Below are positions 1 to 64,000 of a stretch of DNA of 64,000 bases, piece after piece (the stretch's first letter is position 1; each line of letters starts with the position of its first letter). The stretch lies in NCBI GenBank assembly GCA_041675205.1, contig JBAYUF010000004.1, forward strand, positions 29,898-93,897, in the 5' to 3' direction. Origin of the DNA: Patescibacteria group bacterium (GTDB lineage: Bacteria; Patescibacteriota; Patescibacteriia; GWA2-46-9). A program made the position numbers and the translations under genes. Below the pieces are notes generated by a model, which was given only the letters and a program-made list of their open reading frames with translations, searched no databases and was not told the DNA's origin.

Positions 1-76
1 TTCTTTGCCCGCACAAAGAAAGGGGCAATTTCTCACCTTGAAAAATGGTCTAAAAACTGAGATACTTTTCGATACT

Positions 77-3064
77 ATGCAGGAAACAAGCAGCACAACA
101 GAAGCAAACGAATTGCTGCCAAAAACCTACGACCCATCAACGGTTGAAACGAGCGTGTACGAAGCGTGGGAGAAAAGTGGCGCATTTTCTCCAAAGGAAG
201 GTAATGCTGAGCCGTTTGTCATGAGTCTCCCACCACCGAACGCGACCGGCACCCTACACCTTGGGCATTCAGTCATGCTCTCTATTCAAGATGTCCTGGC
301 TCGTTATCACCGTTTGCGAGGTGAGCCAACACTCTGGGTGCCCGGCACCGATCACGCCGCCATTGCGACGCAGAACGTTGTTGAAAAACAAATCTGGGAA
401 GCGGAAAAGAAAACGAGGCACGACATTGGTCGAGAAGAACTCCTCAAACGCATCGACGCATTTGTTGTTGGTTCGCAAGACACGATGCGGAAACAAATGC
501 GGCGTATGGGTGCCTCGCTCGATTGGTCGCGTGAACGCTTTACGCTGGATACCGGCCTGTCGCGATGCGTATCGCTCGTTTTCAAAATGATGTACGACGA
601 CGGCCTCATCTATCGAGGCAACCGTATCGTGAATTGGTGCACTCGCTGTCAAACAACATTAGCTGACGACGAGGTAAACTATAAAGAAGAGCAGGTCCCC
701 TTTTACCACTTCAAGTTCGGACCATTTAGCATCGGCACGGTTCGTCCGGAAACAAAATTGGGCGACAAATATGTCGTCGTGCACCCAACAGACGAACGCT
801 ACATTGAGTATCACGGCCTCAAAAAAACCATTCCGTGGATTAGCGACGACGTTGAAATGACAGTACTCGCAGACGAAGCGGCCGACCCAACAATGGGTTC
901 TGGTGCCATGACCATCACGCCGCAACATTCCTTTGTTGACTTCGATATAGCCGGTCGGCACAACCTTACCGTAAACGAAAATATCATTGGGCTAGACGGC
1001 ACCCTGACATCCGCCGCTGGTGAATTCGCTGGACTCACTGTGAAAGAGGCACGTAAAAAATTCGTGGAGATTCTTACGGCCAAAGGTTTAGTTGAAAAAA
1101 TAGACGAAGATTACGTTCACAATGTTTCGGTTTGCTACCGTTGCGCTACACCTGTGGAACCACTCGTTTCAAAGCAGTGGTTCGTTGCCGTGAACAAACC
1201 ATTTAAATTGAAGAGAAACACTTTAAATTATAAAAAAGACAGTCTGGTTACGCTTAAGGTCCTTTGCCTTGCTGCGGTAAATGATGCAGACCCTGGACTT
1301 AGTGTTGACGACGAGTTTCAAAGAAACGTACGTGACCAAATTTTATTTGAACAATTTTCTAAGCCCGAAGTTACAGAGCTTCGCTCTAAGCAGGCAATTA
1401 ACATTATACCGGAGCGATTTCAAAAAATTTATCTGAATTGGATTACAAATTTGCACGACTGGTGCATCTCCAGGCAAATCTGGTACGGACATCGGATCCC
1501 GGTTTGGTATGATATAACCGATCCAAAAAATGAGAACGGCATTTTTCATTACAGAAGCGGGATTGTTTTCAAACTGTTTGATACTGAAGCAAACACCTTC
1601 TTAACATGGAGCCAAGACGCCTTAAAGAAAGGTGAATCTATTCCTACGTGGGCTCAATTTGGAGAAGTAAGAATTATTAACTTCGCAATGGCCAATCTTC
1701 TTAATAAAAATTTTGGCTTGAGCTGGACTGATATAAAAGCTGACGCAGAAGTAAAAACACATAATTTGCCAGACAAAAGCGAGATTGTAACACAAAAAAT
1801 GTACTCTCTTGATTCGAAATATATCCAAGACCCAGACACGCTCGACACATGGTTCTCGTCTGGTATGTGGACGTTCTCAACACTGCTCAGTAGCGACGGC
1901 GACACAGCGACGTTAGACAGCTGGCGAGAAACATCACCCGACGTAAAACGGTTTCACCCAACAACAGTCCTTGAAACAGGCTACGACATTATCTTCTTCT
2001 GGGTTGCCAGGATGATTCTCATGACCACGTATGCACTGAATGAAGTGCCGTTTAAAACCGTGTACCTGCACGGGCTGGTAAAAGATCGCGAAGGTCGCAA
2101 GATGAGTAAGTCGCTCGGTAACGGCATTGATCCCATTGCGATGATTGAAAAGTATGGGGCCGACTCGCTACGTCTCTCTATGGTTGTCGGCACGACACCA
2201 GGAAACGACTTCCGCCTCTTTGAAGAAAAAATCGCCGGCTACCGAAATTTCGTAAACAAACTTTGGAATATTAGCCGCTTTATTCTCACCACCACCAAAG
2301 CTACAACAGCTGCCCCAACCCCAACCACTACGGCTGACCACTGGATTCTCGCCGAGTTCGCAGAAACAAATCGTCTGGTCACAACGCACATCGAAGCATT
2401 CCGGTTTTCTGCGGCTGCCGAAGCCCTGTATGAGTTCACCTGGGCCAAACTGGCTGATTGGTACGTTGAAGTTGCAAAAATTGAAGGTGCGAAAGATGCC
2501 ATCTTGCGTTCCATTCTCAAAGATTTACTCATCCTCTGGCACCCGTTCACCCCGTTTATTACCGAACACCTTTGGGCAAAACTGCACACTGAACCGAGTC
2601 AACTTATTTCTTATGAGTGGCCGAAACCATTGGAAGGCGCGAGCACCGAAGAACATCAAAACTTCCAATGGCTTCAGGCAATTATTACCGCGGCTCGTGA
2701 CCTCCGCCAGGAACTAGGCAATGCACCGGGCGTAACCGTGTACCTGCTCTCTAGTAACAGCACACTCGCCGCCAGTCCGCTTATTCAAAAAATGGCTCGG
2801 GTGGAAGTCTCGCTGGTCACTGAACTGCCCGAGGCGGCAACGCTTCGCCGCACTGTGCCTACTGGCACTATCGCCGCCATCCCCTCAGTAGCTTCTAAGA
2901 CCTTACGAGACGAAGAACGAATTGAGCTTGAACGCTATATTGCTTTGCTTGAAAGCCGCCTCGAAGACGAGGCGTTCCGCTCTCGGGCGCCGGCTGCTAT
3001 TGTAAAGAAGGAAGAGGAACGCTTGCACGACGCCAAAGAACGTTTTAACAGTCTTATTGGCTAG
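77..3064 (+). CDS. valS: Valyl-tRNA synthetase (class I aaRS)
   Basis: Class I HLGH motif (PPPNATGTLHLGH), KMSKS motif (GRKMSKSLGNGI) and a C-terminal coiled-coil are present. The six-frame ORF opens at TTG 5; the ATG at 77 (MQETSS..LPKTYDP) matches the canonical ValRS N-terminus. Confidence 0.93.
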   Translation: MQETSSTTEANELLPKTYDPSTVETSVYEAWEKSGAFSPKEGNAEPFVMSLPPPNATGTLHLGHSVMLSIQDVLARYHRLRGEPTLWVPGTDHAAIATQNVVEKQIWEAEKKTRHDIGREELLKRIDAFVVGSQDTMRKQMRRMGASLDWSRERFTLDTGLSRCVSLVFKMMYDDGLIYRGNRIVNWCTRCQTTLADDEVNYKEEQVPFYHFKFGPFSIGTVRPETKLGDKYVVVHPTDERYIEYHGLKKTIPWISDDVEMTVLADEAADPTMGSGAMTITPQHSFVDFDIAGRHNLTVNENIIGLDGTLTSAAGEFAGLTVKEARKKFVEILTAKGLVEKIDEDYVHNVSVCYRCATPVEPLVSKQWFVAVNKPFKLKRNTLNYKKDSLVTLKVLCLAAVNDADPGLSVDDEFQRNVRDQILFEQFSKPEVTELRSKQAINIIPERFQKIYLNWITNLHDWCISRQIWYGHRIPVWYDITDPKNENGIFHYRSGIVFKLFDTEANTFLTWSQDALKKGESIPTWAQFGEVRIINFAMANLLNKNFGLSWTDIKADAEVKTHNLPDKSEIVTQKMYSLDSKYIQDPDTLDTWFSSGMWTFSTLLSSDGDTATLDSWRETSPDVKRFHPTTVLETGYDIIFFWVARMILMTTYALNEVPFKTVYLHGLVKDREGRKMSKSLGNGIDPIAMIEKYGADSLRLSMVVGTTPGNDFRLFEEKIAGYRNFVNKLWNISRFILTTTKATTAAPTPTTTADHWILAEFAETNRLVTTHIEAFRFSAAAEALYEFTWAKLADWYVEVAKIEGAKDAILRSILKDLLILWHPFTPFITEHLWAKLHTEPSQLISYEWPKPLEGASTEEHQNFQWLQAIITAARDLRQELGNAPGVTVYLLSSNSTLAASPLIQKMARVEVSLVTELPEAATLRRTVPTGTIAAIPSVASKTLRDEERIELERYIALLESRLEDEAFRSRAPAAIVKKEEERLHDAKERFNSLIG

Positions 3065-4274
3065 TATGCCTAAAATCAAAACGGACCCAAAAATAATTCA
3101 TCGTCTACTCACTCGTGGTGTAGAAACTGTTTACCCTACAAAAGAGGCTTTAGAGAAAGTTTTGTTATCGGGTAAAAAGTTGCGGATTTTTCATGGCATT
3201 GATCCGACCGGTAAGCTACACATTGGACACAGTGTCAGCTTGAGGAAACTTCGACAATTTCAGGACTTGGGGCACGAGGTTATTGTGCTCATTGGAGACT
3301 TTACGGCTCGCATTGGCGACCCGACCGATAAAAGCGCGACGAGGCAAGCATTGTCTAAGCGTGAGGTGCTTCAGAACGCTCACGACTATAAAAAAATAAT
3401 TGGTAAAATTTTAGATCTAAAGAAAACAAACGTCCGTTTTCTGCACAACGAAAAATGGACGAATAAGTTAAAGCCCGAGAACTTACTCGAGCTGGCGTCT
3501 TCGTTTACCGTTTCACGCCTCTTAGAACGGGACATGTTCCAAAACAGAATTAAAGAGGGCAAAGAAATACGCGTCCACGAATTTCTCTACCCAATTTTTC
3601 AAGCCTACGACAGCGTTACCATGGATGTCGATATTGAAATTGGTGGTAACGACCAAACATTTAACATGCTGGCTGGGCGAACACTGCTGAGAAAGTTAAA
3701 AGACAAAGAAAAATTTGTTTTGGCAATGAAGCTGTTAACGAATGCCGACGGCAAAAAAATGGGCAAAACCGAGGGTGTAAAAATCAATCTTGACTCCGCT
3801 GCTACTGACATGTACGGAATGCTGATGGCTGTGCCCGACACTTCTATTATCGACTTCTTTACATTGTGTACCGATGAATCGGACGAAGAAATAGAAAAAA
3901 TGAGGCGAGTACTCGCGTCTAGTTCATCAAACCCGCGCGACCTTAAAATGAAGTTGGCTCGAACAATTGTTGCGCTCTACCACAACGTGAAAGAAGCCAA
4001 AAAGGCGGAAGCAAATTTTGTAAACGTATTCCAAAATAAAGAGCAACCTGAATCAATTCCCACAGTCAAACTGACAAAGTGGCCAAAGACAATTCTTCAG
4101 GCGCTCGTTGTCTCAGGCCTCGCAACCAGTATGAGTGAGGCGCGACGCTACGTTGTGCAAGGTGGTGTACGCATTGCTGACAGTGTGGTCACCGACCCAA
4201 ATGCAATGCTCCCCGCTTCTCCGGTCATCATCAGCCGCGGCAAGCGACATTATTGCCGACTTCAAAAACAGTAA
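3057..4274 (+). CDS. tyrS: Tyrosyl-tRNA synthetase with C-terminal S4 domain
   Basis: HIGH motif (KLHIGHSV), KMSKS variant (KKMGKTEG) and an S4-like C-terminus are present. The start overlaps the valS stop by 8 nt. Confidence 0.88.
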   Translation: MASMPKIKTDPKIIHRLLTRGVETVYPTKEALEKVLLSGKKLRIFHGIDPTGKLHIGHSVSLRKLRQFQDLGHEVIVLIGDFTARIGDPTDKSATRQALSKREVLQNAHDYKKIIGKILDLKKTNVRFLHNEKWTNKLKPENLLELASSFTVSRLLERDMFQNRIKEGKEIRVHEFLYPIFQAYDSVTMDVDIEIGGNDQTFNMLAGRTLLRKLKDKEKFVLAMKLLTNADGKKMGKTEGVKINLDSAATDMYGMLMAVPDTSIIDFFTLCTDESDEEIEKMRRVLASSSSNPRDLKMKLARTIVALYHNVKEAKKAEANFVNVFQNKEQPESIPTVKLTKWPKTILQALVVSGLATSMSEARRYVVQGGVRIADSVVTDPNAMLPASPVIISRGKRHYCRLQKQ

Positions 4275-5996
4275 ATGAACGCGCTCCAGATTGCTAAAGC
4301 AGAACTCATAACAGTCCTCGCTGCACATGATTATTCAGTGACAGCGCACGAGGTCATTATTCCTGAAGCGAGTCTGGGGGACCTGGCGCTCGCCTGCTTC
4401 TCTATTGCAAAAAAACACAGTGTGCCACCACCGCAAGCTGCCAAACAAACGACTGAGCTTATAAACAGCTACGTCGCCGCAACACCAGATTCGTTGCTAA
4501 GTGGCGCCACCGCCGTTGGACCGTACCTCAATATAACCTTGCGACGGTCAGCCTTTGCGGCGCTCATCACCGTCGACAATGATTTATTAGCCACAATACG
4601 CCAAGAAAAACCGGAGCGATTGCTGGTTGAGTTTATTTCGCCAAATACCAATAAGCCCCTGCACATTGGACACCTCAGAAACGCCTGCCTTGGCTGGAGC
4701 ATTAGTGAACTACTCAAAGCAGAGGGGCATGAGGTAATCCGAGCTGAAATTATTAACGACCGCGGTGTTCATATAATGAAATCCCTCTTGGCGTACGAAC
4801 GCTGGGGCAACAGCCAAACACCGGAAACCGCAAACAAAAAATCGGACCACTTCGTGGGCGACTACTATGTGCAGTTTGCCAATGAAGCAAAACAAAACCC
4901 AGACCTCGACGCTGAAGTCTTAACGTATCTACAGCGCTGGGAAGCTGGCGACGAAGCACTAAGAAAACTTTGGCAGCAAATGAACACCTGGGCAGAAGAG
5001 GGTCAAACGACCACCTGTAAAAGGCTCGGTATAGCTTTTGACCGCGTTGACTACGAAAGTAACATTTACGAAGCGGGTCGAAAACTTGTTGAAGAAGCCG
5101 CTGCAGCAGGGCTAGCGACAAAAAAAGACGACGGCTCGATTGTCGCCCCTATCACCACCGCTTCCGAAGAAGGACCAAAAGAAAAGGTGCTGCTGCGAGG
5201 TGATGGTACAACGGTCTACATCACCCAAGACTTAGCATTAGCGGCGCTCAGAATGCAGGAGCTTCGTCCAGCCCGCATGCTGTTTGTTGTGGCGCAGGAA
5301 CAAGATTATCACTTTACCGTACTCTTTGAGCTACTAGAACGGTTCCATGTTGTGTCGCGCGATAATGTTGAACACGTCAGCTACCACCTCGTTTCACTCC
5401 CGGAAGGTAGAATGAAATCACGAGAAGGTACAGTGGCAGACATTGATCCCCTGCTTGACGAACTCATGCTCCTTGCAAAAACAGAACTTAAAAACAGAAC
5501 CACTGAACTAACCGAAGCTGAGTACAACGCCCGGGCCGAAACTATTGCGCTAGCTGCGGCAAAGTTTTACATGCTCTCTGTTCGGCCGTCCTCAGATATA
5601 ACCTTTAACCCGAAAGAGTCTTTAAGTTTCACGGGGAAAACCGGTCCTTATCTTCTCTACACGCATGCCCGACTACGAAGCATTCTTCGCAAAGCCGGTG
5701 CGGCTGCTGGTGCTCAAACTCCAGCGACGTTAACTGATGCAGAATGGGGCGTTATAAAAACAATCGGGCTTTTACCAGAAACGGTTTCCTTCGCGGCCAA
5801 GCATCGTGATCCGTCACGCATCGCTGACTATGCGTACACCTTAGCGCGCGCTATTGCCGCCTTCTATGAAGCCGATCCAGTGCTGACGGCCGACGAAGCA
5901 ACCCGCACGTGGCGGCTGACGCTACTCACCAAAGCCGACAGCGCACTCGTTACCGCCTTGTCGCTCCTCGGTATACAAACACTCGAAGAAATGTAA
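4275..5996 (+). CDS. argS: Arginyl-tRNA synthetase
   Basis: The ArgRS signature SPNTNKPLHIGHLRNA and a DALR-type C-terminal anticodon-binding region are present. The ATG directly follows the tyrS stop. Confidence 0.93.
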   Translation: MNALQIAKAELITVLAAHDYSVTAHEVIIPEASLGDLALACFSIAKKHSVPPPQAAKQTTELINSYVAATPDSLLSGATAVGPYLNITLRRSAFAALITVDNDLLATIRQEKPERLLVEFISPNTNKPLHIGHLRNACLGWSISELLKAEGHEVIRAEIINDRGVHIMKSLLAYERWGNSQTPETANKKSDHFVGDYYVQFANEAKQNPDLDAEVLTYLQRWEAGDEALRKLWQQMNTWAEEGQTTTCKRLGIAFDRVDYESNIYEAGRKLVEEAAAAGLATKKDDGSIVAPITTASEEGPKEKVLLRGDGTTVYITQDLALAALRMQELRPARMLFVVAQEQDYHFTVLFELLERFHVVSRDNVEHVSYHLVSLPEGRMKSREGTVADIDPLLDELMLLAKTELKNRTTELTEAEYNARAETIALAAAKFYMLSVRPSSDITFNPKESLSFTGKTGPYLLYTHARLRSILRKAGAAAGAQTPATLTDAEWGVIKTIGLLPETVSFAAKHRDPSRIADYAYTLARAIAAFYEADPVLTADEATRTWRLTLLTKADSALVTALSLLGIQTLEEM

Positions 5997-6046
5997 TTTG
6001 CCGCTCCGTCACTTGCGCGAGTAGTGCTTCGTTAATTTTTATACGC

Positions 6047-6907
6047 ATGTCGCTTCTCACCTTTTTTCACACCTACCTCCCCTCACCCATCATTACAACC
6101 GTTGGGGCATTACAACTGCACTGGTACGGTTTTTTTTATTTGCTAAGCTTCCTCGTTGGCTACGGATTGCTTGTTCACCGGCTGCAAAAGCTCAAGGCCG
6201 AGGGCAATGCAGCTACTAGAATACTCTACGACCGACTCCCCGGCTTTGCTGCTGGGCTAATTGTAAGCGGCATTATCGGCGCTCGACTGTATCACGTAGC
6301 AACACAGTGGTCGTATTATCAAGCCAACCTCTCTGAAATTCCTTTCCTCAATCACGGTGGGCTAGCCATTCACGGCGGACTCTTAGCAGGTGCCATATAC
6401 ATTGTTTGGTTTTCTCGTCGACACCTTCAACCATACCTGAAACCAACAGCTGCATTTTTATTTACTGCCGACCTCTTGGCGCCCGTTGTGCTTCTCGGCC
6501 AAGCCATTGGCCGTTGGGGTAACTACTTCAATCAAGAACTGTTTGGTTTACCAACAAGCTTGCCGTGGGGTATTCCCATTGCGCTCACCCACCGACCAGT
6601 GCTTTATACTGCAGCTACCCACTTTCACCCAGTATTTTTTTATGAATTTCTTTGGGACATACTAGGCGCCGCGGTTCTTTTTCTATTACAAAAGATAAAA
6701 TCAAAAAGAACGCTGCCTGGCAATGGGCATATTTTCTCGATGTATCTTATCTGGATGGGTCTTGGCCGAACGCTCGTTGAATTATTGCGGATTGAGCCAA
6801 CGCTCATGTTCTTTGATATTCGAATTCACCTACTTACCGCAATCGCCTTAACAGCAGCTGGTATAGCTTTCTTTACTGTTGCCCAAATGCAAAATCGGAC
6901 TGTATAA
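6047..6907 (+). CDS. lgt: Prolipoprotein diacylglyceryl transferase
   Basis: The Lgt signature GRWGNYFNQELFG is present in a multi-TM protein. The internal ATG at 6047 is preferred over the upstream frame extension, which translates as junk. Confidence 0.88.
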   Translation: MSLLTFFHTYLPSPIITTVGALQLHWYGFFYLLSFLVGYGLLVHRLQKLKAEGNAATRILYDRLPGFAAGLIVSGIIGARLYHVATQWSYYQANLSEIPFLNHGGLAIHGGLLAGAIYIVWFSRRHLQPYLKPTAAFLFTADLLAPVVLLGQAIGRWGNYFNQELFGLPTSLPWGIPIALTHRPVLYTAATHFHPVFFYEFLWDILGAAVLFLLQKIKSKRTLPGNGHIFSMYLIWMGLGRTLVELLRIEPTLMFFDIRIHLLTAIALTAAGIAFFTVAQMQNRTV

Positions 6908-6914
6908 TATTATT

Positions 6915-7460
6915 ATGCGTAAACTCATACTATTATTCGGTATTACCGTACTCCTCACGCTACCTCTTTCTAAAGTCAGTGCTGAGCAAATTGGGACGTG
7001 TAACTGTATTCCAACTGGTTCAGGAACAGCGCAGACTTACTTCAATTTGCCTGAACAAGACTGTGGCTTTAAAGAGGCAGAATTAACTGCCAGTTGCTCC
7101 TGGTCGCCAACTTCAGGCGCAGAAACAAATACAGGGATATATCCAACTGGTGCTGAAACAAAAACCGGCGGTTTAGGCGCGGGTAAAGCCGTAAATCTTT
7201 CAAACCCTCTTGGTGAAGGAAATGTTGATGTGAAGCTGATTATCGGCCGCGTCATTCGAACTACCCTCGGTATCGTTGGCTCAATTGCGCTCATTATTTT
7301 TGTTTACGGCGGCCTTCTCTGGACAACCAGTGCTGGTAACGCAGAGCAAGTGAAAAAAGGAACGGATACCCTACTGTGGGCAGCCATTGGGTTAACAGTT
7401 ATTTTCACAAGCTACACCTTGGTTAGCTTCCTCCTCGAAACCATAACGCAGACATCATAA
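6915..7460 (+). CDS. Small secreted protein with TrbC/VirB2-like (T4SS pilin-like) C-terminal double-TM domain
   Basis: It has a signal peptide (MRKLILLFGITVLLTLPLSKVSA) and a Cys-rich N-region. The C-terminus (LIIGRVIRTTLGIVGSIALIIFVYGGLLWTTSAGNAEQVKKGTDTLLWAAIGLTVIFTSY) resembles the conjugative pilin-like family common in CPR bacteria. Confidence 0.6.
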   Translation: MRKLILLFGITVLLTLPLSKVSAEQIGTCNCIPTGSGTAQTYFNLPEQDCGFKEAELTASCSWSPTSGAETNTGIYPTGAETKTGGLGAGKAVNLSNPLGEGNVDVKLIIGRVIRTTLGIVGSIALIIFVYGGLLWTTSAGNAEQVKKGTDTLLWAAIGLTVIFTSYTLVSFLLETITQTS

Positions 7461-7484
7461 TTTTCTTAGATCTTTGCAAATAAG

Positions 7485-7510
7485 CCTCGCACGTGCGGGG
7501 TTTATTTTTT
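7485..7510 (+). terminator. Rho-independent terminator after pilin-like gene
   Basis: A GC hairpin (cctcgc-acgt-gcgggg) is followed by the run tttatttttt. Confidence 0.7.
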
Positions 7511-7821
7511 ATGTCCCCTTAAACTGAGCAAGCAAATAGACGCTCAAAATTAGCTTATTATTGACAAGGGCCAATTTCTATGCCACTATACTTAGTTCTT
7601 TTTAAATTGCGCCTCCAGCGCACATTTGAAAAGGATGATCTTCCAGGACTTTGAAAAAAGAATAGGAAGAATGCCACGCAAACCTAGCGTGGTGTGCTGC
7701 GTGAAAACGCAGTTCATCATCATGAGGTAAACAATAACCCCGTGGGTCGCTATTGCGAACCCGCCACCACCCGCCGAGTACAAGATGCTCGTGCGGTTTT
7801 CTGCATACAGGAGAAAAACCA

Positions 7822-10056
7822 GTGACACAACCATACAGAAACGGCCCTCGAGGCCAAGGTGGCGGAGGTGGCGGACAGCCACGTCCTGCGGGTGGCGCTC
7901 CGGCACAACAGCCGGAACGCGTCGAGCTGCTTCGTGCAATCGCGAAGCAAAACGAGGCGGAAGAATACAAATTCGAAGTGGCGGTGCTGACGCGCGTTAG
8001 CCGAAACCTGCAGGCCCTCGGCCGGCGGGTGCTCCTGATGGTGAACGGCACCGCACGAAACGAACAAAGTGCCAGCGCAGAGACCGACCCAGCAACGGGA
8101 AGGATTTGGCTGCGCACTATCGTTGACGTGCGACAGCAGCACGACGGCGACCCCCTCGAGCTGCAGGTGGTGCTTACAAACACCACCATCGGTTCGAACA
8201 TCGTCAGCCTGAATCTCCAGACTGGCGAACCGGCTGCCGAACCGGCGGTAGAAATGCCACCAGCCAAAAAGGTGATGGCGTCAGCCAGCGCCGGAAAGAA
8301 GGCGCGGCACCACGTCCTGGTCTACCTCCTCGACAATGACGAGCAACCGACAACTGGCGAGGTGGTCGCACTGTACTCTCCAGAGTGCTGCAGTGCGAGT
8401 CGCTGCACCACGTACCAGATACCGGAGGTGGGCGCGGACTTGGAGTTTGCGCTTATTGACGGCGAATCCCTCGCCATCACCTTCGAGTGCCCCGGTGCCA
8501 CTCCGGCATCGGTAACCCTCCAAGGACCCGATAAAGTGCCGCCGGTAACCCCGTCGAAGCCAGCAACAAAGGTCAAACTGGTGGAAACCGGAACGACCTA
8601 CAACCCGGACACCGGTGCCTGCGCAGTCCTCGTTACGCCGCGCGCGTACGACGAAGACGGCAAGGGCGTGAGCTGCACCCTGCAGCTCACAACAGCGGAA
8701 CCCATCGAGATGTACCGTCTCGAAGGTGGCGTGGAGACCTGGGTCTCCACCGGCCAGCAGTTCACATTGCTGGTGTCAGCCATGCCGACCACCAGCTATC
8801 GGCTTATCAACTACCACACCACGGCAGTTGAGGTCGACTGCGACGTCGTCGGGCTTAATGCCGAGCTCGACAACAAGGAGCTGCCGGCTGCGAAGTCGAT
8901 GACTCCGTCTGGCAGGCTGGGCTGGCTCGAGGCCGCGCTGTACAGCACGGCTATCGGAATCGGCTTCATCCTGTTCGGCTGGATCTTCGTCAAAGCCATC
9001 ATCTGGATGGCTGGCGTGGTCTTGGCGCTGTCACTTGGTTCCGTTATCGTTGCCAACTTCCGCTCTCGTCGTCGTGAGGACGAAGAACCGGGTGGTGATG
9101 ATCACGAAGATGAAGAGGGGCGATTCAATGAACGGCTTTCAAGAAGGTCAGTGCTGAGCCGAACGTTCAACTGGCTCTTGCCGGTGCTTTGCATCATCGT
9201 CGGAGCGATTATCCTCGGATGGGTACTCACTCAGATTAGCGACTGGATGGCTGGCGTGGTCTTGGCGCTGATGCTTGTTTCCGTTGTCGTCGTTAGCTTC
9301 CGTTCTCGTCGCCGTCGTGAGGACGAAGAACTGGATGATGACTATCGGGAAGAAGAGGAGGAGCGAATCGAACGACCAGACAGGCAGTTCCGTCGGAACA
9401 AGACGATCGACTGGTCGAAACTGGTACCCTCTGACAACTTGGTGTGGGGATCATGGATGCTGGTAACGCTGCTCGTCAGCGCACTCGCAATCACGAACCC
9501 CGGGCCGAGTCAAGACGAGGTTGCGAAGGCCTACTCGTCACCGCAAACGATCGCAGTACTCGAGCAGATGGAGCAGAAGCAGAAACGCTTCTATGACCGC
9601 GTACTGCGCAACGAGGTTACAGAGACCAAGGAGAAAGAAACGAAAGAAGAAAAGGTCGCGCCGGTGAAAGAAACAGAACGCCGAGGAAACTGGGTAACAC
9701 TGCCCCTGGTAGTGTACCTATGGTTCTGGGCGTTTGCGCTCTTCATCCCCACCATCGGTGATGAACTGCGGGACTACGCCCACCGGTCGATCGATAAAAT
9801 CACCGGCGGATTCGACGGCGAGGTAAAGGTAGTCGGACCAGGAGCAACACTCCTGACCAGCCTCCTTCGTCCCCTTTCCGCCAAGAACAAGCCAACAGGA
9901 GAAAGAATGGCTGAGGCAGCAACCAGCACAATGGAAACTGTCATCAAAGAGGTGGGGATCGGCGATTTGCTTCGGCATATGGCCGCCAACATCTTCACGG
10001 ATCACATTTTGAAGGGCCGGCTGTTCAAACATCTGGTCCCAGGAGGAGTACGATGA
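7822..10056 (+). CDS. Hypothetical large membrane protein, GC-rich island gene A
   Basis: A GTG start at 7822 is preceded by AGGAGA with 8-nt spacing, and GC is about 62% against a host of about 48%. The N-terminus is Gly-rich and the soluble domain is Cys-containing. Two tandem TM-helix plus RSRRRREDEE modules are present, followed by further TM helices. Confidence 0.6.
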   Translation: MTQPYRNGPRGQGGGGGGQPRPAGGAPAQQPERVELLRAIAKQNEAEEYKFEVAVLTRVSRNLQALGRRVLLMVNGTARNEQSASAETDPATGRIWLRTIVDVRQQHDGDPLELQVVLTNTTIGSNIVSLNLQTGEPAAEPAVEMPPAKKVMASASAGKKARHHVLVYLLDNDEQPTTGEVVALYSPECCSASRCTTYQIPEVGADLEFALIDGESLAITFECPGATPASVTLQGPDKVPPVTPSKPATKVKLVETGTTYNPDTGACAVLVTPRAYDEDGKGVSCTLQLTTAEPIEMYRLEGGVETWVSTGQQFTLLVSAMPTTSYRLINYHTTAVEVDCDVVGLNAELDNKELPAAKSMTPSGRLGWLEAALYSTAIGIGFILFGWIFVKAIIWMAGVVLALSLGSVIVANFRSRRREDEEPGGDDHEDEEGRFNERLSRRSVLSRTFNWLLPVLCIIVGAIILGWVLTQISDWMAGVVLALMLVSVVVVSFRSRRRREDEELDDDYREEEEERIERPDRQFRRNKTIDWSKLVPSDNLVWGSWMLVTLLVSALAITNPGPSQDEVAKAYSSPQTIAVLEQMEQKQKRFYDRVLRNEVTETKEKETKEEKVAPVKETERRGNWVTLPLVVYLWFWAFALFIPTIGDELRDYAHRSIDKITGGFDGEVKVVGPGATLLTSLLRPLSAKNKPTGERMAEAATSTMETVIKEVGIGDLLRHMAANIFTDHILKGRLFKHLVPGGVR
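9001..9092 (+). repeat. Direct repeat copy 1 inside island gene A
   Basis: The core ctggatggctggcgtggtcttggcgctg and the tail ttccg.tctcgtcg.cgtcgtgaggacgaagaac are shared with copy 2. Copy 1 encodes WMAGVVLALSLGSVIVANFRSRRREDEE. Confidence 0.85.
9238..9332 (+). repeat. Direct repeat copy 2 inside island gene A
   Basis: The 28-nt core is identical to copy 1 and lies about 240 bp downstream. Copy 2 encodes WMAGVVLALMLVSVVVVSFRSRRRREDEE. Confidence 0.85.
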
Positions 10057-11147
10057 GCGAACACGGCGGAGGTCACGGCGAGAGTCATGGCCTCTTTGGT
10101 AAACTGGCGATTGCTGCAGGAGTGGCCATCGCCTTCGCCAGCCTCGTCGCATGGGCGACGGGGTGTTCTTTCACGAACGTGTTCGTGCCGATCATGGCAA
10201 TCGCGTTCATAACCGTTGTAGCGGCGGCGTTCATTCGCCTACCACAGCGCGCTTCGCGTCACTACCCGGGTTCGGCCGGATGGTGGAAGAGGCTCCTGAT
10301 GTTTGTCGGCACGGGTTTCGCCCTCGCCGCCATCGTCAGTCTGCGCAACAATGCTACCGCAAGTGAGGCGGAGCTACTGTCGTTCTGGAACGTCCAGGTA
10401 GCAGTAGCCATTACAGCAATGAGCGCGTGGGCGATGTTCGAGTTTTGGCACCAGCATGGTTACCGGCTCGCGGGAGCTGTCATGTTTGGCGTCGTGAACT
10501 CGATGCTTATCACGCTGATGTTGATCGGCTGGTTCCCTCTCACGATGCTCGAAACGGCCGGCTGGCGACCAGTAACGGATGCCAGCACTGCCGACATCGT
10601 TCGCGTCGACGACGAAGGAGTAGGCATCAGCTTTACGCAACGCAAGTTGTGGCGAGGCCGACTTCAAGATGGCCTCGACACGGCAATCAAGGATTCTGAA
10701 ACCCGTCTGAAAGACGGCAAGATCGGAACCAAGGAGGCATTGGACATTCAAACCAGGGCCCTCAAGGACTACAAAGAGGGCATCAGCAAAATGGAGGCGG
10801 AGCTGAGACTTGCTCCTCCGCTGTCGGAACGAGTGAGCGGAAAAGTGAAGGAGGTACTTTCCGCACTCAGGAGCACACCACAGAAACCTGCCGTATCAAA
10901 CCGACCGGACGGCGTTCCTGAGAACGCAGTCCGCTTCGTCCTTGAACCGGGAGAAGACTGGTGCCCAACCGAGAAAACGAAACTCGGCATCAAGGGCGAA
11001 GACGGACGCGAGTATGCGTTTGTCGACGTCTCGACCGGACATGCGCCGACGGTGCTCGACGGATCAGACCACAGTGGGATCTGGCCGTACTGCATCCGTG
11101 GCGGAGAGCTCGGCGCTGCCATCTGGGTGTGGCCGAGGTCCTCATGA
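10053..11147 (+). CDS. Hypothetical 4-TM membrane protein with C-terminal soluble domain, GC-rich island gene B
   Basis: The ATG overlaps the gene A stop (ATGA) and has a strong SD (AGGAGGAG). GC is high and no family is recognisable. Confidence 0.55.
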   Translation: MSEHGGGHGESHGLFGKLAIAAGVAIAFASLVAWATGCSFTNVFVPIMAIAFITVVAAAFIRLPQRASRHYPGSAGWWKRLLMFVGTGFALAAIVSLRNNATASEAELLSFWNVQVAVAITAMSAWAMFEFWHQHGYRLAGAVMFGVVNSMLITLMLIGWFPLTMLETAGWRPVTDASTADIVRVDDEGVGISFTQRKLWRGRLQDGLDTAIKDSETRLKDGKIGTKEALDIQTRALKDYKEGISKMEAELRLAPPLSERVSGKVKEVLSALRSTPQKPAVSNRPDGVPENAVRFVLEPGEDWCPTEKTKLGIKGEDGREYAFVDVSTGHAPTVLDGSDHSGIWPYCIRGGELGAAIWVWPRSS

Positions 11148-11169
11148 GGAGGAGGACAAGAACATACAG

Positions 11170-11208
11170 GGACCCGCCCAAGACGCAACGGCGTCAGGCG
11201 GGTCCCGA
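11170..11208 (+). terminator. Strong GC hairpin downstream of island gene B
   Basis: A perfect 10-bp stem (gggacccgcc / ggcgggtccc) carries an 18-nt loop. A second weak hairpin plus T-run follows at about 11275-11308. Confidence 0.45.
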
Positions 11209-11320
11209 GGAAGGCAAGGGCGAGAGCGAGGAAGAGCAACAGCTCAACCTCGTCTCTCGCCCTTTTCGTTTATAAAAAAGACCCCACGCAAGTGAGGTCG
11301 CTTTTTAGAATGGTGAAGAA

Positions 11321-11614
11321 CTAAGCGGATTTCAACTGCTCATCAATAATTTTTAATTTTACGGCGTTTCGAATGTCTTCTTCAGCCTGCCGAATCGACC
11401 GCAACGCCGCTACGGCAGTCTCTAAATCTTGCGCATACTGCTCATAAATTGCTGTCTTCGCTTTCATGTGAGCAAGCATGGCGGAAACAACAAGTGCACC
11501 TCGTGCTGTTCGTGGCCCGTCCTGCACGTCTTCTTGAATAGCTTTCTTGAGGTCTCCGGCGTTACTGTTACCCTGGAGAGCGACAATGGTTTTTTTAAAG
11601 AAATCTGTAATCAT
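11321..11614 (-). CDS. Hypothetical small alpha-helical protein
   Basis: It is a 97-aa protein lying 10 nt downstream of the coiled-coil gene on the same strand, so the two probably form an operon. No family is recognisable. Confidence 0.5.
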   Translation of the reverse strand: MITDFFKKTIVALQGNSNAGDLKKAIQEDVQDGPRTARGALVVSAMLAHMKAKTAIYEQYAQDLETAVAALRSIRQAEEDIRNAVKLKIIDEQLKSA

Positions 11615-11623
11615 ATCTATATT

Positions 11624-12802
11624 TTATGCGGCTGTTGCCCCACTCTCAAGAGAACGCAGTGCGCAATCAATTACCATTTTCTCACTAACTCGCCAAGTCA
11701 CCTCACGCATGCTAGTGAGTGTTTCGACAAGAAATTCTCTTGCATCTTTTTCAGTACCAATGACTCTCTTTGCTAAGTACGGCTTTAAAGAAGAGCGAAG
11801 GACATCTACGGCATTATTCTTTTGAAGAGCGTCTTCAACAGACGTTTCAAAAAGCACTTTCGTCTGATCTATAATTTCCTTATCAAGCGCTCTCAAAACT
11901 TCATCGTCGACAGTTAACGCCTCACTCACAATTTTATTTCCCCGCATGGCTTGATACTGACGAATCACCTTCTCTTTGTCCTCCAACGTCTTGGGCTCAG
12001 CACTGTCGTCTAGTGCGTCTCTTAACCCCTCTCTGATGGCTATATTTGCCATACTCCCCACTCGTTCAGTAACACCAAGACTTGCGAACACAACTTCATT
12101 TAACTCTGCAAGTTGCGCCAGCGCTGCATCGCGGAGCGCTTCAGCATTTTCAATTTTTTCTACTTTTTCAAGCTGTTGCTCGAGCACTTTTTTAATATTT
12201 TTTGCATTGTCACCATATCGTTCAATAGCGGCGTCCTCGTTACTCGTTCGGGAACGGAAACCCCAACGCTTCAAACGCGACGAACCCTTTTTGGCCGCTT
12301 CGAGATCTCTCGCCTTACTTTGTGCTTTCTCAGCACCACCCAATTTTTTACATTCGCTCTCAAGACTCGCTATTTGCTTCGTAACTGCCTGGTACTGTTC
12401 AATTGCATGTTGCATCTCAGCAATGGCCTCATGATTTCCTTCACGAACATACGCATCGATTTCATCAACAATTATACCTTCTACATCACCACTCTTTAAG
12501 CCAACCTCGCGAGGTATTTCTTTTTTGAAATAATTCGATAAACCCTTCTTTACTTCGTTAACGTTATTGTACTGTTCAATATATTGTTGTAACTGTTCTG
12601 GCGACATTTCACTCCCCTCACGGGTTGCGCCTGCTATCGCCTCTTTGTCATCGTCGGGTAACCTATCAACGAATTCTCTAAAACTCTTGTCGTTTAAATA
12701 TTTCTCAAGCGCTTTCGCATCTAACCGCGTACCCCCTTCTTCTGCAGCTTTATCCGCACTTGTCGAATGCTCTCTACTTCGACGTCCAAATGGATTATAC
12801 AT
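11624..12802 (-). CDS. Hypothetical acidic coiled-coil protein (about 393 aa)
   Basis: It is rich in long E/K/Q helical segments. The start is taken at the ATG (MYNPFGRR) at 12802 rather than the upstream extension. Confidence 0.55.
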   Translation of the reverse strand: MYNPFGRRSREHSTSADKAAEEGGTRLDAKALEKYLNDKSFREFVDRLPDDDKEAIAGATREGSEMSPEQLQQYIEQYNNVNEVKKGLSNYFKKEIPREVGLKSGDVEGIIVDEIDAYVREGNHEAIAEMQHAIEQYQAVTKQIASLESECKKLGGAEKAQSKARDLEAAKKGSSRLKRWGFRSRTSNEDAAIERYGDNAKNIKKVLEQQLEKVEKIENAEALRDAALAQLAELNEVVFASLGVTERVGSMANIAIREGLRDALDDSAEPKTLEDKEKVIRQYQAMRGNKIVSEALTVDDEVLRALDKEIIDQTKVLFETSVEDALQKNNAVDVLRSSLKPYLAKRVIGTEKDAREFLVETLTSMREVTWRVSEKMVIDCALRSLESGATAA

Positions 12803-12879
12803 ATTATGGGCATTATAGCAGCTATACCTGCGTTTTTCAATGGCTGTCCCCTGATTATCGAGGTATACTATGTACACAT

Positions 12880-13632
12880 ATGGAAACAACACCATTCCCC
12901 CTCGGCATCCTTATTAACGCTTTTGTCACGAGCGTCGTCAGTGCGACGGCGTTTGCTTTTGTTTTGTTTTTAACTCGCCGCTGGCGACAACTCTCCCCGG
13001 CAATGCGCAGCTACGCAGTTTTCTGGCTCGCCACCAGTGTGCTTTGGGCAGCCGTTACTATTCGTTATCTTCTTGTGATTTTTGGCTACGCAGGCCAACA
13101 GTTCCACTTCGTAAACGAATTTATGGTTGAAACGGCAGTATTTAGCTCTGGCGTTGCTCTGTACTTCTACCTCGGCATGCAGCTCTTTAATTCAATCCGC
13201 AAAGCCCTTGCCTTAACTAGTCTTGGTCTACTTGCCATGGTGGCGGGGCTATGGCAATTTTTATTACCTGGCGGGTTTCACCCTGGTATTGTTACCGCTT
13301 TCACTGCTGACCCAGTGCCAAGCATCCGATTTCTCGCGATCTTTGGTTCATCAGCAAGTTTGGCGATGCTACTCCTCATTCGACACATTTTTATAACTCT
13401 GAAAGCCTGGCGAGGACAACCGATTGGTACCTTCCCGTATGCCCTCCTCTATTCGCTCTCGCTCATCATCTACGTAACGCTCGGCGTTATTGACCAAATG
13501 AAAATTCTTATCGATTGGCCGCTCGTCATCTTCCGTATTCTTTACACGGCCGTTTTCCTGTTCGCTTATTTAGTGCTTACGACCGAAGAAGAACAGCGAC
13601 AAAATTACTTGCAACAAAAAACGGTCTCGTAA
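12880..13632 (+). CDS. Hypothetical polytopic membrane protein
   Basis: It has about 7 predicted TM helices and is divergent from the coiled-coil operon. The start is taken at METTPFPLG. Confidence 0.55.
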   Translation: METTPFPLGILINAFVTSVVSATAFAFVLFLTRRWRQLSPAMRSYAVFWLATSVLWAAVTIRYLLVIFGYAGQQFHFVNEFMVETAVFSSGVALYFYLGMQLFNSIRKALALTSLGLLAMVAGLWQFLLPGGFHPGIVTAFTADPVPSIRFLAIFGSSASLAMLLLIRHIFITLKAWRGQPIGTFPYALLYSLSLIIYVTLGVIDQMKILIDWPLVIFRILYTAVFLFAYLVLTTEEEQRQNYLQQKTVS

Positions 13633-13643
13633 GACCGTTTTTA
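13616..13643. terminator. Bidirectional terminator between convergent genes
   Basis: The run aaaaa, the hairpin acggtct-cgta-agaccgt and the run ttttt. Confidence 0.75.
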
Positions 13644-13913
13644 CTTTTTAAAAAGACTAGCAGCATTTGCTAGTTCAGCTTTTTCTTTTCGCTGCAAACG
13701 CTTTATCGACATTTCACGCTTTAATGCTGTGCTGTGAGAAGATTGTTGTTCAAACCAACAAAGAACGACAGGCAACCTCCCTCGAGTATACCGTGCGCCC
13801 GTACCATTATTATGTTGCTCGATGCGTCGCTCTATGTGAGTAGTGATGCCAGTGTAATAGGTACCATCAGAACATCGCAGTAAGTACACGAACCAATCTG
13901 CCTCACTACTCAT
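13641..13913 (-). CDS. GIY-YIG nuclease superfamily protein (UPF0213/YhbQ-like)
   Basis: The N-terminus WFVYLLRCSDGTYYTGITTHIERRIEQHN is a typical GIY-YIG motif in a 90-aa protein. Confidence 0.8.
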   Translation of the reverse strand: MSSEADWFVYLLRCSDGTYYTGITTHIERRIEQHNNGTGARYTRGRLPVVLCWFEQQSSHSTALKREMSIKRLQRKEKAELANAASLFKK

Positions 13914-13940
13914 AAAAATTTAAAAAGATTCTCTGCACTG

Positions 13941-13990
13941 CGAACCCGATCCCGTGGACACGGGACGATCTTCCGAGTGACAAGGCCACA
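13941..13990 (-). pseudogene. Decayed tRNA-derived fragment (unit 1), related to unit 3
   Basis: It shares the 3' flank ctctgcactgcgAAC and the hairpin core gatcccgtg..cacgggacgat with unit 3, but lacks the tRNA 5' half and shows no cloverleaf. Confidence 0.4.
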
Positions 13991-14035
13991 AACGTCAGTA
14001 AAGTACGAAGATAAAAACTTGTGTTCTCTGCACTG

Positions 14036-14110
14036 CGGACTCGACCGGATTCGAACCGGCGATCTTCTCCGTGACAGGGAGACGTGTTAACCAGGCTACA
14101 CCACGAGTCC
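14036..14110 (-). tRNA. tRNA-Asp (GTC)
   Basis: The reverse complement is GGACTCGTGGTGTAGCCTGGTTAACACGTCTCCCTGTCACGGAGAAGATCGCCGGTTCGAATCCGGTCGAGTCCG. It folds as a cloverleaf with anticodon GTC and a TTCGAAT T-loop. CCA is not encoded. Confidence 0.9.
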
Positions 14111-14175
14111 ACACTGAAGAGAACGAAAAGAGTATAGGTTGAAACGTTGTAATGGACAACTCTAACGAGATACTG

Positions 14176-14252
14176 CGGACTCGATCCCGTGTCGACGGGA
14201 CGATATCTCCGTGATCCCGCGAAGCGGGATTACCAGGCTACACCACGAGTCC
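14176..14252 (-). pseudogene. Chimeric tRNA-Asp-like pseudogene (unit 3)
   Basis: It keeps the first 23 nt (GGACTCGTGGTGTAGCCTGGTAA) and the last 11 nt (TCGAGTCCGCA) of tRNA-Asp. It also keeps the identical 27-nt upstream leader (gtccacactgaagagaacgaaaagagtat). The D/anticodon/T arms are replaced by non-canonical hairpins. Confidence 0.5.
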
Positions 14253-14369
14253 ACACTGAAGAGAACGAAAAGAGTATCACAAAAGAATTTAAGGAAACGA
14301 GTAGTGAAGCGGCGGCCGCTTGCTTACCTTAGCCTAGGGCTACACGGAAAACAAGCGGCAAAACAGGTG

Positions 14370-14744
14370 CTACTTCTTTGGCTTGTGCGCCTTAATGGCG
14401 GCTTTAACTTCGCGGACAACAACTGCAAAAATCTTCGGGTGATCAGCGGCAAGTGTGGACAGCACCTTACGGTCAAGTTCAATGTTTGCTTGCTTTAGCC
14501 CGGCAATAAATGCTGAGTAACTAAGACCAGCTGGCCGCACGGCGGCGCCTAAGCGGGTCTGCCACAATGCTCGATAATCTCGCTTCTTTAGCTTCCGACC
14601 AACATAGGCATGGACACCAGCCTTCACAATGGCGGTCTTTCCTGCCCGAAGTGTATTCTTACGCTTCCAACCAAACCCCTTCGCTCGCTTTAAGATGTTC
14701 TTGCGGCGCTTTACATGCGCGACGCCTCGTTTTACACGTGCCAT
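14370..14744 (-). CDS. rplT: 50S ribosomal protein L20
   Basis: MARVKRGV..KRRKNILKRAKGF..LKQANIELDRKVL matches the L20 family. Confidence 0.93.
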   Translation of the reverse strand: MARVKRGVAHVKRRKNILKRAKGFGWKRKNTLRAGKTAIVKAGVHAYVGRKLKKRDYRALWQTRLGAAVRPAGLSYSAFIAGLKQANIELDRKVLSTLAADHPKIFAVVVREVKAAIKAHKPKK

Positions 14745-14756
14745 AAAAGTAAAAGG

Positions 14757-14978
14757 TTACGAATACGGCAACTGCCGTCGAATAGTTTTAATGTCGCTTT
14801 TGGCCACCAACACTGGTCGCCGCTTCTTTCTGGTAACCGTACCGCTCTCAGCAGCATTGTAGTGATCTTGCCCAGCTGCTTTTCGCACCAACTTCGGAGA
14901 CTTCCCCGTTCGGCTGCCGGCTTTGGCGCCCGAGAAGCGAACTCGCTTCGATAAACTTTTTCTAGTTTTTAGTTTCAT
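14757..14978 (-). CDS. rpmI: 50S ribosomal protein L35
   Basis: It is a small basic protein, MKLKTRKSLSKRVRF...IRRQLPYS, in the conserved position between infC and rplT. Confidence 0.82.
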   Translation of the reverse strand: MKLKTRKSLSKRVRFSGAKAGSRTGKSPKLVRKAAGQDHYNAAESGTVTRKKRRPVLVAKSDIKTIRRQLPYS

Positions 14979-14998
14979 ATTGTCGTCGATAAATGAAT

Positions 14999-15610
14999 CT
15001 AGGTTTTAGCAGGTTGCGGTGCGGCGACCTTGCCGCTTGAAAAACAAATAAGTGACATCCTCGCACCTACCTTTAGTACCGGCTGCTCGATGGTAATAGT
15101 ATAACGCTTTTTCAAGCCGTCAATGAACTGGTTTATCGTCGCTTCGGCCAATTCTCTATGTTGATGCTCTCGGCCCCTGAGCAGCAGTTCAATCTTAAGC
15201 TTGCTGCCGTCATCTAAAAACTTTGACGCCTGATTTAAGCGAAGTTCTAGGTCATGCGTACCGATACGGGTTGAGAGTCGAATACCTTTCGTCTCTTGTT
15301 TCTTTTGCTTTTGCTTCGCCTTCTGTGTCTCCTTATCCCGCTGATACTTGAATTGGCTAAAATCAAGAATTTTTGCAACTGGCGGTTTGGCCGTGGGAGA
15401 AACCTCAACGAGGTCGTACCCAGCTTTCTCAGCCATTGCCCTTGCCTCCGCCGTAGCGACGACACCAACATTCTGCCCTTTTTCATCAACCAGTCTAACC
15501 TCAGGCGCAGTAATCTCTCGATTCACCTTATAGGCTGGACCGACTGGAAGAATGACACGGCGACGATACGTTCTACGCAAGGGCGTTGGATAGGGTGAGT
15601 AAACTGACAC
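14999..15610 (-). CDS. infC: Translation initiation factor IF-3
   Basis: It carries the IF3 N- and C-domain motifs (EVRLVDEKGQNVGVV, GYDLVEVSP, AKILDFSQFKYQ). The true start is uncertain; infC commonly uses an atypical AUU start, and candidate GTG and ATT codons lie within the ORF's 5' end. Confidence 0.85.
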   Translation of the reverse strand: MSVYSPYPTPLRRTYRRRVILPVGPAYKVNREITAPEVRLVDEKGQNVGVVATAEARAMAEKAGYDLVEVSPTAKPPVAKILDFSQFKYQRDKETQKAKQKQKKQETKGIRLSTRIGTHDLELRLNQASKFLDDGSKLKIELLLRGREHQHRELAEATINQFIDGLKKRYTITIEQPVLKVGARMSLICFSSGKVAAPQPAKT

Positions 15611-15700
15611 TATGCATAGCCCTTCTTCCCTTATTTTGCAGGGTTACGAAGGACACAACATGACTACTGGCCTGCCAGCCGTAGCTCGCAGAGCGAAGGC

Positions 15701-16084
15701 TGGTGGAGATGAGGGGAGTCGAACCCCTGTCTGAAGAGTGGAAGCCGAAAAGTCTACAGGTATAGTCGCTCATTGATTTCCATCCGACGACGTTGAGCGA
15801 CGACGTGACGGATGCGAGTTCCGAAAGTACTCCGTACGCACCGGAACAGCACGTTAGGAGTGCTTACAAATATGACACCTCAATTGCTTCCCTGTAAGCG
15901 AGGAGGCTGAGATGGTTCTCGGCTTTTTTAGGCGAGAACAGGAGCAAGGCGGAGAGACGCGAAAGCGTTCTGCACCTTACTGGCCAGTGTGTTGGCTTGT
16001 ATGTAGGTGGGAAAGATTTAGGAGCATTCCCATGCTCCACCTGCCTTTTCGGAAAGAACTCTCCATCGAAACCGGGACATCCCC
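15701..16084 (-). ncRNA. ssrA: tmRNA (SsrA)
   Basis: The 5' end is GGGGATG and the 3' end is GGGGTTCGACTCCCCTCATCTCCACCA. Together they form a tRNA-Ala-like acceptor with a G3-U70 wobble, and CCA is encoded. The gene sits directly downstream of smpB. The putative tag ORF is GCC AAC ACA CTG ... GTT CTC GCC TAA. Confidence 0.88.
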
Positions 16085-16086
16085 AT

Positions 16087-16593
16087 TTAGGGGCGCAGCA
16101 TTCGCTGCCGAACCATACGGCCGACCTCACGCGTCTTAATATCCTCGCGTCGGTCGACCTTTGTTTTACCTCGTCCAAGGCCAATACTGACCTTGATGAG
16201 TCGGTTGCGAGTATACAGAGAAAGTGGCACTACTGTCAAACCTTTTGTTTGCAATAATCCAACTAATCGCACAAGTTCTTGCCGTCGCAAAAGTAACCGT
16301 CTGGTCTGACGAGGTTCATACCCTTCTACCGGACCGGCTTTGACATATGGTGGAATATAGAGATTTACCAATTCGGCGGCGAACTGTTGATGGCGGCTGG
16401 CTGAGTAAAAAGACCGTACGCGCACATAACTACCACGCATATCCCCCACCCCAGCCTTCAAAGACTTCACTTCTTGACCACTCAACGTGATGCCAGCCTC
16501 CCACCGCTCGATTATGGCGAATCGCTGTCGTGCGCGACGATTCTCGACCAATGTTCGAGACGCGCTTGTTTGTGCTGTCCTTTGAGATTTCAT
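16087..16593 (-). CDS. smpB: SsrA-binding protein SmpB
   Basis: The motifs ENRRARQRFAIIERWEAGITLSGQEVKSL and LYTRNRLIKVSIGLGRGK match the SmpB family. Confidence 0.9.
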   Translation of the reverse strand: MKSQRTAQTSASRTLVENRRARQRFAIIERWEAGITLSGQEVKSLKAGVGDMRGSYVRVRSFYSASRHQQFAAELVNLYIPPYVKAGPVEGYEPRQTRRLLLRRQELVRLVGLLQTKGLTVVPLSLYTRNRLIKVSIGLGRGKTKVDRREDIKTREVGRMVRQRMLRP

Positions 16594-16645
16594 ATCTGTT
16601 GCCGTATACTCCGTATACTAGCCTCAGCGAACAGACCATACAACT

Positions 16646-17680
16646 ATGACTCCTCAATTTCAAGAAAGCAGCATTACCATCACCACCGCTACGATGCTTA
16701 AAGCAGTGGCGATGGTTGTGGCCGTTTGGGTTATCTACCTCACCGCTGATATCTTGTTCCTGGTTCTAGCGGCGATATTCTTGTCCGCCGCATTACGCCC
16801 GGGTGTTGATTGGTTGCAACGGCGACACATACCACGACCGGTGAGCATGCTCGGCATCTACGCCATACTTTTTGCGGTGCTTAGCACTGCGGTTATTCTC
16901 ATTGTTCCGCCAATTATTGAAGAGCTAAAAGCCTTGGCCCTCACCTTTCCCGACCTCTACACGAAATTTTTCACCTGGCTCACGAGCTACAGCCCGCAGC
17001 TCGCCGCTACACCAGCCACCCAAGCGCTTCAAGAGTTATCACGAGCCATAACGTCCGCCACGCAAGGCGTTGTCGGAACCATTGCTGGAATTTTTGGTGG
17101 CTTGTTCTCGTTCTTCATGGTGCTTGTTATGACCTTCTACCTGGTCGTAGACGAGAACGCCATTGAACGCAGCGTGGCAGCCTTACCAGCGTCAGCCCAG
17201 ACCTATCTCACTGGACTCTACGGCAGACTCGAGGCACAAATTGGTCGATGGCTACGAGCCCAACTGCTGCTCATGGCCTTGGTCGGCCTGTTGGTATACG
17301 TCTTACTTTTACTACTTGGCATGCGCTATGCGGTGCTCTTGGCAGTTGTGGCAGCATTAACGGAGTTTATCCCTTACCTCGGCCCTTTAATTGGCGCCGT
17401 ACCAGCCATCCTGCTGGCCTATGCCATTTCGCCGGAGATGGCGGGAGCAGTTGCTGTCGCCTACTACCTGGTACAGCTTTTTGAGAACAACGTTCTTACG
17501 CCAAAAATCATGGAGCGAGCAGTTGGCCTCTCCCCCATTATTTCGATTGTCGCCTTCTTGGTTGGTGGAAAAATTGGCGGCATTACTGGCGCCTTCTTGG
17601 CCATACCGCTCGCCATCGCCTTGCATGTTATCATCCAAGAAACACGGGCTCGGCATCGAGCAAAAACTAGCCAGAAATAA
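16646..17680 (+). CDS. AI-2E family transporter (PerM/UPF0118)
   Basis: It is an 8-TM protein with a conserved FIPYLGP...PLAIALHV C-terminal region. Confidence 0.78.
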   Translation: MTPQFQESSITITTATMLKAVAMVVAVWVIYLTADILFLVLAAIFLSAALRPGVDWLQRRHIPRPVSMLGIYAILFAVLSTAVILIVPPIIEELKALALTFPDLYTKFFTWLTSYSPQLAATPATQALQELSRAITSATQGVVGTIAGIFGGLFSFFMVLVMTFYLVVDENAIERSVAALPASAQTYLTGLYGRLEAQIGRWLRAQLLLMALVGLLVYVLLLLLGMRYAVLLAVVAALTEFIPYLGPLIGAVPAILLAYAISPEMAGAVAVAYYLVQLFENNVLTPKIMERAVGLSPIISIVAFLVGGKIGGITGAFLAIPLAIALHVIIQETRARHRAKTSQK

Positions 17681-17682
17681 TT

Positions 17683-19059
17683 ATGGTGAAATCAATGGAC
17701 GAATTGGTGTCATTCGCCAAACGTCGCGGCTTTATTTTTCCGGGTTCAGAAATCTATGGTGGACTGGCGAACGCCTGGGACTACGGACCGCTTGGTGTTG
17801 AACTTAAAAATAACATCAAGCAAGAGTGGTGGCGACGCTTCGTGAATGCTCGTCCCGATGTTGTTGGTATCGATGCGGCGTTACTGATGAACCCCAAGGT
17901 CTGGGAAGCCAGTGGCCACCTTTCTAATTTCACTGACCCCTTGGTTGAAGACAAGGTCACCCACGAACGCTTCCGACTCGATCAACTCCTGGAAGCACAA
18001 GGGATTGATATAACGGGCCTCACCTTTGAGGAAATGCGCGCGGCGGCCAAACATAACAAGGTGCAAAGCCCCCACGGCAATGAGCTCACAGAAGCCAAGC
18101 AGTTCAACCTCATGCTCAAAACCTTCCTCGGACCCGCTGAAGCGCAAGCGAACGTCGTTTACTTCAGACCAGAAACAGCGCAATCAATGTTTGTAAATTT
18201 TAAGGCAGTGCTCAACGCCACGCGTCGACGGCTTCCGTTCGGCATCGCCCAAATCGGCAAAGCCTTCCGAAATGAAATCACACCAGGCAATTTCATCTTC
18301 CGCACCCGTGAATTCGAACAAATGGAAATTGAATACTTTATTCGCGAATCAGAATGGGAAACCCACTTCTCCGCCTGGCTGGCGAGTATGCAACAATGGA
18401 TTCGTGACCTCGGCATTACTGAAGACCATATAGTACTCAAAGATATTGCGGACGGCGAACGCGCCCACTACTCAAAACGCACCATCGACATTGAATACAC
18501 GTTCCCGTTTGGTACCAAAGAACTCTACGGTCTCGCCTACCGCACAGATTTTGATTTACAGGCGCACATGACTGGCAGCGGTGAAGATCTCAGCTATACC
18601 AATCCTGAAGATCCAACGGATAAATTCGTGCCACATGTCATCGAACCAACCTGGGGAGTTGATCGCACCGTGCTGGCAGTACTGTGCGAAGCGTATACAG
18701 AAGAAGCCGCACCAACGGCTGACGATAAAGCAGAAACACGAATTGTGATGAAGCTTCCCTACTGGCTTGCGCCGATAAAGGTAGCCGTGCTCCCACTCTC
18801 CAAAAAAGAAGAGCTGGCGACCATCGCTAAGCCGTTATTTGCAGAGCTCGCCAAACGCTTCGTCTGTGACTATGACGAAACACAATCTATTGGTCGCCGG
18901 TATCGACGACAAGACGAGATTGGCACACCCTTTGCCGTAACCGTTGACTTCGATACGGTGAACGACCACTGCGTCACTCTTCGCGACCGCGACACAATGG
19001 AGCAAGTGCGACTTCCTATTACAAACCTTGCCGACGAAATTGCTCGGCGCTTAGCGTAA
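17683..19059 (+). CDS. glyQS: Glycyl-tRNA synthetase (dimeric class II)
   Basis: MDELVSFAKRRGFIFPGSEIYGGL and the class II motifs are present. Confidence 0.93.
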   Translation: MVKSMDELVSFAKRRGFIFPGSEIYGGLANAWDYGPLGVELKNNIKQEWWRRFVNARPDVVGIDAALLMNPKVWEASGHLSNFTDPLVEDKVTHERFRLDQLLEAQGIDITGLTFEEMRAAAKHNKVQSPHGNELTEAKQFNLMLKTFLGPAEAQANVVYFRPETAQSMFVNFKAVLNATRRRLPFGIAQIGKAFRNEITPGNFIFRTREFEQMEIEYFIRESEWETHFSAWLASMQQWIRDLGITEDHIVLKDIADGERAHYSKRTIDIEYTFPFGTKELYGLAYRTDFDLQAHMTGSGEDLSYTNPEDPTDKFVPHVIEPTWGVDRTVLAVLCEAYTEEAAPTADDKAETRIVMKLPYWLAPIKVAVLPLSKKEELATIAKPLFAELAKRFVCDYDETQSIGRRYRRQDEIGTPFAVTVDFDTVNDHCVTLRDRDTMEQVRLPITNLADEIARRLA

Positions 19060-19063
19060 AACA

Positions 19064-20341
19064 ATGCAAACTATCAAACGTAGCCGACTCAAAAACGGCC
19101 TGACGCTTTATGTCGCACCTATGCCAAGCGCCCAAAGTGCCACAGTACTGGTGCTCGTACGAGCCGGTTCAAAGTACGAAACAAAACGAACAAATGGTTT
19201 GTCCCACTTCCTTGAACACATGTTTTTTAAGGGCACGGCCAAGCGACCGACACCGAAAGACGTTGCCGCCGTGCTGGACGCGGTCGGTGGCGAATATAAC
19301 GCCTTTACCGACAAAGAGCACACCGGCTACTACGCCCGCCTCGACGCTCGCCATATCCCGCTGGCGGTAGACTGGGTGGCAGACATGTTGCTGCACTCTA
19401 ATCATGCGGCTGAAGAAATTGAAAGAGAAAAAGGTGTCATACAGCAAGAATTGGCCATGTACTACGACACGCCGACTTCATACATTGGCGACGTCCTCGA
19501 GTCCCTGCTCTACGGCGACCAGCCCGCTGGATGGGATATTGGTGGCACCCGGCAGACGGTCGCCAACGTTACTCGTCGTGATCTCCTGGCCTACTTCCAA
19601 AGCCGTTATGTGGCGAACGAAACCATTGTGGTCGTGGCCGGTAAAGTACAAGCCGCAAAGATTGAACGACTCATCGAAAAACACTTCGCTATCTTACCGA
19701 AACGTCGTACCACGCCAAAGCTAGCGGTGAAAGAAAAGCAAACAGCACCGGCCTTTAAGCTACAAGAAAAGCAAACTGACCAAACGCATCTCGCCCTGGC
19801 TGTTCGCACCTATAACGCGTATGACGAACGGCGATACGCCGTGGCTGTACTTTCTATGATACTTGGCGGCAACATGAGCTCTCGACTGTTTACCAGTTTG
19901 CGAGAAAAGCACAGCCTCGCCTACTACGTTTCAACCCGTTCCCAGTACTACTCAGACTCAGGCTACTTGGTAACAACGGCTGGTGTGCCAAACGGTAAAC
20001 TGGCCGAAGCAACGCACATCATTTTGAGTGAATACGAAACAATCAAACGAATTGGCATTGATGCCGCGGAACTCAATCAAGCCAAGGATTGCTTCAAAGG
20101 GCATGCTGTCATTGGGCTCGAATCATCGAGCGCCATGGCGAGTTTCCTTGGCGACCAAGCAATTCTGAAAGATAAAGCAGAACCAATTGAGTCTATGCTA
20201 AAACACATCGACCGCGTTACAACAGAGCAAGTGCTCAGTGTGGCAAAAGATATCTTCCAGAATAAAAAATTGAACCTCGCCGTCATTGGACCAAAGGGCG
20301 AGGAAGTAGCCGTTAAAGCCGCCCTTCGCTTCGCCATCTAA
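19064..20341 (+). CDS. M16 family zinc peptidase (insulinase-like)
   Basis: The inverted zinc motif HFLEHMFFKGT (HxxEH) is present. Confidence 0.85.
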   Translation: MQTIKRSRLKNGLTLYVAPMPSAQSATVLVLVRAGSKYETKRTNGLSHFLEHMFFKGTAKRPTPKDVAAVLDAVGGEYNAFTDKEHTGYYARLDARHIPLAVDWVADMLLHSNHAAEEIEREKGVIQQELAMYYDTPTSYIGDVLESLLYGDQPAGWDIGGTRQTVANVTRRDLLAYFQSRYVANETIVVVAGKVQAAKIERLIEKHFAILPKRRTTPKLAVKEKQTAPAFKLQEKQTDQTHLALAVRTYNAYDERRYAVAVLSMILGGNMSSRLFTSLREKHSLAYYVSTRSQYYSDSGYLVTTAGVPNGKLAEATHIILSEYETIKRIGIDAAELNQAKDCFKGHAVIGLESSSAMASFLGDQAILKDKAEPIESMLKHIDRVTTEQVLSVAKDIFQNKKLNLAVIGPKGEEVAVKAALRFAI

Positions 20342-20349
20342 TTAACCAG

Positions 20350-20811
20350 TTACAGCCAAACGACCAGCAACCAAACAAGAATAAACAACGACACCTGCAC
20401 AATGTAGCCCAATACTGGATGAATTGGATGCTTCAAAAAACGATGCGCAGCATCGTGCATTGTATGGAAATCTGGTAAAAATTTTTTCCTTGATACATGC
20501 CAACAACCATCAAGGACATCTGGCAGCACGGCGCCAAGGGCGCCTGTGAAAAAAGCAGCCGGATGTCGAGTAATACCGCTTGCATAAAACAGGGTGACGA
20601 TAGCTAAAGCGGTAAGCGCATCGAGAATAAATAAAGCAGCCACCCACCGCTTACGTTCAGGCGCGAGCAAGTACTTTTCAATCCGCTCGTCGCCATGCGG
20701 CACTGCGTCAAAAATGAAATGCGAGAGCATGCCGGCAAAACCAGCGACATACGGCTCGTCAATGACATCGCCAAGCAGAGCACCAATTGATGCGTGAACA
20801 GTTAGAAACAT
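20350..20811 (-). CDS. Membrane-bound metal-dependent hydrolase-like protein (YdjM/DUF457-like), tentative
   Basis: It is a small His/Asp-rich polytopic protein. The start is trimmed to MFLTVHASIG to avoid overlapping the upstream terminator. Confidence 0.45.
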   Translation of the reverse strand: MFLTVHASIGALLGDVIDEPYVAGFAGMLSHFIFDAVPHGDERIEKYLLAPERKRWVAALFILDALTALAIVTLFYASGITRHPAAFFTGALGAVLPDVLDGCWHVSRKKFLPDFHTMHDAAHRFLKHPIHPVLGYIVQVSLFILVWLLVVWL

Positions 20812-20849
20812 TTCATCAGTATACTGACCAATCCCCCTTCCGTCACATG

Positions 20850-20884
20850 AAAAAAACAAACGCTCCGACAAAGTCGGAGCGTTT
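20850..20884 (-). terminator. Rho-independent terminator for RRM-protein gene
   Basis: A perfect hairpin (aaacgctccgac-aaa-gtcggagcgttt) is followed by a T-run on the minus strand. Confidence 0.8.
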
Positions 20885-20907
20885 GTAGGAACAACGTCGG
20901 AAGACGC

Positions 20908-21165
20908 TTAGCGCTGACCCATTGGTCGCGCCTCGTTCACGGTGATGGTTCTACCACTCAAGCTCTGCCCGTTCCAGGCGGAGATTGCTGCATCTGCCTC
21001 TTCGTCCGTCGACATTTCGACGAAGCCGAAGCCCTTCGACCGTCCGGTTTCCCGGTCAGTGATGATCTTGGCTGATGCTACCGTGCCCGAGTTAGAAAAC
21101 GCGTCTTTGAGGTCCTCATCCGTGGTGGAGTAAGGAAGCCCGCCGACGAAAAGTCGCTTTGCCAT
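20908..21165 (-). CDS. RNA-binding protein (RRM domain)
   Basis: RNP-2 (LFVGGLPY) and RNP-1 (KGFGFVEM) motifs are present. The start is at MAKRLFVGGL. Confidence 0.82.
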   Translation of the reverse strand: MAKRLFVGGLPYSTTDEDLKDAFSNSGTVASAKIITDRETGRSKGFGFVEMSTDEEADAAISAWNGQSLSGRTITVNEARPMGQR

Positions 21166-21305
21166 TTCTCGTGCTTTGGTTACGTTACAAGTGCTCGTAA
21201 GGCGACCTAAATTCTCGGCTGTGGTCGCTTGGTAGCGTAAACAAGACACGAGAACCTTACATTGCGAAAATACTATAGCAGCTTTAACGCAACTTGTAAA
21301 GGGGG

Positions 21306-21767
21306 CTATTCAGGCCCTCTCCGGCGAACGTATTCAGGCCGCTCTGGTAAGTCAAAAAATAAACCGCGAAAACTTTTACTGCTGTAGTACAAAGCAAAGG
21401 CAAAAAGGAAGGCTATGAAATGACTGGCTACAAAAAAGGCGAGATGCGTGTTGCTTAGTGCGACCGCTGCGTAGCTGGTAGCGGACACATAGACAAAACT
21501 GTAGACACCAGCAGCAGAAACGACAAAATCAGTTGCGATAATCCAGCGCTGCAGAGGATTCGTTAATCCAGCTAACAGTATCAGCGCTAAAACAATAAGA
21601 GAAATTGCAAACGCTGATACTGGCAAGAGCGAAACAACGAATGGACTCACTATTGTTAAAGTAATTGCTATAGCAATGAACAAACGGCGAACAATGTCTC
21701 CGTAGTAATGCACCGTGGCAACGACCGGCACTACATGTTGGTCGACTGCTCGTAAATGTGAGTCCAT
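21306..21767 (-). CDS. Hypothetical membrane protein
   Basis: It has four predicted TM helices and no recognisable family. Confidence 0.45.
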   Translation of the reverse strand: MDSHLRAVDQHVVPVVATVHYYGDIVRRLFIAIAITLTIVSPFVVSLLPVSAFAISLIVLALILLAGLTNPLQRWIIATDFVVSAAGVYSFVYVSATSYAAVALSNTHLAFFVASHFIAFLFAFALYYSSKSFRGLFFDLPERPEYVRRRGPE

Positions 21768-21802
21768 GAGTTTATAATAACTCGTTTCAAAAGGTTGGCC
21801 AA

Positions 21803-23176
21803 CTATGAGTTGACGTTACCTAATCGCTGATGAACAGCTGCACTATACGTAGACACCGAGAATCTCCGGTCACACCCTGAACGAGCCATAAAGCGAACCG
21901 TGCCGAAAATCGGCCGAGGAAACCATGGCCGGTCATGAACGCCGCCAATAGACCAGGCGATACCTGCGTAGCCATTGGGGTCTCGCCCGTCGACTTGATA
22001 CCGGTCATTCAACCCAACCGCAACGCGCATGGCAATGGTGGCTGAGGGTGACCACTCTAGTATTTTTTTTGCCCAGTACATGCGCAGGTACCCAGGCATG
22101 GTGCCGCAATGCACCAACTCAAGCTGGGCCGCATTCCACAGTTCGTCATGTGTCTGTGCCTTGTCTAACGTGGCTTCACTGTATAGGTACGGACGCTTAT
22201 CACGACTATGCTCTGCAAGTGTTTTTTGCGACCAGGCTGGAAAGCCTTTTATCGAGTCGTAGTTCTCATTGTAAAAACAAAAGTTCTCCGCCAGTTCACG
22301 ACGAACTATCAATTCTTCCAAGAAGGTTTCGGCTGCTTCTGACCGTGGCTGCTTCATAACTTCTAGAGCGACTCGGGCTGCTGCCAGTTGCCCAAAATGT
22401 AGATACGGCGACAACAGTGACTGCCCAGACTTCGTTGGATCATTACGATGCTCTTTGTAATGACGCAGTTTATTTTTTATAAAATATCGCATCTTTCGAT
22501 TCGCTTCTTTTGGTCCTGGTTCAAGTTCACTCGGCAAGCGAATCGCTTCATTTACTTGCACCGTGCGCCGTATCGTTGACCAGTTTACAGTTGGACAATT
22601 ACCTGACCACGGAAATGGATGACGCCGTACCTTTGGGAATGGTGTTAGGTACTCCGGCAACAGTCGCGTAATCTTTGGTCGCAATGTTCGAGCCGAGTAC
22701 TCTTGCTTTGGTGAAGCCAACCAGCACGGCACGATATTATGTGCATCAACCTCAATGAGTGGTACTGGCAGTTCTTTGGCTAATGTCGAACGCCACTCAC
22801 GAGCGCGTCGAAGTGGAGAAAAATCTGTTACCACTGCTCCAACTTTGTGACGGCGAACAAACACTTTTATTGCCTTTACCGGGTCGTCAAGCAGGATAAA
22901 AAATGGTAGCCGCAATGTACGTGCCTCTGTTGCAACGGCGCGTAACCCAGGAAGCATAAAATCAACCAGACGGGCTGTACCACGGTGCTGTCGTAAATCA
23001 GGGCGTAAACAGAAAACAACTATAAGGGGCACTTTTTGCTGCACGGCTAATGACTGCGCATGCGATAAGGCCCAATTATCTTCAATTCGCTGATCCCGAG
23101 ACATCCAGTACACGACAGGACCAACACCATGCGGTTTGTCGTTCAGTGTTCGAGCACGACGCAAGTCACTATGCAT
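21803..23176 (-). CDS. Deoxyribodipyrimidine photolyase (class II CPD photolyase-like)
   Basis: HGYLRMYWAKKILEWSP and WSIGGVHDRPW are typical of class II photolyases. Confidence 0.82.
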   Translation of the reverse strand: MHSDLRRARTLNDKPHGVGPVVYWMSRDQRIEDNWALSHAQSLAVQQKVPLIVVFCLRPDLRQHRGTARLVDFMLPGLRAVATEARTLRLPFFILLDDPVKAIKVFVRRHKVGAVVTDFSPLRRAREWRSTLAKELPVPLIEVDAHNIVPCWLASPKQEYSARTLRPKITRLLPEYLTPFPKVRRHPFPWSGNCPTVNWSTIRRTVQVNEAIRLPSELEPGPKEANRKMRYFIKNKLRHYKEHRNDPTKSGQSLLSPYLHFGQLAAARVALEVMKQPRSEAAETFLEELIVRRELAENFCFYNENYDSIKGFPAWSQKTLAEHSRDKRPYLYSEATLDKAQTHDELWNAAQLELVHCGTMPGYLRMYWAKKILEWSPSATIAMRVAVGLNDRYQVDGRDPNGYAGIAWSIGGVHDRPWFPRPIFGTVRFMARSGCDRRFSVSTYSAAVHQRLGNVNS

Positions 23177-23179
23177 AGC

Positions 23180-23193
23180 TTCAGTGTACTGAA
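23180..23193. promoter_or_regulatory. Perfect palindrome TTCAGTGTACTGAA abutting photolyase start codon
   Basis: It is a 6-2-6 inverted repeat that starts 4 nt upstream of the photolyase start codon and extends about 17 nt into the 5' region. Confidence 0.3.
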
Positions 23194-23309
23194 TTCCAGA
23201 CGTAGCGTCATTTAAAATAAAAACGATTCTATCCGTCCGTGTCGAAAGCTACTAGCAAATCTTTCGCAAATAGGTTATGCTACGAATAGCTATAGTCTGT
23301 AATAATCCT

Positions 23310-24092
23310 ATGAATTTATATCTCTACGTCATTTGTTTCTCGCTCATTGGAGGTCTTATCTCGCTTCTTGGTGCAGTGATACTACTCACCAGCCAACGGT
23401 TACAGCCACATCTCCACCATATGTTGAGCTTTGCGGCTGGCGCACTCCTGGCCACTACGTTCCTGGAACTCTTACCTGAAGCAACCGAGTTACTAGCCGA
23501 ACGTGGTACACACACAGACGGACTCTTTGCCTGGACACTCACCGGCTTCGTTCTTTTCTTCCTAATGGAGTCTTTCTTTCATGGCCGAGCCACTCACCCA
23601 TCAAACGACGTCATAGAGAGCGGTGGCGGACATCACGACCTATCTCACGCTCCATGGTTTGTTATTATTGGCGACACACTACACAACTTTGTTGATGGCA
23701 TTGCCATCGCTGCTGCCTTCATTGTAAATCCCGGGCTCGGTATCGTAACAACCTTTGCTGTTGCCGCGCACGAAATCCCCCAAGAAATTGGTGACATGAG
23801 TGTCATGTTAGCGGCGGGCTGGAAAAAAAGTAGAGTCATTGGTTGGAATATTGTCAGCGCGGCGGCGTCTCTACTCGGCGCGATACTAACCGTTTCCTTG
23901 CAGGCATTCGTTGAACCCTACATTGCCGCCCTTTTGGCACTAACCGCCGGCTTCTTCATTTACATTAGCGCCGCCGACCTCGTGCCTGAGCTCCATCGTC
24001 GTACGAGGCAAGATAAACTCGGCCATGTGGTAACGATGTTTCTCATTGGTATAGCGGTCATAGCGATTGTTACAAAAGTTGCTCACGGCTAG
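23310..24092 (+). CDS. ZIP family zinc transporter (ZupT-like)
   Basis: The HNFVDGIAIAAAF and HEIPQEIGD metal-binding TM motifs are present. Confidence 0.8.
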   Translation: MNLYLYVICFSLIGGLISLLGAVILLTSQRLQPHLHHMLSFAAGALLATTFLELLPEATELLAERGTHTDGLFAWTLTGFVLFFLMESFFHGRATHPSNDVIESGGGHHDLSHAPWFVIIGDTLHNFVDGIAIAAAFIVNPGLGIVTTFAVAAHEIPQEIGDMSVMLAAGWKKSRVIGWNIVSAAASLLGAILTVSLQAFVEPYIAALLALTAGFFIYISAADLVPELHRRTRQDKLGHVVTMFLIGIAVIAIVTKVAHG

Positions 24093-24115
24093 GCGTGAAG
24101 CGCTAGTAATAAAAT

Positions 24116-24146
24116 CGCCCCGGCAAGATGTCGGGGCGGTTTTTTT
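24116..24146 (+). terminator. Rho-independent terminator after ZIP transporter
   Basis: The hairpin cgccccg-gcaagatgt-cggggcg is followed by the run gttttttt. Confidence 0.8.
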
Positions 24147-24159
24147 ATCTACACTATTT

Positions 24160-24576
24160 TTAATCTTTGTTCACGTAAGCCTCGAATGCTTCTTTATCTC
24201 CGTATGGCAGAAAATCTTTCTGATGCTCTGGCGCATGAAAACCTTCGTACTTTTTATGCATAATGGCACACCAAAATTTTTCTGATTCAGCCGCTATCCG
24301 CGCACAATATGGCAACAAACCATTGGCGTAACCACAGTAGGCACAATGTACCTTTTCAATGAGTGACAGGTAGGAAAGCTTGTGACGGTCAATGCGAATA
24401 TAGTCTCCCCGCTTAACATACGGCAAACCGTATATGGGAAAAGAAAACCGATGGTAGAGCTCGGTCGCAATATCAAGAAATAAAAGCGGTACAGCCATAC
24501 CATAAATAAAAGGCCCAGTAAGCCAATAGAGAAGGATTCGACTTGGTTGTTTCTGAAGTTCTTTTCGAAATTGCAT
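24160..24576 (-). CDS. Hypothetical membrane protein with Cys-cluster (CxxC...C...C)
   Basis: A TM region is followed by HCAYCGY...CARIAAESEKFWC. Confidence 0.45.
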   Translation of the reverse strand: MQFRKELQKQPSRILLYWLTGPFIYGMAVPLLFLDIATELYHRFSFPIYGLPYVKRGDYIRIDRHKLSYLSLIEKVHCAYCGYANGLLPYCARIAAESEKFWCAIMHKKYEGFHAPEHQKDFLPYGDKEAFEAYVNKD

Positions 24577-24655
24577 GTCGGCAAGTCTAGCTGGGATTGA
24601 CTAAAAAGGCAAAAGGTGCTAGTTTATTGGCACTTTGAGCCAGGAGGTGATGAGG

Positions 24656-24832
24656 ATGAGGAGTTGTGGAAGGCTTACATTCACAGCCAAGCGTTTCGAT
24701 GGACACTGGTTCCTCGAGATCTGCCCCAGGGCCAATCTCAGACGTTTGACGCCCGATCCAATTTTCTTCAACCCGTCGACGGCGAGACCCGTGCCAGCGA
24801 CGGACAATCGCAGGGTGAGAACTCTGCACTGA
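24656..24832 (+). CDS. Small ORF 1 in GC-rich islet (about 59 aa)
   Basis: The ATG is preceded by AGGAGGTG with 8-nt spacing, and a TTGACT...TAGTTT promoter-like sequence lies at about 24597-24626. The product is Arg/Cys-rich and the call is speculative. Confidence 0.3.
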   Translation: MRSCGRLTFTAKRFDGHWFLEICPRANLRRLTPDPIFFNPSTARPVPATDNRRVRTLH

Positions 24833-24842
24833 AGGAGGTCGC

Positions 24843-24977
24843 ATGACGCGACAAAATAAGGCGAGGGCTGTTGCCAGAAAGGCGGCCAAGAAGAAGGGAG
24901 AGAGCAACGGTGGCGGCAAGAAGAAACGCCACAACAACCGTTCGGCAAAAAGGCCGAAGAAAAAGAGGGAGAAGTAA
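24843..24977 (+). CDS. Small ORF 2: 44-aa highly basic protein (MTRQNKARAVARKAAKKKGESNGGGKKKRHNNRSAKRPKKKREK)
   Basis: The ATG lies 6 nt after GGAGGT. It falls below the 60-aa cut-off of the ORF track, and a terminator follows. Confidence 0.35.
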   Translation: MTRQNKARAVARKAAKKKGESNGGGKKKRHNNRSAKRPKKKREK

Positions 24978-25049
24978 CCCTCTCCCACCCGACCGACCCG
25001 CATGGCGGCTGGTGAGCAAGGTATCCCCTAGCTCCCAGCCGCCAAAAAA

Positions 25050-25096
25050 TTTGCCAAAAAATGAATCACACCCCGACACAACGTCGTGGTGTGATT
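25050..25096 (-). terminator. Terminator hairpin between islet and SIMPL gene
   Basis: The hairpin aatcacacc...ggtgtgatt has a 9-bp stem and a T-run on the minus strand, downstream of the SIMPL gene that ends at 25117. The plus strand has an A-run upstream. Confidence 0.6.
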
Positions 25097-25116
25097 TGTA
25101 AACTCACTAACAATGC

Positions 25117-25896
25117 TTATCGAATTTCGTACTGCAACGTGACGCTTATATTCACTTCTTGGCTGCCAGGCTCAATAGTCGGCGTTGGTACTGCAGCTTT
25201 CGTTTCCGCCATCATATCTCTCTCCCCGCCGTAGGCAAGCGGATACACTGGTGGCTGACCACTTGTTCCTTCCGACACTGAAAGGAGTCGCCCTAATCGG
25301 AAGTTACCGGCCTCAGCAATATCTTTTGCTTTGGCTTGCGCCTTGGCAAAAGCTTCGGCGCGCGCTTCGTTTTCTGATGCGGTTGGGTCGTCTACCGTGA
25401 ACTGCAAACCAGAAACCGAATTAGCACCATTTGCTACAACACCAGAAAGTAACGTTCCAGCCTTAGCAAAATCGTGCACCTTTACACCAACGCTTTGGCT
25501 CACTGTGTAGCCAACGATTGATGGTGGTGGGCAAGGAGCAACACCGGTACATGGGTAGTACTGGTAACTTGGTGAAACGTTATAGCCCTGTGTGCGAATG
25601 TCTTTCTTGTCTACCCCCTGCGCCTTCAAGTAGTCAATAGCGGCATTGGTCTTTTCGGTGTTCTTTGTTTGGAGCACCGCCACGTCGTCCTTGCCTTCAG
25701 TAATAACCGTAAAACTAAATTCGGCCACATCTGGCACCACCACAGCCTTACCATCACCACTCACCGAGAAACTACGAAACGACGTTGGTTCCGCAGCCCG
25801 ACTGTATGTTTTCACGTACGCCAACGCACTTACTGCTACTGCCGCAAGCGTGAACGTACCGACAATATAAAGCGCATTTTGAATTCTTTGATTCAT
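25117..25896 (-). CDS. SIMPL domain (DUF541, BP26/OMP28-like) secreted protein
   Basis: It has a signal peptide and is related to the second paralog at 28202-28969. It is Val/Thr-rich and likely beta-rich. Confidence 0.72.
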   Translation of the reverse strand: MNQRIQNALYIVGTFTLAAVAVSALAYVKTYSRAAEPTSFRSFSVSGDGKAVVVPDVAEFSFTVITEGKDDVAVLQTKNTEKTNAAIDYLKAQGVDKKDIRTQGYNVSPSYQYYPCTGVAPCPPPSIVGYTVSQSVGVKVHDFAKAGTLLSGVVANGANSVSGLQFTVDDPTASENEARAEAFAKAQAKAKDIAEAGNFRLGRLLSVSEGTSGQPPVYPLAYGGERDMMAETKAAVPTPTIEPGSQEVNISVTLQYEIR

Positions 25897-25949
25897 AGTG
25901 TTTTTAAATAGTAAGTATTTTTAGTATAGCACAGACGGGAAGAGAGGGT

Positions 25950-26660
25950 CGCACCATTATTGGGGCGACCCTCTCGAAACCTCTTCAAACCTGCACCCCC
26001 TCGCTCAGCGCCAGCGCGAACTAGAATGCTTGCGTGGCGTGAAGTGAAAGGCGCCGATTGTCGGCGCAGGCGGCGGAGACTGCCGGTTGCAGGTGTCCGG
26101 CCTGCGTCGTGCCCGCTCACGCTCTCAATCGGAGAGGTACGGACCCGTTTTCCATGCCCACGGACCACCTTCGCCATGCGCCCGCTTACCCGGAAAAGGA
26201 ATCGCAGGCGCGCCAGGCACCGGAGATGCGAAAGTCCCATGGTCGTCGACGAAGTAGAGCACTCCGCCGCGCCACGCGACTGACCGCCTGGTCTTCCTGG
26301 CGAACCGCCTCTGGGTCGCACGGCGACGTTCCTTCACCTTCGAATGCCTCGAATGCGACGATGACGTCGACTGCTTCTTGGGGGAAGCCGCTACCGATTG
26401 CACCGGCTCCTCCATCCTCACGCCATGCGCTCGGACGGAAGCCTTATCGAGCTGACCAACGAGCACCACGCCGCGTGCCCCTTCTTCGGCAATCTTGAAA
26501 TAGTGCCTGCAACTGCACTGCGCCTACAGATCGCCACCCCCGCCCTGCTCGTCTTCCAGAACGTCCTTGTCGACTCGACAAGACGCACGATCGCGCCGCA
26601 GCTACGATGGCGAAAGTACTGGTCAATCCAGGGTCCTTGCTCTTCTGCATACATGATGCT
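25950..26660. other. GC-rich (about 62%) block with mutually overlapping ORFs in several frames, likely degraded foreign DNA
   Basis: No frame gives a convincing protein. A minus-strand ATG at 26654 with an AGGAGG SD opens a 78-aa ORF (26418-26654), and adjacent minus ORFs lie in shifted frames. Confidence 0.3.
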
Positions 26661-26872
26661 TTCCTCCTGCCTTGGGTTCAAAATTGTGCCTAACCTGCCT
26701 CCTGACTCTTCGGGAACGAAAGAACTCTATGGGAGAAGTAAGAAAAAGGCAAGATAAACATAACTTTTCTTGCTCATCCAAGAAAAGTCACCAGAAGTCA
26801 TGCCAGAGGCAGATCCGCCTTTGGTGGACTGGTCTCTATTATTTTAACGAAGCAAAAGAGTAATGAAATCCC

Positions 26873-28102
26873 TTACTCCAGTGCTTTTTTATACTTTTCA
26901 ACAATTTTAGAAAACCCTTCTCGCTCCCCATCTGCTATCGGTTCACCAGGTGGCAAAACTTCCGCTAATGGATTAACTTTCACACCATTTTTAACAAGTT
27001 CATAGTGCACATGCGGCCCCGTAGAGAACCCTGTTGAGCCAACGTAGCCGATAACATCTCCTTGGCTCACCTTTTCCCCACGTTTCACTGCAAATTTGGA
27101 CATATGAGCGTAGTTGGTACTGAAGGTGGCATTGTGTCGAACAGAGACCTTATTACCATATGAGCCGTCCCATCCAGCGAGTGTAACGGTACCGTCTCCT
27201 ACAGCTCGAATTGGCGTGCCGTACGACGCAGCATAATCTATTGCCCGATGCCCCGTGCTCACGTTAAAGGCTTGCACGTACCGCCTGCCCGTTGTGAAGC
27301 CAGACGAAATATACCGATACGCTACCGGTGCTTTCAAAAAAAGTTTACGAACGCTATTCCCATTATCGTCATAGTATTGAAATTCGCTGCCCGGTACGGT
27401 GTAGCCAATCGCATACGCCGCCGTACCAGCATTCACATATTTCCCCGCGAGTACCCGGCCTGAACCTGCCTTTTCTCCATTGAGGAATCGTTCTTCATAT
27501 ACAACGGCGAACGTATCCCCGCTGCGAACATCTTGGGAAAAATCAACACTCCACTGCAACGAATCGGCAAATGCGATGACCGTTGCTTCATCTATGCCAG
27601 CAGCTAGCGCCGACTGATACAACGTTTCAGAAACAACCCCCGTCGCCGTACGCTCCGTTACCTCATACGGAATTGCTTGTCGCACAGCTCGCCACGCGCC
27701 GCTTTCGTCTCGCGTTACAATCAATTCTTCTTCGTCATCGATGTCGTAAACAAGTCGACCCAGTATGGCGCCAGCTGAATCAAAATAGAGTGCAATTGTT
27801 CGACCACTCCGAATAGTAGCAAGATCGTAAACCGCAAATGCCGCATCATAGATACTCGACGAAGCTTCAGTTGTTATGCCAGCGCTCGTCATGAGTACCC
27901 CATAGGTCGCCCCGTCGCTAATTGCAACGATTTTTTTGTGCTCGTCTGAAGCGGCAACCTTATTTGCCGGATGCACAAATTCTGAAGCCGTACCGTACTG
28001 ATTAATCGCTTTGTACGACGTCAGGCACGCGAGTACCGCGGCGGCTATAAGAAGCGTATGTTTTAGTGACAACATTGCACGCAGCATAACACAGCTACGC
28101 AT
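26873..28102 (-). CDS. M23 family metallopeptidase (LytM domain) with signal peptide
   Basis: The C-terminal catalytic motifs HRAIDY and GSTGFSTGPHVHYE are present. Confidence 0.85.
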   Translation of the reverse strand: MRSCVMLRAMLSLKHTLLIAAAVLACLTSYKAINQYGTASEFVHPANKVAASDEHKKIVAISDGATYGVLMTSAGITTEASSSIYDAAFAVYDLATIRSGRTIALYFDSAGAILGRLVYDIDDEEELIVTRDESGAWRAVRQAIPYEVTERTATGVVSETLYQSALAAGIDEATVIAFADSLQWSVDFSQDVRSGDTFAVVYEERFLNGEKAGSGRVLAGKYVNAGTAAYAIGYTVPGSEFQYYDDNGNSVRKLFLKAPVAYRYISSGFTTGRRYVQAFNVSTGHRAIDYAASYGTPIRAVGDGTVTLAGWDGSYGNKVSVRHNATFSTNYAHMSKFAVKRGEKVSQGDVIGYVGSTGFSTGPHVHYELVKNGVKVNPLAEVLPPGEPIADGEREGFSKIVEKYKKALE

Positions 28103-28201
28103 GGATACGAAACGGAATACACAGCGTACTAGTACATTGAAACATTGCGAAAGAAACGCCCGGCGCCAATGGCACAGGACGTTTCTTTTGGGTCTTTTAC
28201 T

Positions 28202-28969
28202 TTACTTTAAGCGGTAGTTCAAATTTACTTCAACAACGATTTCATTCACCCCAGCTGGCACAATTGGAGAACCACCTCCCCCACCACCTGCGCCTAAGCC
28301 CTCACCGTAGTACGGCGTCGGCCCAGGAACAGAAATTGGATTCTCCCACCAACCCACCACATCTCGCAGCCGGACACCAAGGCCGCTGGCAATGGCACCC
28401 GCTTTCGTCTTAGCATCTGCAATGGCAGCCAGCCGAGCCTGCTGTCGCAGCTCTTCAAGGTTTGATGGCGAGAAAGAAATACCAAAGACCTGATTCGCAC
28501 CGGCCGCTGTTGCCGCGGCAATGATGCCTGAAGTTCGGTTCGTGTCGTCTTTGGCTTGCTTTATGGTAATGGTAATGAGCTGATTCGCGGTATAACCGAC
28601 TGGTCGATTTTGACCGTTTACATACTCATAGCGGGCCTGCAACGTGTAACTCTGTGTGGCGATATCTTCCTTGAGCACACCAGCTTTCTCAATGGCAGCC
28701 AATACTTTACTGATGCGAGTGTTTAATTCGGTCAACGCTTTGGCCGCTTCTGTTTCTGTATCAACATTCACGCCAAGCGTTACCTTGGCCTCGTCTGATT
28801 CATAGGGAACAGTGGCGCGACCAGTAACTGAAATCTGCCACTGCGGGTAATTAACTATTCTGTCGCGTAAAATAGCGACAAGCACAACGGCGGTGAGAGC
28901 CACAATGCCAAGCCCCAAAAGCACCAGACGGCTACCGTTGCCTCCGGCGCGTATTGTTGAGATGTCCAT
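28202..28969 (-). CDS. SIMPL domain (DUF541) protein, paralog 2
   Basis: It has an N-terminal TM anchor, and its domain architecture matches the gene at 25117-25896. Confidence 0.72.
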   Translation of the reverse strand: MDISTIRAGGNGSRLVLLGLGIVALTAVVLVAILRDRIVNYPQWQISVTGRATVPYESDEAKVTLGVNVDTETEAAKALTELNTRISKVLAAIEKAGVLKEDIATQSYTLQARYEYVNGQNRPVGYTANQLITITIKQAKDDTNRTSGIIAAATAAGANQVFGISFSPSNLEELRQQARLAAIADAKTKAGAIASGLGVRLRDVVGWWENPISVPGPTPYYGEGLGAGGGGGGSPIVPAGVNEIVVEVNLNYRLK

Positions 28970-29057
28970 AGTTTGAAAATTGGTGCGACATAATTATCGC
29001 TACTATTTCTAGTATAGAGCAGTTCTTTCTCGAAAGACAATTCTATAGTTTTTGTAA

Positions 29058-29094
29058 AAAAGAAATACCGCTCCTTTTGAGAGCGGTATTTCAA
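29058..29094 (-). terminator. Rho-independent terminator
   Basis: The hairpin aaataccgctc-cttttga-gagcggtattt is followed by a T-run on the minus strand, downstream of gene 29108-29398. Confidence 0.75.
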
Positions 29095-29107
29095 TACAGT
29101 GCTCCGT

Positions 29108-29398
29108 TTACTTCTTTCCTTTTTTCTTGCCTTTCGCAGAAGAAACAGCCTTGATTGTTAATAGCGCCGCCAAAGCACCAAGAGCAATTTTTGCATTCCG
29201 CTTCGTGTTAGCGTCCAGTGCTTCGTAATGTGCCTTACCACGTTTTGCCAAAGTTTTTACGTCTGCGGTCACGCCCATAAGGTCACTTGCCAGCATGGCA
29301 ACTTTGTCGTTCAAACTGTTGACTGTCTTGTTATTTAAATGTTTTGCAACCTTCGCTTGTAATTGCTTCACTACCGGTGGCATTTTTTTCTTTTTCAT
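29108..29398 (-). CDS. Hypothetical small Lys-rich protein with C-terminal hydrophobic segment
   Basis: It is 96 aa with no recognisable family. Confidence 0.45.
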   Translation of the reverse strand: MKKKKMPPVVKQLQAKVAKHLNNKTVNSLNDKVAMLASDLMGVTADVKTLAKRGKAHYEALDANTKRNAKIALGALAALLTIKAVSSAKGKKKGKK

Positions 29399-29410
29399 AC
29401 TTTTTCGTAG

Positions 29411-29427
29411 TGTGAATAATATTCACA
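29411..29427. promoter_or_regulatory. Perfect palindrome TGTGAATA-A-TATTCACA (CRP/FNR-like TGTGA-N7-TCACA)
   Basis: It lies 13-29 nt upstream of the start of gene 29108-29398. A second hairpin (tgtacg-ccgag-cgtaca) follows at 29429-29445. Confidence 0.45.
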
Positions 29428-29455
29428 GTGTACGCCGAGCGTACAGGAACTACAA

Positions 29456-30697
29456 CTACCGGTCTCGGCGATAGCCGCCGCGTTGTGGCCGCGACGAATG
29501 GCCAGAACTGCGACGCGGTGGAAAATTATTGCGACGACTATCAGAACGCTCCGTATACTCGCTTCGCGATTCAGCCCGCGCTGGAGGTAATTCAGGCAGC
29601 CGAGAAATAGGTAACACGCGACGAATTAACCGTTCAATTTGCCGCACCGTATCCCCTTGTCCGGGAGCCGCGAACGAAATAGCATGGCCACCCTTACCCG
29701 CTCGTCCGGTACGACCAATGCGGTGCACGTAATCATCTGGATTATCTGGCAAGTCAAAGTTAAGCACCAACTCAATGCCAGTAACGTCGATACCGCGCGC
29801 CGCAATATCGGTCGCGACAAGTACTCGATACTTTCCAGATTTAAAACCATCAAGCGCTTCACGACGTTGGGCCAGGGTGCGATTAGAGTGAATTTCCGCT
29901 GAGTTCACTTTGGCTTTGCGGATGTCCAGCGCAATTTTTTTTGCACCGTGCTTCGTGCGTGAAAACACCAACACTGTCCCACGGTATTCACCGAGCAGTC
30001 GTTCGAGTAATCTAATTTTATCCCGCTGTGGCACCACGAATAATTCGTGGGTTACTTGAGAGGCAGCCGTTCCCGGCGGCGCGACTTCAACGCGAATCGG
30101 AAGCTGCAGGTAGACCGTGGCCAATTTCATAATTTCCGGGGGCATAGTTGCCGAAAAGAGCATTGTTTGCCCACCCTTTGGAACGCGATTCATAATTTGT
30201 TTGAGCTGCGGCGCAAAACCCATGTCGAGCATCCGGTCTGCTTCGTCTAACACCACTACCCGAACGTCATCCAGTGTTAAAATGCGTTGCTCAAGGTGGT
30301 CAATGAGTCGACCGGGCGTTGCCACAATGAGGTGTGGTCGGGCACGCAGGCTCCTAATTTGCCGATCCATTGAAGCGCCACCAATAAGAACAGCAGTGCG
30401 CAAATTGAATTGGCGGCCTATTTTCATAAGCACCTCTTCAACTTGCAGTGCCAGTTCACGTGTCGGAAGCACCACCAGGCCACGACCGCCGCTCGTTGCA
30501 ATTCGTTGCAAAAGTGGAATACCAAACGCTAATGTCTTACCAGTACCCGTTTGGGCAATACCAACAATATCCTTCCCTTGAATAGCAATGGGAATGGATT
30601 GTTTTTGAATCGGCGTTGGTTTAATGAACTTCGCCTTATCGAGAGCCTCGAGAAGACGTGGAGCAATACCTAAGCCGTAAAATGTATCGTCTGGCAT
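29456..30697 (-). CDS. DEAD-box ATP-dependent RNA helicase
   Basis: The Q-motif, AQTGTGKT, DEAD (VLDEADRM) and SAT motifs are present. The start is at MPDDTFYGLG. Confidence 0.9.
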   Translation of the reverse strand: MPDDTFYGLGIAPRLLEALDKAKFIKPTPIQKQSIPIAIQGKDIVGIAQTGTGKTLAFGIPLLQRIATSGGRGLVVLPTRELALQVEEVLMKIGRQFNLRTAVLIGGASMDRQIRSLRARPHLIVATPGRLIDHLEQRILTLDDVRVVVLDEADRMLDMGFAPQLKQIMNRVPKGGQTMLFSATMPPEIMKLATVYLQLPIRVEVAPPGTAASQVTHELFVVPQRDKIRLLERLLGEYRGTVLVFSRTKHGAKKIALDIRKAKVNSAEIHSNRTLAQRREALDGFKSGKYRVLVATDIAARGIDVTGIELVLNFDLPDNPDDYVHRIGRTGRAGKGGHAISFAAPGQGDTVRQIERLIRRVLPISRLPELPPARAESRSEYTERSDSRRNNFPPRRSSGHSSRPQRGGYRRDR

Positions 30698-30744
30698 GAA
30701 GAGCCTAGGTCTACCACAGTTTATCGCTTGTGTCAATCACTGCG

Positions 30745-32538
30745 TTACTTTCGAAGGGCATTCCGCAGTATTCGCTTACGTAAACGAATACTGGTTGGCG
30801 TTACTTCAACGAGTTCGTCGTCGCCAATGTACTCAAGTGCTAGTTCAATATTCTGTTCACGCTTTGGGGCTAAATCGCTCGTCGTTAAATCTTTATTTGC
30901 TCGAAAGTTTGACAATTGCTTCGCCTTACAAACGTTAATGACGATATCCTCGGCTTTGGCGTTCTCCCCTACAACCTGGCCTTCATATACTGTTTCACCT
31001 GCCCCCACAAAATACTCACCGCGGTCTTGGGCGTGGAGCAATGCATAGGGGGTACAAATGCCCGTCTCGTGCGCAATCAGTGAACCATGCGGCGCTGCTT
31101 CTAATCCTTGAATTTTTGGATGGTATCCAGCCACGAGTGAGTTCATTATACCCGTGCCTTTGGTCTCGATAATAAACTTGTGACGGAAACCAATGAGCCC
31201 TCGTGTTGGCGCGAAGAAATGGAAATGCGCCGTCTCGTTTTCAACGTGCATATTTTTAAGCTCACCTTTCCGCTGCGTCATCTCTTTAATGACCATACCC
31301 GAGTACGCATCAGCCACGTCCACCCAGACGTCTTCCATAGGCTCAGATAGTACGCCATCGATGTCTTTCATAATCACCTCAGGTCGGGATACCTGCAGCT
31401 CAAACCCTTCGCGACGCATTTTTTCAATGAGAATGGCCAAATGGAGCTCACCGCGGCCACTTACCACAAATTCCTCGGCTGAACCTCCCCGCTCCACTTC
31501 TAAAGCAACGTCATTTTCCAGCTCTTTCTTGAGGCGCTCATCAATGTTACGCGAGGTGCCAAGCTTCCCCTCTTTACCCGCAAAAGGAGACGTATTCACC
31601 CCAAAGGTCATACGAACCGTCGGCTTTTCAATGTTGATTGGTGGCAACGCTTCTGGCGCTGCGGTGCTCGCGATAGTGTCGCCAATGTGCACGTTGTCTA
31701 TGCCAGCCAAGACAGCAATATCACCAGATTCAACCCGCTCAACTTGAGTGCGGGCAAGGCCTTGAAAGGTCATCAGGGCGCTCAATTTCTGACGCTTCAT
31801 AGGGCTGCCGTCAAATGGTAAGTGCGCAATCGTTGCGCCGTTTTCAATGCTCCCCCGCTCAATACGGCCAAGCCCTAATCGACCCAAATAATTATCGTAC
31901 ACAGTGGCAACAACCATCAGCTGCAGCTCACCATCCGGATTAACATGCGGCACCGGAATGTGTTTCACGATTGCCTCAAAAAGAGGCGTAACGTTCTTCA
32001 TAGTATCGAGCTCCGGCGTAACACCCGCTAACCCAAGTTTGCCTGAAGCGTAGATGATAGGAAAATTAAGCTGCTCGTCATTAGCATTAAACTCCATAAA
32101 AAGCTCAATGACACGGTCAAGGACGTAGGCAATACGAGCACTCGGTTTATCAATCTTATTAATGACAACAATAATTTTATGCCCGGCGTCCAAGGCCTTT
32201 TTCAGAACAAAACGAGTCTGCGGCATTGGCCCTTCCTGTGCATCAACGAGTAAAAGCGACCCATCCGCCATATTAAGCACGCGCTCTACCTCACCACCGA
32301 AATCAGCGTGCCCAGGGGTATCAATAATATTAATTTTTGTGCCATCAAAAATAACGGAAGCGTTTTTGGCAAAAATGGTGATGCCACGCTCTCGCTCAAG
32401 CTCATTGGTATCCATGATGAGATCTTCAGTAGCAAATTTTCCAAGATTTGTGCCGGATTGCTTCAAGAAAGCATCAACCATGGTGGATTTACCGTGGTCA
32501 ACGTGAGCAATAATGGCAATGTTTCGTACTGTACCCAT
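30745..32538 (-). CDS. typA: Translational GTPase TypA/BipA
   Basis: [15 protein letters not shown] and the EF-G-like domain order match TypA, in a 597-aa protein. Confidence 0.93.
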
Positions 32539-32559
32539 AAAAAAAATAACGCGGCTAAC

Positions 32560-33150
32560 GTTGCGGCGCTTGCATACTCTACCCGCTTTCGACTAAAAAA
32601 GCAAGCCTAGCTTTGGGATGAGGCGGGTCAGCTAAAAGCTGCCCGCCTCGAGAAAAGGGTCACGTCACGACTGCGATTGGACTACTGAAGCCGCCTCCCA
32701 AGGCCAAAACCAATCGCTGAGTACAGTACAACGAAATTCCAGTACGAGTTACTCACATTCCTCATCACGAGGACGGGTAATGTGACGTACCACTGCACGG
32801 TTGTGTACCAGGACTCAGGCTCTTGTGTTTCTTCTGGTTTCATCTGCCCTACTCCTTTCTCCTCAACAATACAAACCTAGACCTCAAACCAAAGTTGGTC
32901 AACAAGGTACAACGCCTTGCTACCTTCGCTATGGGTTTTTATTTCATACCCCATAGGCTCGAGGTAGGCGTACGGAAGCGAAGACTGGTTGGTAGCCTTC
33001 GAGCCGCACTGTTTAAGTCCGAGCACCAGCGAGGACGAGTTTACGGCGAGCAATCAGTCGCAGTGAACCGTACCCACAACTCGGGCCGAGGGCGTCATTC
33101 TTTTGGTGACTTTTCTTAGACGAGTAAGAAAAGACACATCATGAACTTGC
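32560..33150. other. Long (about 640 bp) structured non-coding region between divergent typA and lexA
   Basis: Multiple stable hairpins are present. The first (gaggcgggtcagc...gctgcccgcctc) has about 12 bp. The second (ctatggg...cccatag) has 7 bp. The third (ggctcgagg...gccttcgagcc) has 9 bp. There is no convincing ORF. Confidence 0.35.
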
Positions 33151-33152
33151 GT

Positions 33153-33172
33153 TACTATACGTTCGTACAGTA
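33153..33172 (+). promoter_or_regulatory. Candidate SOS (LexA) box TACTATACGTTCGTACAGTA
   Basis: It matches the E. coli-type CTGT-N8-ACAG consensus with one mismatch (CTAT) and lies 12 nt upstream of the lexA ATG. Confidence 0.55.
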
Positions 33173-33183
33173 AACTATTATCC

Positions 33184-33756
33184 ATGACAACGCATGTAGA
33201 AAAGTTAGCGCAGTTCTATCGCACGCGCGATCGCATGCCAAGCTATGGTGAGCTCACAACGCTTTTAGGTTTTCGTTCTAAAAACGCCGCCACCTACTGG
33301 GTGGAACGTTGGCTGGAGCACGGTGTCGTAAAGCGTGACCGAACTGGTCGACTGCTCCCCGGTAAAGCACTCCTACCCATTCGACTGCTGGGTGACATCC
33401 AAGCTGGGTTTCCTTCTCCAGCAGAAGAAGAGAACGTCGACACTATCTCTCTTGACGACTGGTTGATTGAACAACGGGAATCAAGCTTTATGCTGCGCGT
33501 CTCCGGAGATTCAATGCAAGACGCTGGCATTCTAACCGGTGACTACGTCATTTTAGAACGTGGACGTACTCCTAAGAACGGCGACATTGTGGTGGCTGAA
33601 GTAGACAGTGCCTGGACTATGAAATATTTCGAACGGAAAAACGGTGTCGTTGCTCTGCGGTCAGGGAACCGGCGCTACCCAACACTTCGCCCCAAAGAAA
33701 CATTAACTATCGCTGGTGTTGTTACCGTTGTTATTCGTCGCTACAAAACGCTATGA
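33184..33756 (+). CDS. lexA: LexA repressor (S24 peptidase)
   Basis: An N-terminal winged HTH and the C-terminal S24 Ser/Lys dyad (SGDSM...K) are present. Confidence 0.88.
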   Translation: MTTHVEKLAQFYRTRDRMPSYGELTTLLGFRSKNAATYWVERWLEHGVVKRDRTGRLLPGKALLPIRLLGDIQAGFPSPAEEENVDTISLDDWLIEQRESSFMLRVSGDSMQDAGILTGDYVILERGRTPKNGDIVVAEVDSAWTMKYFERKNGVVALRSGNRRYPTLRPKETLTIAGVVTVVIRRYKTL

Positions 33757-35057
33757 ACCCAGAAGGCACGCACTGGAAACGGGTCATTATCCACCTTGAT
33801 GGGGATGCTTTTTTTGCCAGCTGTGAGCAAGCCATGCACCCAGAGTATCGTGGCAAACCTGTTATCACGGGTAAAGAACGTGGCATTGTGGCTGCCGCCA
33901 GCTACGAAGCGAAGGCCTTAGGTATACAGCGAGGTGTAGCGTTATGGGATGTAAAAAAAATTTGCCCTGAGGCTATTATTGTGCCGTCAGATTACGAAAC
34001 CTATTCACTTTTCTCGGAACGAATGTTTGCCATCATGCGCCGCTATACTTCCACCATTGAAGAATACGGCATTGATGAGGGGTTTGCAGACATTACTGGC
34101 CTCGCTCGCCCCCTCGGTTTATCGTACATTCAAATTGCGCAAGCCATGCAAACGGCTATTCATCGAGAGCTTGGCATAACCGTTTCCGTTGGCATGGGGC
34201 CGTCGAAAGTGTTGGCGAAGCTTGGTTCAAAACATAAAAAACCAAACAGCCTTACCGTTATTTCCCCGGGGGAGAGAATCGGCTACCTCGCAGCAACACC
34301 AGTAGGAAAACTTTGGGGCGTCGGGCCACGCACTGCCGCCTATTGCCATACGCTGCACATAGAAACAGCCCTTGATTTTGCCAGCCAACCACTCGCACTC
34401 GTAACCCGCCGCTTCACGAAGCCGCTGGTTGAACTGTGGCATGAACTACAGGGCGAATCAGTACTCCCCGTGGTAACGGCAATAAAAAATACCTATGCCA
34501 GTATCAGTAAAACAAAAACATTTACTGCATCTCGCTGTCGAGAGCTTGTCTATGCACAGCTTTTAAAAAATGTAGAGAATGCGTGCATAAAAACGCGCCG
34601 GTACGACCTGGCAAGCAAGAAAATCATTATCTTCCTCAAGCAAAATGATTTTCGAACAAGCGCAGCTGAAGCCTCATTAACGCGTGCCACCGCCTACCCA
34701 CAAGACCTGGCGCGAGTGCTTCATGATTTGTTTGACCGCATCTTTATACCAGGTACCGACTACCGTGCCACGGGCATCGTCCTGACCGACATGGTTCTAA
34801 GTGCAGACGTGCAGCGAGCACTCTTTGAGCCACCCGTGACCCTTGAACGATTGCACAACGTGTACGAAGCCGTTGATGAATTAGCTGAGAAGTATGGCAA
34901 ACACACTGTTCACTTAGCTGGCAGTGAAATGGCTCATAGAGAACCTGCCCACAACTCCCAGAGAAGCGAGCTGCCAGAACGAAAACGAACACGGCTGCGA
35001 GGTGAAACCACCAGAAAACATTTGGCTATTCCCCTACTCCTGCACGAGCTACGATAA
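33753..35057 (+). CDS. Y-family DNA polymerase (UmuC/DinB-like, translesion)
   Basis: IIHLDGDAFFASCE and SYEAKALGI motifs are present. The start overlaps the lexA stop (ATGA). Confidence 0.85.
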   Translation: MNPEGTHWKRVIIHLDGDAFFASCEQAMHPEYRGKPVITGKERGIVAAASYEAKALGIQRGVALWDVKKICPEAIIVPSDYETYSLFSERMFAIMRRYTSTIEEYGIDEGFADITGLARPLGLSYIQIAQAMQTAIHRELGITVSVGMGPSKVLAKLGSKHKKPNSLTVISPGERIGYLAATPVGKLWGVGPRTAAYCHTLHIETALDFASQPLALVTRRFTKPLVELWHELQGESVLPVVTAIKNTYASISKTKTFTASRCRELVYAQLLKNVENACIKTRRYDLASKKIIIFLKQNDFRTSAAEASLTRATAYPQDLARVLHDLFDRIFIPGTDYRATGIVLTDMVLSADVQRALFEPPVTLERLHNVYEAVDELAEKYGKHTVHLAGSEMAHREPAHNSQRSELPERKRTRLRGETTRKHLAIPLLLHELR

Positions 35058-35059
35058 CT

Positions 35060-35596
35060 CTAACCACCAACAATAAGTCTGTAGAGTAATTTCGTTATTG
35101 GATCAAGGTCTGGACCATATACCAATAACCCACCAAGACCACCCGTTAAGGTAACTGCCATAAGCCCTGCCATCGCAGTAACTGGCGCTAACCAACTCGA
35201 AACGACACGCTCTGCGATACGCGCTAGGTTAAATACGAATGACGGTAGTCCTTTTGCTACTCGACCACTCAGGCGTTCGAGTAGCCCAAACTCTGTAGCA
35301 ACAACAAGGACGTAGCAAACAGCAAGCACACTGAAAATGATAGTGGTTGTCTGCGCCGCTAGTTCGTGAAGCTCAAGAATGCGCAGAAAATCCCCACCCG
35401 CGCCGAATGACTCACCGGCAATATCACCGGTTAACAATGCCACTCCGGCACCGATAGTCCCTGGTAGGAGAAAAAGTGCCTTGGCATATCGCCACCATGG
35501 CAGAGCGAGCACAATTCGGAACCGTAAAAATTCCAACCCGACATACACGGTGAGTAGCGCGATTGGAAAATGAACAACGATTGGATGAATATCCAT
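35060..35596 (-). CDS. Hypothetical membrane protein (DUF2231-like)
   Basis: It has 4-5 TM helices and is probably co-transcribed with the upstream nuclease gene. Confidence 0.45.
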   Translation of the reverse strand: MDIHPIVVHFPIALLTVYVGLEFLRFRIVLALPWWRYAKALFLLPGTIGAGVALLTGDIAGESFGAGGDFLRILELHELAAQTTTIIFSVLAVCYVLVVATEFGLLERLSGRVAKGLPSFVFNLARIAERVVSSWLAPVTAMAGLMAVTLTGGLGGLLVYGPDLDPITKLLYRLIVGG

Positions 35597-35607
35597 ACGT
35601 TTTTTAT

Positions 35608-36360
35608 TTAGGTTAATTGCCGCACGGCACCAACGTAACTACAATAATCGCAATCTTTCCCGGGCAGCGGCACGACTGAGCCATCCATACAACGTCGAAG
35701 CGCAAAGATAGTATTTTGAATCCATGCGTCATCCCCCGTATAGGGAATAAGCGTGACCTCAAATTCAATCTTACCGTCAAACGCTTTCCGATCAGTTAGC
35801 CCATTGCAGTACACGAAATAACCGGTCGAAGAAACCTTATGTCCGTTCTGTCTGAGAAGCCACTGATAAATCTCCATCTGACGCTTATAACCAATATGCC
35901 AGTCCTGGTTCAGGCTGGTGATGCTTTCACCTTTGCTGGTGGCTTTGTAATCAACGACAATGTATTCACCGGCGGAATTTTGCCAGAGGTCGTCAATGGC
36001 GCCGGTGATGATGAGGTTCGTTGTCTCGTGTAAGTATTCAATGCCTTTAAAATTTTCTCGCCAATCATTCAATTGCTCATGCGCCACAGGCCGAGCATCA
36101 ACGCCATATTTTTCAATAAGCGGATGTTGCGTGCCATTGACTCGATGAATATCGAATTCTTTTTTAAGAAGTGTGTCGACCGCAGTGTTAAGGTTGAAAG
36201 GAAAACCCGGTGGCCGGCCAACACCTAACCGGCGGTCAAGATAAAAGCAACGGGGACATTCGATAAATAAATCTATTTTTGAACGACTAATTTTGAATGG
36301 TCGAGGGCTTGCCGGGTCAAAAATATTCCGTGTTCGAGTGGGATTATAGTATTTGCTCAT
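35608..36360 (-). CDS. PD-(D/E)XK nuclease superfamily protein, Cas4/RecB-like with Cys cluster
   Basis: An N-terminal CPRC, the motifs IITGAIDDL and IVVDYK (D...D/ExK), and a C-terminal C-x14-CDYC suggest an Fe-S nuclease fold. No CRISPR array is nearby. Confidence 0.6.
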   Translation of the reverse strand: MSKYYNPTRTRNIFDPASPRPFKISRSKIDLFIECPRCFYLDRRLGVGRPPGFPFNLNTAVDTLLKKEFDIHRVNGTQHPLIEKYGVDARPVAHEQLNDWRENFKGIEYLHETTNLIITGAIDDLWQNSAGEYIVVDYKATSKGESITSLNQDWHIGYKRQMEIYQWLLRQNGHKVSSTGYFVYCNGLTDRKAFDGKIEFEVTLIPYTGDDAWIQNTIFALRRCMDGSVVPLPGKDCDYCSYVGAVRQLT

Positions 36361-36450
36361 ACCGAAAGTATAGCACGGCGCGCGTTTGACGCTCTACTCG
36401 ATTCGCTATAAGATTTTGTCCTCTTTCGACAATTTCAGGAGGAACTCGCC

Positions 36451-37482
36451 ATGAACGACAAGGACGTATTGAATGCGGCAATCGACTGGCTTGTTGCCGA
36501 CCGGCTGCCGAATGACTTCTCTTTCACAACCTGCCTAAAGGCACTCTTCAAATGCGACGATGTGCCTTTGATCGCTCGATTTCTCAGCGAGCACTTCGCC
36601 TGGCTACGGCACAACACTGCTGTGGCACACGAGCACATCATCGAAGCCTTCTGGCTACTAAAAACGGAGCCAGTGGTGGTGCCCGGTCGGGTACTACAGC
36701 TTGGTGGAACCGGCGGCGCAGGTAAATCACGCAGACTGAACACCACGAGTTTAGCAACACTTGTGGCGGCCAGCGTGGATAGCGGCTGGCAGATAGTGAA
36801 GTTCGGTAATTCCGGACAACGCACGGCGGGCAGTACCGACTTCTGGGAAATAGCACTCGGTATTCCTGGAAGCTCACTGAACGTCGCACGCGCAACGAGT
36901 ACTCTACCAACAACTGGTTTGGCCATTATTCATGCCAGAACGGTCATCCCCTTGCTCGGAAAATTGCGCGCAGCCCGCCAGCAAGTCCAGGGGCCTACTG
37001 TTCTGAACCTCGTTGGTCCGTTGCTTCACCCTATCTACGGCGAAGAAACAATGGCGGCGATTGGGGTTTTTGACGAGAAGTTCCTGATGCCAGTAGCGCA
37101 CGCCATGCAGCAGCTTGGTTTGTCTGGGGTTGTATATAGCGGCACAGGCGAGCACGGTAGCTGGCTCGATGAACTCTCTTCAGACGGCATGACCTACGTG
37201 ATTGGTATTGGGCGGAACGAATTGTACCGTCCGGCAACGCTGCTCACTCAGTACTTTTCCACGTCAGAAACAGTGAGTGCAGCTGTCCTCGACAGACTCG
37301 TCCAAGGTGACGTTGAAAACCCTGCGGCTCGATGGGTTATCGAAAATGCGGCGTTCTTACTTGCGGCCACTGGTCGACCGGGCAGCGCACCAAATGCAGC
37401 GAGTGTTCGAGAGGTGACGATCACACTGAACAACGCCGTACGAAATGGTTCGGTGAAACGCCTCATTGAGGCATACCGATAG
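36451..37482 (+). CDS. TrpD2/YbiB-like protein (anthranilate phosphoribosyltransferase family, glycosyltransferase family 3)
   Basis: Gly-rich loop LQLGGTGGAGKSRRLNT; GC-rich with AGGAGG SD. Confidence 0.6.
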   Translation: MNDKDVLNAAIDWLVADRLPNDFSFTTCLKALFKCDDVPLIARFLSEHFAWLRHNTAVAHEHIIEAFWLLKTEPVVVPGRVLQLGGTGGAGKSRRLNTTSLATLVAASVDSGWQIVKFGNSGQRTAGSTDFWEIALGIPGSSLNVARATSTLPTTGLAIIHARTVIPLLGKLRAARQQVQGPTVLNLVGPLLHPIYGEETMAAIGVFDEKFLMPVAHAMQQLGLSGVVYSGTGEHGSWLDELSSDGMTYVIGIGRNELYRPATLLTQYFSTSETVSAAVLDRLVQGDVENPAARWVIENAAFLLAATGRPGSAPNAASVREVTITLNNAVRNGSVKRLIEAYR

Positions 37483-37497
37483 AAAAAAGGGGGTACT

Positions 37498-37546
37498 GAA
37501 ACAAACCGGGCGCTTCGCAAACCTGCGAAGCGCCCGGTTCCCTTTT
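37498..37546. terminator. Bidirectional terminator (14-bp perfect stem)
   Basis: The hairpin ccgggcgcttcgca-aacc-tgcgaagcgcccgg is flanked by A- and T-runs. Confidence 0.8.
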
Positions 37547-37561
37547 GGGGTACTAGGGTAA

Positions 37562-38038
37562 CTACCAGCCTAAACCGCCACCCATACCACCCATCATACG
37601 ACCATGCTGCCGACCCGTCGTCTTTCCCTTACGCTCTGTCACCTGCTTCTCAAGCGCAGCCAAACGTTTGTCGCTTTGTGCCTGCGTAATAACACCCTTT
37701 GAAACGAGCGTTGCCAAATGCTGCTTTACTGTTTCTTGCTGCGCGGCTTGAATGCGTTCTTTCAACTGTGCATCGGTAAGCCCTTGTGCAGTAGCGATAT
37801 CCGCAATTGACTTCCCGTCAGCCCACGCATCTTTTACGACATCGGCAGAAACGCCCAGCAACTTTGCCGCTGCATCAAAATGCTGCTGCTGACGACTACT
37901 TACTTCGTCTGCAGACAAGCTTGGCTCAGCAAAAGAAAATCCACTGCCAAACATGCCGCGCGCAGAAACAGCTGATGCGCCGAACAAACTTAAGCCGATA
38001 ACCGGTGCGAACGCGTAAACAAGGTACTTCTTTTTCAT
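37562..38038 (-). CDS. Hypothetical secreted protein (signal peptide, Gly/Met-rich C-terminus)
   Basis: It has a signal peptide (MKKKYLVYAFAPVIGLSLFGASAVSA) and no recognisable family. Confidence 0.5.
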   Translation of the reverse strand: MKKKYLVYAFAPVIGLSLFGASAVSARGMFGSGFSFAEPSLSADEVSSRQQQHFDAAAKLLGVSADVVKDAWADGKSIADIATAQGLTDAQLKERIQAAQQETVKQHLATLVSKGVITQAQSDKRLAALEKQVTERKGKTTGRQHGRMMGGMGGGLGW

Positions 38039-38132
38039 GTAAATAAGTTTAGCTGTATAAGAATGGCATCTGTCGACCGATGCCTATAACTACTACAACG
38101 ACACGCTGGACTTCTTACGTTACCAGCTCTTA

Positions 38133-38921
38133 CTACGGTACCAGCGGGATCATCATTGGTGCGCCTGGCCGCATCATCCTGCCCCTAAATTGTTCGCCAT
38201 CAACCGGCCGTAAACCATCGGCCATGATTATGCCATTATTGTGATTACCTAAAACAATAACGACATCACCCATCTTGAGATCTAAACCACTTGGCAGGCG
38301 TGTCTGTCGTGTGACGACGACGCGTACATCGTCACCATTACGAAGCGTCATAGTAAAACCATCATCCGTCCATTCCGCAACCGTACCCACATTCACCCGT
38401 GGCGTTTCCCGTGTGTCGAGTGATCGGTAGAAAGGTTCTGCGAAAGGCACATGCCGGCGCAGCGCTTGATCAGCAAACGTGCGGTGTAAGCGAACACGAT
38501 CGAATAGAAAACTCCCCACGAGAAACAGGATGAACAGCACGACTGCAGAGTATACGAGCGGTTGACGATATGCGAATTGAAAATGCTTAACAAGGTACAC
38601 CAAAGCGAGTAAGACCAGACCTGCAAATCCCGCTACAAGCCATGGGAATGACCAGAAAAGGATGCCAAACCCGGGAGCTCCAAATGCTGGCATGAAAAAA
38701 GTTCCGTTCATCCGCATAATGAACATGGCTAGACTCCCGACAAAGATGACAACGGCAAATCCGAAGAGCACCATGGTCACAAAAAGGATGCCTCGTATTA
38801 AAAAATGCCAACGCGGCCGCATACTAACATCCTTGTTATGGATGCGCTCAAGCACGGCTTTCCCTAGGTCGGTCAAGGATGGTGTGGTTTTTTTATCTTC
38901 CATAGGGATGTCGTTTTTCAT
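38133..38921 (-). CDS. Putative anti-sigma factor (membrane protein downstream of ECF sigma)
   Basis: Its position immediately after, and overlapping the end of, the ECF sigma gene supports this call. It has several TM helices, and the start is ambiguous (38903, 38921 or 38966). Confidence 0.45.
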   Translation of the reverse strand: MKNDIPMEDKKTTPSLTDLGKAVLERIHNKDVSMRPRWHFLIRGILFVTMVLFGFAVVIFVGSLAMFIMRMNGTFFMPAFGAPGFGILFWSFPWLVAGFAGLVLLALVYLVKHFQFAYRQPLVYSAVVLFILFLVGSFLFDRVRLHRTFADQALRRHVPFAEPFYRSLDTRETPRVNVGTVAEWTDDGFTMTLRNGDDVRVVVTRQTRLPSGLDLKMGDVVIVLGNHNNGIIMADGLRPVDGEQFRGRMMRPGAPMMIPLVP

Positions 38922-39453
38922 AAAGCTGACGAAGTGCCTCTTTTGCCCGAAGTAATCGGACACCAACAGTGGCGATGGGAATCTCTAAAATATCCGCTAT
39001 CTCTTGGTAGCTCATATCTTCAAAGTAATAAAAAATGAGCGGCTCACGGTACTTAACGTCAAGCAATTGAATAAGCTCGTCGAAGGCATCACGAAGTTCC
39101 CGTTCTAAAATATTCTTATCTGTTCGTTCTGCGGCAATTGGGTGCGGAAAAAGTACGTCAGGATCAAAGAAAGGCAACGCGTCGTGGCCAGACTTTTTTA
39201 TGGCGTTCACAAATTCGTTATGTGCTATCCGGTACAGCCATGGAGAAAAACGACGCTTCGCATTAAAACTATTTAAATTGACGTACGCTTTCAAAAAAAC
39301 ATCTTGCACCTTATCCTCAGCGTCTTCTCGCGTCGAAAGAAACCGACGGGCATACCGCAGCATCTTTCCCTCATACCGTTCAACAAGCGCAGCAAATGCA
39401 CTCACATCGCCCCGCTGTACAGACGCGGCTATTTCCTCGTCAGACTCTACCAT
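38893..39453 (-). CDS. ECF (sigma-70 family group 4) RNA polymerase sigma factor
   Basis: A region 2 motif (FSPWLYRIAHNEFVN) and a region 4 HTH (SYQEIADILEIPIATVGVRLLRAKEAL) are present. Confidence 0.85.
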   Translation of the reverse strand: MVESDEEIAASVQRGDVSAFAALVERYEGKMLRYARRFLSTREDAEDKVQDVFLKAYVNLNSFNAKRRFSPWLYRIAHNEFVNAIKKSGHDALPFFDPDVLFPHPIAAERTDKNILERELRDAFDELIQLLDVKYREPLIFYYFEDMSYQEIADILEIPIATVGVRLLRAKEALRQLYEKRHPYGR

Positions 39454-39499
39454 AGCTACCTTATACTACCCTTTTCTGTCCGATTTCTTTCACCTACCC

Positions 39500-39931
39500 C
39501 TACGACTGTTTTCCTTTTAGAGCGTGTAGCAGCGAAATAATTTCTTTCAGTTTTTCATCTTCAATTCGTGCTAATGCCTGTTGCAACTCTTCAATTTCTT
39601 CTTTTGCACGCTTGTTTGTTTCGTAATCGTCCAAAGCTTGAACACGATCCCGTTCACCTTGACGATTCTGCGACATCATAATTATCGGTGCCGCATACGC
39701 CGCCTGCGTAGAAAATAGTAAGTTCAGCAATATGAAAGGGTACGGGTCCCACCGTAACGTGTAGGCGACCAAATTAAGAACAATCCACACGAAGACAAGA
39801 ACACTTTGCAAAATAATGAAGTGCCAGGAGCCCATATATGCTGCCACCGCATCAGCCAAGCGTTGACCTACCGTTCGCTCTTCGTTATGACGTTCGTGCC
39901 AGGTTTTTATTTGGTTTGAGATATATGACAT
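39500..39931 (-). CDS. DUF1003 family membrane protein
   Basis: Two TM helices are followed by the MMSQNRQGERDR coiled-coil tail. It is a paralog of the frameshifted gene at 51998-52530. Confidence 0.6.
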   Translation of the reverse strand: MSYISNQIKTWHERHNEERTVGQRLADAVAAYMGSWHFIILQSVLVFVWIVLNLVAYTLRWDPYPFILLNLLFSTQAAYAAPIIMMSQNRQGERDRVQALDDYETNKRAKEEIEELQQALARIEDEKLKEIISLLHALKGKQS

Positions 39932-39962
39932 AGTGAAAGTATAGCATGACTCTCAAGCTACC

Positions 39963-41078
39963 TTACACTGCCGCAGGCTTCTCTCGACCAAAAACAATTG
40001 CCGCCAGCAAGCTACTTAACGGCACTGCCAAAACAAGTGCGGAAGAACCAACCAGCGTACGAATGACTTCTTCTATAATTATTTGGCTGTTTAACGTTAC
40101 CCAAAGTGGCTGAGTAGGAAAGGCGGCCACGAGCAAAAACAAAGGGAACGATGCGCCGGCATAGGCCAGGGCCAGTGTATTCACGAGCGCTGCAATATGC
40201 TCTCGACCCACCGACATACCACGGTGATAAAGTTCGGTTACCGAAAGTGAACCATTCGCTTTGTGGATTTCCTCGATAGCCGCTACCTGACTCGTTGTAA
40301 CGTCATCGAGTACGCCTAAGGTACCAATAATGATGGCACCAAAAAGTAAACCACGTAAATCAAGATTCTCAAACTGCCCAACCTGAATGTAGTACGCCTC
40401 TTCTGAAGCAGCACCGGAAAGTTTTGCAAACAGCACTGCCAGCCCAGCCACCGCAACGGTACCAAGCAAGGTGAGTAAGGTGCTGGTCAACGCCAGCCAT
40501 GTACGTTGCGTATGGCCATGGGCAACAAAAATTGAAATAACCGCAATCACGGCGGCACCCAAGACGCACACCCACAGCGGGCTGTACCCATGAAGAATGA
40601 GTGGCACAATTGCGAAAGCAATTACCGCAATACTAATGCCAAGGCCCACTATCGCACCTATCCCCTGACGTCTTCCTACTACTGCGACCAATAAAAAGAA
40701 TAGTCCGAACAGAGCGCCAACCCGCGGCAATCGATAGCGTTCGGCTATGTAATAACGCTCTAACGACTCATCATCTTCCGACCGAATCAGAACGACTGTT
40801 TCACCAGCAACTGCAAACTCACCCTCTCGAACGAGGTAATCACCGCCATGACGGATATCAAAAATTTCACCAGCATCAAGGCCACCAAGAACTCGAACAC
40901 GTACATCTTGATAGGTTGATGCGCCATTTTCTGTTTCATCGCTCCCGGTGCGTAGTACTTCAATCACCTCGCCGCGAACATAGGTATTGTAAATAACCGG
41001 CGCTTCTGTTTCTGCGGCAGCAATTATCGGCAGCGACCAAACAATGATGCTGAGGAGAGCAATAGTTCGACTACGCAT
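39963..41078 (-). CDS. YibE/F family membrane protein
   Basis: A signal peptide and periplasmic domain are followed by a polytopic C-terminal region. Confidence 0.55.
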   Translation of the reverse strand: MRSRTIALLSIIVWSLPIIAAAETEAPVIYNTYVRGEVIEVLRTGSDETENGASTYQDVRVRVLGGLDAGEIFDIRHGGDYLVREGEFAVAGETVVLIRSEDDESLERYYIAERYRLPRVGALFGLFFLLVAVVGRRQGIGAIVGLGISIAVIAFAIVPLILHGYSPLWVCVLGAAVIAVISIFVAHGHTQRTWLALTSTLLTLLGTVAVAGLAVLFAKLSGAASEEAYYIQVGQFENLDLRGLLFGAIIIGTLGVLDDVTTSQVAAIEEIHKANGSLSVTELYHRGMSVGREHIAALVNTLALAYAGASFPLFLLVAAFPTQPLWVTLNSQIIIEEVIRTLVGSSALVLAVPLSSLLAAIVFGREKPAAV

Positions 41079-41499
41079 GTTTCTTAGAGCAGCGCATGCA
41101 AAGTCCAAAAAATTCTAAGGCGTGTTCGTCAATACGAGCGAAAGATTTTGTTTGTTTCAATACTTTTCGACGTACAGCAGCAATACCACACTCTTGAAAA
41201 TTCTCTACTGCTCCGCAGTTTCGACACACTACGTGATGATGGTCGTCTGAAGCAACTTCATAGTGCGCATGGCCATGACGCAAATTGACTTGCCGCACAG
41301 CGCCGCAGTTCTCAAGCGATTCAAGTGTTCTGTACACGGTCGCTTGATCAGTCGTCGCCGTAAGCCCAGCAAGAACACCGCGGATACTAAGCGGCCCAGG
41401 CGCGTGTAGTAATGTGTCTAAAATAGCAACGCGTGAAGCAGTTACCCGTAGACCTTTTGATTTTAAGATATTCCTTGAAGTGACTGTAATTTTTTTCAT
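41071..41499 (-). CDS. Fur family transcriptional regulator (Zur/PerR-like)
   Basis: A winged HTH, the HHHVVCRNCG motif and a C-terminal CxxC are present. Confidence 0.85.
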   Translation of the reverse strand: MKKITVTSRNILKSKGLRVTASRVAILDTLLHAPGPLSIRGVLAGLTATTDQATVYRTLESLENCGAVRQVNLRHGHAHYEVASDDHHHVVCRNCGAVENFQECGIAAVRRKVLKQTKSFARIDEHALEFFGLCMRCSKKHA

Positions 41500-41506
41500 A
41501 CCGTTG

Positions 41507-41875
41507 CTACTCAAGTAGCAGGAACGTTGCGCTGACGTTACGGTCAGAAAAACGATACTCCAGAATTTCGCCTTCAGCTTTCTTCTCTGCTAACCACATC
41601 GCAACAACTTTTCGTAAGGCGCCAGTGCCGATACCAAAAATTATCTTACCTGTGCGCTGACTCTGGTACACCGCTTGATCCAAAAAATCATCCAACTCAC
41701 GAAGCGCTTCAGCCACATTCTTCCCGTGTAAATCTAGCTGTGGGGTTTCTGGATTCACCCCTGCTGCCGCCAATATGGTGCCACGGATATCCGAAACTGG
41801 TGGGGCAACTTCGCTAGGTGAACCAGCACCTTCGCGCATTTTCAATTTCCATGATTTTGGCATAAGCGTAAGCAT
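41507..41875 (-). CDS. Smr domain protein
   Basis: An LDLHG motif is followed by the Smr fold. Confidence 0.72.
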   Translation of the reverse strand: MLTLMPKSWKLKMREGAGSPSEVAPPVSDIRGTILAAAGVNPETPQLDLHGKNVAEALRELDDFLDQAVYQSQRTGKIIFGIGTGALRKVVAMWLAEKKAEGEILEYRFSDRNVSATFLLLE

Positions 41876-41958
41876 AACGTACTATTCATAAACCGTAAAA
41901 AACAGGCATAACTTATGTAACGCCTGTTTCTTGCCACCCAGCATGCTAAACTTATCAT

Positions 41959-43803
41959 ATGAATAATCGAATAAACTACCTGTTACTTGCCAGTATAGTC
42001 CTTAGTGCCACGCTGGCTGCTGTGCTCTACTTCGTGGGTAGTAATCTTGCTACTACCGTGCTATTCGTCACGCTCATTGTTGGCAGCCTCCCGACGGGCT
42101 ATCGAATTATTCGCTCAGCGCTACGAGGCCAAATGGGTGCGGATTTTATTGCGCTTGCCGCCATTTTGACAGCACTTATCATGGGCCAGTATCTGGCTGG
42201 CGTTGCGATTCTCCTCATGCTCACCACGGGTGAAGCCCTAGATTCCTACGCCCAAGGTCGTGCCACGGCCGAGCTTACGAAGCTACTCGAAAACACACCA
42301 CGCACAGCGCACCGACAACAAACGAATGGACAAATTGAAGACATACCCATAGAAGCAGTCGTTATTGGAGACACCCTCATAATTAAACCAAGCGAAATCG
42401 TGCCAATTGACTGTGTGGTTATCCAGGGCGACATCACAATAGATGAATCTGCTATCACCGGTGAAAGTTTACCCGTCAGTAAATCCCCAGGTTCAATTGT
42501 ATACAGTGGCTCGATTACCACCGATCAGCCCTTTACTGCCCGAGCCACTAGCACAAGTGCAGCCAGCCGTTATCAAACAATTGTTCGCCTCGTACGCAAT
42601 GCCCAGGAAGAACGCTCCCCCATTGTTCGCCTGGCGGACAAGTACGCTGGTCAATTCACCATTGCAACCTTTTTACTTGCCGGCCTGGCGTGGTTTGTTT
42701 CTGGTGACCCAACCCGCATGCTCGCTGTGCTTGTTGTTGCCTCGCCTTGCCCGCTTATACTTGCAGCACCCATAGCAATGATTTCTGGCATCAGTAAGGC
42801 TGCCAGCCGAGGCGTTATTATGAAAAGCGGCTCGGCACTTGAACGGTTAGCTGGCGCTCGAGGCCTTATTTTTGACAAAACCGGCACCCTCACGGTTGGG
42901 AAACCAACGGCTGTCCGTATTGTTGCTTTTGACGCACATACCGAAGATGACGTCCTCAGCATTGCCGCCTCAGTGGATCAACTTTCCACGCATGTTTTTG
43001 CTCGAGCTATCGTAGCTGAGGCACAAAGTAAAAAGCTTCAGCTTGTATACCCTGAGGCTTTTTCCGAAGTTATTAGTCACGGCACTGTCGGCACGATCAA
43101 AGGAACGCGCTACGTCGTTGGCTCCCTGCAACACATACATAAGCAAAAGCTAGCAATTCCCACAACACTCGCCGCAATCGAAGCAACGGCTCGTGAGGAA
43201 GGTTTGTCAGTCGTTTGTGTGGCCAGTGAAACTGCCATACTCGGATATATCCTGTTCGCTGATGTCATTCAACCTGATGTGCATGATTTATTCCAAAAAA
43301 TACGTAGTCACTCGTTACAAAAAATTGTCATGCTAACGGGAGACAAAATCGCTGTGGCTGAAAAAATTTCCGCAGCGGTCGGCATTGAGGAATACCACGC
43401 GGAACTACTTCCGGAAGACAAAGTACTGTGGGTTAAAAAACTACAGACCGAGCACGGCCCCATGGCCATGGTTGGTGACGGCATTAACGACGCACCAGCT
43501 CTCGCCGCTGCCTCCGTTGGCATTGCCATCGCCCACGGTGGAGCAACAGCAGCATCCGAAACAGGTGACATTATTATCACTGGTGCCGGCATTGCCAACA
43601 TTCACGATGCTATCCACATTGCCCAGCGTTCGAGTCAACTCGCGAAACAAAGTATCGGCGTTGGCATGGGTCTAAGTATCGGGCTTATGGTTTTTGCGGC
43701 GTTCGGTTACATTCCACCAGTACTCGGTGCGGTACTGCAAGAAGTCGTTGACGTTATTGTTATTGCCAACGCACTTCGACTACACCTTGAAACAATTACG
43801 TAA
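41959..43803 (+). CDS. Heavy-metal translocating P1B-type ATPase
   Basis: DKTGTLT, GDGINDAPAL and the TM6 motif SPC (ASPCPL) are present in a 614-aa protein. Confidence 0.9.
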   Translation: MNNRINYLLLASIVLSATLAAVLYFVGSNLATTVLFVTLIVGSLPTGYRIIRSALRGQMGADFIALAAILTALIMGQYLAGVAILLMLTTGEALDSYAQGRATAELTKLLENTPRTAHRQQTNGQIEDIPIEAVVIGDTLIIKPSEIVPIDCVVIQGDITIDESAITGESLPVSKSPGSIVYSGSITTDQPFTARATSTSAASRYQTIVRLVRNAQEERSPIVRLADKYAGQFTIATFLLAGLAWFVSGDPTRMLAVLVVASPCPLILAAPIAMISGISKAASRGVIMKSGSALERLAGARGLIFDKTGTLTVGKPTAVRIVAFDAHTEDDVLSIAASVDQLSTHVFARAIVAEAQSKKLQLVYPEAFSEVISHGTVGTIKGTRYVVGSLQHIHKQKLAIPTTLAAIEATAREEGLSVVCVASETAILGYILFADVIQPDVHDLFQKIRSHSLQKIVMLTGDKIAVAEKISAAVGIEEYHAELLPEDKVLWVKKLQTEHGPMAMVGDGINDAPALAAASVGIAIAHGGATAASETGDIIITGAGIANIHDAIHIAQRSSQLAKQSIGVGMGLSIGLMVFAAFGYIPPVLGAVLQEVVDVIVIANALRLHLETIT

Positions 43804-43808
43804 GTTCA

Positions 43809-44585
43809 CTATCGCCAAAAGGCGTACAATGCCGCCAAGCCAATGCGGTAGTACCCAAACACAGTAAAATCATTTTTTGCCACATAGTGAAGTAACCAAC
43901 GAATGCTGAGTAGCGCAACGATAAATGCCGTTACAAATCCCACCACCAGAAGGTCCACATTCGCCCGAGTAAACAGTTCATAATTCTTTACGATATCCAG
44001 CATACTTGCCGCTGCAATTGTTGGCACTGCTAACAAAAAAGAAAACGCCACAATTGTTTGACGTCGAAGCCCCAAAAGTAGTCCACCAATAATGGTCGCG
44101 CCGGAACGCGACACCCCTGGGATAATTGCAACTGACTGAAAACAGCCGATTAAAAAACAGGTGTGGTAAGAAAGTTCAGAAATTTCAGCAGTCGTCGTTA
44201 TACTCGACTGACCGCGCCATTTTTCAAATACAAGTATAACGACACCGCCAAGAAACAGTGCCCAGAGCACAACCGTGGTATTGGCAAGTACATATTGTTT
44301 CAAAAACGGATAGAGCAGTATTCCAACGAGTCCGGTTGGCACAAACGCTACAGCTAAGCGCATAAGCACTTGCCATTGCAAAAAACTGCGCCAATAAAGG
44401 GTCACAACAGCCAGTATGGCACCGAGCTGAATAATAATTTCAAAACTTTTCAAAAAATCATCCGCCGTAATTCCGAGCACCTGACTTGTCAAAATAAGAT
44501 GCGCCGTTGAAGAAACAGGCAAGAACTCCGTTAGCCCTTCAACGATACCGAGAATGATGGCGTCAAAATAGGTCATGTGTGCCAC
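43809..44585 (-). CDS. uppP: Undecaprenyl-diphosphatase
   Basis: EGLTEFLPVSSTAHL and PGVSRSGATI match the UppP/BacA motifs. Confidence 0.9.
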   Translation of the reverse strand: MAHMTYFDAIILGIVEGLTEFLPVSSTAHLILTSQVLGITADDFLKSFEIIIQLGAILAVVTLYWRSFLQWQVLMRLAVAFVPTGLVGILLYPFLKQYVLANTTVVLWALFLGGVVILVFEKWRGQSSITTTAEISELSYHTCFLIGCFQSVAIIPGVSRSGATIIGGLLLGLRRQTIVAFSFLLAVPTIAAASMLDIVKNYELFTRANVDLLVVGFVTAFIVALLSIRWLLHYVAKNDFTVFGYYRIGLAALYAFWR

Positions 44586-44594
44586 ACTATCAAT

Positions 44595-45578
44595 TTAACG
44601 CTGTACCTGCTTCCAGCGCCACGAAATTAGAGTGACAAAGTAACGAAGATTCAACAGAAAAACTATTGTGTTCAAAACAACCAGCACACTTCCCACGCTT
44701 GCCAATACTCCAGCACTGACTCTGCTTAAAACATGAACCAACCACCACAGAAACGGGGCTGATGGATCTTCTTGTAGCTCATCAGAAAATAATAACTGTA
44801 CAGCAAGTTGAGGGCCACGATTGGCAGCCACCAAAAAAATATAGCCAACGAATATCCCCGCGACAGTCGACAGCATCGAGAAAAATACTACTTGTCGACC
44901 ACGGGCACTCGTCGGCATGGCAAATAATTGTAATCTTAACTGCGCTGACAAGATATCACCAATCATGGCAATACGACGTTTTAATCCAATCGTGAAGCCA
45001 AATTTTTTTTCTTTTACTACCTGTGTAACGCCAGGAAGCATGACAAAGCTCAAACCCTTACTGTAATGCTGCGCATAAAAATTAAGACCAGTTTCTACCC
45101 GAAAACGAACTTTGTAATAATCAGGCAATAACTTCCATAGCGCTTTAGTTAATGCACGTTCTCCACCCAAAAGCGCCGTGAACGCTAATACGTACCGCAA
45201 ATAGTAAACCGTTCGATGTCGCATACCCACGCACATTGCCACCTCTCCGTACAATACGGGCTCAAGAATCTTATCAATCGCTGAGTGAGTTAAGCCGACG
45301 ATATCGGCATCGGTAAAAAAGAGGAGTTCGCCCGTGGCAACCTTAACGCCAGCAGCAAGGGCTTGAGCTTTACCATGATTTTTTTGAAGACGAACCAATC
45401 GAACTGGGTAACGGGCAACAATCTCCGACAGATTATCGGTGGAACCGTCATCAACCACAATGACTTCAGAAAATCCAGTATACGTCGTCAAAACATCGAG
45501 CACGGTGGCTATTCGTGCAGCTTCGTTGAATGCGGCAACAATGGCGGTTACTTTTTGAGAAGACGATTCGATAGCCAT
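44595..45578 (-). CDS. Family 2 glycosyltransferase with C-terminal TM segments
   Basis: VIVVDDGSTDN and FFTDADI (DxD) are present. Confidence 0.8.
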   Translation of the reverse strand: MAIESSSQKVTAIVAAFNEAARIATVLDVLTTYTGFSEVIVVDDGSTDNLSEIVARYPVRLVRLQKNHGKAQALAAGVKVATGELLFFTDADIVGLTHSAIDKILEPVLYGEVAMCVGMRHRTVYYLRYVLAFTALLGGERALTKALWKLLPDYYKVRFRVETGLNFYAQHYSKGLSFVMLPGVTQVVKEKKFGFTIGLKRRIAMIGDILSAQLRLQLFAMPTSARGRQVVFFSMLSTVAGIFVGYIFLVAANRGPQLAVQLLFSDELQEDPSAPFLWWLVHVLSRVSAGVLASVGSVLVVLNTIVFLLNLRYFVTLISWRWKQVQR

Positions 45579-46123
45579 ACCGTGATGGGCTGATACGTGA
45601 AAAAGACGAGCACTAATACGAGTAACGCTACTTCAACATGACCAAAATACGAAATAAGGTTCACAGAACCGCGACCAGCCAACCAGCCCAGTAGCACCAT
45701 GACCGTTAGCCACAGTATGGCGCCGGCAGTATCAAAAAAAAGAAACGTACTGAACCGAAGTCGCCGGGTAGCGAGATATAGTAATGTCAGAATACGGGTT
45801 CCGTAGAGAAATTTAATAAATAGTAACGCCAAAAATGGTTTGGTGCCGAATCGCTCTTCAATAGTCGCCAGTACCGTTTCGTATTTTTTTTGATAGCGAC
45901 GGAAGACAAAAGTCGTTGCCTGACGACCAAATAAAAACCAAACGCTATCTGAGAATACCGTTCCGAGTAACGCGACCCACCACACCACGACCGGAGACCA
46001 TAACCCCTGTCCCGACAAAAATGCAGCCGTAAGAATAACACTTTCACCAAAGAAAACACTGCCTAAAAAAATGCCAAAAACGTGATGAGCAATGATAAAT
46101 TGGATAACTGCAGGGCTAATCAT
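45548..46123 (-). CDS. DedA/TVP38-like membrane protein
   Basis: Its polytopic topology fits the DedA family. The start is at MISPAVIQF. Confidence 0.6.
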   Translation of the reverse strand: MISPAVIQFIIAHHVFGIFLGSVFFGESVILTAAFLSGQGLWSPVVVWWVALLGTVFSDSVWFLFGRQATTFVFRRYQKKYETVLATIEERFGTKPFLALLFIKFLYGTRILTLLYLATRRLRFSTFLFFDTAGAILWLTVMVLLGWLAGRGSVNLISYFGHVEVALLVLVLVFFTYQPITVWLSNRLLKK

Positions 46124-46266
46124 TGCTTCTAGTATACCTTGAATCGACCGAATGCAGACACTACACAACTTCTAGAACTATTGAGCCTTGTTTTTTCCTT
46201 TGCAGGGTCTACTATTGTGGGTACTACGTACTACTCGGCACGTAGAATTCCAGCAGGAGAAACGCC

Positions 46267-46386
46267 ATGCAAGGAGCACGTCGCGCACGCAGCTGTGAAG
46301 GCAAGGATCCGGACTTCGAAGAGAACCTCGATCCGGAACCGGACACCGCAACCGACACCGAAGTCGAAGAGGACGACGAGGACTAG
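46267..46386 (+). CDS. Small ORF: 39-aa acidic peptide in GC-rich islet
   Basis: GGAG lies 8 nt upstream of the ATG, a terminator follows, and the ORF is below the track cut-off. The call is speculative. Confidence 0.25.
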   Translation: MQGARRARSCEGKDPDFEENLDPEPDTATDTEVEEDDED

Positions 46387-46440
46387 ATCCCGTCTACCCT
46401 ACCACTTCATTCGGCCAGCAAGGCCGACAAGCCAACATAC

Positions 46441-46484
46441 GGCGGGCGGTTACCAACTGGAACCGACCCGCCTCAATTTTTTAT
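46441..46484 (+). terminator. Terminator hairpin with T-run
   Basis: The hairpin ggcgggcggtt...aaccgacccgcc is followed by tcaatttttta. Confidence 0.6.
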
Positions 46485-47018
46485 AGCGTCCAGTTTGTAG
46501 GTCCACCCTGGCTGCCACTGCCATGCCGCCGTCACAGTCTTTCGTAGTGGCACATCGTTTATTACATTTTCGAGACCGTACTGCGTGGCTCGGGAACCAA
46601 TGACAAGTACTGTTTTGCCATTATACTGGCTGAGAACATCGGTCAAAAAACTTTTCATAAGTTCCGTTGTTTGCTGGTAGCTCTGACCACCTGGAAATGG
46701 TTCTTCAATGTAATTCCCTCGACAACGCTCTACTTCACTACTTGCCCGTCTTGTGAAATCACCATAGTCACATTCCCGCAGTCGCTTATCTTTTAGAACA
46801 GGGAATGGGCGACCGGCAAACGCCAACTCGCCCGTTCTGTATGAACGCTGCAAATCAGAACAAAAAACAGCGGCAAATTCTTGATTCCGATATCGCTCAC
46901 CAAGTGCTTTCGCTTGCGACTCACCCACCGTCGACAGTGCAACATCAAAATCCCCCGAGGCTATTCCAGCTTCATTGTCTAAGGACGTTGCGTGTGACTC
47001 AAAAATAAGTGTAACCAT
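46473..47018 (-). CDS. Histidine phosphatase family protein (phosphoglycerate mutase-like)
   Basis: The fold and length fit the family. The canonical RHG is degenerate (ESHATS), so activity is uncertain. Confidence 0.6.
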   Translation of the reverse strand: MVTLIFESHATSLDNEAGIASGDFDVALSTVGESQAKALGERYRNQEFAAVFCSDLQRSYRTGELAFAGRPFPVLKDKRLRECDYGDFTRRASSEVERCRGNYIEEPFPGGQSYQQTTELMKSFLTDVLSQYNGKTVLVIGSRATQYGLENVINDVPLRKTVTAAWQWQPGWTYKLDAIKN

Positions 47019-47073
47019 TCTACGTGTTCAACAGACTTCCGCAACAACGCTTGTTTATATCTGTGAAGTGGCT

Positions 47074-47496
47074 TTATCGTTTCTTATACGCTGCTCGAGC
47101 TGGTCGTTCTTCACCACGAGAGCCTGATCCTAAAACTTTCAAAATCATGTCGAGCTTGCTATTCAACGTTCGAAGCTGTTCGTTTAAGGAAGATTCTTTG
47201 TCAGGGCGAATCTCACCGTCAAATCGACGAGCGGTACTCGCTCCTGTTGAGCCATAGGCAGGAGCATCTGCAACGCCTTCCCGTTTATAGCAAATCGAGC
47301 AAAATACTGGCTTTTTACCATTTGGCTTAAAAGGAACCATGCACTCTTTGCCGCACTTAACGCACGTGGCAGTATGCAGCTCTGTTCGGACATCGTCTCT
47401 ACTCGGCCCACTCTTTTTCCAAGGTTTGTCATTATTGAACTTGCTGCTGGTGCTGCGCTTGTCGCGAGAATTCCTATCGTACGTTTTTTTTATCAT
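47074..47496 (-). CDS. Hypothetical zinc-ribbon protein (CxxC-x17-CxxC), basic
   Basis: A Zn-ribbon segment (CVKCGKECMVPFKPNGKKPVFCSICY) is present. Confidence 0.5.
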   Translation of the reverse strand: MIKKTYDRNSRDKRSTSSKFNNDKPWKKSGPSRDDVRTELHTATCVKCGKECMVPFKPNGKKPVFCSICYKREGVADAPAYGSTGASTARRFDGEIRPDKESSLNEQLRTLNSKLDMILKVLGSGSRGEERPARAAYKKR

Positions 47497-47650
47497 AAAT
47501 GCAGTGTTAGCTAATTGGCTTGAGCCTATGCTAAATAAGGTAAATTGGCAAGGTAAGTAGCTTGCTATTTCAAATGATTACTTATAGAATCTGCGCACTG
47601 TTTACCTACGGCAACGGCCTGGAAACAGAATACGACCGAGAGGTTATACA

Positions 47651-47947
47651 TTGAGCCAGCTTCAAGACGGTTACATTTTTATCAGTGGGCCGGTTGGCTA
47701 TGACGGTGTCGTGGCCCTGGCTAAACCTGGTGCACCTGAAGCCTGGGTGCATCTCCTTGACGGTGTTACGGGTGCTCATGTGCATCGCGTAGAGCACCTA
47801 AGGGAGCTCATCAGTGGCAGACTGGCCACTCGCGACAAGAAAGGGTGGACCAACGCATCCCTACTCTTCGCCGTAGAGCCGAACACCGACGGCAAGACCG
47901 GGGAAATCATCCCCTTCGCCAAGTTCCGGCGGATGCTCGGCGTCTAG
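47651..47947 (+). CDS. Hypothetical protein (GC-rich, SD-preceded)
   Basis: A TTG start has GAGAGG 9 nt upstream, and GC is about 58%. Confidence 0.35.
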   Translation: MSQLQDGYIFISGPVGYDGVVALAKPGAPEAWVHLLDGVTGAHVHRVEHLRELISGRLATRDKKGWTNASLLFAVEPNTDGKTGEIIPFAKFRRMLGV

Positions 47948-47979
47948 CCGAACGAACGCCGGGAGCGACTGCTGGCGGG

Positions 47980-49107
47980 CTATCCAACTTCTAGGCAACG
48001 GCCTTGAACGTTGGGTAGCCCGCCATCGATTTTTTCAACTATTTCGTTTATGAGCTGTGGACCCTCGTAAATCATTCCGGTGATAAGTTGCACAAGGTCC
48101 GCGCCGCTGGCAAAGCGCGCCTGTGCGTCAGCTGAAGAAAATATTCCACCACAACTCACTAGCGCCACCTCACTACCAAACACCTGCCGCATGTGAGCCA
48201 CCAATGCGTGCGACTGCAAAGCGGTTGGCCGACCACTAAAGTTGCCTGGCTGACCAGCCAACGCCGCAATTTCTACTGCGTCGAACGCAGCACTGTGTCT
48301 ATTTTTTACTAAGTTTGAAAAAATAAATCCTCGTATACCGTACTGTAAAGCAATGCGTACAAGCACCTCGGCGTTAGGCACGGTGATTTCACTTGGCATC
48401 TTTACAAATAGTGGCTGCCGAATTCCGAGCGTTGTAACGGCACGTACCAGTGCGATAAAATTCTCAGGCTCTGAGAAAGTTTCAGTGAGTGCCGTGTTAG
48501 GACAACTGACATTAAGTTCAAAAAAACTAACGTATGGTTTCGCCTGAAATAATGAAAAAGTCTCTAAGTAATCATCGATTGCCTTAGGAACAGTATTAAC
48601 AGCGGAAACATTTGAGCTACCAATACTTATGCCAAGTGTCTGTTTTTCTAACTGCTTTTTGTCGAGACGAGCCGCAACAGCAATTGCACCGTCAGATTTG
48701 AAACCTTTGTTTACTAATATAGCTTGCGATTTCGGTAGCCGCACTAATTGTTTTCCTGGATTACCCGAGGATGGCCGAGCGGTTACCGTGCCAACGGTGG
48801 TAAAACCAAAACCAACTGCCGGCAGCACCTTCGCCAGATGACCGTTGTAATCAAAACCGGCCGCTAACCCAACGGGGTTTGCAAAGCTAATACCCAAAAC
48901 AGTTTTGGGCTTCCGCACTGTTCGTCCACAAAAAAATTGAACGATTGCCCGTCGATTCTCCAAATACTCACCTACGGCGACTGCTCCTCGATGTACCCGA
49001 CTAGCGTCAAACTTGAAAAGAACCGGCCGAAGAATGGTGCGATATAGAGCACCAATAAGTTTATGCGGCGCAGTAGTGCGAACGATGGCGTGCGTGAACC
49101 ACTTCAT
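47980..49107 (-). CDS. pyrD: Dihydroorotate dehydrogenase (quinone), class 2
   Basis: GFGFTTVGTVT, NLSCPNT-like (NVSCPNT) and GGIFSSADA are present. Confidence 0.9.
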   Translation of the reverse strand: MKWFTHAIVRTTAPHKLIGALYRTILRPVLFKFDASRVHRGAVAVGEYLENRRAIVQFFCGRTVRKPKTVLGISFANPVGLAAGFDYNGHLAKVLPAVGFGFTTVGTVTARPSSGNPGKQLVRLPKSQAILVNKGFKSDGAIAVAARLDKKQLEKQTLGISIGSSNVSAVNTVPKAIDDYLETFSLFQAKPYVSFFELNVSCPNTALTETFSEPENFIALVRAVTTLGIRQPLFVKMPSEITVPNAEVLVRIALQYGIRGFIFSNLVKNRHSAAFDAVEIAALAGQPGNFSGRPTALQSHALVAHMRQVFGSEVALVSCGGIFSSADAQARFASGADLVQLITGMIYEGPQLINEIVEKIDGGLPNVQGRCLEVG

Positions 49108-49166
49108 AATGTTAGTGGTACCACACTCTTTGCCAGGTCAACAATCCTGGCGGGTGACGAAATAAT

Positions 49167-50633
49167 CTAGAGCAACCCGAGATCTATGGTGTGATCAATG
49201 CGAATCTTGGCCACAAAGTCTGGGATGTGGCTCACCAACACCATCGCACCCTCATAACTATCGAGTGCGTTCGCTATCACCGGCAAATGTCGAAAATTAA
49301 TATGGTTCGTTGGTTCGTCTAGTATGATGAGACCCGGGCGCATGAGCACTAGTCGCGCTAAGGCAAGCAATCCCTTTTGACCTTCAGACATCGAACGAAT
49401 GTCGTTTCCGAGCACCTTACCATCCAACAAAAAACCAGCTGCCATGGAGCGAAGTGCGTGTTCGTCTTGCTTCTCCATAACCTTCGCCAAACTATCAAAG
49501 CCCGTCTCGTCAAAATTCAGCATTGAAAAATCTTGAGCATAGTAGCCAACACGAACGCCAGCCCCTATGGTTACACCTTTCGCTTCCCCGGATGCAATTT
49601 GTCTAAGCAATGTTGTTTTTCCAATGCCATTTGGGCCAGCCAAGAGAAGATGTGAGCGACGGCGGAGTGTTAAATCTATATCTTTCATGATTGGCTCCCC
49701 TGCTTTTACGATGCCCACCTTTTTAATATCAAGAATGGCGCCATTAAAATCGAACGGAAACTCTTGCACGGGAATAGTGAAGTCACGAATTGTTTTATCC
49801 TCACGACGCACTTCAACCATTTCTTCCGCCGCTTCTTCCGCATTTTCACGCATTCGCTTTGCAACCGAGCGAAGCTTACCACCCTTGTGTGCGAATACTT
49901 CTGCCTGCGCCATTTTCTTTTTTATCTGTTGAGCAGCTTGAGCGTTTTGCATTTCCTCGCGCTCAATGCGGCGACTAATCTCTTCAACCACATCTGTGTA
50001 GTTACCGTTGTACTGTTCAATTTTATGCGTATGTACATCCAGGTAGATAACGCCATCAGTAAAGGCGTTTAAGAAATCGGCGTCGTGGGAAATAACGATG
50101 ACTGTTTTCTCGTACATCATTAAGAATCCAGTGAGATGCATGATACCGTCGTGATCCAAGTTGTTCGTTGGTTCATCAAGCAGCAAAACGTCTGGGTCTT
50201 GAATGAGGGCGTAGGCAAGCAAAAGTCTAGCTTGTTGCCCACCCGAATGTTGACGAACTGTTTTTGTAAGGTCTGTCTTCAAGTTCACCGCATCAAGTAC
50301 GTCGGAAATTCGTTTATCCAAGTTGTAAGGTACTTCTTGAAAGGTGGCGGCGAAAAAATCTCGCACAGTAAGGTCCAGCTGTTCTGGGGCAACGACCTGC
50401 TTCGCAATGCCTACTGTGGCATCTTTGGGCGTTAAGTGAATACGGCCGGATTGCAGCTCACGCTCTCCTAAAATGAGCGAAAACAACGAGGTCTTCCCTG
50501 CCCCGTTTTGCCCCATGAGGGCAACCTTCGAGCCACGACGCACAGAAAAACTAGCCTCATCAAGAATGGGCTTGGTTTTGCCGTAATTAAAAATCACTTC
50601 GTCGAAACGAAGGACTACATCATTATTTGCCAT
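49167..50633 (-). CDS. ABC-F family ATPase (two tandem ABC domains, EttA/Uup-like)
   Basis: Two Walker A motifs (GQNGAGKT, GPNGIGKT), two LSGGQ motifs and an inter-domain linker are present. Confidence 0.9.
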   Translation of the reverse strand: MANNDVVLRFDEVIFNYGKTKPILDEASFSVRRGSKVALMGQNGAGKTSLFSLILGERELQSGRIHLTPKDATVGIAKQVVAPEQLDLTVRDFFAATFQEVPYNLDKRISDVLDAVNLKTDLTKTVRQHSGGQQARLLLAYALIQDPDVLLLDEPTNNLDHDGIMHLTGFLMMYEKTVIVISHDADFLNAFTDGVIYLDVHTHKIEQYNGNYTDVVEEISRRIEREEMQNAQAAQQIKKKMAQAEVFAHKGGKLRSVAKRMRENAEEAAEEMVEVRREDKTIRDFTIPVQEFPFDFNGAILDIKKVGIVKAGEPIMKDIDLTLRRRSHLLLAGPNGIGKTTLLRQIASGEAKGVTIGAGVRVGYYAQDFSMLNFDETGFDSLAKVMEKQDEHALRSMAAGFLLDGKVLGNDIRSMSEGQKGLLALARLVLMRPGLIILDEPTNHINFRHLPVIANALDSYEGAMVLVSHIPDFVAKIRIDHTIDLGLL

Positions 50634-50763
50634 GCCCGAACAGACTAAGGAATTTTTTTAGTCTTGGCAATGGCACACAATGAAAATGCGAGGCTTTTTT
50701 GTGTATTTTAACTATGGCTGTATACTTACTAAACGTTTTTAAAAAGATAACCTTACACATCCT

Positions 50764-51915
50764 ATGAGGCACAGGCTCTCGCTCTTCATCAGCACAGCGG
50801 TACTTATCATGACTCCCCTCTCGGCTCACGCGGCAATGCTCAAGGCTGGCGAAGAATATACCTTGCCGAAAAATAGTACGATCGAAGAAGATCTCTACAT
50901 TGGTGCTGGAAACAGCAGCATCAACGGTGATGTTGCGGGTGATTTAGTTGTTGGTGGTGGCAATATCGTCATTACCGGAAATATCAAAGACGACCTCACC
51001 ATTGGTGGTGGTTCAATAAAAGTCCTCGGCTCTGTTGGTGATGACCTTCGTATTGCTGGCGGCGACATAACAATTACTGGCGCTATTGGCGGCGACCTCG
51101 TCATTGCCGGTGGAAATGTTCACATTCTCTCAACGGCAACGATTGCTGGTGATATTTTAGCCGGTGCTGGTGCACTTATAATCGATGGCACAGTTACGGG
51201 GGATGTTTCAGCAGCCGGCGGTGCGCTGCTTCTTAATGGCACTGTTGCTGGAAGCGTCTTCGCTCGAGCTGAAGAAATCAAACTTGGTACGGGCGCAACA
51301 ATCGAAGGCAACCTTGCGTATCACGCACCAAAGGCCGCCTCTGTAGCCACTGGCGCAACCATTAAGGGCGCAACCGACTACACGCAGGTTATGCGGCCAG
51401 CAAAGCACGGCGGGCCAGCATTCGCCAAAGGCATGTTTGCCTTCTTGGGTGTCCTTTGGCTTACCAAAGTGCTCATGCTTCTTCTGGCAGCACTACTCCT
51501 CTTTGCCTTTGTACCTCGAATGCTTACGGCTACTACCAAAACGGCTATGGATAGCTTCGGGTCTGCCGCATTGCGTGGCTCCATTGTTCTGGTAGTAACG
51601 CCATTTGCAATTATTCTGAGCTTGATAACAATTATCGGCATGCTCGTCGGCATACCCGCGGCACTCATTTTCGGAGCACTTCTCATTATCGCAAAGGTGC
51701 TCGCGGGCGTTACGTTTGGCTCCATTATTTTCCGCCAATTCAAAAAGGCGAAGGAGGTAGAAGTAACCTGGCAGAGTATTACGGTCGGCGTCATCTGCTT
51801 GGCGCTCCTTAGTGCCATTCCTTTCGTTGGTTGGATTTTGTGTTTCCTACTGTTTATCGCCTCACTTGGTAGCGTGTCTTCCCACCTCTACCACTTGATT
51901 GCAAAAGAACGCTAA
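50764..51915 (+). CDS. Polymer-forming (bactofilin-like) repeat protein with C-terminal membrane domain
   Basis: A signal peptide is followed by a repeated GDxxGDLxxxGGxIxIxG beta-helix repeat and then four TM helices. Confidence 0.5.
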   Translation: MRHRLSLFISTAVLIMTPLSAHAAMLKAGEEYTLPKNSTIEEDLYIGAGNSSINGDVAGDLVVGGGNIVITGNIKDDLTIGGGSIKVLGSVGDDLRIAGGDITITGAIGGDLVIAGGNVHILSTATIAGDILAGAGALIIDGTVTGDVSAAGGALLLNGTVAGSVFARAEEIKLGTGATIEGNLAYHAPKAASVATGATIKGATDYTQVMRPAKHGGPAFAKGMFAFLGVLWLTKVLMLLLAALLLFAFVPRMLTATTKTAMDSFGSAALRGSIVLVVTPFAIILSLITIIGMLVGIPAALIFGALLIIAKVLAGVTFGSIIFRQFKKAKEVEVTWQSITVGVICLALLSAIPFVGWILCFLLFIASLGSVSSHLYHLIAKER

Positions 51916-51997
51916 GTAGAAATAACCTGTAAATAAACCAGCCCACTACGGGCTGGTTTATTTTTTGACCAAAAAATACTTCGCTACGGTAGCTTAG

Positions 51998-52530
51998 CTA
52001 TAGAATTTCTTTTTCCAATATTTTCTCTATTTCTGCTTCACTAATCGGTCTTAGCAATTTTTTTAATTCTGGGTCTTCGGACAAATCAACATCATGTTTC
52101 TTTAACAGCAGGACGGTCATTTTCATCAACTTCGTTATTTCTTTTTCGGCAATGAGGTTTATTTGTAAATGAACTTCTTCTCTAAGGTCGTCAACTTTCA
52201 TATTTCTGTTCTGTGATATCAGCACAAAATAGCAAGTACAATTGCTTCCAAAGAAACTATAGTGGTCAATAAGCTGAATGGAAATGGATCAAACACTGGA
52301 ATCCACGCAATGCGATTTGTATTGATGAGTACCCAGGCAATAAATAGGCCGGAATTAACAAGAAGAAAACTCATACTGCCAAAGTGCGAGGTCATCCAAT
52401 CGGCAATCTTGTCTGACAGTATTCTCTTGGCGTCAGCTTTCGCCTTAATGCTCCGGAGTATCATCTTTCTTTTTGGCGTTTCATTTTCACCAAACAACCC
52501 ATACAGAAACGACAAGTGATTTTTTGACAT
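51998..52530 (-). pseudogene. DUF1003 family paralog split by a frameshift at a T4 tract (52219-52225)
   Basis: Two ORFs (52219-52530 and 51998-52225) overlap by 7 nt, and together they are collinear with the intact paralog at 39500-39931. Adding one T at gctaTTTTgtg fuses them (...AIVLAIF-VLISQNRN...). Confidence 0.5.
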
Positions 52531-52603
52531 AGAAATATTGAACTAGTTTATATTGTTTCGACAATCAGTTGAAACCAAACCACAATCGTTCAACTCATAA
52601 TGC

Positions 52604-53911
52604 TTATTGCGCTTCATTTTTATGCTTCACAATTACTTTTTTTATAGTACGCAAAGTAATCTCCTGAACAGTAAAAACCATATCCTCGTGCAGAACTTCG
52701 TCCCCCGCTTTGGGAAAACGCTCTAGCCTATCCAAAATGAAACCAGAAACGGTATTAAAATCTTTATCTTCAGGCAATGCAGAATGGAAATGCTTATTAA
52801 AATCAACCACTGATACATCACCCGCAACCTTATGCGTATCGCCAACCTGCTCAATGGCTTGACTTACTTCATCGGTTTCGTCGGTAATGTCCCCCACTAT
52901 TTCTTCTAATATATCTTCCAGGGTAACAAGCCCCTCCACTTCACCACGTTCATTCGTTACTAATGCCACTTGCACCTTTTTTCTTTGCAGCCGTTGTAGT
53001 ACTTCGCTAATTTTCATAGCCGTAGGCACAAAGTAAGGCGGCAACAAATAATCATGGATATCAAAATTCTTATCCACGTTATCAAACTTCCCCAATAATT
53101 TTTTTGTGTACAAAACACCAACAATAGTATTGAGGTTGCCTTGGTATATAGGTATGCGGGAGTACCCAGATTCAATCGCTTTATGGACCACGCTTCGCGC
53201 TGGCTCATTAATATCAAAGGCAACCATCTGCGTCCGAGGTACCATTATTTTCTCTACGGTTAAATTAGAGAAATCAAAAATATTTTCTAGAAGACCGTGT
53301 TCGTGCGCCTTAATAGTGCCCGCATTACGACCTTCTATTAGAACTGCCCTAATTTCTTCCTTGGAAAGTCGCGACTCTAAAAAGCTGGTTGAATCTTTAA
53401 AAAATTTCAAAATGAAATTTGCAGAACTGCTGAGTAACTTTATGGGCCAAAAAGAAATTTTTGATTCCCACCAAATTGGATAGGCCGCCAGCAAGCTAAA
53501 TTTCTCGGCGTACCGTAACCCAAGTGACTTTGGCACAAGCTCACCCAAGACCACACTAACGTAGGACAATACCGCCACAACAACTACGAAACTGATGGCA
53601 TAAGCATTATTCGAAATGAATAAATAACTTACATTTTCTAGTACGCCTGAAAATCGTTCTGCAATACTAGCGCCGGCAAAGGCGGAAGCAAAAATGGTGA
53701 TAACAGAAATACCAACCTGAATCGTGGCAAACAAGCTTTCGGGATTCTTATGAAGCTCTTGGACAATTTTCGCTCGTTGATTCCCCTGCTTCGCTAAACT
53801 AGCAATGCGTGTTTTTCGAACAGAAATGAGCGCAATTTCGCTCATCGAGAAAAAACCGTTCAGTAACGTCAGTAAAAAAACTATTGAAATTTCCCAAAAG
53901 ATTTTATCCAT
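52604..53911 (-). CDS. CNNM/HlyC-CorC family transporter (DUF21-CBS-CorC)
   Basis: An N-terminal 4-TM DUF21, a CBS pair and a C-terminal CorC_HlyC domain are present. Confidence 0.85.
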   Translation of the reverse strand: MDKIFWEISIVFLLTLLNGFFSMSEIALISVRKTRIASLAKQGNQRAKIVQELHKNPESLFATIQVGISVITIFASAFAGASIAERFSGVLENVSYLFISNNAYAISFVVVVAVLSYVSVVLGELVPKSLGLRYAEKFSLLAAYPIWWESKISFWPIKLLSSSANFILKFFKDSTSFLESRLSKEEIRAVLIEGRNAGTIKAHEHGLLENIFDFSNLTVEKIMVPRTQMVAFDINEPARSVVHKAIESGYSRIPIYQGNLNTIVGVLYTKKLLGKFDNVDKNFDIHDYLLPPYFVPTAMKISEVLQRLQRKKVQVALVTNERGEVEGLVTLEDILEEIVGDITDETDEVSQAIEQVGDTHKVAGDVSVVDFNKHFHSALPEDKDFNTVSGFILDRLERFPKAGDEVLHEDMVFTVQEITLRTIKKVIVKHKNEAQ

Positions 53912-54061
53912 ATGTGCTGCAACATCCTTTACTATAGCCCGTTTTGAGGAAAATTGAACGTCACGGATATACTGTTTGAATCTTGCTGAAACGGGGGCGG
54001 GGCGAGTCTCATTCAGTGTTACTGAACAAAACCCGCCCCGTCAAGAAACCCGATGTACCCG

Positions 54062-55048
54062 TCAGTAGACGAGCGTCCCGCCGATGACCGGATAGCTATC
54101 CGACACCGTACTCATCACCTCCGACCCTCCGGGTGGTACGTACGACCAAGAGAGCCCGCCCGTAGCGCCTTGCGTACCATCGATTGTCACGCCGAAGGTA
54201 CTCATGGCAGTCGCACCGCTGGTGTCGACTTTGACACCCAAAGAAACGGTGTTGCCAGCAGTAACAGTGAAGGGCGGGTCAAACGTTACCAGACTGGTTG
54301 ATCCACCCATGGTGCCGCTCCAGTTATCACCCGTGCCGATGGAACTGGCGCCGACGTAGATCACCGGCGAGGCATTTACCGGCACTTGCGCGCCGACATT
54401 GCCAGTCCGCGTCAGTGTCAAAGAATGCAAGGTGAGATTTCGACCACCTTGCGCCTTCACATTGAAGATGGCGACCGTCTGTCCAACGGCTGGTGTAGAG
54501 GCACCGACTGGGCTCGCCGCCGAAAGGGTGATGATGGGCACCACCGATTCGGCGAGTGTCGTTGTTGTCGTCGTCGTGGTGGTAGTCGTTGTTGTCGTTG
54601 TGGTGACACTGCTGCACTGCGCGGTGCAGCTAGTAACCTCCGCAATCAATACTTCGACATCATCGCAGACGAGTGTGCCGCACCCCACCTCGCCTTGAGG
54701 GCCAGGTGCGCCTTGGAGTCCCTGGGATCCAACGACACCAGGCAGACCCTGCGGACCCTGAATGCCGCAGTAGCGAATGACGGCGTTCACAGACGAAACG
54801 CCGTCGCTCACATCGACAACGCAGTCCGCCGGCATGAAGGTCGCGGTCGCGGTGAAAATGCCATGGCCGCCCGCTTCCCCCGAAGGGATGCCGTCGAGCA
54901 TGACCGGGAAACCAGGCGTGGCACCACTGCCCTTGATGATGAGCTGACCACCTTTGATGGCAGCTTGCTTCACCACGATGCCGTCAGCCGCTTGTGCCGA
55001 AAAGGCCAGCGCGCACGAAAAGAACAGAGCTATGAACGGATTCCGCAT
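54062..55048 (-). CDS. Secreted collagen-like (Gly-X-Y) and poly-Thr repeat protein
   Basis: A signal peptide, a GIQGPQGLPGVVGSQGLQGAPGPQGEVG run and a T16 tract (imperfect triplet repeat at about 54555-54607) are present. GC is about 60% and the SD AAGGAGGAA precedes the start. Confidence 0.6.
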   Translation of the reverse strand: MRNPFIALFFSCALAFSAQAADGIVVKQAAIKGGQLIIKGSGATPGFPVMLDGIPSGEAGGHGIFTATATFMPADCVVDVSDGVSSVNAVIRYCGIQGPQGLPGVVGSQGLQGAPGPQGEVGCGTLVCDDVEVLIAEVTSCTAQCSSVTTTTTTTTTTTTTTTTLAESVVPIITLSAASPVGASTPAVGQTVAIFNVKAQGGRNLTLHSLTLTRTGNVGAQVPVNASPVIYVGASSIGTGDNWSGTMGGSTSLVTFDPPFTVTAGNTVSLGVKVDTSGATAMSTFGVTIDGTQGATGGLSWSYVPPGGSEVMSTVSDSYPVIGGTLVY

Positions 55049-55146
55049 GGGAATTCCTCCTTTGTTTTTGTTCGACAGGAAATTACCGACAACTATTCTT
55101 AGAGTAAAATGGTGACTTTGTCAACGTATTTAATGAATTTTAAACA

Positions 55147-55187
55147 AATAAAAAATCACCCCGACGTCAAGTCGGGGTGATTTTTTA
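55147..55187. terminator. Bidirectional terminator downstream of csp
   Basis: An A-run, the hairpin atcaccccgac-gtcaa-gtcggggtgat and a T-run. Confidence 0.8.
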
Positions 55188-55199
55188 ACCTAGTAAAAG

Positions 55200-55400
55200 T
55201 TAGGCTCGGCGAACGTTCTTTGCACGAGGGCCCTTGTCGGACTCTTCGGTCTCAAACGTAACGTCCATGCCAATTTGGAGGTCTTCGAAAGTGCCTTCTA
55301 CCAAAGCGGACTTGTGGAAGAAAACATCTTTGTCGGAACCTTCTGGCGTAATGAAACCAAAACCCTTTTCAGTGTTTAAGCTCTTAATTTTTCCATTCAT
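55200..55400 (-). CDS. Cold-shock protein (CspA family)
   Basis: MNGKIKSLNTEKGFGFITPEGSDKDVFFH matches the CspA family. Confidence 0.9.
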   Translation of the reverse strand: MNGKIKSLNTEKGFGFITPEGSDKDVFFHKSALVEGTFEDLQIGMDVTFETEESDKGPRAKNVRRA

Positions 55401-55585
55401 AGAAAACAAAATTAAATTGAACAATATACAAATTTAAAATTCCCCTGGAAATTCGACGGATATCCATATGGAACCCAATTTGTAAGACAATGATAGTTCA
55501 AATTACACATATTGTCCACCATGGCTCCGTGGCAAAGCGTACGAGTCCATGGCGTTGTAGTATACTTGTGAAAGCACCAATACGT

Positions 55586-57766
55586 ATGAAAAAAATAATT
55601 TCTTCTCTGCTTGTCGCTTGTATTTTTTTACTCCAACTGCAACCGGCGTTGGCTCAGGAAGTGTATCCTGAATTCAGTGCGAATATTCTTATACCAGACG
55701 CTGCGTTTACTGATACGTCTACCTTCGGCGGACCAGAAGGCATCCAACACTTCTTAGAATCAAAAGGAAGCGTTCTTGCCAACACCCAAATAGATTTTTT
55801 GATAAAATTAAATGAACCAAACGACACGACGGTTAAGCAAGCATTGGATGATCCGCAGCCAAACATCGGACGCCTGAGAACGGCCGCTGAACTTATTTGG
55901 GATGCTGCCCGAGCCAGTGGTTTAAATCCGCAGATCATCTTAGTTACCCTGCAAAAAGAGCAAGGACTCATCGCCAATAAAATCTCACCTGACCGATTAC
56001 CGCTCGTATTAAATCGAGCATTAGGATTTGATTGTCCGATTGCTACTGGATGCGGCAATCTTTTTCCCGGCTTTTACTACCAGCTATTTGGCAATATTGA
56101 TACCGAAGGAAATCGATACTTGGGCGCACCAAAATCACTTGTGAAATCATTTACGACACCAGGCGGACGTGGGCCAACCATCAACGGTGCAACGACAAAA
56201 GTTGGTGATAGCATTGTTCTAACAAATACTGTGGGAGACTATGCAAACGTGCAAACCTCGCAAAGCGTTACGCTTGGCAATCGAGCAACAGCCGCACTCT
56301 ATCGCTATACACCCCATGTCTTTAATGGAAACTATAACTTCTGGAAATTCTTTACTGGCTGGTTCAAATATCCGAATGGAACGCTCATTAAAACACTACA
56401 CGACAATGTCGTCTTTATTATTCAAGACGGATCTCGACAACACGTGCCAGGTTTCGTAGCCGCCGCACGTACTATAAACCAAGCAACGGCACTAACTGTC
56501 TCGCCAATCGAACTTACGAATTACCCACTTGGCCCGACCTATGGCCCCAATGACAACACTGTCGTTACTGCAAACGGTACGTTCTTTGTCTTCATTGCAA
56601 ACGTCATGCATCCCGCCACCACGTTTGTATTGCAGCAGCGAAAACTTGATCCAACCAAAAGTTTGTCTATTTCTCCAGCAGAAGCGAGCCTCTTTACCAC
56701 CGGCCCTCAGCTGACGCCAAGTAATGGCACGGTGGTACGAGGAGAAACCAACCCTGCCATCTACCTCGTCGACCAGAGTGTTTTGAAATTATTCACCCCG
56801 TTCACCTTACAGCAACACAATGCTGGTAATCTGGTACAAAAAATTCCTGACGCAGAGATTTCCTTATACGCAAAACAGGGGCATGTCTTTCCCTTAAAAG
56901 GTACGCTTATCAAAAGCGCGGCCAGTACGAGTGTCTATCTTATGAGTGAAGCACAACGACTACCACTGACTGCTGACCTATTCAAGAACCTTGGCTTCAA
57001 CACAAAAACTATTGCTACAGTGAACGATGTTGCGCTCGCTGAAATTCCAGTAGGTGCGTCGCCCACACCTCGTGACGGCACGTACTTCACTAGTAAAGAA
57101 TCAAAAGAAATGTACGTATTCAAAGGTGGGGCCAAGCATCCTATCTCGGCATTCGTGGCCAAGCAACGAGCCATTAAACCTGACTACGCTTTCGAAGCAA
57201 GTATCGTTAGCAATTGGCCAGACGGCATCGCCCTAACCCCAAAAGACGGCACACTGATAAAAAGTAACCTCTCGGCAAGCGTCTACGTTGTGATGAGTGG
57301 TCAACTGCGACCGCTCACGGCCGAACTGTTCAAGAATCTGGGTTACAACTTCAAAAATGTCGCAACAATTCCCGACAACGAGGTGGCTGTTTACCCTAAA
57401 GAAAGTTTTGCCACACCAAAAGAAAATACCTACTTTAGCGTTGCTGAAACACAGGAATTCTATCTATTTAGCAAAGGCACGAAGCGACGCATCTATCCAT
57501 TTATTGCAAAGCAGCGTGGCATGACACCCGATTATACGTTTAGTATTGAAGTGGCGAGTGGCTGGCAAAGTGGTATACCCGTGGCGGCGCGCGATGGAAC
57601 GCTCGTCAAAAGCGAAACATTGTCGACTGTCTACGTTGTCGTAACAGGAACGCTGCGGCCCTTAACCAGTACGGCATTCGCCCGACGTGGCTACAGCAGT
57701 AAAAAAATAACGGTTATCCCGCAAACGGAGCTTGATGGCTTACCGAAAGGCGCTTTGATTCAATAA
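55586..57766 (+). CDS. Large secreted protein with five or more ~50-aa tandem repeats (GTLIKS...SVYVV..G.LRPLT...F...GY)
   Basis: A signal peptide is followed by an N-terminal domain with a possible lysozyme/transglycosylase-like segment (NPQIILVTLQKEQGL). The C-terminus carries the repeat array. Confidence 0.6.
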   Translation: MKKIISSLLVACIFLLQLQPALAQEVYPEFSANILIPDAAFTDTSTFGGPEGIQHFLESKGSVLANTQIDFLIKLNEPNDTTVKQALDDPQPNIGRLRTAAELIWDAARASGLNPQIILVTLQKEQGLIANKISPDRLPLVLNRALGFDCPIATGCGNLFPGFYYQLFGNIDTEGNRYLGAPKSLVKSFTTPGGRGPTINGATTKVGDSIVLTNTVGDYANVQTSQSVTLGNRATAALYRYTPHVFNGNYNFWKFFTGWFKYPNGTLIKTLHDNVVFIIQDGSRQHVPGFVAAARTINQATALTVSPIELTNYPLGPTYGPNDNTVVTANGTFFVFIANVMHPATTFVLQQRKLDPTKSLSISPAEASLFTTGPQLTPSNGTVVRGETNPAIYLVDQSVLKLFTPFTLQQHNAGNLVQKIPDAEISLYAKQGHVFPLKGTLIKSAASTSVYLMSEAQRLPLTADLFKNLGFNTKTIATVNDVALAEIPVGASPTPRDGTYFTSKESKEMYVFKGGAKHPISAFVAKQRAIKPDYAFEASIVSNWPDGIALTPKDGTLIKSNLSASVYVVMSGQLRPLTAELFKNLGYNFKNVATIPDNEVAVYPKESFATPKENTYFSVAETQEFYLFSKGTKRRIYPFIAKQRGMTPDYTFSIEVASGWQSGIPVAARDGTLVKSETLSTVYVVVTGTLRPLTSTAFARRGYSSKKITVIPQTELDGLPKGALIQ

Positions 57767-57788
57767 TAAAAATTCAACCAAAACGTCA

Positions 57789-59552
57789 TTACGACACCAA
57801 CCACTGCTGGACTGCTCGAAACTTTTGTATATACGAACGTGTCTCTGTTCGTAAGCCATAGGTGCTGTTAACTGTTGTCTGCCAAGCATTACCGAAACGA
57901 GAAATGGCCAAGCGAATTCTACCCGGGCCGCCGTTATATGCCGCTGCTAAGGCTTCGGCCACAACGACATTGAACAATTCTGGATTACTGGTTATGTACT
58001 GCTGCACCGAGCTTTCAAGTGACGCCGCATTTGCATCGTGATACAGCGCCATGGCCTTAAACCCATTCACATGATTAACCATACCAGAGCGAAAATCTGG
58101 AATGAGCTTTGCCGAAGGATACAATCGAGTAATGCCGCTATACGTACTGCTGATAAATTGCGCTAGTCCGAATGCTCCGGCCGACGAGCCTGAAAATTGG
58201 TAACTATCTTCGCGGTTCGTTGCAAGAATAGCGAAAACTTTATTAACCACCGCATCCTTATTACTAGCGTTCACAAATTCTGTTGTATCCATGTGTTCTA
58301 TGAGCGCAATAGCTTTTAGCAAATTAGGGTCAGCAAAATCAGCCACCAAACCATTATGCGAGCGTGAACGAACGCCAAGTTGCCGCAGTTCTGTAGTCGC
58401 CTGAGTAACGACACTATCAAGGTAGCTGCGGCCAGACGCGACAATCACGGGGTCTAAGAAAGCAGTATTAAATGGCACGTAGACTTCTTCTGTTGGTGGA
58501 AATGTACCTAATGACCCGGGTGGAGCATCAAAAATCGGGAATCGATTGGCGAGCACTTTGTACCCTGTTGGCGAGGTTACCGTGTACTGCACATTTACCC
58601 CATTACCACTGTCGTAGCGCACATTAAACCCTGGCGTGCGCGATACCGCCTTCGGAACAGTCCGTATACTGCCGCCACTAGCCACACGTTCGGTGGTGAG
58701 CACAACCTGCACAAGTCGCATCTCGTTGTTTTGTTCGTGCCACGCGGCGAGTAATACCTCTCTATCAGCCGGTACGGTATCCGTCCACTGACGCACAAGT
58801 GAACCTGAACCGACAACAGGCAAACCACGCTGCTCGAGTGCAGCTAACGTTTTGGGGCCCACGGTACCAACTTGTTCTATTGCAACTGCTTTTTGAAATG
58901 CCAGAACAGCTGCTTCGGTAGCTGGACCAAAAATCCCATTCGGCGTAATTGTTTTTGGGAAATACCCTAAGGTTTGCAAAATCCGCTGCACCGCCTCAAC
59001 GTCGCTGCCGCTAACACCAGCAGTAAGTGTGCGAGCTATTCCTGCTTGCTTTTCTTGCAAGTACACCGGCGCAGCAGCGTGGAGGAGTGCGCGAGCTTCA
59101 CTCACCTTGTCGAGAAGCGGATGCACGCTTTGGGGTGGTGGTGTTTGGCTGCCGGGAGCGTCGTACCAGGTTAACTCTAATTGGTTTAGAATTGCTATTT
59201 CGTCCCACGCAAACCCCTGCGCTAAAAAATCCGCGGCAGAAGTAATTGCAATACGTTGCCCGCTTGTAATAGAAAAAACGGCCGGACTGTTCGCTAATTT
59301 TATGACGCGCGTCTGCGGTAGAGCATCAAACGCCGCACGGTCAAGTAAACGAACGTCGGCAAAACGAAAACCGTAGGAATTAAAGATGGCTTCATTTGGA
59401 ATGTGACGTTTCCGTTGTTTTGAAATTACGTACACACGACTATCGCCCGCTACCTGCCACAGTGAGCCTTCGGGGAATAGCGTTTCCGCTGCAACGGTAG
59501 GTCCTGAAACAGTGGTGAACAAAGTAAAGACCGACACTATGATGAGTGCCAC
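57789..59552 (-). CDS. Peptidoglycan-binding domain / lytic transglycosylase (SLT) protein
   Basis: A PG_binding_1-like segment (VEAVQRILQTLGYF...GIFGPATEAAVLAFQKA) is present, with a C-terminal SLT-like segment (AFGLAQFISSTYSGI). Confidence 0.7.
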   Translation of the reverse strand: MALIIVSVFTLFTTVSGPTVAAETLFPEGSLWQVAGDSRVYVISKQRKRHIPNEAIFNSYGFRFADVRLLDRAAFDALPQTRVIKLANSPAVFSITSGQRIAITSAADFLAQGFAWDEIAILNQLELTWYDAPGSQTPPPQSVHPLLDKVSEARALLHAAAPVYLQEKQAGIARTLTAGVSGSDVEAVQRILQTLGYFPKTITPNGIFGPATEAAVLAFQKAVAIEQVGTVGPKTLAALEQRGLPVVGSGSLVRQWTDTVPADREVLLAAWHEQNNEMRLVQVVLTTERVASGGSIRTVPKAVSRTPGFNVRYDSGNGVNVQYTVTSPTGYKVLANRFPIFDAPPGSLGTFPPTEEVYVPFNTAFLDPVIVASGRSYLDSVVTQATTELRQLGVRSRSHNGLVADFADPNLLKAIALIEHMDTTEFVNASNKDAVVNKVFAILATNREDSYQFSGSSAGAFGLAQFISSTYSGITRLYPSAKLIPDFRSGMVNHVNGFKAMALYHDANAASLESSVQQYITSNPELFNVVVAEALAAAYNGGPGRIRLAISRFGNAWQTTVNSTYGLRTETRSYIQKFRAVQQWLVS

Positions 59553-59794
59553 GCGATACGAATGTATTTTTTGAAAACGTAAAATATTCAGAACTTTTTC
59601 TTAAACTACAATACTTTTTTTAGTATACTACACAATGAAAGACTTTCGTTATTTCATAATGCGGTTTCTGTAAATTTGAAATGTATAAAGACAGCGGCGA
59701 ATGGGTCAGCATCGCCAACCTCCCCGCCCTTCGCGTATTGTCTTCACCACTTATTTGAAGCGTTGCTGAGATAAATAGATGTATTCAAAATTTT

Positions 59795-60511
59795 TTGTTA
59801 TACTTTTTGCTATTATATATGATACCAATTTTCTTAATTGCCGCCGTCATAAATGTTTTATTATCGACGGCAATTGTTATTCGTTTACGAAGTTCTTTTC
59901 AAAATAACGAAAAAGCAACCGCGAATAAACTTTTTATACTTTTTTACGAATTTTTTGGCTGCGCCTGGGTTGCGTGGACACTCGTCTACCTGGTTGATGA
60001 CCCCTATGGGAAAAATGCTTTGGATATAGTGGGTTACTTTCTATTAATTTTTTCAACGGCATTTATCGTGCAGGTACCCCTACTGCTTAGGCAAAAAAGG
60101 GCTGCTGCATTTTTTTTCTCAATACTTGAATTGCTTATTGCACTAATTTACGCCCTTGGTCGTGTAATGTATTTCCATCCTATGGCGCTTGCCACCACCG
60201 CACCTTTTTATATGTGGATACCAACTGAAGAAAACCAACTTATTTATTTATTGGGAATTAGTACCGTACCTGGAGCAATTGCCATATCGGTTACTTTTTA
60301 CATTATGGGGAAAAATGCATCATCCCAAATTAGAAAAAAATCTGTTTACCTTGCACTTGGAAAATTTGTTTTGCTTCTGGCGGCAATTATTGCTTTTTTT
60401 ATAGTGCCCTACCAAAATACGTTGCTTGTTTATACCCTCGCGGCATTCCTAGTTTCAACAAGTCTGCTTCTAACTTTTTTTACCATAAAACACTTTCAAG
60501 TAACCAGCTGA
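59795..60511 (+). CDS. Hypothetical AT-rich polytopic membrane protein
   Basis: It has about 7 TM helices and GC of about 38%. Confidence 0.45.
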   Translation: MLYFLLLYMIPIFLIAAVINVLLSTAIVIRLRSSFQNNEKATANKLFILFYEFFGCAWVAWTLVYLVDDPYGKNALDIVGYFLLIFSTAFIVQVPLLLRQKRAAAFFFSILELLIALIYALGRVMYFHPMALATTAPFYMWIPTEENQLIYLLGISTVPGAIAISVTFYIMGKNASSQIRKKSVYLALGKFVLLLAAIIAFFIVPYQNTLLVYTLAAFLVSTSLLLTFFTIKHFQVTS

Positions 60512-61362
60512 CGGTACTTCATTTTATACTCCTTCAGGTTCGCTACGATAATAAAGCTGATGATAACGAGGAGTGACCATGAACTCACTTTGCCAGGGTG
60601 CACAAGCGTCCAGGTAACCGCTTGGTCTGGGTACTGCCACGCACCAAAAAACGTTGCTACATTTTCAGCTATCCAAATAAAGAAGCCAATGAGTACGAAA
60701 GAGAGTGGTAGCGGCATTGAAAACTCTTTTTTCGTCACCGTAAAGTAAACCTTTGTGCGATAAAATACTACGAGCACAAGGAGTGCCAACAGCCAACGAA
60801 AATCGTAAACGTAGTGATGCGTGAAAAAATTAAGATAAATCGCTGCGGCGAGTGGGACAGTAATTGCTTGCCCAGGACTCCCCGTTAGGCGCAGGTGGAA
60901 AAGTTTCCAGGCTTGGCTAATGTAGCTGCCAACAGCGGCGTACATAAAGCCGCTGTAGAGTGGCACGCTAAAAATTTTCAAGTAACCAAATTCAGGGTAC
61001 GTCCACGAACCAATTTCTGGTCGAGTCTTAAAGACTTCCAGAACAAAACCGACCACATGGAACAGGGCAATCGTTTTTGCTTCGTCTGTGGTTTCTAATT
61101 TTGTCCAAATGAGGACTGCTTGAATTACTACAGCGCCAAGAAAAATGAAGTCATACCGAGGCAGCGGGCCAAGCGGTATAACCGTTGAAACAAAAAGCAA
61201 CGCAAAAAAAGAACCAGCGAACACGCAAGCTCGGGCTTGCTTTAAACCAAAAATTATTGCTTCACGAATAAACACGTATTTACTGTTTTCGAACTGGATT
61301 TTTAAAAGATGTGTAGGCACCAATGAACCGAGGTTTTCTGCCCCCGTCAGGCCACTCGACAA
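60496..61362 (-). CDS. DUF817 family membrane protein
   Basis: Its polytopic topology fits the family. The annotated start overlaps the upstream gene by 82 nt, so the true start may lie downstream. Confidence 0.5.
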   Translation of the reverse strand: MSSGLTGAENLGSLVPTHLLKIQFENSKYVFIREAIIFGLKQARACVFAGSFFALLFVSTVIPLGPLPRYDFIFLGAVVIQAVLIWTKLETTDEAKTIALFHVVGFVLEVFKTRPEIGSWTYPEFGYLKIFSVPLYSGFMYAAVGSYISQAWKLFHLRLTGSPGQAITVPLAAAIYLNFFTHHYVYDFRWLLALLVLVVFYRTKVYFTVTKKEFSMPLPLSFVLIGFFIWIAENVATFFGAWQYPDQAVTWTLVHPGKVSSWSLLVIISFIIVANLKEYKMKYRQLVT

Positions 61363-61558
61363 GTTCAGTAAATTCCTTCAAATCGCGATAGTAAACAAGT
61401 CCATCTTTTAGAGAGATGTATACGACTGCCTTGTTCCCCTCTCGTGCGTTGGTCGATTCAGTGGCAACAAAAAGAACACGGTATGTTCCCCCTTTATAGT
61501 GCTGATACATTCCTGGAGTAACTTCTAGGTCGTGAGGCATATCCAAAGTATAGCTCAT
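61280..61558 (-). CDS. DUF1653 domain protein
   Basis: MYQHYKGGTYRVLFVATESTNAREGNKAVVYISL matches DUF1653. The start is at MSYTLDMPHD. Confidence 0.6.
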   Translation of the reverse strand: MSYTLDMPHDLEVTPGMYQHYKGGTYRVLFVATESTNAREGNKAVVYISLKDGLVYYRDLKEFTELVEWPDGGRKPRFIGAYTSFKNPVRKQ

Positions 61559-61638
61559 CAAAATGTAAAAAGGACGAAAGGCGGGTCGGTCGGCGTTGCC
61601 AACTTCCCCGCCTCTCTCGTGATCCTGGCTGAGTAGTC

Positions 61639-61860
61639 TCAGCTTCTGGAAGGTTTGATGAGACCTTCCCTGACGCAAAGCACGGCCGCCTGCGTGCGGT
61701 TCTTGACGCCGATCTTGCGGAAAATCCGCTTGAGCTCTGACTTGATGGTCTCGGCCGAGACCTTCAGGTCCCTGGCAATCTCCGCATTCTTGAGGCCATC
61801 CGAAACCAGCCCCAGCACCTTCTTTTCATGATCGGTGAGCTGAAAACCATTGGCGTTCAT
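61639..61860 (-). CDS. LuxR/GerE-family HTH transcriptional regulator (stand-alone)
   Basis: LTDHEKKVLGLVSDGLKNAEIARDLKVSAETIKSELKRIFRKIGVKNR is present. The gene is GC-rich and preceded by an AGGAGAG SD. Confidence 0.7.
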   Translation of the reverse strand: MNANGFQLTDHEKKVLGLVSDGLKNAEIARDLKVSAETIKSELKRIFRKIGVKNRTQAAVLCVREGLIKPSRS

Positions 61861-62013
61861 GGAACTCTCCTGGAAACATAGTACCTTCCCATGGGCAGAA
61901 GGTCCGGTGCCAAGTTTTCATACATACACCAAAGTGTCAAGATTAACACGGCATATTAAATACCCAAGCGAATGCAATTGTATCAATTGATAGTACGGAA
62001 TCGTTGCCAGAAA

Positions 62014-63414
62014 TCAGCGCGCGACCTGTTCAATTACCTTATAGGCAAAGAAGATAAAGAAAACAGAAATGCACGCCAGCAATATATTTGTAATTATTCC
62101 TGGTCGTATTTCCCTCTCTAGTTTAGTGTTGTTCAAATACAGAAGCATTGGCGTATATACAGCCATACTAAGGCCGCCCAGCACGCCGGAGATTGTAAGG
62201 AGCACGAGTGGCTGCTTCATGGGGAGGAGTAAAGCCCCGAGCAGCACAACCACGGTTATTACTCCGTAATAAAGCTGACTTAAACTGAGACGACTAAAAA
62301 CCCTGAATGCTCGCTGATTGCCGCCGGCGCGAGAATTAGTATAGACAATGTCGCTCACCATGCGCGTCAACGCATCAATCACCGTCCACATAACTGAGAA
62401 GAGCATTAGGAACGCCATGACGAGAAAAAGTTTATAACCAACAATACCCCACTGATCGCCAAAAATATGGGCTTGTACCACCGCCACAGCAAAACCTTCC
62501 GGTACTAAACCACGCGGCACTAACACGGCATGCGCATTTGCGCTGAGTAGCACGAGCGTGATGAAACCAAGGAGCCAAAATATTAATCCCTGATCAATAT
62601 TGATATACCGCATCCACCCCCGCCACCGCTGCAGATTTTCTGGTGTCAAAGCAAATGTATAACCCGTAGCTGCGGCGGCTTCCTGTCTACCAGTAATGGG
62701 ATTCACAATTCGTCCCACGTATTTCCCCATACCGATTTGTTTGTCGCGGTACCACAAACCGACACAAAGATTAAGCATGCCACCGGCACCGGCAAAAACA
62801 ATGGCCCCGAGGAGCACATTAAAATCAACACCATCTGGAATATAACCAAAACGGGTTACCCCGCGCGCCACAGCCAAAACATCTTCCCATCCTAAATTAA
62901 CAAAACTAATAACTACCAGGATGACAAAGAAGGCGGGCACGGTCACTTTGAGCGAGCGCTCCAGCATGCGGTACGCCACGTGCCCGCTAAACGTTAAAAC
63001 GAGAACCAAACCAAGGGCAACGAATGACCAAAGATAGTGGCTCCCGAAACCAAATAATTCAAGCAGCGTCGTTCCAATAGCGCTCGCCCACCCTGGCCAT
63101 ATATATAAGAGAATTGCGGCTACCAACCAAAAGTAAGGTGACCAACGAAAAAACCGAGCTGAGGTTGTGAAGAATCCTTCACCAGTCGCAATCGCATGCC
63201 GAGCAACTTCTTTATTAAGAACGTATTGGCAACTTATGCCAACGAGCGCAAGCCACAGTAAATCTAAACCATGTTTGGTTACTAAATGCGGCCAAAGAAT
63301 CAACTCGCCTGTTCCCATGGCAAGCCCCATGACCACAATGCCGACCCCAATGGCTTTCGACCAATGCGGCGGCTCCGGTAATTCGCGTTGTTCTAATGAC
63401 GGGAAAGTATCCAT
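62014..63414 (-). CDS. Nramp-like divalent metal cation transporter (MntH-related), tentative
   Basis: It has 11-12 TM helices and Nramp-like topology; the canonical DPGN motif is not obvious. Confidence 0.5.
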   Translation of the reverse strand: MDTFPSLEQRELPEPPHWSKAIGVGIVVMGLAMGTGELILWPHLVTKHGLDLLWLALVGISCQYVLNKEVARHAIATGEGFFTTSARFFRWSPYFWLVAAILLYIWPGWASAIGTTLLELFGFGSHYLWSFVALGLVLVLTFSGHVAYRMLERSLKVTVPAFFVILVVISFVNLGWEDVLAVARGVTRFGYIPDGVDFNVLLGAIVFAGAGGMLNLCVGLWYRDKQIGMGKYVGRIVNPITGRQEAAAATGYTFALTPENLQRWRGWMRYINIDQGLIFWLLGFITLVLLSANAHAVLVPRGLVPEGFAVAVVQAHIFGDQWGIVGYKLFLVMAFLMLFSVMWTVIDALTRMVSDIVYTNSRAGGNQRAFRVFSRLSLSQLYYGVITVVVLLGALLLPMKQPLVLLTISGVLGGLSMAVYTPMLLYLNNTKLEREIRPGIITNILLACISVFFIFFAYKVIEQVAR

Positions 63415-63448
63415 TGATAAACTTTAAAATTATTAATCACCAGTGACT

Positions 63449-64000
63449 TCATGCGGTACTCACTCTAAGTATTTTAATTACTCTTGTCACTTGATGCAGC
63501 CGATTCACTTCAGCAATAGCAATGGTATCAGCAACAAAGGTGCAACGAAGTTTACTGAGTTTTCTGGCAACTATTTTTGCAGCATCCGCTTCAATAAACA
63601 TTCCTAGTGTTAGATGAGGATTAAAGAACTTAAGTAGATGTTGTGTGCCATATCGCTGACGATACAAAACCTCGAGCTTGGTAGGCATACGGCCTTTACT
63701 GGTCCAGGGCATCTCACCCGTTCTAAAATCTTTACACTGCGCCACGATCTTGCGATGCAGAAAATTGAGTTCTTTAGGTTTTGATAGGTTAAGAGAAATT
63801 GAATTATTGGAGTGAACAATAATTCCGCAAGACCGAACAACTTGTGGCTGGTAATTGTCGAGTAATTTTTTTACCGTTGCTTCTACTTTTTTTATGTTTG
63901 CAACCGAAGTACGAATATGAAAAAGGCTAAGATGTGGAATTAATTTTCTATTATCAACTAGGAACTTAGATGTATAAGCTCGACTCTCGTTGCGAACCTG
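63449..64000 (-). CDS. 2H phosphoesterase (LigT/ThpR-like), 5'-partial at window edge
   Basis: A single frame runs from the window end to 63449 and contains both HxS/TL motifs (IPHLSLF and NPHLTLGMF). The internal M at 63745 is not the start. Confidence 0.6.
   Translation of the reverse strand, partial: QVRNESRAYTSKFLVDNRKLIPHLSLFHIRTSVANIKKVEATVKKLLDNYQPQVVRSCGIIVHSNNSISLNLSKPKELNFLHRKIVAQCKDFRTGEMPWTSKGRMPTKLEVLYRQRYGTQHLLKFFNPHLTLGMFIEADAAKIVARKLSKLRCTFVADTIAIAEVNRLHQVTRVIKILRVSTA

What the first reader, a model, noticed from the sequence alone, without database searches (positions are those of the whole stretch)
24590..61900. Scattered GC-rich, SD-bearing genes and islets contrast with SD-less host genes, suggesting multiple acquisitions from a high-GC donor
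Besides the 3.5-kb island, several other segments show about 55-62% GC, and their ORF starts are preceded by AGGAGG-type SDs. They are 24590-25100, 25950-26660, 36451-37482 (TrpD2/YbiB-like), 46140-46470, 47651-47947, 54062-55048 (collagen-like) and 61639-61860 (LuxR-type). Essentially every housekeeping gene in the window lacks an SD. The islets at 24590-25100 and 46140-46470 carry only tiny ORFs with perfect SDs and terminators. One is a 44-aa highly basic peptide (MTRQNKARAVARKAAKKKGESNGGGKKKRHNNRSAKRPKKKREK). The other is a 39-aa acidic peptide. The block at 25950-26660 has competing frameshifted ORFs, as if decaying.
Basis: seen in the sequence. Interest (0 to 1): 0.55.

Follow-up and report, generated by a model that had tools for sequence, protein, structure and literature searches.

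The report
Foreign gene islets in a Patescibacteria genome
A tiny symbiotic-type bacterium, whose own genes start translation without the usual ribosome-binding signal, carries about nine short GC-rich inserts that each have that signal, so they are most likely genes picked up from other bacteria, which is a known process seen here unusually clearly.

Summary
The window comes from a Patescibacteria (CPR) metagenome contig. Native DNA has 47.4% GC. Of 53 native genes, 51 lack a Shine-Dalgarno (SD) motif, and 15 have a -10 box 6-7 nt before the ATG, so they are leaderless.

Nine segments (0.25-3.6 kb, 13% of the window, 57.8% GC) each carry an SD, an ORF and a GC-rich hairpin. A strict SD+ATG+ORF scan finds 11 sites against 1.4 expected. 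None is a native gene and 10 lie in these segments. GC3 (0.66 vs 0.46), codon usage and GC-normalised dinucleotide signature also differ from the host.

The interpretation, multiple acquisitions from a high-GC donor, is partly supported. The LuxR gene has 70-75% identical relatives only in non-CPR bacteria, and the two best hits sit on contigs of 67.6% GC. The other proteins searched are orphans, so no donor, and no single donor, can be named. The TrpD-like gene has a 33%-identical, SD-led, GC-elevated homologue in the closest relative. No presence/absence test was possible because synteny is lost.

The small peptides are unverified as genes, and "decay" of 25950-26660 is unproven. Horizontal transfer into Patescibacteria is already documented, so this is a clear new example and not a new kind.

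The parts
24640..25050 (+). Islet 24. It holds an upstream small ORF followed by the 44-aa, very basic ORF at 24843-24977. The upstream ORF is either 24616-24846 (76 aa), whose TGA stop overlaps the next ATG as ATGA, or 24656-24832 (58 aa) behind an AGGAGG. The 44-aa ORF has SD GAAGGAGGT (dG -13.3). A hairpin lies at about 25000-25045.
   Evidence: GC is 0.54-0.57 and GC3 of the 44-aa ORF is 0.69. No family match. Coding status is unverified.
25940..26690 (-). Islet 26, the GC-richest block (0.62). SD AGGAGGAA precedes ORF 26654->26418 (78 aa). ORF 26412->26125 (95 aa) starts 5 nt after the first ORF's stop. A terminator-like hairpin lies at 25945-25975.
   Evidence: GC3 is 0.70 and 0.69. No Pfam, PHROG or NCBIfam hit. 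Rfam gives nothing. The minus-strand fold z-score is only -2.95.
32590..33100 (-). Islet 32, not in the finding. SD AAGGAG precedes ORF 32843->32682 (53 aa, hydrophobic C-terminal half). A hairpin lies at 32636-32665. The islet sits between bipA and lexA.
   Evidence: GC3 is 0.61 and dG is -11.2. It was called as a gene on the source contig (L001 3054-3215).
36440..37545 (+). Islet 36. SD AGGAGGAA precedes a 343-aa TrpD-fold protein (36451-37482). A 16-bp perfect hairpin lies at 37504-37539.
   Evidence: Pfam Glycos_transf_3 at 3.3e-20. The TIGR01245 trpD score of 86.9 is below the 199 cut-off. PDB hits are all TrpD. Outside itself, no hit exceeds 34% identity. A 33%-identical, SD-led homologue lies in relative L047. 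GC3 is 0.58 and codon usage is intermediate.
46230..46480 (+). Islet 46. SD CAGGAGAA precedes the 39-aa acidic ORF 46267-46386. A canonical hairpin with a T-run lies at 46441-46481.
   Evidence: GC is 0.60 and GC3 is 0.65. No homologue or family match. Coding status is unverified.
47600..48035 (+). Islet 47. A weak SD (GAGAGG) precedes TTG-start ORF 47651-47947 (98 aa). A long hairpin with a T-run lies at 47973-48026. The islet is flanked by an 11-bp direct repeat, GGCAACGGCCT, at 47610 and 47994. The native DHODH ORF (47980-49107, minus strand) reads through the hairpin.
   Evidence: The protein is an orphan: only itself among 1.84e9 representatives. The AF2 model has pLDDT 48. DHODH homologues stop aligning at query residues 356-362 of 375.
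53975..55065 (-). Islet 54. SD AAGGAGGAA precedes a 328-aa secreted protein (55048->54062). The protein has a signal peptide, 9 G-X-Y triplets, a Cys-rich linker, a run of 15 Thr and a beta-rich C-terminal domain. A hairpin lies at about 53995-54040.
   Evidence: The Pfam Collagen hit has E = 0.002 and 18 bits, below the cut-off. GC is 0.60 and GC3 is 0.66. No phage or IMG/VR relatives. The AF2 model has pLDDT 42.
61570..61900 (-). Islet 61. SD CAGGAGAG precedes a 73-aa stand-alone LuxR/GerE HTH protein (61860->61639). A hairpin with a T-run lies at 61573-61610. A TTGACA -35-like box lies about 75 nt upstream of the ATG.
   Evidence: Pfam GerE at 3.7e-17. Best relatives are 70-75% identical and lie in non-CPR bacteria. 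The two top-hit contigs have 67.6% GC. The same gene in the same context occurs in an independent JGI assembly (L002, 99.96% identity). GC3 is 0.74.
7720..11320 (+). The 3.6-kb island named in the finding, given here as context. It holds two SD-led membrane proteins, 7822-10056 (744 aa) and 10053-11147 (364 aa), directly after the native T4SS-pilin gene.
   Evidence: GC is 0.58 and GC3 is 0.67. The dinucleotide signature gives delta* = 117 against a null of 44 +/- 13. The distance to the pooled small islets is only 45.
35608..36376 (-). Example of the native gene type. It is a PD-(D/E)XK nuclease gene with the extended -10 box TGCTATACT ending 7 nt before the ATG at 36360. It has no SD and is a leaderless design.
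   Evidence: (repeat family D5). Fifteen of 53 native genes have TANNNT starting at -13 or -12 (binomial p = 3e-12).

Best explanation
The window is chromosome of a Patescibacteria (Parcubacteria/Paceibacteria-like) organism.

**Native genes.** They are translated without SD pairing. About a third are leaderless, with a -10 box placed so that transcription starts at the ATG. Leadered and operon-internal native genes also have no SD.

**Inserts.** At least nine self-contained cassettes of 0.25-3.6 kb sit in intergenic spacers. Each has a short leader with a canonical SD, one or two ORFs and a GC-rich hairpin. Their synonymous-site GC, codon preferences and dinucleotide signature come from a different, higher-GC, SD-using genetic background.

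**Reading.** They are horizontally acquired genes, taken from non-CPR bacteria or from mobile elements of such bacteria. They are only partly ameliorated. The SD is most simply a legacy of the donor, because nothing in the recipient selects for it.

**Shown:** the composition and signal contrast, the cassette anatomy, the orphan status of most products, and the non-CPR high-GC affinity of the LuxR gene.

**Inferred:**
- Transfer itself.
- Several separate events, suggested by the scattered sites, both orientations, and the range of GC3 from 0.58 to 0.75.
- The route. Natural transformation or T4SS-mediated uptake followed by illegitimate or microhomology integration is suggested only by the literature on Patescibacteria and by one 11-bp flanking repeat.
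- Whether the genes are expressed at all.
For: - Host identity: an NCBI name for the window's own protein is "Patescibacteria group bacterium". The closest BipA and DHODH relatives are CPR MAGs.
- SD versus GC3: Fisher p = 1e-7; 11 sites against 1.4 expected, none native.
- Leaderless native genes.
- Codon usage.
- Dinucleotide signature, which is independent of GC.
- Hairpins after every islet ORF.
- LuxR relatives lie outside the CPR, on contigs of 67.6% GC with 73-74% nt identity over 177 nt.
- The LuxR islet junction is reproduced in an independent assembly.
- Two more SD-led GC-rich genes lie on the same contig outside the window.
- Similar SD-led GC-rich orphan genes occur in some related contigs (L047, L027, L033, L031).
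- Literature: hundreds of islands and transferred genes in aquifer Patescibacteria, up to 13% of genome length, with non-CPR donors included (PMC12455944). The anti-SD motif is undetected in about half of Parcubacteria 16S genes (PMC9297842). Natural competence was used to transform a Patescibacterium (PMC10633639, title and abstract).
Against: - No donor was found for any islet except at family level for LuxR, and 75% identity is not a recent donor.
- The TrpD-like and 98-aa proteins have no close relative in collections that include the source assembly.
- No integrase, transposase or tRNA-adjacent site was seen. Flanking repeats are absent except at islet 47.
- No empty site in a relative could be shown because synteny is lost.
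- The TrpD-like gene has a homologue with the same SD and GC features in the nearest relative. This fits an old or lineage-internal gene as well as a transfer.
- Across other SD-poor Patescibacteria loci, the GC3 excess of SD-led ORFs is small (+0.03, p = 0.05).
- The small ORFs have no support as genes beyond an SD, frame-specific GC3 and a hairpin.
Confidence: 0.7

Rival explanations
1. The SD-led GC-rich genes are native, lineage-specific and fast-evolving. They would form a separate expression class: leadered, SD-dependent, perhaps conditionally translated. Their composition would reflect their own protein composition or selection, not transfer.
For: - The TrpD-like gene has a homologue with a strong SD and raised GC in the nearest relative L047.
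- Its codon usage is the closest to native among the islets.
- Most products are orphans, as many CPR-specific proteins are.
- SD-led GC-richer ORFs recur in some related contigs.
Against: - The difference lies at synonymous sites and in the GC-normalised dinucleotide signature, not only in amino-acid content.
- LuxR relatives are non-CPR.
- The two TrpD-like genes are 33% identical, whereas housekeeping proteins of the same two genomes are 65-74% identical. They also sit at different loci and are not behaving as orthologues.
- Native leadered genes show no SD.
Confidence: 0.12
2. Some islets (24, 26, 46, and possibly 47) do not encode proteins. They would be decayed remnants of foreign DNA or non-coding RNA genes, and the small ORFs would be by-products of GC-rich sequence.
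For: - The 44-aa, 39-aa, 78-aa, 95-aa and 98-aa products have no homologue or family match.
- The region 25950-26660 has overlapping ORFs in several frames.
- AF2 gives low confidence for the 98-aa protein.
- The two peptides are of low complexity.
Against: - SD motifs sit at the correct spacing before an ATG far more often than chance allows.
- GC3 is highest in the SD-defined frame, at 0.64-0.71.
- ORF pairs are arranged as in operons, with an ATGA overlap at 24843 and a 5-nt gap at 26412.
- No Rfam family matches even at E <= 1, and the fold z-score is modest.
Confidence: 0.1
3. The islets are assembly or binning artefacts, in which foreign reads were joined into a CPR contig.
For: The source is a short-read metagenome assembly (k141 contig).
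Against: - Each islet is 0.25-1.1 kb and has native sequence on both sides within one 166.6-kb contig.
- The LuxR islet and both its junctions are 99.96% identical in a separate JGI assembly from another sample.
- The LuxR and TrpD-like proteins are recorded from several sources and from contigs of different length, 130,457 and 166,629 bp.
Confidence: 0.03
4. The cassettes are integron-type or other site-specific gene cassettes, in which an ORF plus a folded recombination site is inserted by a recombinase.
For: - The units are small, orphan and compositionally foreign, each an ORF plus a hairpin.
- The islet 47 hairpin contains ATCCAAC...GTTGGGT, which fits the RYYYAAC/GTTRRRY core. This is my reading of the sequence.
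- An 11-bp direct repeat flanks islet 47.
Against: - The units are scattered singly in both orientations and do not form an array.
- No integrase is among the genes called over about 85 kb.
- The hairpins are near-perfect GC stems of 30-50 nt, mostly followed by T-runs. They look like intrinsic terminators, not 57-141-nt imperfect attC sites.
- In islet 47 the core-like motifs lie near the loop and not at the base of the stem.
Confidence: 0.04

Closest known systems
Horizontally transferred genes and genomic islands in groundwater Patescibacteria (mSystems 2025, PMC12455944)
   Same: - The recipient group is the same.
- Islands and single transferred genes make up to 13% of genome length there, and 13.3% of this window here.
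- Transcriptional regulators are among the transferred genes, and donors include non-CPR phyla.
- Most transfers are not recent.
   Different: - That study detected transfers with MetaCHIP and IslandViewer and needed a recovered donor.
- Here most islets are sub-kilobase single-ORF cassettes with orphan products and no donor.
- Here the islets are recognised by SD presence together with GC3, a criterion that study did not use (the word "Shine" occurs 0 times).
SD-independent translation in Parcubacteria lacking the 16S anti-SD motif (Tsurumaki et al., RNA 2022, PMC9297842)
   Same: The native genes of this window have no SD, as expected for such lineages.
   Different: - The 16S 3' end of this organism is not in any sequence I could obtain, so loss of the anti-SD is not shown here.
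- That paper does not discuss SD-bearing foreign genes or leaderless promoters ("leaderless" occurs 0 times).
Compositional detection of recently acquired genes followed by amelioration. This is the classical Lawrence-Ochman concept, cited from my own knowledge.
   Same: Atypical GC3, codon usage and dinucleotide signature in short segments of an otherwise homogeneous genome.
   Different: The translation-initiation signal acts as an extra, nearly binary marker, because the recipient does not use it.
Stand-alone LuxR/GerE-family HTH regulators
   Same: The 73-aa product matches Pfam GerE (3.7e-17). It is 70-75% identical to 70-120-aa single-domain LuxR proteins.
   Different: It lacks the roughly 36-aa N-terminal extension of its best hits. 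Its target is unknown.

Membership tests
Horizontally acquired genomic islet | Base composition, codon usage and oligonucleotide signature that are atypical for the recipient | tested here: met
   - GC is 0.578 in the islets and 0.474 in native DNA.
- GC3 is 0.655 versus 0.457.
- Codon usage differs.
- delta* is 85 and 117 against nulls of 33 +/- 10 and 44 +/- 13.
Horizontally acquired genomic islet | Phylogenetic incongruence: the closest relatives lie outside the recipient's lineage | tested here: inconclusive
   - Met for LuxR by hit list only, with no tree built.
- The TrpD-like protein's only identified relative is in another Patescibacterium, at 33% identity.
- The 98-aa protein and the peptides have no relatives.
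Horizontally acquired genomic islet | Absent from the syntenic site in close relatives | tested here: inconclusive
   The closest contigs found (BipA 74% and 68%, DHODH 58%) do not keep gene order around any islet. Only near-identical strains carry the same context.
Horizontally acquired genomic islet | Mobility hallmarks: an integrase or transposase, a tRNA target, or flanking direct repeats | tested here: not met
   - No such genes appear in the called-gene lists.
- No islet abuts the tRNA or tmRNA.
- Only islet 47 has an 11-bp flanking repeat.
- This feature is not obligatory for islets acquired by transformation.
LuxR/GerE HTH family | Significant match to the GerE domain model above the curated cut-off | tested here: met
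   PF00196 scores 62.1 bits against a cut-off of 23.5.
   PF00591 scores 73.2 bits against a cut-off of 27. PDB hits are all TrpD, with a best E-value of 8e-16.
   - No YbiB chain appears among the PDB hits.
- The trpD equivalog score of 86.9 is below the 199 cut-off.
- The N-terminal PF02885 domain is not detected.
- The PRPP motif reads GTGGA where TrpD has GTGGD. This is my reading, and the consensus is from my own knowledge.
Collagen triple-helix repeat protein | A run of G-X-Y triplets recognised by the Collagen model | tested here: inconclusive
   Nine consecutive G-X-Y triplets are visible. PF01391 scores 18.1 bits, below the 27.2 cut-off.
Integron gene cassette | An attC recombination site and an intI integrase or cassette array | tested here: not met
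   - No integrase was called.
- The units are scattered and do not form an array.
- The hairpins look like intrinsic terminators.
- No attC covariance model was available, so this rests on inspection.
SD-independent / leaderless translation regime of the host | Native start codons lack SD, and -10 boxes abut the start codons | tested here: met
   Fifty-one of 53 native genes have no SD. Fifteen of 53 have TANNNT at -13 or -12, p = 3e-12.
SD-independent / leaderless translation regime of the host | The 16S rRNA 3' end lacks the CCUCC anti-SD | not testable with these tools
   No 16S gene lies in the window, in the roughly 21 kb of extra contig obtained, or in nine related loci.

The most novel reading that the evidence does not exclude
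The host ribosome may not use, or may lack, the anti-SD. In that case the perfect SDs in front of at least 10 foreign ORFs have one of two meanings.

1. They are untouched donor relics. SD presence would then work as a clock and marker for recent imports in SD-less CPR lineages.
2. They are read by a second, conditional initiation mode, comparable to Bacteroidota, where the anti-SD is sequestered (cited from my own knowledge). Foreign cassettes would then form a separately controlled translational class.

In the first case, such cassettes could record the identity of the high-GC partner organism of an uncultured episymbiont.
Probability: 0.15. Interest if true: 0.7.

Novelty: new member of a known kind. 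Interest (0 to 1): 0.42.

Why it matters
- It gives a simple, almost binary way to flag imported genes in the many Patescibacteria that do not use SD-led initiation: an SD motif plus raised GC3.
- It poses a testable question. Can an SD-blind, largely leaderless translation system express SD-led foreign genes, or are these cassettes silent cargo?
- If donors can be found, sub-kilobase captures like these could point to the physical partners of uncultured episymbionts.
- In itself the finding is a clear example of a documented process, horizontal transfer into CPR genomes.

Tried and rejected
- **Wasted search.** I joined the small ORFs and the frames of 25950-26660 into one chimeric query for the 5.8-billion-protein search. 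It returned nothing, not even self hits. The low-complexity Lys and Asp/Glu runs probably swamped the 8000-candidate list.
- **DNA-level search of the joined islets against PLSDB plasmids.** Only short LuxR HTH matches came back.
- **tblastn against GenBank phages** with the collagen-like and 744-aa proteins: no match.
- **IMG/VR scans** with the TrpD-like, 744-aa and collagen-like proteins: no relatives.
- **PHROGs and NCBIfam.** The only notable hit was the TrpD-like protein to phrog_15632, of unknown function.
- **Synteny tests for empty sites.** I used DHODH against GTDB genomes and BipA against JGI metagenomes. Relatives were found but gene order is not conserved.
- **Non-coding RNA reading of 25940-26690.** Rfam shows nothing at E <= 1, and fold z-scores are -2.95 and -0.91.
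- **A shared end motif.** The exact 13-mer CCGACCGACCCGC lies after both the 44-aa ORF and LuxR. It is post hoc, lies within terminator-like stems, and is not clearly above chance.
- **AlphaFold** on the 98-aa and collagen-like proteins without alignments gave pLDDT 48 and 42, which is uninformative.
- **Cluster look-up** for organism names of LuxR hits returned no names.
- **Search for a 16S gene** to read the anti-SD: none in reach.
- **Generality.** In other SD-poor Patescibacteria loci, SD-led ORFs are only slightly GC3-richer (+0.03, p = 0.05). The strong pattern is specific to this genome and a few relatives.

Full report
**Source and host.** The window is part of a 166.6-kb metagenome contig (ENA ERZ27247358, k141_626719). 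NCBI names its proteins "MAG... [Patescibacteria group bacterium]". The closest relatives of its BipA (74%, 68%) and DHODH (58%) are on CPR contigs labelled Paceibacterota, Magasanikiibacteriota and Vogelbacteria. Rfam and ARAGORN find only a tmRNA and tRNA-Asp.

**The observation.** Window GC is 0.488. I defined nine atypical segments. With them removed, native DNA has GC 0.474 and the segments have 0.578, and together they make up 13.3% of the window.
- Native 300-bp windows reach 0.557 at the 99th percentile, so GC alone is not a clean discriminator.
- I measured duplex energy with the canonical anti-SD for curated starts. Many of these starts agree with the gene calls stored for the contig.
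- Two of 53 native genes reach -7 kcal/mol. One of them overlaps a -10 box. The other is infC, with an uncertain start.
- Ten of 12 islet ORFs reach that value.
- Mean GC3 is 0.457 +/- 0.057 for native genes and 0.655 for islet ORFs. Fisher's exact test for GC3 >= 0.57 against SD gives p = 1e-7.
- Because the small ORFs had been picked partly for their SD, I also ran a blind scan: a strict SD hexamer, 4-9 nt, ATG, and an ORF of at least 35 aa. It gave 11 sites against 1.44 +/- 1.24 in dinucleotide-preserving shuffles (maximum 5).
- Ten of the 11 sites lie in the GC-rich segments, one is antisense to the tmRNA, and none is a native gene.

**How native genes start.** Fifteen of 53 native genes have a TANNNT hexamer beginning at -13 or -12, often TGnTATACT or TAAACT (binomial p = 3e-12). 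Transcription would then begin at or next to the ATG, which is a leaderless design. Native genes with a -10 box 26-32 nt upstream (25896, 16646) and operon-internal genes (17683, 19064, 33753) also lack an SD. The host therefore does not depend on SD pairing at all. Tsurumaki et al. (PMC9297842) report that the anti-SD motif was detected in only 48% of Parcubacteria 16S genes. I could not obtain this organism's 16S gene.

**Anatomy of the islets.** Each islet lies in an intergenic spacer, in either orientation relative to its neighbours. Each consists of a short leader with an SD, one or two ORFs, and a strong GC-rich hairpin (z -3 to -6). T-runs follow the hairpins at islets 46, 47, 61 and 36. 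The hairpin after the 44-aa ORF is followed by an A-run.

| Islet | Content |
|---|---|
| 24 | A small ORF whose TGA overlaps the ATG of the 44-aa basic ORF (ATGA) |
| 26 (minus strand) | A 78-aa ORF behind AGGAGGAA, then a 95-aa ORF 5 nt after the first ORF's stop; both GC3 about 0.70 |
| 32 (new) | SD-led 53-aa hydrophobic peptide at 32682-32843 (-) |

- Islet 26 can thus be read as a two-gene unit as easily as "competing frameshifted ORFs". Nothing shows decay, and nothing shows that either ORF is real.
- On the same contig outside the window, two more genes fit the pattern: L062 1304-1798 and L063 536-889.

**Evidence for foreign origin beyond GC.**
- Codon choice differs at synonymous sites. 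Ile ATC is 0.5-0.8 in islets, against 0.23 in native genes (native ATT is 0.59). TTA is nearly absent. CTC/CTG, AAG and GAG are preferred. The TrpD-like gene is intermediate.
- The GC-normalised dinucleotide signature of the pooled islets differs from native DNA (delta* = 85; null from size-matched native pieces 33 +/- 10, maximum 79). So does that of the 3.6-kb island (117; null 44 +/- 13).
- The pooled small islets and the island differ from each other by only 45. This fits similar kinds of source but does not prove one donor.

**What the products are.**

| Product | Result |
|---|---|
| 61639-61860 | GerE/LuxR HTH, 3.7e-17 |
| 36451-37482 | TrpD/Glycos_transf_3 fold; fails the trpD equivalog cut-off; no N-terminal domain hit; no YbiB among PDB matches, so "TrpD2/YbiB-like" is unproven |
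| 54062-55048 | Secreted protein with nine G-X-Y triplets, sub-threshold for the Collagen model |
| 44-aa, 39-aa, 78-aa, 95-aa, 98-aa products | No match in Pfam, PHROGs or NCBIfam |

**Search for donors.**
- The 98-aa protein matches only itself among 1.84 billion cluster representatives.
- The TrpD-like protein has nothing above 34% identity.
- Phages, IMG/VR contigs and plasmids give nothing.
- LuxR is the exception, with 170 hits. The best are 70-75% identical small LuxR proteins.
- The hits that carry an organism name are from Deltaproteobacteria, Binatia, Dadabacteria and Limnocylindrales. None is from Patescibacteria except the query itself.
- The two top hits lie on a 763-kb contig and on an NCBI MAG contig. 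Both contigs have 67.6% GC. There the gene has GC3 of 0.86-0.91, and nucleotide identity to the window is 73-74%.
- This supports a non-CPR, high-GC origin for that gene family. It does not point to a recent or identified donor.

**Relatives of the host.**
- Gene order around the islets is not conserved in any contig retrieved, so no empty-site comparison was possible.
- The nearest relative (L047) carries a 33%-identical TrpD-like gene at a different locus. It has an in-frame TAA, a strong SD (AAGGAGGAGAG) and GC 0.54-0.56, against 0.479 for that locus.
- L047, L027, L031 and L033 contain other SD-led, GC3-rich ORFs. Of the nine I scanned, seven had no Pfam match and two had one (MaoC-like, below its cut-off, and Transgly_assoc).
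- Across all SD-poor loci, the GC3 excess of SD-led ORFs is small (+0.03, p = 0.05).
- The pattern is therefore strong in this genome, present in some relatives, and not a general rule.

**Artefact check.** The LuxR islet with both junctions is 99.96% identical in a separate JGI assembly. The LuxR and TrpD-like proteins are recorded from several sources and from contigs of different length.

**Mechanism.**
- I found no integrase, no tRNA-adjacent site and no flanking repeats, with one exception.
- The exception is an 11-bp direct repeat, GGCAACGGCCT, on either side of islet 47. The chance of such a repeat is about 0.006 per islet and about 0.05 over eight islets.
- At that islet the native DHODH ORF runs 15-19 codons beyond where its homologues stop aligning, and passes through the islet's hairpin.
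- This is compatible with microhomology-mediated insertion but does not prove it.
- Uptake by natural competence or through the T4SS is inferred only from the literature (PMC10633639, PMC12102498, PMC12455944).

**Comparison with what is known.** Horizontal transfer into Patescibacteria is documented. It includes regulators and non-CPR donors, and reaches up to 13% of genome length (PMC12455944). What this window adds is the very clean contrast between SD-led imports and a leaderless, SD-free native gene set, and the very small size and orphan nature of most cassettes.

**Verdict.** This is a new member of a known kind, and interest is moderate.

Noticed in passing
window 26764-26797 (-) and 33100-33133 (+): A 34-nt element, CTTYTGGTGACTTTTCTTRGAYGAGYAAGAAAAG, with a 9-6-9 palindrome, occurs twice at 88% identity. 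None is expected by chance. One copy lies about 50 nt upstream of the lexA ATG. The other lies about 110 nt upstream of the SD-led ORF of islet 26. Each copy is followed by a CTTGC -35-like box. It is not found in related loci. It may be a shared operator, which would put islet 26 under the same control as lexA.
   Followed up: partly
window about 33147-33166: The lexA promoter carries TACTATACGTTCGTACAGTA, overlapping its -10 box. This resembles the E. coli-type SOS box (CTGT-N8-ACAG) with one half-site mismatch. It was seen by eye, and the consensus is from my own knowledge.
   Followed up: no
window 32682-32843 (-): An SD-led 53-aa ORF with a hydrophobic C-terminal half and its own hairpin lies between bipA and lexA. 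Its size and shape are those of a type I toxin or a small membrane protein.
   Followed up: partly
window-wide, for example 36368-36376, 39939-39947 and 61547-61555: About 28% of native genes have a -10 box (often TGCTATACT) ending 6-7 nt before the ATG, so leaderless mRNAs appear common in this Patescibacterium. A full-text search combining 'leaderless', 'Patescibacteria' and 'Shine-Dalgarno' listed no paper containing both 'leaderless' and 'Patescibacteria'.
   Followed up: yes
window 47610-47620 and 47994-48004; DHODH ORF 47980-49107 (-): An 11-bp direct repeat flanks the 98-aa ORF islet. The DHODH reading frame extends through the islet's terminator hairpin, beyond the point where homologues stop aligning.
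   Followed up: partly
window 6915-7460, next to 7720-11320: A native, leaderless T4SS_pilin (PF18895) gene lies directly upstream of the 3.6-kb GC-rich island, which holds two multi-pass membrane proteins. A Logan contig that is 100% identical to window 1-7267 ends about 450 bp before the island.
   Followed up: no
window 33184-37482: The TrpD-fold gene sits in a DNA-damage-type neighbourhood: lexA and a Y-family polymerase (IMS domains), then DUF2231, then a PD-(D/E)XK nuclease. In E. coli the TrpD2 gene ybiB belongs to the LexA regulon (from my own knowledge). This could be coincidence.
   Followed up: no
24989-25001 (+), 61581-61593 (-) and 46463-46472 (+): The exact 13-mer CCGACCGACCCGC lies downstream of both the 44-aa ORF and the LuxR gene, in gene orientation. 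The terminators of islets 46 and 61 are 73% alike. This is not clearly above chance.
   Followed up: partly
L047 11874-12005 (+) and 12105-13181 (-): In the closest relative, bipA is followed by an SD-led 43-aa ORF. Next comes the TrpD-like gene, which carries an in-frame TAA and may be a pseudogene or a sequencing error.
   Followed up: no

Follow-up and report, generated by a model that had tools for sequence, protein, structure and literature searches.

The segment from 33147 to 35057 of a 64-kb stretch of patescibacterial DNA (hereafter the window) is likely to be a self-contained, autoregulated SOS unit of Patescibacteria (CPR) with a GTAC-type operator, and the genes beyond it appear to be unrelated neighbours. 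Put simply, it looks like an ordinary DNA-damage switch in a CPR bacterium, in which a LexA gene, its own site and an error-prone polymerase are combined in one operon. The features discussed are these, in window coordinates:

21803–23176: photolyase
33147–33152, plus strand: −35-like hexamer TTGCGT of the lexA promoter, read from the sequence
33153–33172, no strand: predicted LexA operator, TACTATACG-TT-CGTACAGTA; unique in the window and matched in orthologous promoters
33171–33176, plus strand: −10-like hexamer TAAACT, read from the sequence; overlaps the right end of the operator
33184–33756, plus strand: lexA, 190-aa repressor (Peptidase_S24, 4.9e-26)
33753–35057, plus strand: Y-family translesion polymerase, 434 aa (IMS, IMS_HHH, IMS_C)
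35060–35596, minus strand: membrane protein, 178 aa, borderline DUF2231 (25.7 bits against a Pfam cut-off of 26.4)
35608–36360, minus strand: stand-alone PD-(D/E)XK nuclease of Cas4/RecB type, 250 aa (PDDEXK_1, 6e-16)
36451–37482, plus strand: orphan TrpD-family protein, divergent, 343 aa (Glycos_transf_3, 3e-20)
41507–41875: Smr protein

The 20-mer palindrome TACTATACGTTCGTACAGTA, noticed in a sequence-only reading of this DNA as a near-consensus LexA box before lexA, was confirmed at 33153–33172. Its arms are complementary at 8/9 positions, it takes up the whole spacer from the −35 to the −10 hexamer, and it ends 11 nt upstream of the lexA ATG at 33184. The −10-like hexamer is separated by 18 nt from the −35 and by 7 nt from the ATG. 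A simple promoter scan did not call these hexamers because only 8/12 positions match; orthologous promoters carry TTGAC(A/T) directly left of the palindrome, at the position of the window's TTGCGT, and TA(T/C)ACT or TATAAT 6–8 nt before the ATG, and the relatives' lexA promoters have no Shine-Dalgarno sequence. The spacing between −10 and ATG suggests a transcription start site from which the lexA mRNA would be leaderless or nearly so. Directly upstream of the lexA block lies a 645-nt gene-free stretch that contains a terminator-like hairpin (33085–33107).

Within the 64 kb of the genome that were scanned, TACTATACGTTCGTACAGTA is the sole match to TACTGT-N8-ACAGTA at up to one mismatch, where 0.08 are expected. 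Likewise, a scoring matrix made from the relatives' sites only, with the window site left out, yields a single site at 29.5 bits (runner-up 9.0), compared with maxima on shuffled sequences that average 11.1 and reach 18.5 at most. Furthermore, every close relative has a palindrome at the equivalent promoter position, as do most of ~110 distinct orthologous lexA promoters, and it is for this reason that the window's palindrome is very probably a LexA operator; the earlier reading had named absence from such promoters as a point that would count against it. It is extremely improbable that the palindrome is instead a chance inverted repeat, a terminator that ends an RNA from upstream, or a site bound by some other regulator: although at least one match of this quality arises in 7/100 shuffles of the 64 kb, and the gene-free stretch and hairpin just upstream would suit a terminator, the palindrome has no T-run, and dozens of genomes spanning several phyla have its counterpart at this place in the lexA promoter, with a type that shifts in step with LexA sequence identity.

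The description of this box as E. coli-like applies to its arms and not to its core. Close relatives (LexA at least 58% identical) have in common TAyTGTACG-ww-CGTACArTA, with the core GTAC-N4-GTAC, and place it between the −35 and −10 hexamers, as in L084 (TACTGTACGTTCGTACAGTA; LexA 88% identical), L085 (TATTGTACGAACGTACAGTA), L083 (TATTATACGTTCGTATAGTA) and L081 (TATTGTACGAATGTACAATA). The core is perfect in 7 of the 12 distinct subclade sites and conserved as (G/A)TAC-N4-GTA(C/T). The arms, TAyTGTAC, are similar to those of E. coli, TACTGTAT, and the window site has one mismatch to CTGT-N8-ACAG; however, only 4/12 subclade sites come within one mismatch of that motif, the outer C/G of which is unconserved, being present in about one third of the subclade half-sites. 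Among more distant relatives, 79 of 97 distinct lexA-promoter sites are perfect GAAC-N4-GTTC, so the wider LexA clade does have the different motif that the sequence-only reading had listed as adverse, while the subclade's arms are still like those of E. coli. The information content of the inner four columns is partly by construction because the automated site picker demanded AC/GT there; the same AC/GT pattern is seen by eye in the raw upstream sequences of orthologous lexA genes. By this comparison the operator is not an E. coli box proper but reads as a variant of the wider clade's GAAC-N4-GTTC, changed to GTAC-N4-GTAC and with extended arms (TA-T).

It is useful to set this operator and its presumed regulator beside known systems. 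The E. coli SOS box, TACTGTATATATATACAGTA, is likewise a palindrome of 20 bp that overlaps the promoter of lexA, with arms (TACTGTA) near-identical to the subclade's TAyTGTA; in contrast, the subclade centre is CG-ww-CG and not AT-rich, and its invariant bases are TAC/GTA. The recognition helix of the window LexA starts S-K-N-A-A, much as the S-P-N-A-A of E. coli, but the two Glu that follow in E. coli are Thr-Tyr in the window protein, which is no orthologue of gammaproteobacterial LexA. The Gram-positive Cheo box is reportedly GAAC-N4-GTTC and the cyanobacterial LexA box RGTAC-N3-DGTWCB. Both share the 12-bp geometry xxAC-N4-GTxx at the promoter, the cyanobacterial box resembling the subclade's GTAC-N4-GTAC and the Cheo box equalling the motif of the wider clade, yet the window site (ATAC...GTAC) has three mismatches to the Cheo box, and Bacillus and cyanobacterial LexA are not close relatives of the window LexA. 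The non-canonical LexA that is said to occur in Sideroxydans/Gallionella belongs to the same protein clade (32–35% full-length identity, with the AGFPSPAEE region; L052, L056, L059, L062) and has palindromic GAAC-N4-GTTC-type boxes before lexA. The window subclade differs in its half-site, GTAC/ATAC and not GAAC, in its longer conserved arms (TA-T...A-TA) and in the operon of lexA with a Y-family polymerase, which the betaproteobacterial members lack. A patescibacterial SOS network has reportedly been described as well, and the window organism is a patescibacterium. An indirect citation (PMC7739468) suggests that Sanchez-Osuna et al. 2017 also reported direct-repeat motifs.

The lexA product has an N-terminal winged helix of LexA type, a cleavage site at Ala74-Gly75 and an S24 autopeptidase domain with a Ser110/Lys147 dyad; A74, G75, S110 and K147 are invariant among 34 homologues. 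Its residues 18–186 align with E. coli LexA 25–198 (GFRSKNAA vs GFRSPNAA), and Pfam LexA_DNA_bind does not match its N-terminal domain. As the sequence-only reading had it, the gene overlaps that of a Y-family polymerase, specifically by the 4 nt ATGA, through which the polymerase is proposed to be translationally coupled to lexA. The polymerase has a DinB-like catalytic core, its best NCBIfam match being Pol IV (233 bits, below cut-off; UmuC 152) and its best PDB matches DinB, followed by a UmuC-like C-terminal extension with a clamp-type motif (QRALF), a RecA-N-terminus-like motif that is weak (60/2000 shuffles score as well against E. coli RecA) and a tail, GETxRKhLxIPLL, conserved across 30 lexA-linked homologues. 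It aligns with E. coli UmuC residues 6–414 of 422 at 26% identity, tail included, and is thus co-linear to within 8 residues of the UmuC C-terminus. Among loci with at least 1.5 kb downstream of lexA, a Y-family polymerase follows on the same strand within 300 nt in 6/6 cases at 58% LexA identity or more, in 23/37 at 42–58% (with 4 more within 3 kb) and in 1/56 below 42%, and the pair is conserved across phyla. This linkage and the orthologous promoters support the prediction that the palindrome is a LexA-type operator of an autoregulated lexA co-transcribed with the polymerase gene.

The C-terminal domain appears as near to UmuD as to LexA. It is 35% identical to E. coli UmuD (one gap, E = 3e-24), the best PDB match of the protein is UmuD, and AGFPSPAEE at the cleavage site is similar to the CGFPSPAAD of UmuD. 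In addition, the NCBIfam UmuD model scores 107.2 bits on the C-terminal domain alone and the LexA model 105.7 over both domains, each just below its cut-off (110.95 for LexA). Since the C-terminal domain is equally UmuD-like and the alignment of the polymerase with UmuC runs from end to end, the unit resembles a umuDC cassette in which UmuD bears a LexA DNA-binding domain. As in E. coli umuDC (Pol V), an S24 autopeptidase gene directly precedes a Y-family polymerase gene, with an overlap of 4 nt instead of 1 nt; however, the window protein has a 70-residue LexA-type DNA-binding domain where UmuD has a 24-residue arm, the polymerase core favours DinB models over UmuC, and the operon would be repressed by its own first product and not by a separate LexA. 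C-terminal tails mark Y-family polymerases that have a small partner (PMC6511836).

These likenesses invite the view that the S24 protein is mainly a UmuD-type polymerase accessory with an acquired or kept DNA-binding domain, one that regulates its own umuDC-like cassette locally and need not be the global SOS repressor. The match of the polymerase to UmuC through clamp motif, RecA-like stretch and tail is consistent with this, as are the single operator in 64 kb, a 133-aa, UmuD-sized homologue that lacks the winged helix and lies 18 nt upstream of a same-clade polymerase (L110), and the same C-terminal domain after an unrelated N-terminus (L037). Nonetheless we consider this view unlikely, if far from negligible: betaproteobacterial LexA of the clade retains the AGFPSPAEE region without polymerase linkage and, in Sideroxydans, governs a regulon of full size, the catalytic core of the polymerase is nearer to DinB, which needs no UmuD′, and the RecA-like motif is weak. 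A parallel is Acinetobacter UmuDAb, likewise a UmuD-like protein that cleaves itself and has an extra DNA-binding domain at its N-terminus; by binding a palindrome it represses both its own gene and genes of error-prone polymerases (PMC7273328). UmuDAb differs in being paired with ddrR and not in an operon with a polymerase, in that Acinetobacter has separate umuD genes, and in that the window's N-terminal domain is clearly LexA-like. The lexA-(imuB-C)-polY operons of Geobacter sulfurreducens are reportedly autoregulated and damage-induced (Jara et al. 2003, cited in PMC6511836); they share the autoregulated lexA co-transcribed with a Y-family polymerase that is predicted here but differ in LexA clade and box, and the window has no ImuB-C gene between lexA and polymerase.

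Under the preferred reading of a self-contained SOS unit, a LexA dimer on the 20-bp palindrome in its own promoter spacer would block RNA polymerase. DNA damage would give rise to RecA-ssDNA filaments and, with them, to LexA self-cleavage at Ala74-Gly75 via the Ser110/Lys147 dyad, upon which the operon could be transcribed, probably as a leaderless mRNA; the polymerase, translated through coupling at the ATGA overlap, may then carry out translesion synthesis.

The sequence-only reading had gone further and joined 33153–37482 into one compact SOS mutagenesis/repair island under a CTGT-N8-ACAG box, with the nuclease/DUF2231 pair and a YbiB-like TrpD2 as members. This larger island is largely refuted and, in our judgement, very unlikely. 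The window site is one base off that box, L084, the closest relative, has lexA, polymerase, nuclease and TrpD-like gene in this same order together with a perfect TACTGTACGTTCGTACAGTA, and ybiB of E. coli shares a LexA-controlled operon with dinG (PMC10123104). However, the outer C/G is poorly kept, as described above, and the matrix scan of the 64 kb finds a second box nowhere, including upstream of the nuclease/DUF2231 pair (36360) and of the TrpD-like gene (36451). Likewise, only the lexA-polymerase order is conserved: neighbour synteny is lost below 88% LexA identity, the nuclease is near lexA in 2/165 loci, the TrpD-like gene in 1/165 and DUF2231 in none, the last being absent even from L084, as from every other locus of lexA or the nuclease examined. 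Homologues of the nuclease have defence genes around them, not SOS genes. We see no sign that these three genes belong to the SOS unit.

The TrpD-like gene does diverge from the nuclease gene, with a promoter-like TTGACG-17-TAAGAT at 36386–36414 on its side, and its product is of the TrpD family (TrpD structures in the PDB at 8e-16; TrpD model 87 bits, cut-off 199), but its assignment to YbiB/TrpD2 was rejected. The two share the TrpD-type fold family (Glycos_transf_3) only, with no pairwise similarity (BLASTP against E. coli YbiB, E = 6.6), and the window protein retains the GTGG loop along with the motifs K-x-G-N, GS-x-D and DE, while the PRPP-binding motif is missing from TrpD2 proteins (PMC9835598). 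A search of 5.8 billion proteins returned one identical protein, the next best being 34% identical.

The nuclease belongs to the Cas4/RecB superfamily and has a Cys cluster, as claimed; its AlphaFold model (pLDDT 85) matches AdnAB nuclease domains, Cas4, MGME1, Exo5 and lambda exonuclease in Foldseek, and D123, D137, K139, Q161 and Y165 are invariant, as are six Cys (C35, C38, C185, C224, C237, C240). The proposed operon with DUF2231 agrees with two adjacent minus-strand genes 11 nt apart, DUF2231 downstream, although the DUF2231 assignment falls short of its cut-off; that gene converges on the polymerase gene, the stop codons being 2 bp apart. Solo Cas4 and pfam12705 nucleases occur beside restriction-modification genes in CPR genomes (Hudaiberdiev et al. 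2017, PMC5704561), and the window nuclease is similarly stand-alone, in a small CPR genome without CRISPR (the window has no CRISPR-like array, as the earlier reading stated), with homologues beside restriction-modification genes. It differs in scoring 27 bits on the Cas4 model TIGR00372 (cut-off 65) and in its Cys pattern, CxxC...C...C...CxxC and not C...CxxCx5C.

Of 7 loci sampled by contig extent, and not randomly, 6 have a nuclease homologue (~70% identical) placed 1–43 nt downstream of a gene for defence, namely a retron-type reverse transcriptase (210 bits), AbiP2 (547 bits), a type IIG restriction-modification enzyme (234 bits) or PDC-S11 (419 bits). A TIR-domain protein follows the nuclease gene in two of these loci, and the genes of both flanks vary from locus to locus. 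It is therefore conceivable, and we rate it somewhat below even, that 35060–37482 is a variable, defence-island-like slot merely abutting the SOS operon, with the nuclease as recurrent resident or anchor and the TrpD-like and DUF2231 genes as variable cargo, as the orphan status of the former and the absence of the latter from L084 would suggest. However, the window holds no recognised defence gene, PADLOC matches the nuclease to Cas4 only weakly and the adjacent genes to nothing, the L166 locus has no obvious defence genes, and ~70% identity across lineages also fits a nuclease with a conserved housekeeping role next to a hotspot of integration. Elsewhere in the window, the photolyase and the Smr protein mentioned in the sequence-only reading are present, while its GIY-YIG nuclease was not found among 45 window ORFs (Pfam) or by motif search in a non-exhaustive scan. 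Finally, because the nuclease and TrpD-like genes also adjoin the polymerase gene in L084, there may be a lineage-specific functional link between these two genes and the lexA-polymerase unit.

The left 1.9 kb of the stretch that the sequence-only reading had described as an SOS-type repair island (33153-37482) reads as an autoregulated lexA-translesion polymerase operon of patescibacterial type. Such operons are already known from Patescibacteria, Geobacter and others, the precedent for a lexA-polymerase operon in Geobacter having been described (PMC6511836), and the operon in the window is routine. What had been observed from the sequence was largely correct; the interpretation holds for these 1.9 kb and fails for the remainder. 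The chief value of the analysis is a correction of annotation, in that it concerns the type of operator, the lack of an island and a TrpD-like protein that is not YbiB. The features under discussion are as follows.

33147-33152, plus strand: −35-like hexamer TTGCGT
33153-33172: probable LexA operator, palindrome TACTATACGTTCGTACAGTA, filling the 18-nt spacer between the two hexamers
33171-33176, plus strand: −10-like hexamer TAAACT, with the ATG 7 nt beyond
33184-33756, plus strand: lexA, 190 aa
33753-35057, plus strand: Y-family polymerase gene, 434 aa, in ATGA overlap with the lexA stop codon
35060-35596, minus strand: membrane protein, borderline DUF2231, 178 aa
35608-36360, minus strand: PD-(D/E)XK nuclease, 250 aa
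36451-37482, plus strand: Glycos_transf_3 (TrpD-like) protein, 343 aa, divergent from the nuclease

The palindrome is a clear outlier within the window. In a window-wide pattern search it was the sole match to TACTGT-N8-ACAGTA at no more than one mismatch, where 0.08 are expected per window and 7 of 100 shuffles contained at least one; at two mismatches the count in the window was no better than chance. The arms, TACTATACG-TT-CGTACAGTA, are complementary at 8 of 9 arm positions. Scored with a matrix built from the sites of ten relatives, from which the window's own site was left out, the operator reaches 29.5 bits; the next best 20-mer in the 64-kb window reaches 9.0 bits, and the maxima in shuffled windows have a mean of 11.1 and a largest value of 18.5 bits. 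The box had been called E. coli-like, and this description holds only in part. Comparison with CTGT-N8-ACAG gives CTAT-N8-ACAG, a single mismatch with a fitting 8-bp spacing of the tetranucleotides; the centre, ACGTTCGT, is not an AT-rich (TA)n and instead belongs to a conserved CG-ww-CG pattern. Compared with GAAC-N4-GTTC, the site (ATAC-GTTC-GTAC) has three mismatches and an identical register and AC-N4-GT core.

The promoters of orthologous lexA genes place this site in context. We fetched 165 loci with LexA relatives, 80 from GTDB species genomes, 80 from metagenomes and 5 by exact look-up, these last derived from four close LexA homologues. In nearly all of the 165 a palindrome precedes lexA between a TTGAC(A/T) −35 and a TA(T/C)A(C/A)T −10 hexamer, and the claim that a palindromic LexA operator controls lexA stands as a functional prediction. 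The type of palindrome follows the identity of LexA to the window protein. All relatives with at least 58% identity (hereafter the subclade) have (G/A)TAC-N4-GTA(C/T) with extended arms, the 12 distinct sites giving the consensus TAnT(G/A)TACG-ww-CGTA(C/T)AnTA with a perfect GTAC-N4-GTAC in 7, and relatives below 58% (the wider clade) have GAAC-N4-GTTC, perfect in 79 of 97 distinct sites; because the automated site picker demanded AC/GT at the inner positions, the four inner columns of these sites are partly fixed by construction, and the raw upstream sequences give the same pattern as the picker. Close members of the subclade have the operators TACTGTACGTTCGTACAGTA (L084, whose LexA is 88% identical), TATTGTACGAACGTACAGTA (L085), TATTATACGTTCGTATAGTA (L083) and TATTGTACGAATGTACAATA (L081, an Uhrbacteria contig). 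Only 4 of the 12 subclade sites and 2 of the 97 wider-clade sites lie within one mismatch of CTGT-N8-ACAG, and the outer C/G of CTGT/ACAG is present in 33% of subclade half-sites, the invariant bases being TAC/GTA. Nonetheless, the subclade arms TAyTGTAC nearly equal the E. coli arms TACTGTAT, with the left arm lying outside the −35 hexamer, and this likeness is real.

The window LexA falls in a clade in which most operators are of the Gram-positive type. By the refuting condition set in the sequence-only reading, a DNA-binding domain that groups with a clade recognising GAAC-N4-GTTC, the label E. coli-like fails. The window operator is best read as a GTAC-N4-GTAC derivative of GAAC-N4-GTTC with flanks that have become like the E. 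coli arms by convergence, and it would work like a GAAC-N4-GTTC box, as a derived variant. Within this single LexA clade the operator passes from GAAC-N4-GTTC to TGTAC-N4-GTACA, the arms converging on the E. coli SOS box, which provides a natural series for the study of how LexA specificity evolves. Among the homologues compared, no clean rule was found for a recognition-helix residue that separates GTAC from GAAC boxes; Tyr38 is frequent in the GTAC subclade, yet it is also present with GAAC boxes.

Several other branches of the clade deserve mention. GTAC or mixed GTAC/GAAC half-sites occur in distant branches (L023, L038, L044, L051 and L103) that comprise Kiritimatiellia, a pseudomonadote, Peregrinibacteria, a zetaproteobacterium and an unassigned metagenome contig (L103), and the A/T switch at position 2 of the half-site seems, from these sequences, to have happened several times. 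The LexA proteins of Sideroxydans and Gallionella (L052, L056, L059, L062) belong to the same clade as that of the window. Six betaproteobacterial loci from Sideroxydans, Gallionella and Usitatibacter (L052, L054, L056, L057, L059, L062) have two GAAC-N4-GTTC boxes about 20 nt apart before a lexA that has no linkage to a polymerase gene. Sideroxydans LexA was reportedly shown by Sanchez-Alberola et al. in 2015 to bind GAACGaaCGTTC. In three loci from Saccharibacteria, Paceibacterota and Peribacteria (L007, L030, L080) no palindrome of these types was seen 5′ of lexA, which may have another operator or a position inside an operon.

The protein itself combines features of LexA and UmuD. Homologues with a name in their source records come from Candidatus Uhrbacteria, Parcubacteria and “Patescibacteria group” bacteria, and several sources call homologues LexA. 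Although Pfam LexA_DNA_bind gave no match at E = 0.01, residues 18-70 align to the winged helix of E. coli LexA (residues 25-80; phmmer, BLASTP), with GFRSKNAA in the window protein paired to GFRSPNAA. The Peptidase_S24 match is strong (4.9e-26), and the A74-G75 cleavage site and S110/K147 dyad are invariant in 34 homologues. The LexA equivalog model TIGR00498 is narrowly missed, with 105.7 bits over both domains against a cut-off of 110.95, and with the NCBIfam UmuD model NF007621 the C-terminal domain by itself reaches 107.2 bits, the cut-off being 110. That domain is 35% identical to E. coli UmuD with one gap (E = 3e-24), UmuD (8gmt) is the top PDB match of the protein, and the UmuD-type (C/A)GFPSPA cleavage region is present; by these comparisons, the C-terminal domain is no further from UmuD than from LexA. 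As in UmuD, the gene lies directly 5′ of a Y-family polymerase gene, with an ATGA overlap, and this arrangement is kept in relatives. In contrast to UmuD, which has about 140 aa and no DNA-binding domain, the window protein has 190 aa with a winged-helix N-terminal domain, and it has at its own promoter a palindromic operator that is kept in orthologues, a mark of a LexA repressor.

Two variant loci were seen among the relatives. L110 encodes (988-1389) a UmuD-sized homologue of 133 aa without the winged helix, 52% identical to the window C-terminal domain, 18 nt upstream of a polymerase gene of the same clade. L037 encodes (1718-2260) a 180-aa form in which the same C-terminal domain stands behind an unrelated N-terminus, likewise upstream of a same-clade polymerase gene.

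The polymerase has the Y-family catalytic core (IMS, HHH, little finger) and is DinB-like, with a best score of 233 bits against the curated DinB/Pol IV equivalog (cut-off 381) and 151.8 bits against the UmuC model NF002955 (cut-off 431). Its alignment with E. coli UmuC is co-linear as far as residue 414 of 422. It has the clamp-type motif QRALF where E. coli UmuC has QLNLF, and it ends in a tail, GETxRKhLxIPLL, which 30 lexA-linked homologues also conserve. A conserved tail, according to PMC6511836, distinguishes polymerases that have a small binding partner, for example UmuD′ or YolD. A further, putative feature in common with UmuC is a stretch resembling the RecA-N-terminus-like motif of Timinskas and Venclovas (PMC6511836). 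BLASTP of the tail against the RecA N-terminus gave nothing, and a Smith-Waterman alignment of the tail to it is in the expected register, but the similarity to E. coli RecA is weak, about 3% of shuffles scoring as well.

Because the C-terminal domain is UmuD-like, the polymerase tail is UmuC-like and variants such as those in L110 and L037 exist, the sequences suggest that the cleaved LexA C-terminal domain could serve as a UmuD′-like subunit. Put in full, the idea is that a single polypeptide may be both SOS repressor and UmuD′-like polymerase accessory subunit in the widespread LexA clade, by which we mean CPR (candidate phyla radiation), Saccharibacteria, Planctomycetota, Verrucomicrobiota, Syntrophales and others. 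Intact LexA would act as the SOS repressor; RecA-triggered cleavage at Ala74-Gly75 would release a 116-residue UmuD′-like C-terminal fragment; and the UmuC-like polymerase, translated together with it, would take up this fragment as its accessory subunit. We consider this reading unlikely. If true, the unit would be a Pol V-type mutasome cassette that is minimal and self-contained, and possibly an intermediate, still living, on the path between LexA and UmuD. Among known proteins, UmuDAb of Acinetobacter comes nearest to such a UmuD/LexA hybrid (PMC7273328). The UmuD-like domain, UmuC-like tail and UmuD-sized variants make a dual role as repressor and subunit directly testable.

The linkage of lexA to the polymerase gene, which had been noted from the overlap of the two, is kept in relatives and falls with LexA identity.

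Y-family polymerase gene on the same strand within 300 nt after lexA, in loci whose sequence extends at least 1.5 kb beyond lexA
LexA identity at least 58%: 6 of 6 loci
LexA identity 42-58%: 23 of 37 loci, with 4 more within 3 kb
LexA identity below 42%: 1 of 56 loci

The genes to the right do not share this conservation. Among the lexA-relative loci, only L084 and L005 have the nuclease in the vicinity of lexA, only L084 has the TrpD-like gene there and none has DUF2231; downstream neighbours in L081, L083 and L085 are Nramp, CTP synthase and MsrB. As these neighbours are not conserved, the conserved unit is lexA plus the polymerase gene and nothing more, and the proposal of a compact repair island is not borne out by gene order. 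No credible further LexA box was found in the window with the E. coli pattern, the subclade matrix or either core pattern: a search for G[AT]AC-N4-GT[AT]C gave no further match, and the matches to TAC-N4-GTA elsewhere in the window are all without arms. Neither matrix nor pattern scans found a site in the 5′ region shared by the nuclease and TrpD-like genes (36361-36450), and no box lies 5′ of the photolyase or Smr gene. Likewise, the subclade loci show no second site, the sole one being that at lexA. A GIY-YIG nuclease said to be in the window was not found among the ORFs scanned (Pfam, motif search). The Smr-domain gene overlaps a gene for a Fur-family regulator, which itself overlaps a YibE/F membrane protein gene (41071-41875), and its context is metal homeostasis rather than repair. 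Judged by the sources of the LexA homologues and by the Patescibacteria MAG that carries an identical TrpD-like protein, the window is from a CPR bacterium; its gene content resembles that of an Uhrbacteria contig.

The nuclease had been described as a stand-alone Cas4-like protein. The RecB-type motifs D, D/ExK and QxxxY (D123, D137, K139, Q161 and Y165, all invariant), six invariant Cys and the fold support this description, whereas the score against the Cas4 model TIGR00372 (27.1 bits) is below the cut-off of 65 and PADLOC Cas4 models give at most 33 bits. Since a PDB sequence search gave nothing, we used a structure model and Foldseek; the AlphaFold model (pLDDT 85) matches the AdnA/AdnB nuclease domains, Cas4, MGME1, Exo5, lambda exonuclease and AddB with TM of 0.4-0.5. 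A CRISPR array is absent from the window, as had been noted, and no cas genes (cas1/cas2) were found in nine neighbourhoods examined. More than 8000 homologues were found, and the best 120, with identities of 67-98%, represent many CPR lineages. Of 7 neighbourhoods sampled, 6 (L167, L168, L169, L174, L175 and L176; homologues about 70% identical, nuclease at 4001 or 5001) have a defence gene 1-43 nt upstream of the homologue, the kinds seen being retron-type reverse transcriptases, AbiP2, type IIG restriction-modification enzymes and PDC-S11; a TIR-domain protein gene follows in two of these loci, and the flanking genes on both sides differ between loci. This agrees with the report that, in CPR and DPANN genomes, solo Cas4 genes adjoin restriction-modification systems (PMC5704561). 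Judged by its neighbourhoods, the nuclease seems to be the constant member, a resident or anchor, of a defence slot that otherwise varies among CPR genomes, and none of the evidence on it points to the SOS response.

A conserved operon of nuclease and DUF2231 protein was also considered and rejected because no other locus has the pair; the DUF2231 assignment is itself borderline, at 25.7 bits just below the Pfam gathering score of 26.4. The polymerase and DUF2231 genes are convergent, with their ends 2 bp apart (35052-35062) and no room for a terminator.

The identification of the remaining gene as TrpD2/YbiB-like is not upheld. BLASTP against E. coli YbiB gave E = 6.6, no similarity, and no YbiB structure is among the PDB matches, which include true TrpD structures (1v8g, 8e-16). 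The score against the curated TrpD model is 86.9 bits, below the cut-off of 199, and Pfam finds no N-terminal helical domain (Glycos_trans_3N). Unlike TrpD2 proteins, which are without the PRPP-binding GTGGD motif (PMC9835598), it retains GTGG(A), and the presence of GGTGGAG, KFGN, GSTD and LDELS means that most PRPP-binding motifs are kept. Among 5.8 billion proteins there is one identical copy (WC052_03480, from a Patescibacteria MAG) and the next best is 34% identical; the copy in L084 is 43% identical, while LexA of that locus is 88% identical. It also matches a phage family of unknown function, phrog_15632 (3e-13). By these searches the protein is best regarded as an orphan.

Finally, the start of lexA has features of its own. 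In the window (33171-33186) and across the clade (L003, L009, L012, L013, L020, L033, L048, L084, L085, L087 and L091) the −10-like hexamer lies 6-8 nt 5′ of the ATG, without a Shine-Dalgarno sequence, and the nuclease gene start (TATACT-TTCGGT-ATG; minus strand, 36358-36375) likewise has a close −10 and no Shine-Dalgarno sequence. The lexA mRNAs, clade-wide, and the nuclease mRNA are probably leaderless. Between typA and lexA lie 645 nt without a convincing gene (32539-33183), a long gap by the standards of CPR genomes; neither Rfam nor tRNA scans gave a match there, and the fold z-score is only −2.4. At its end is a terminator-like hairpin (33085-33107).
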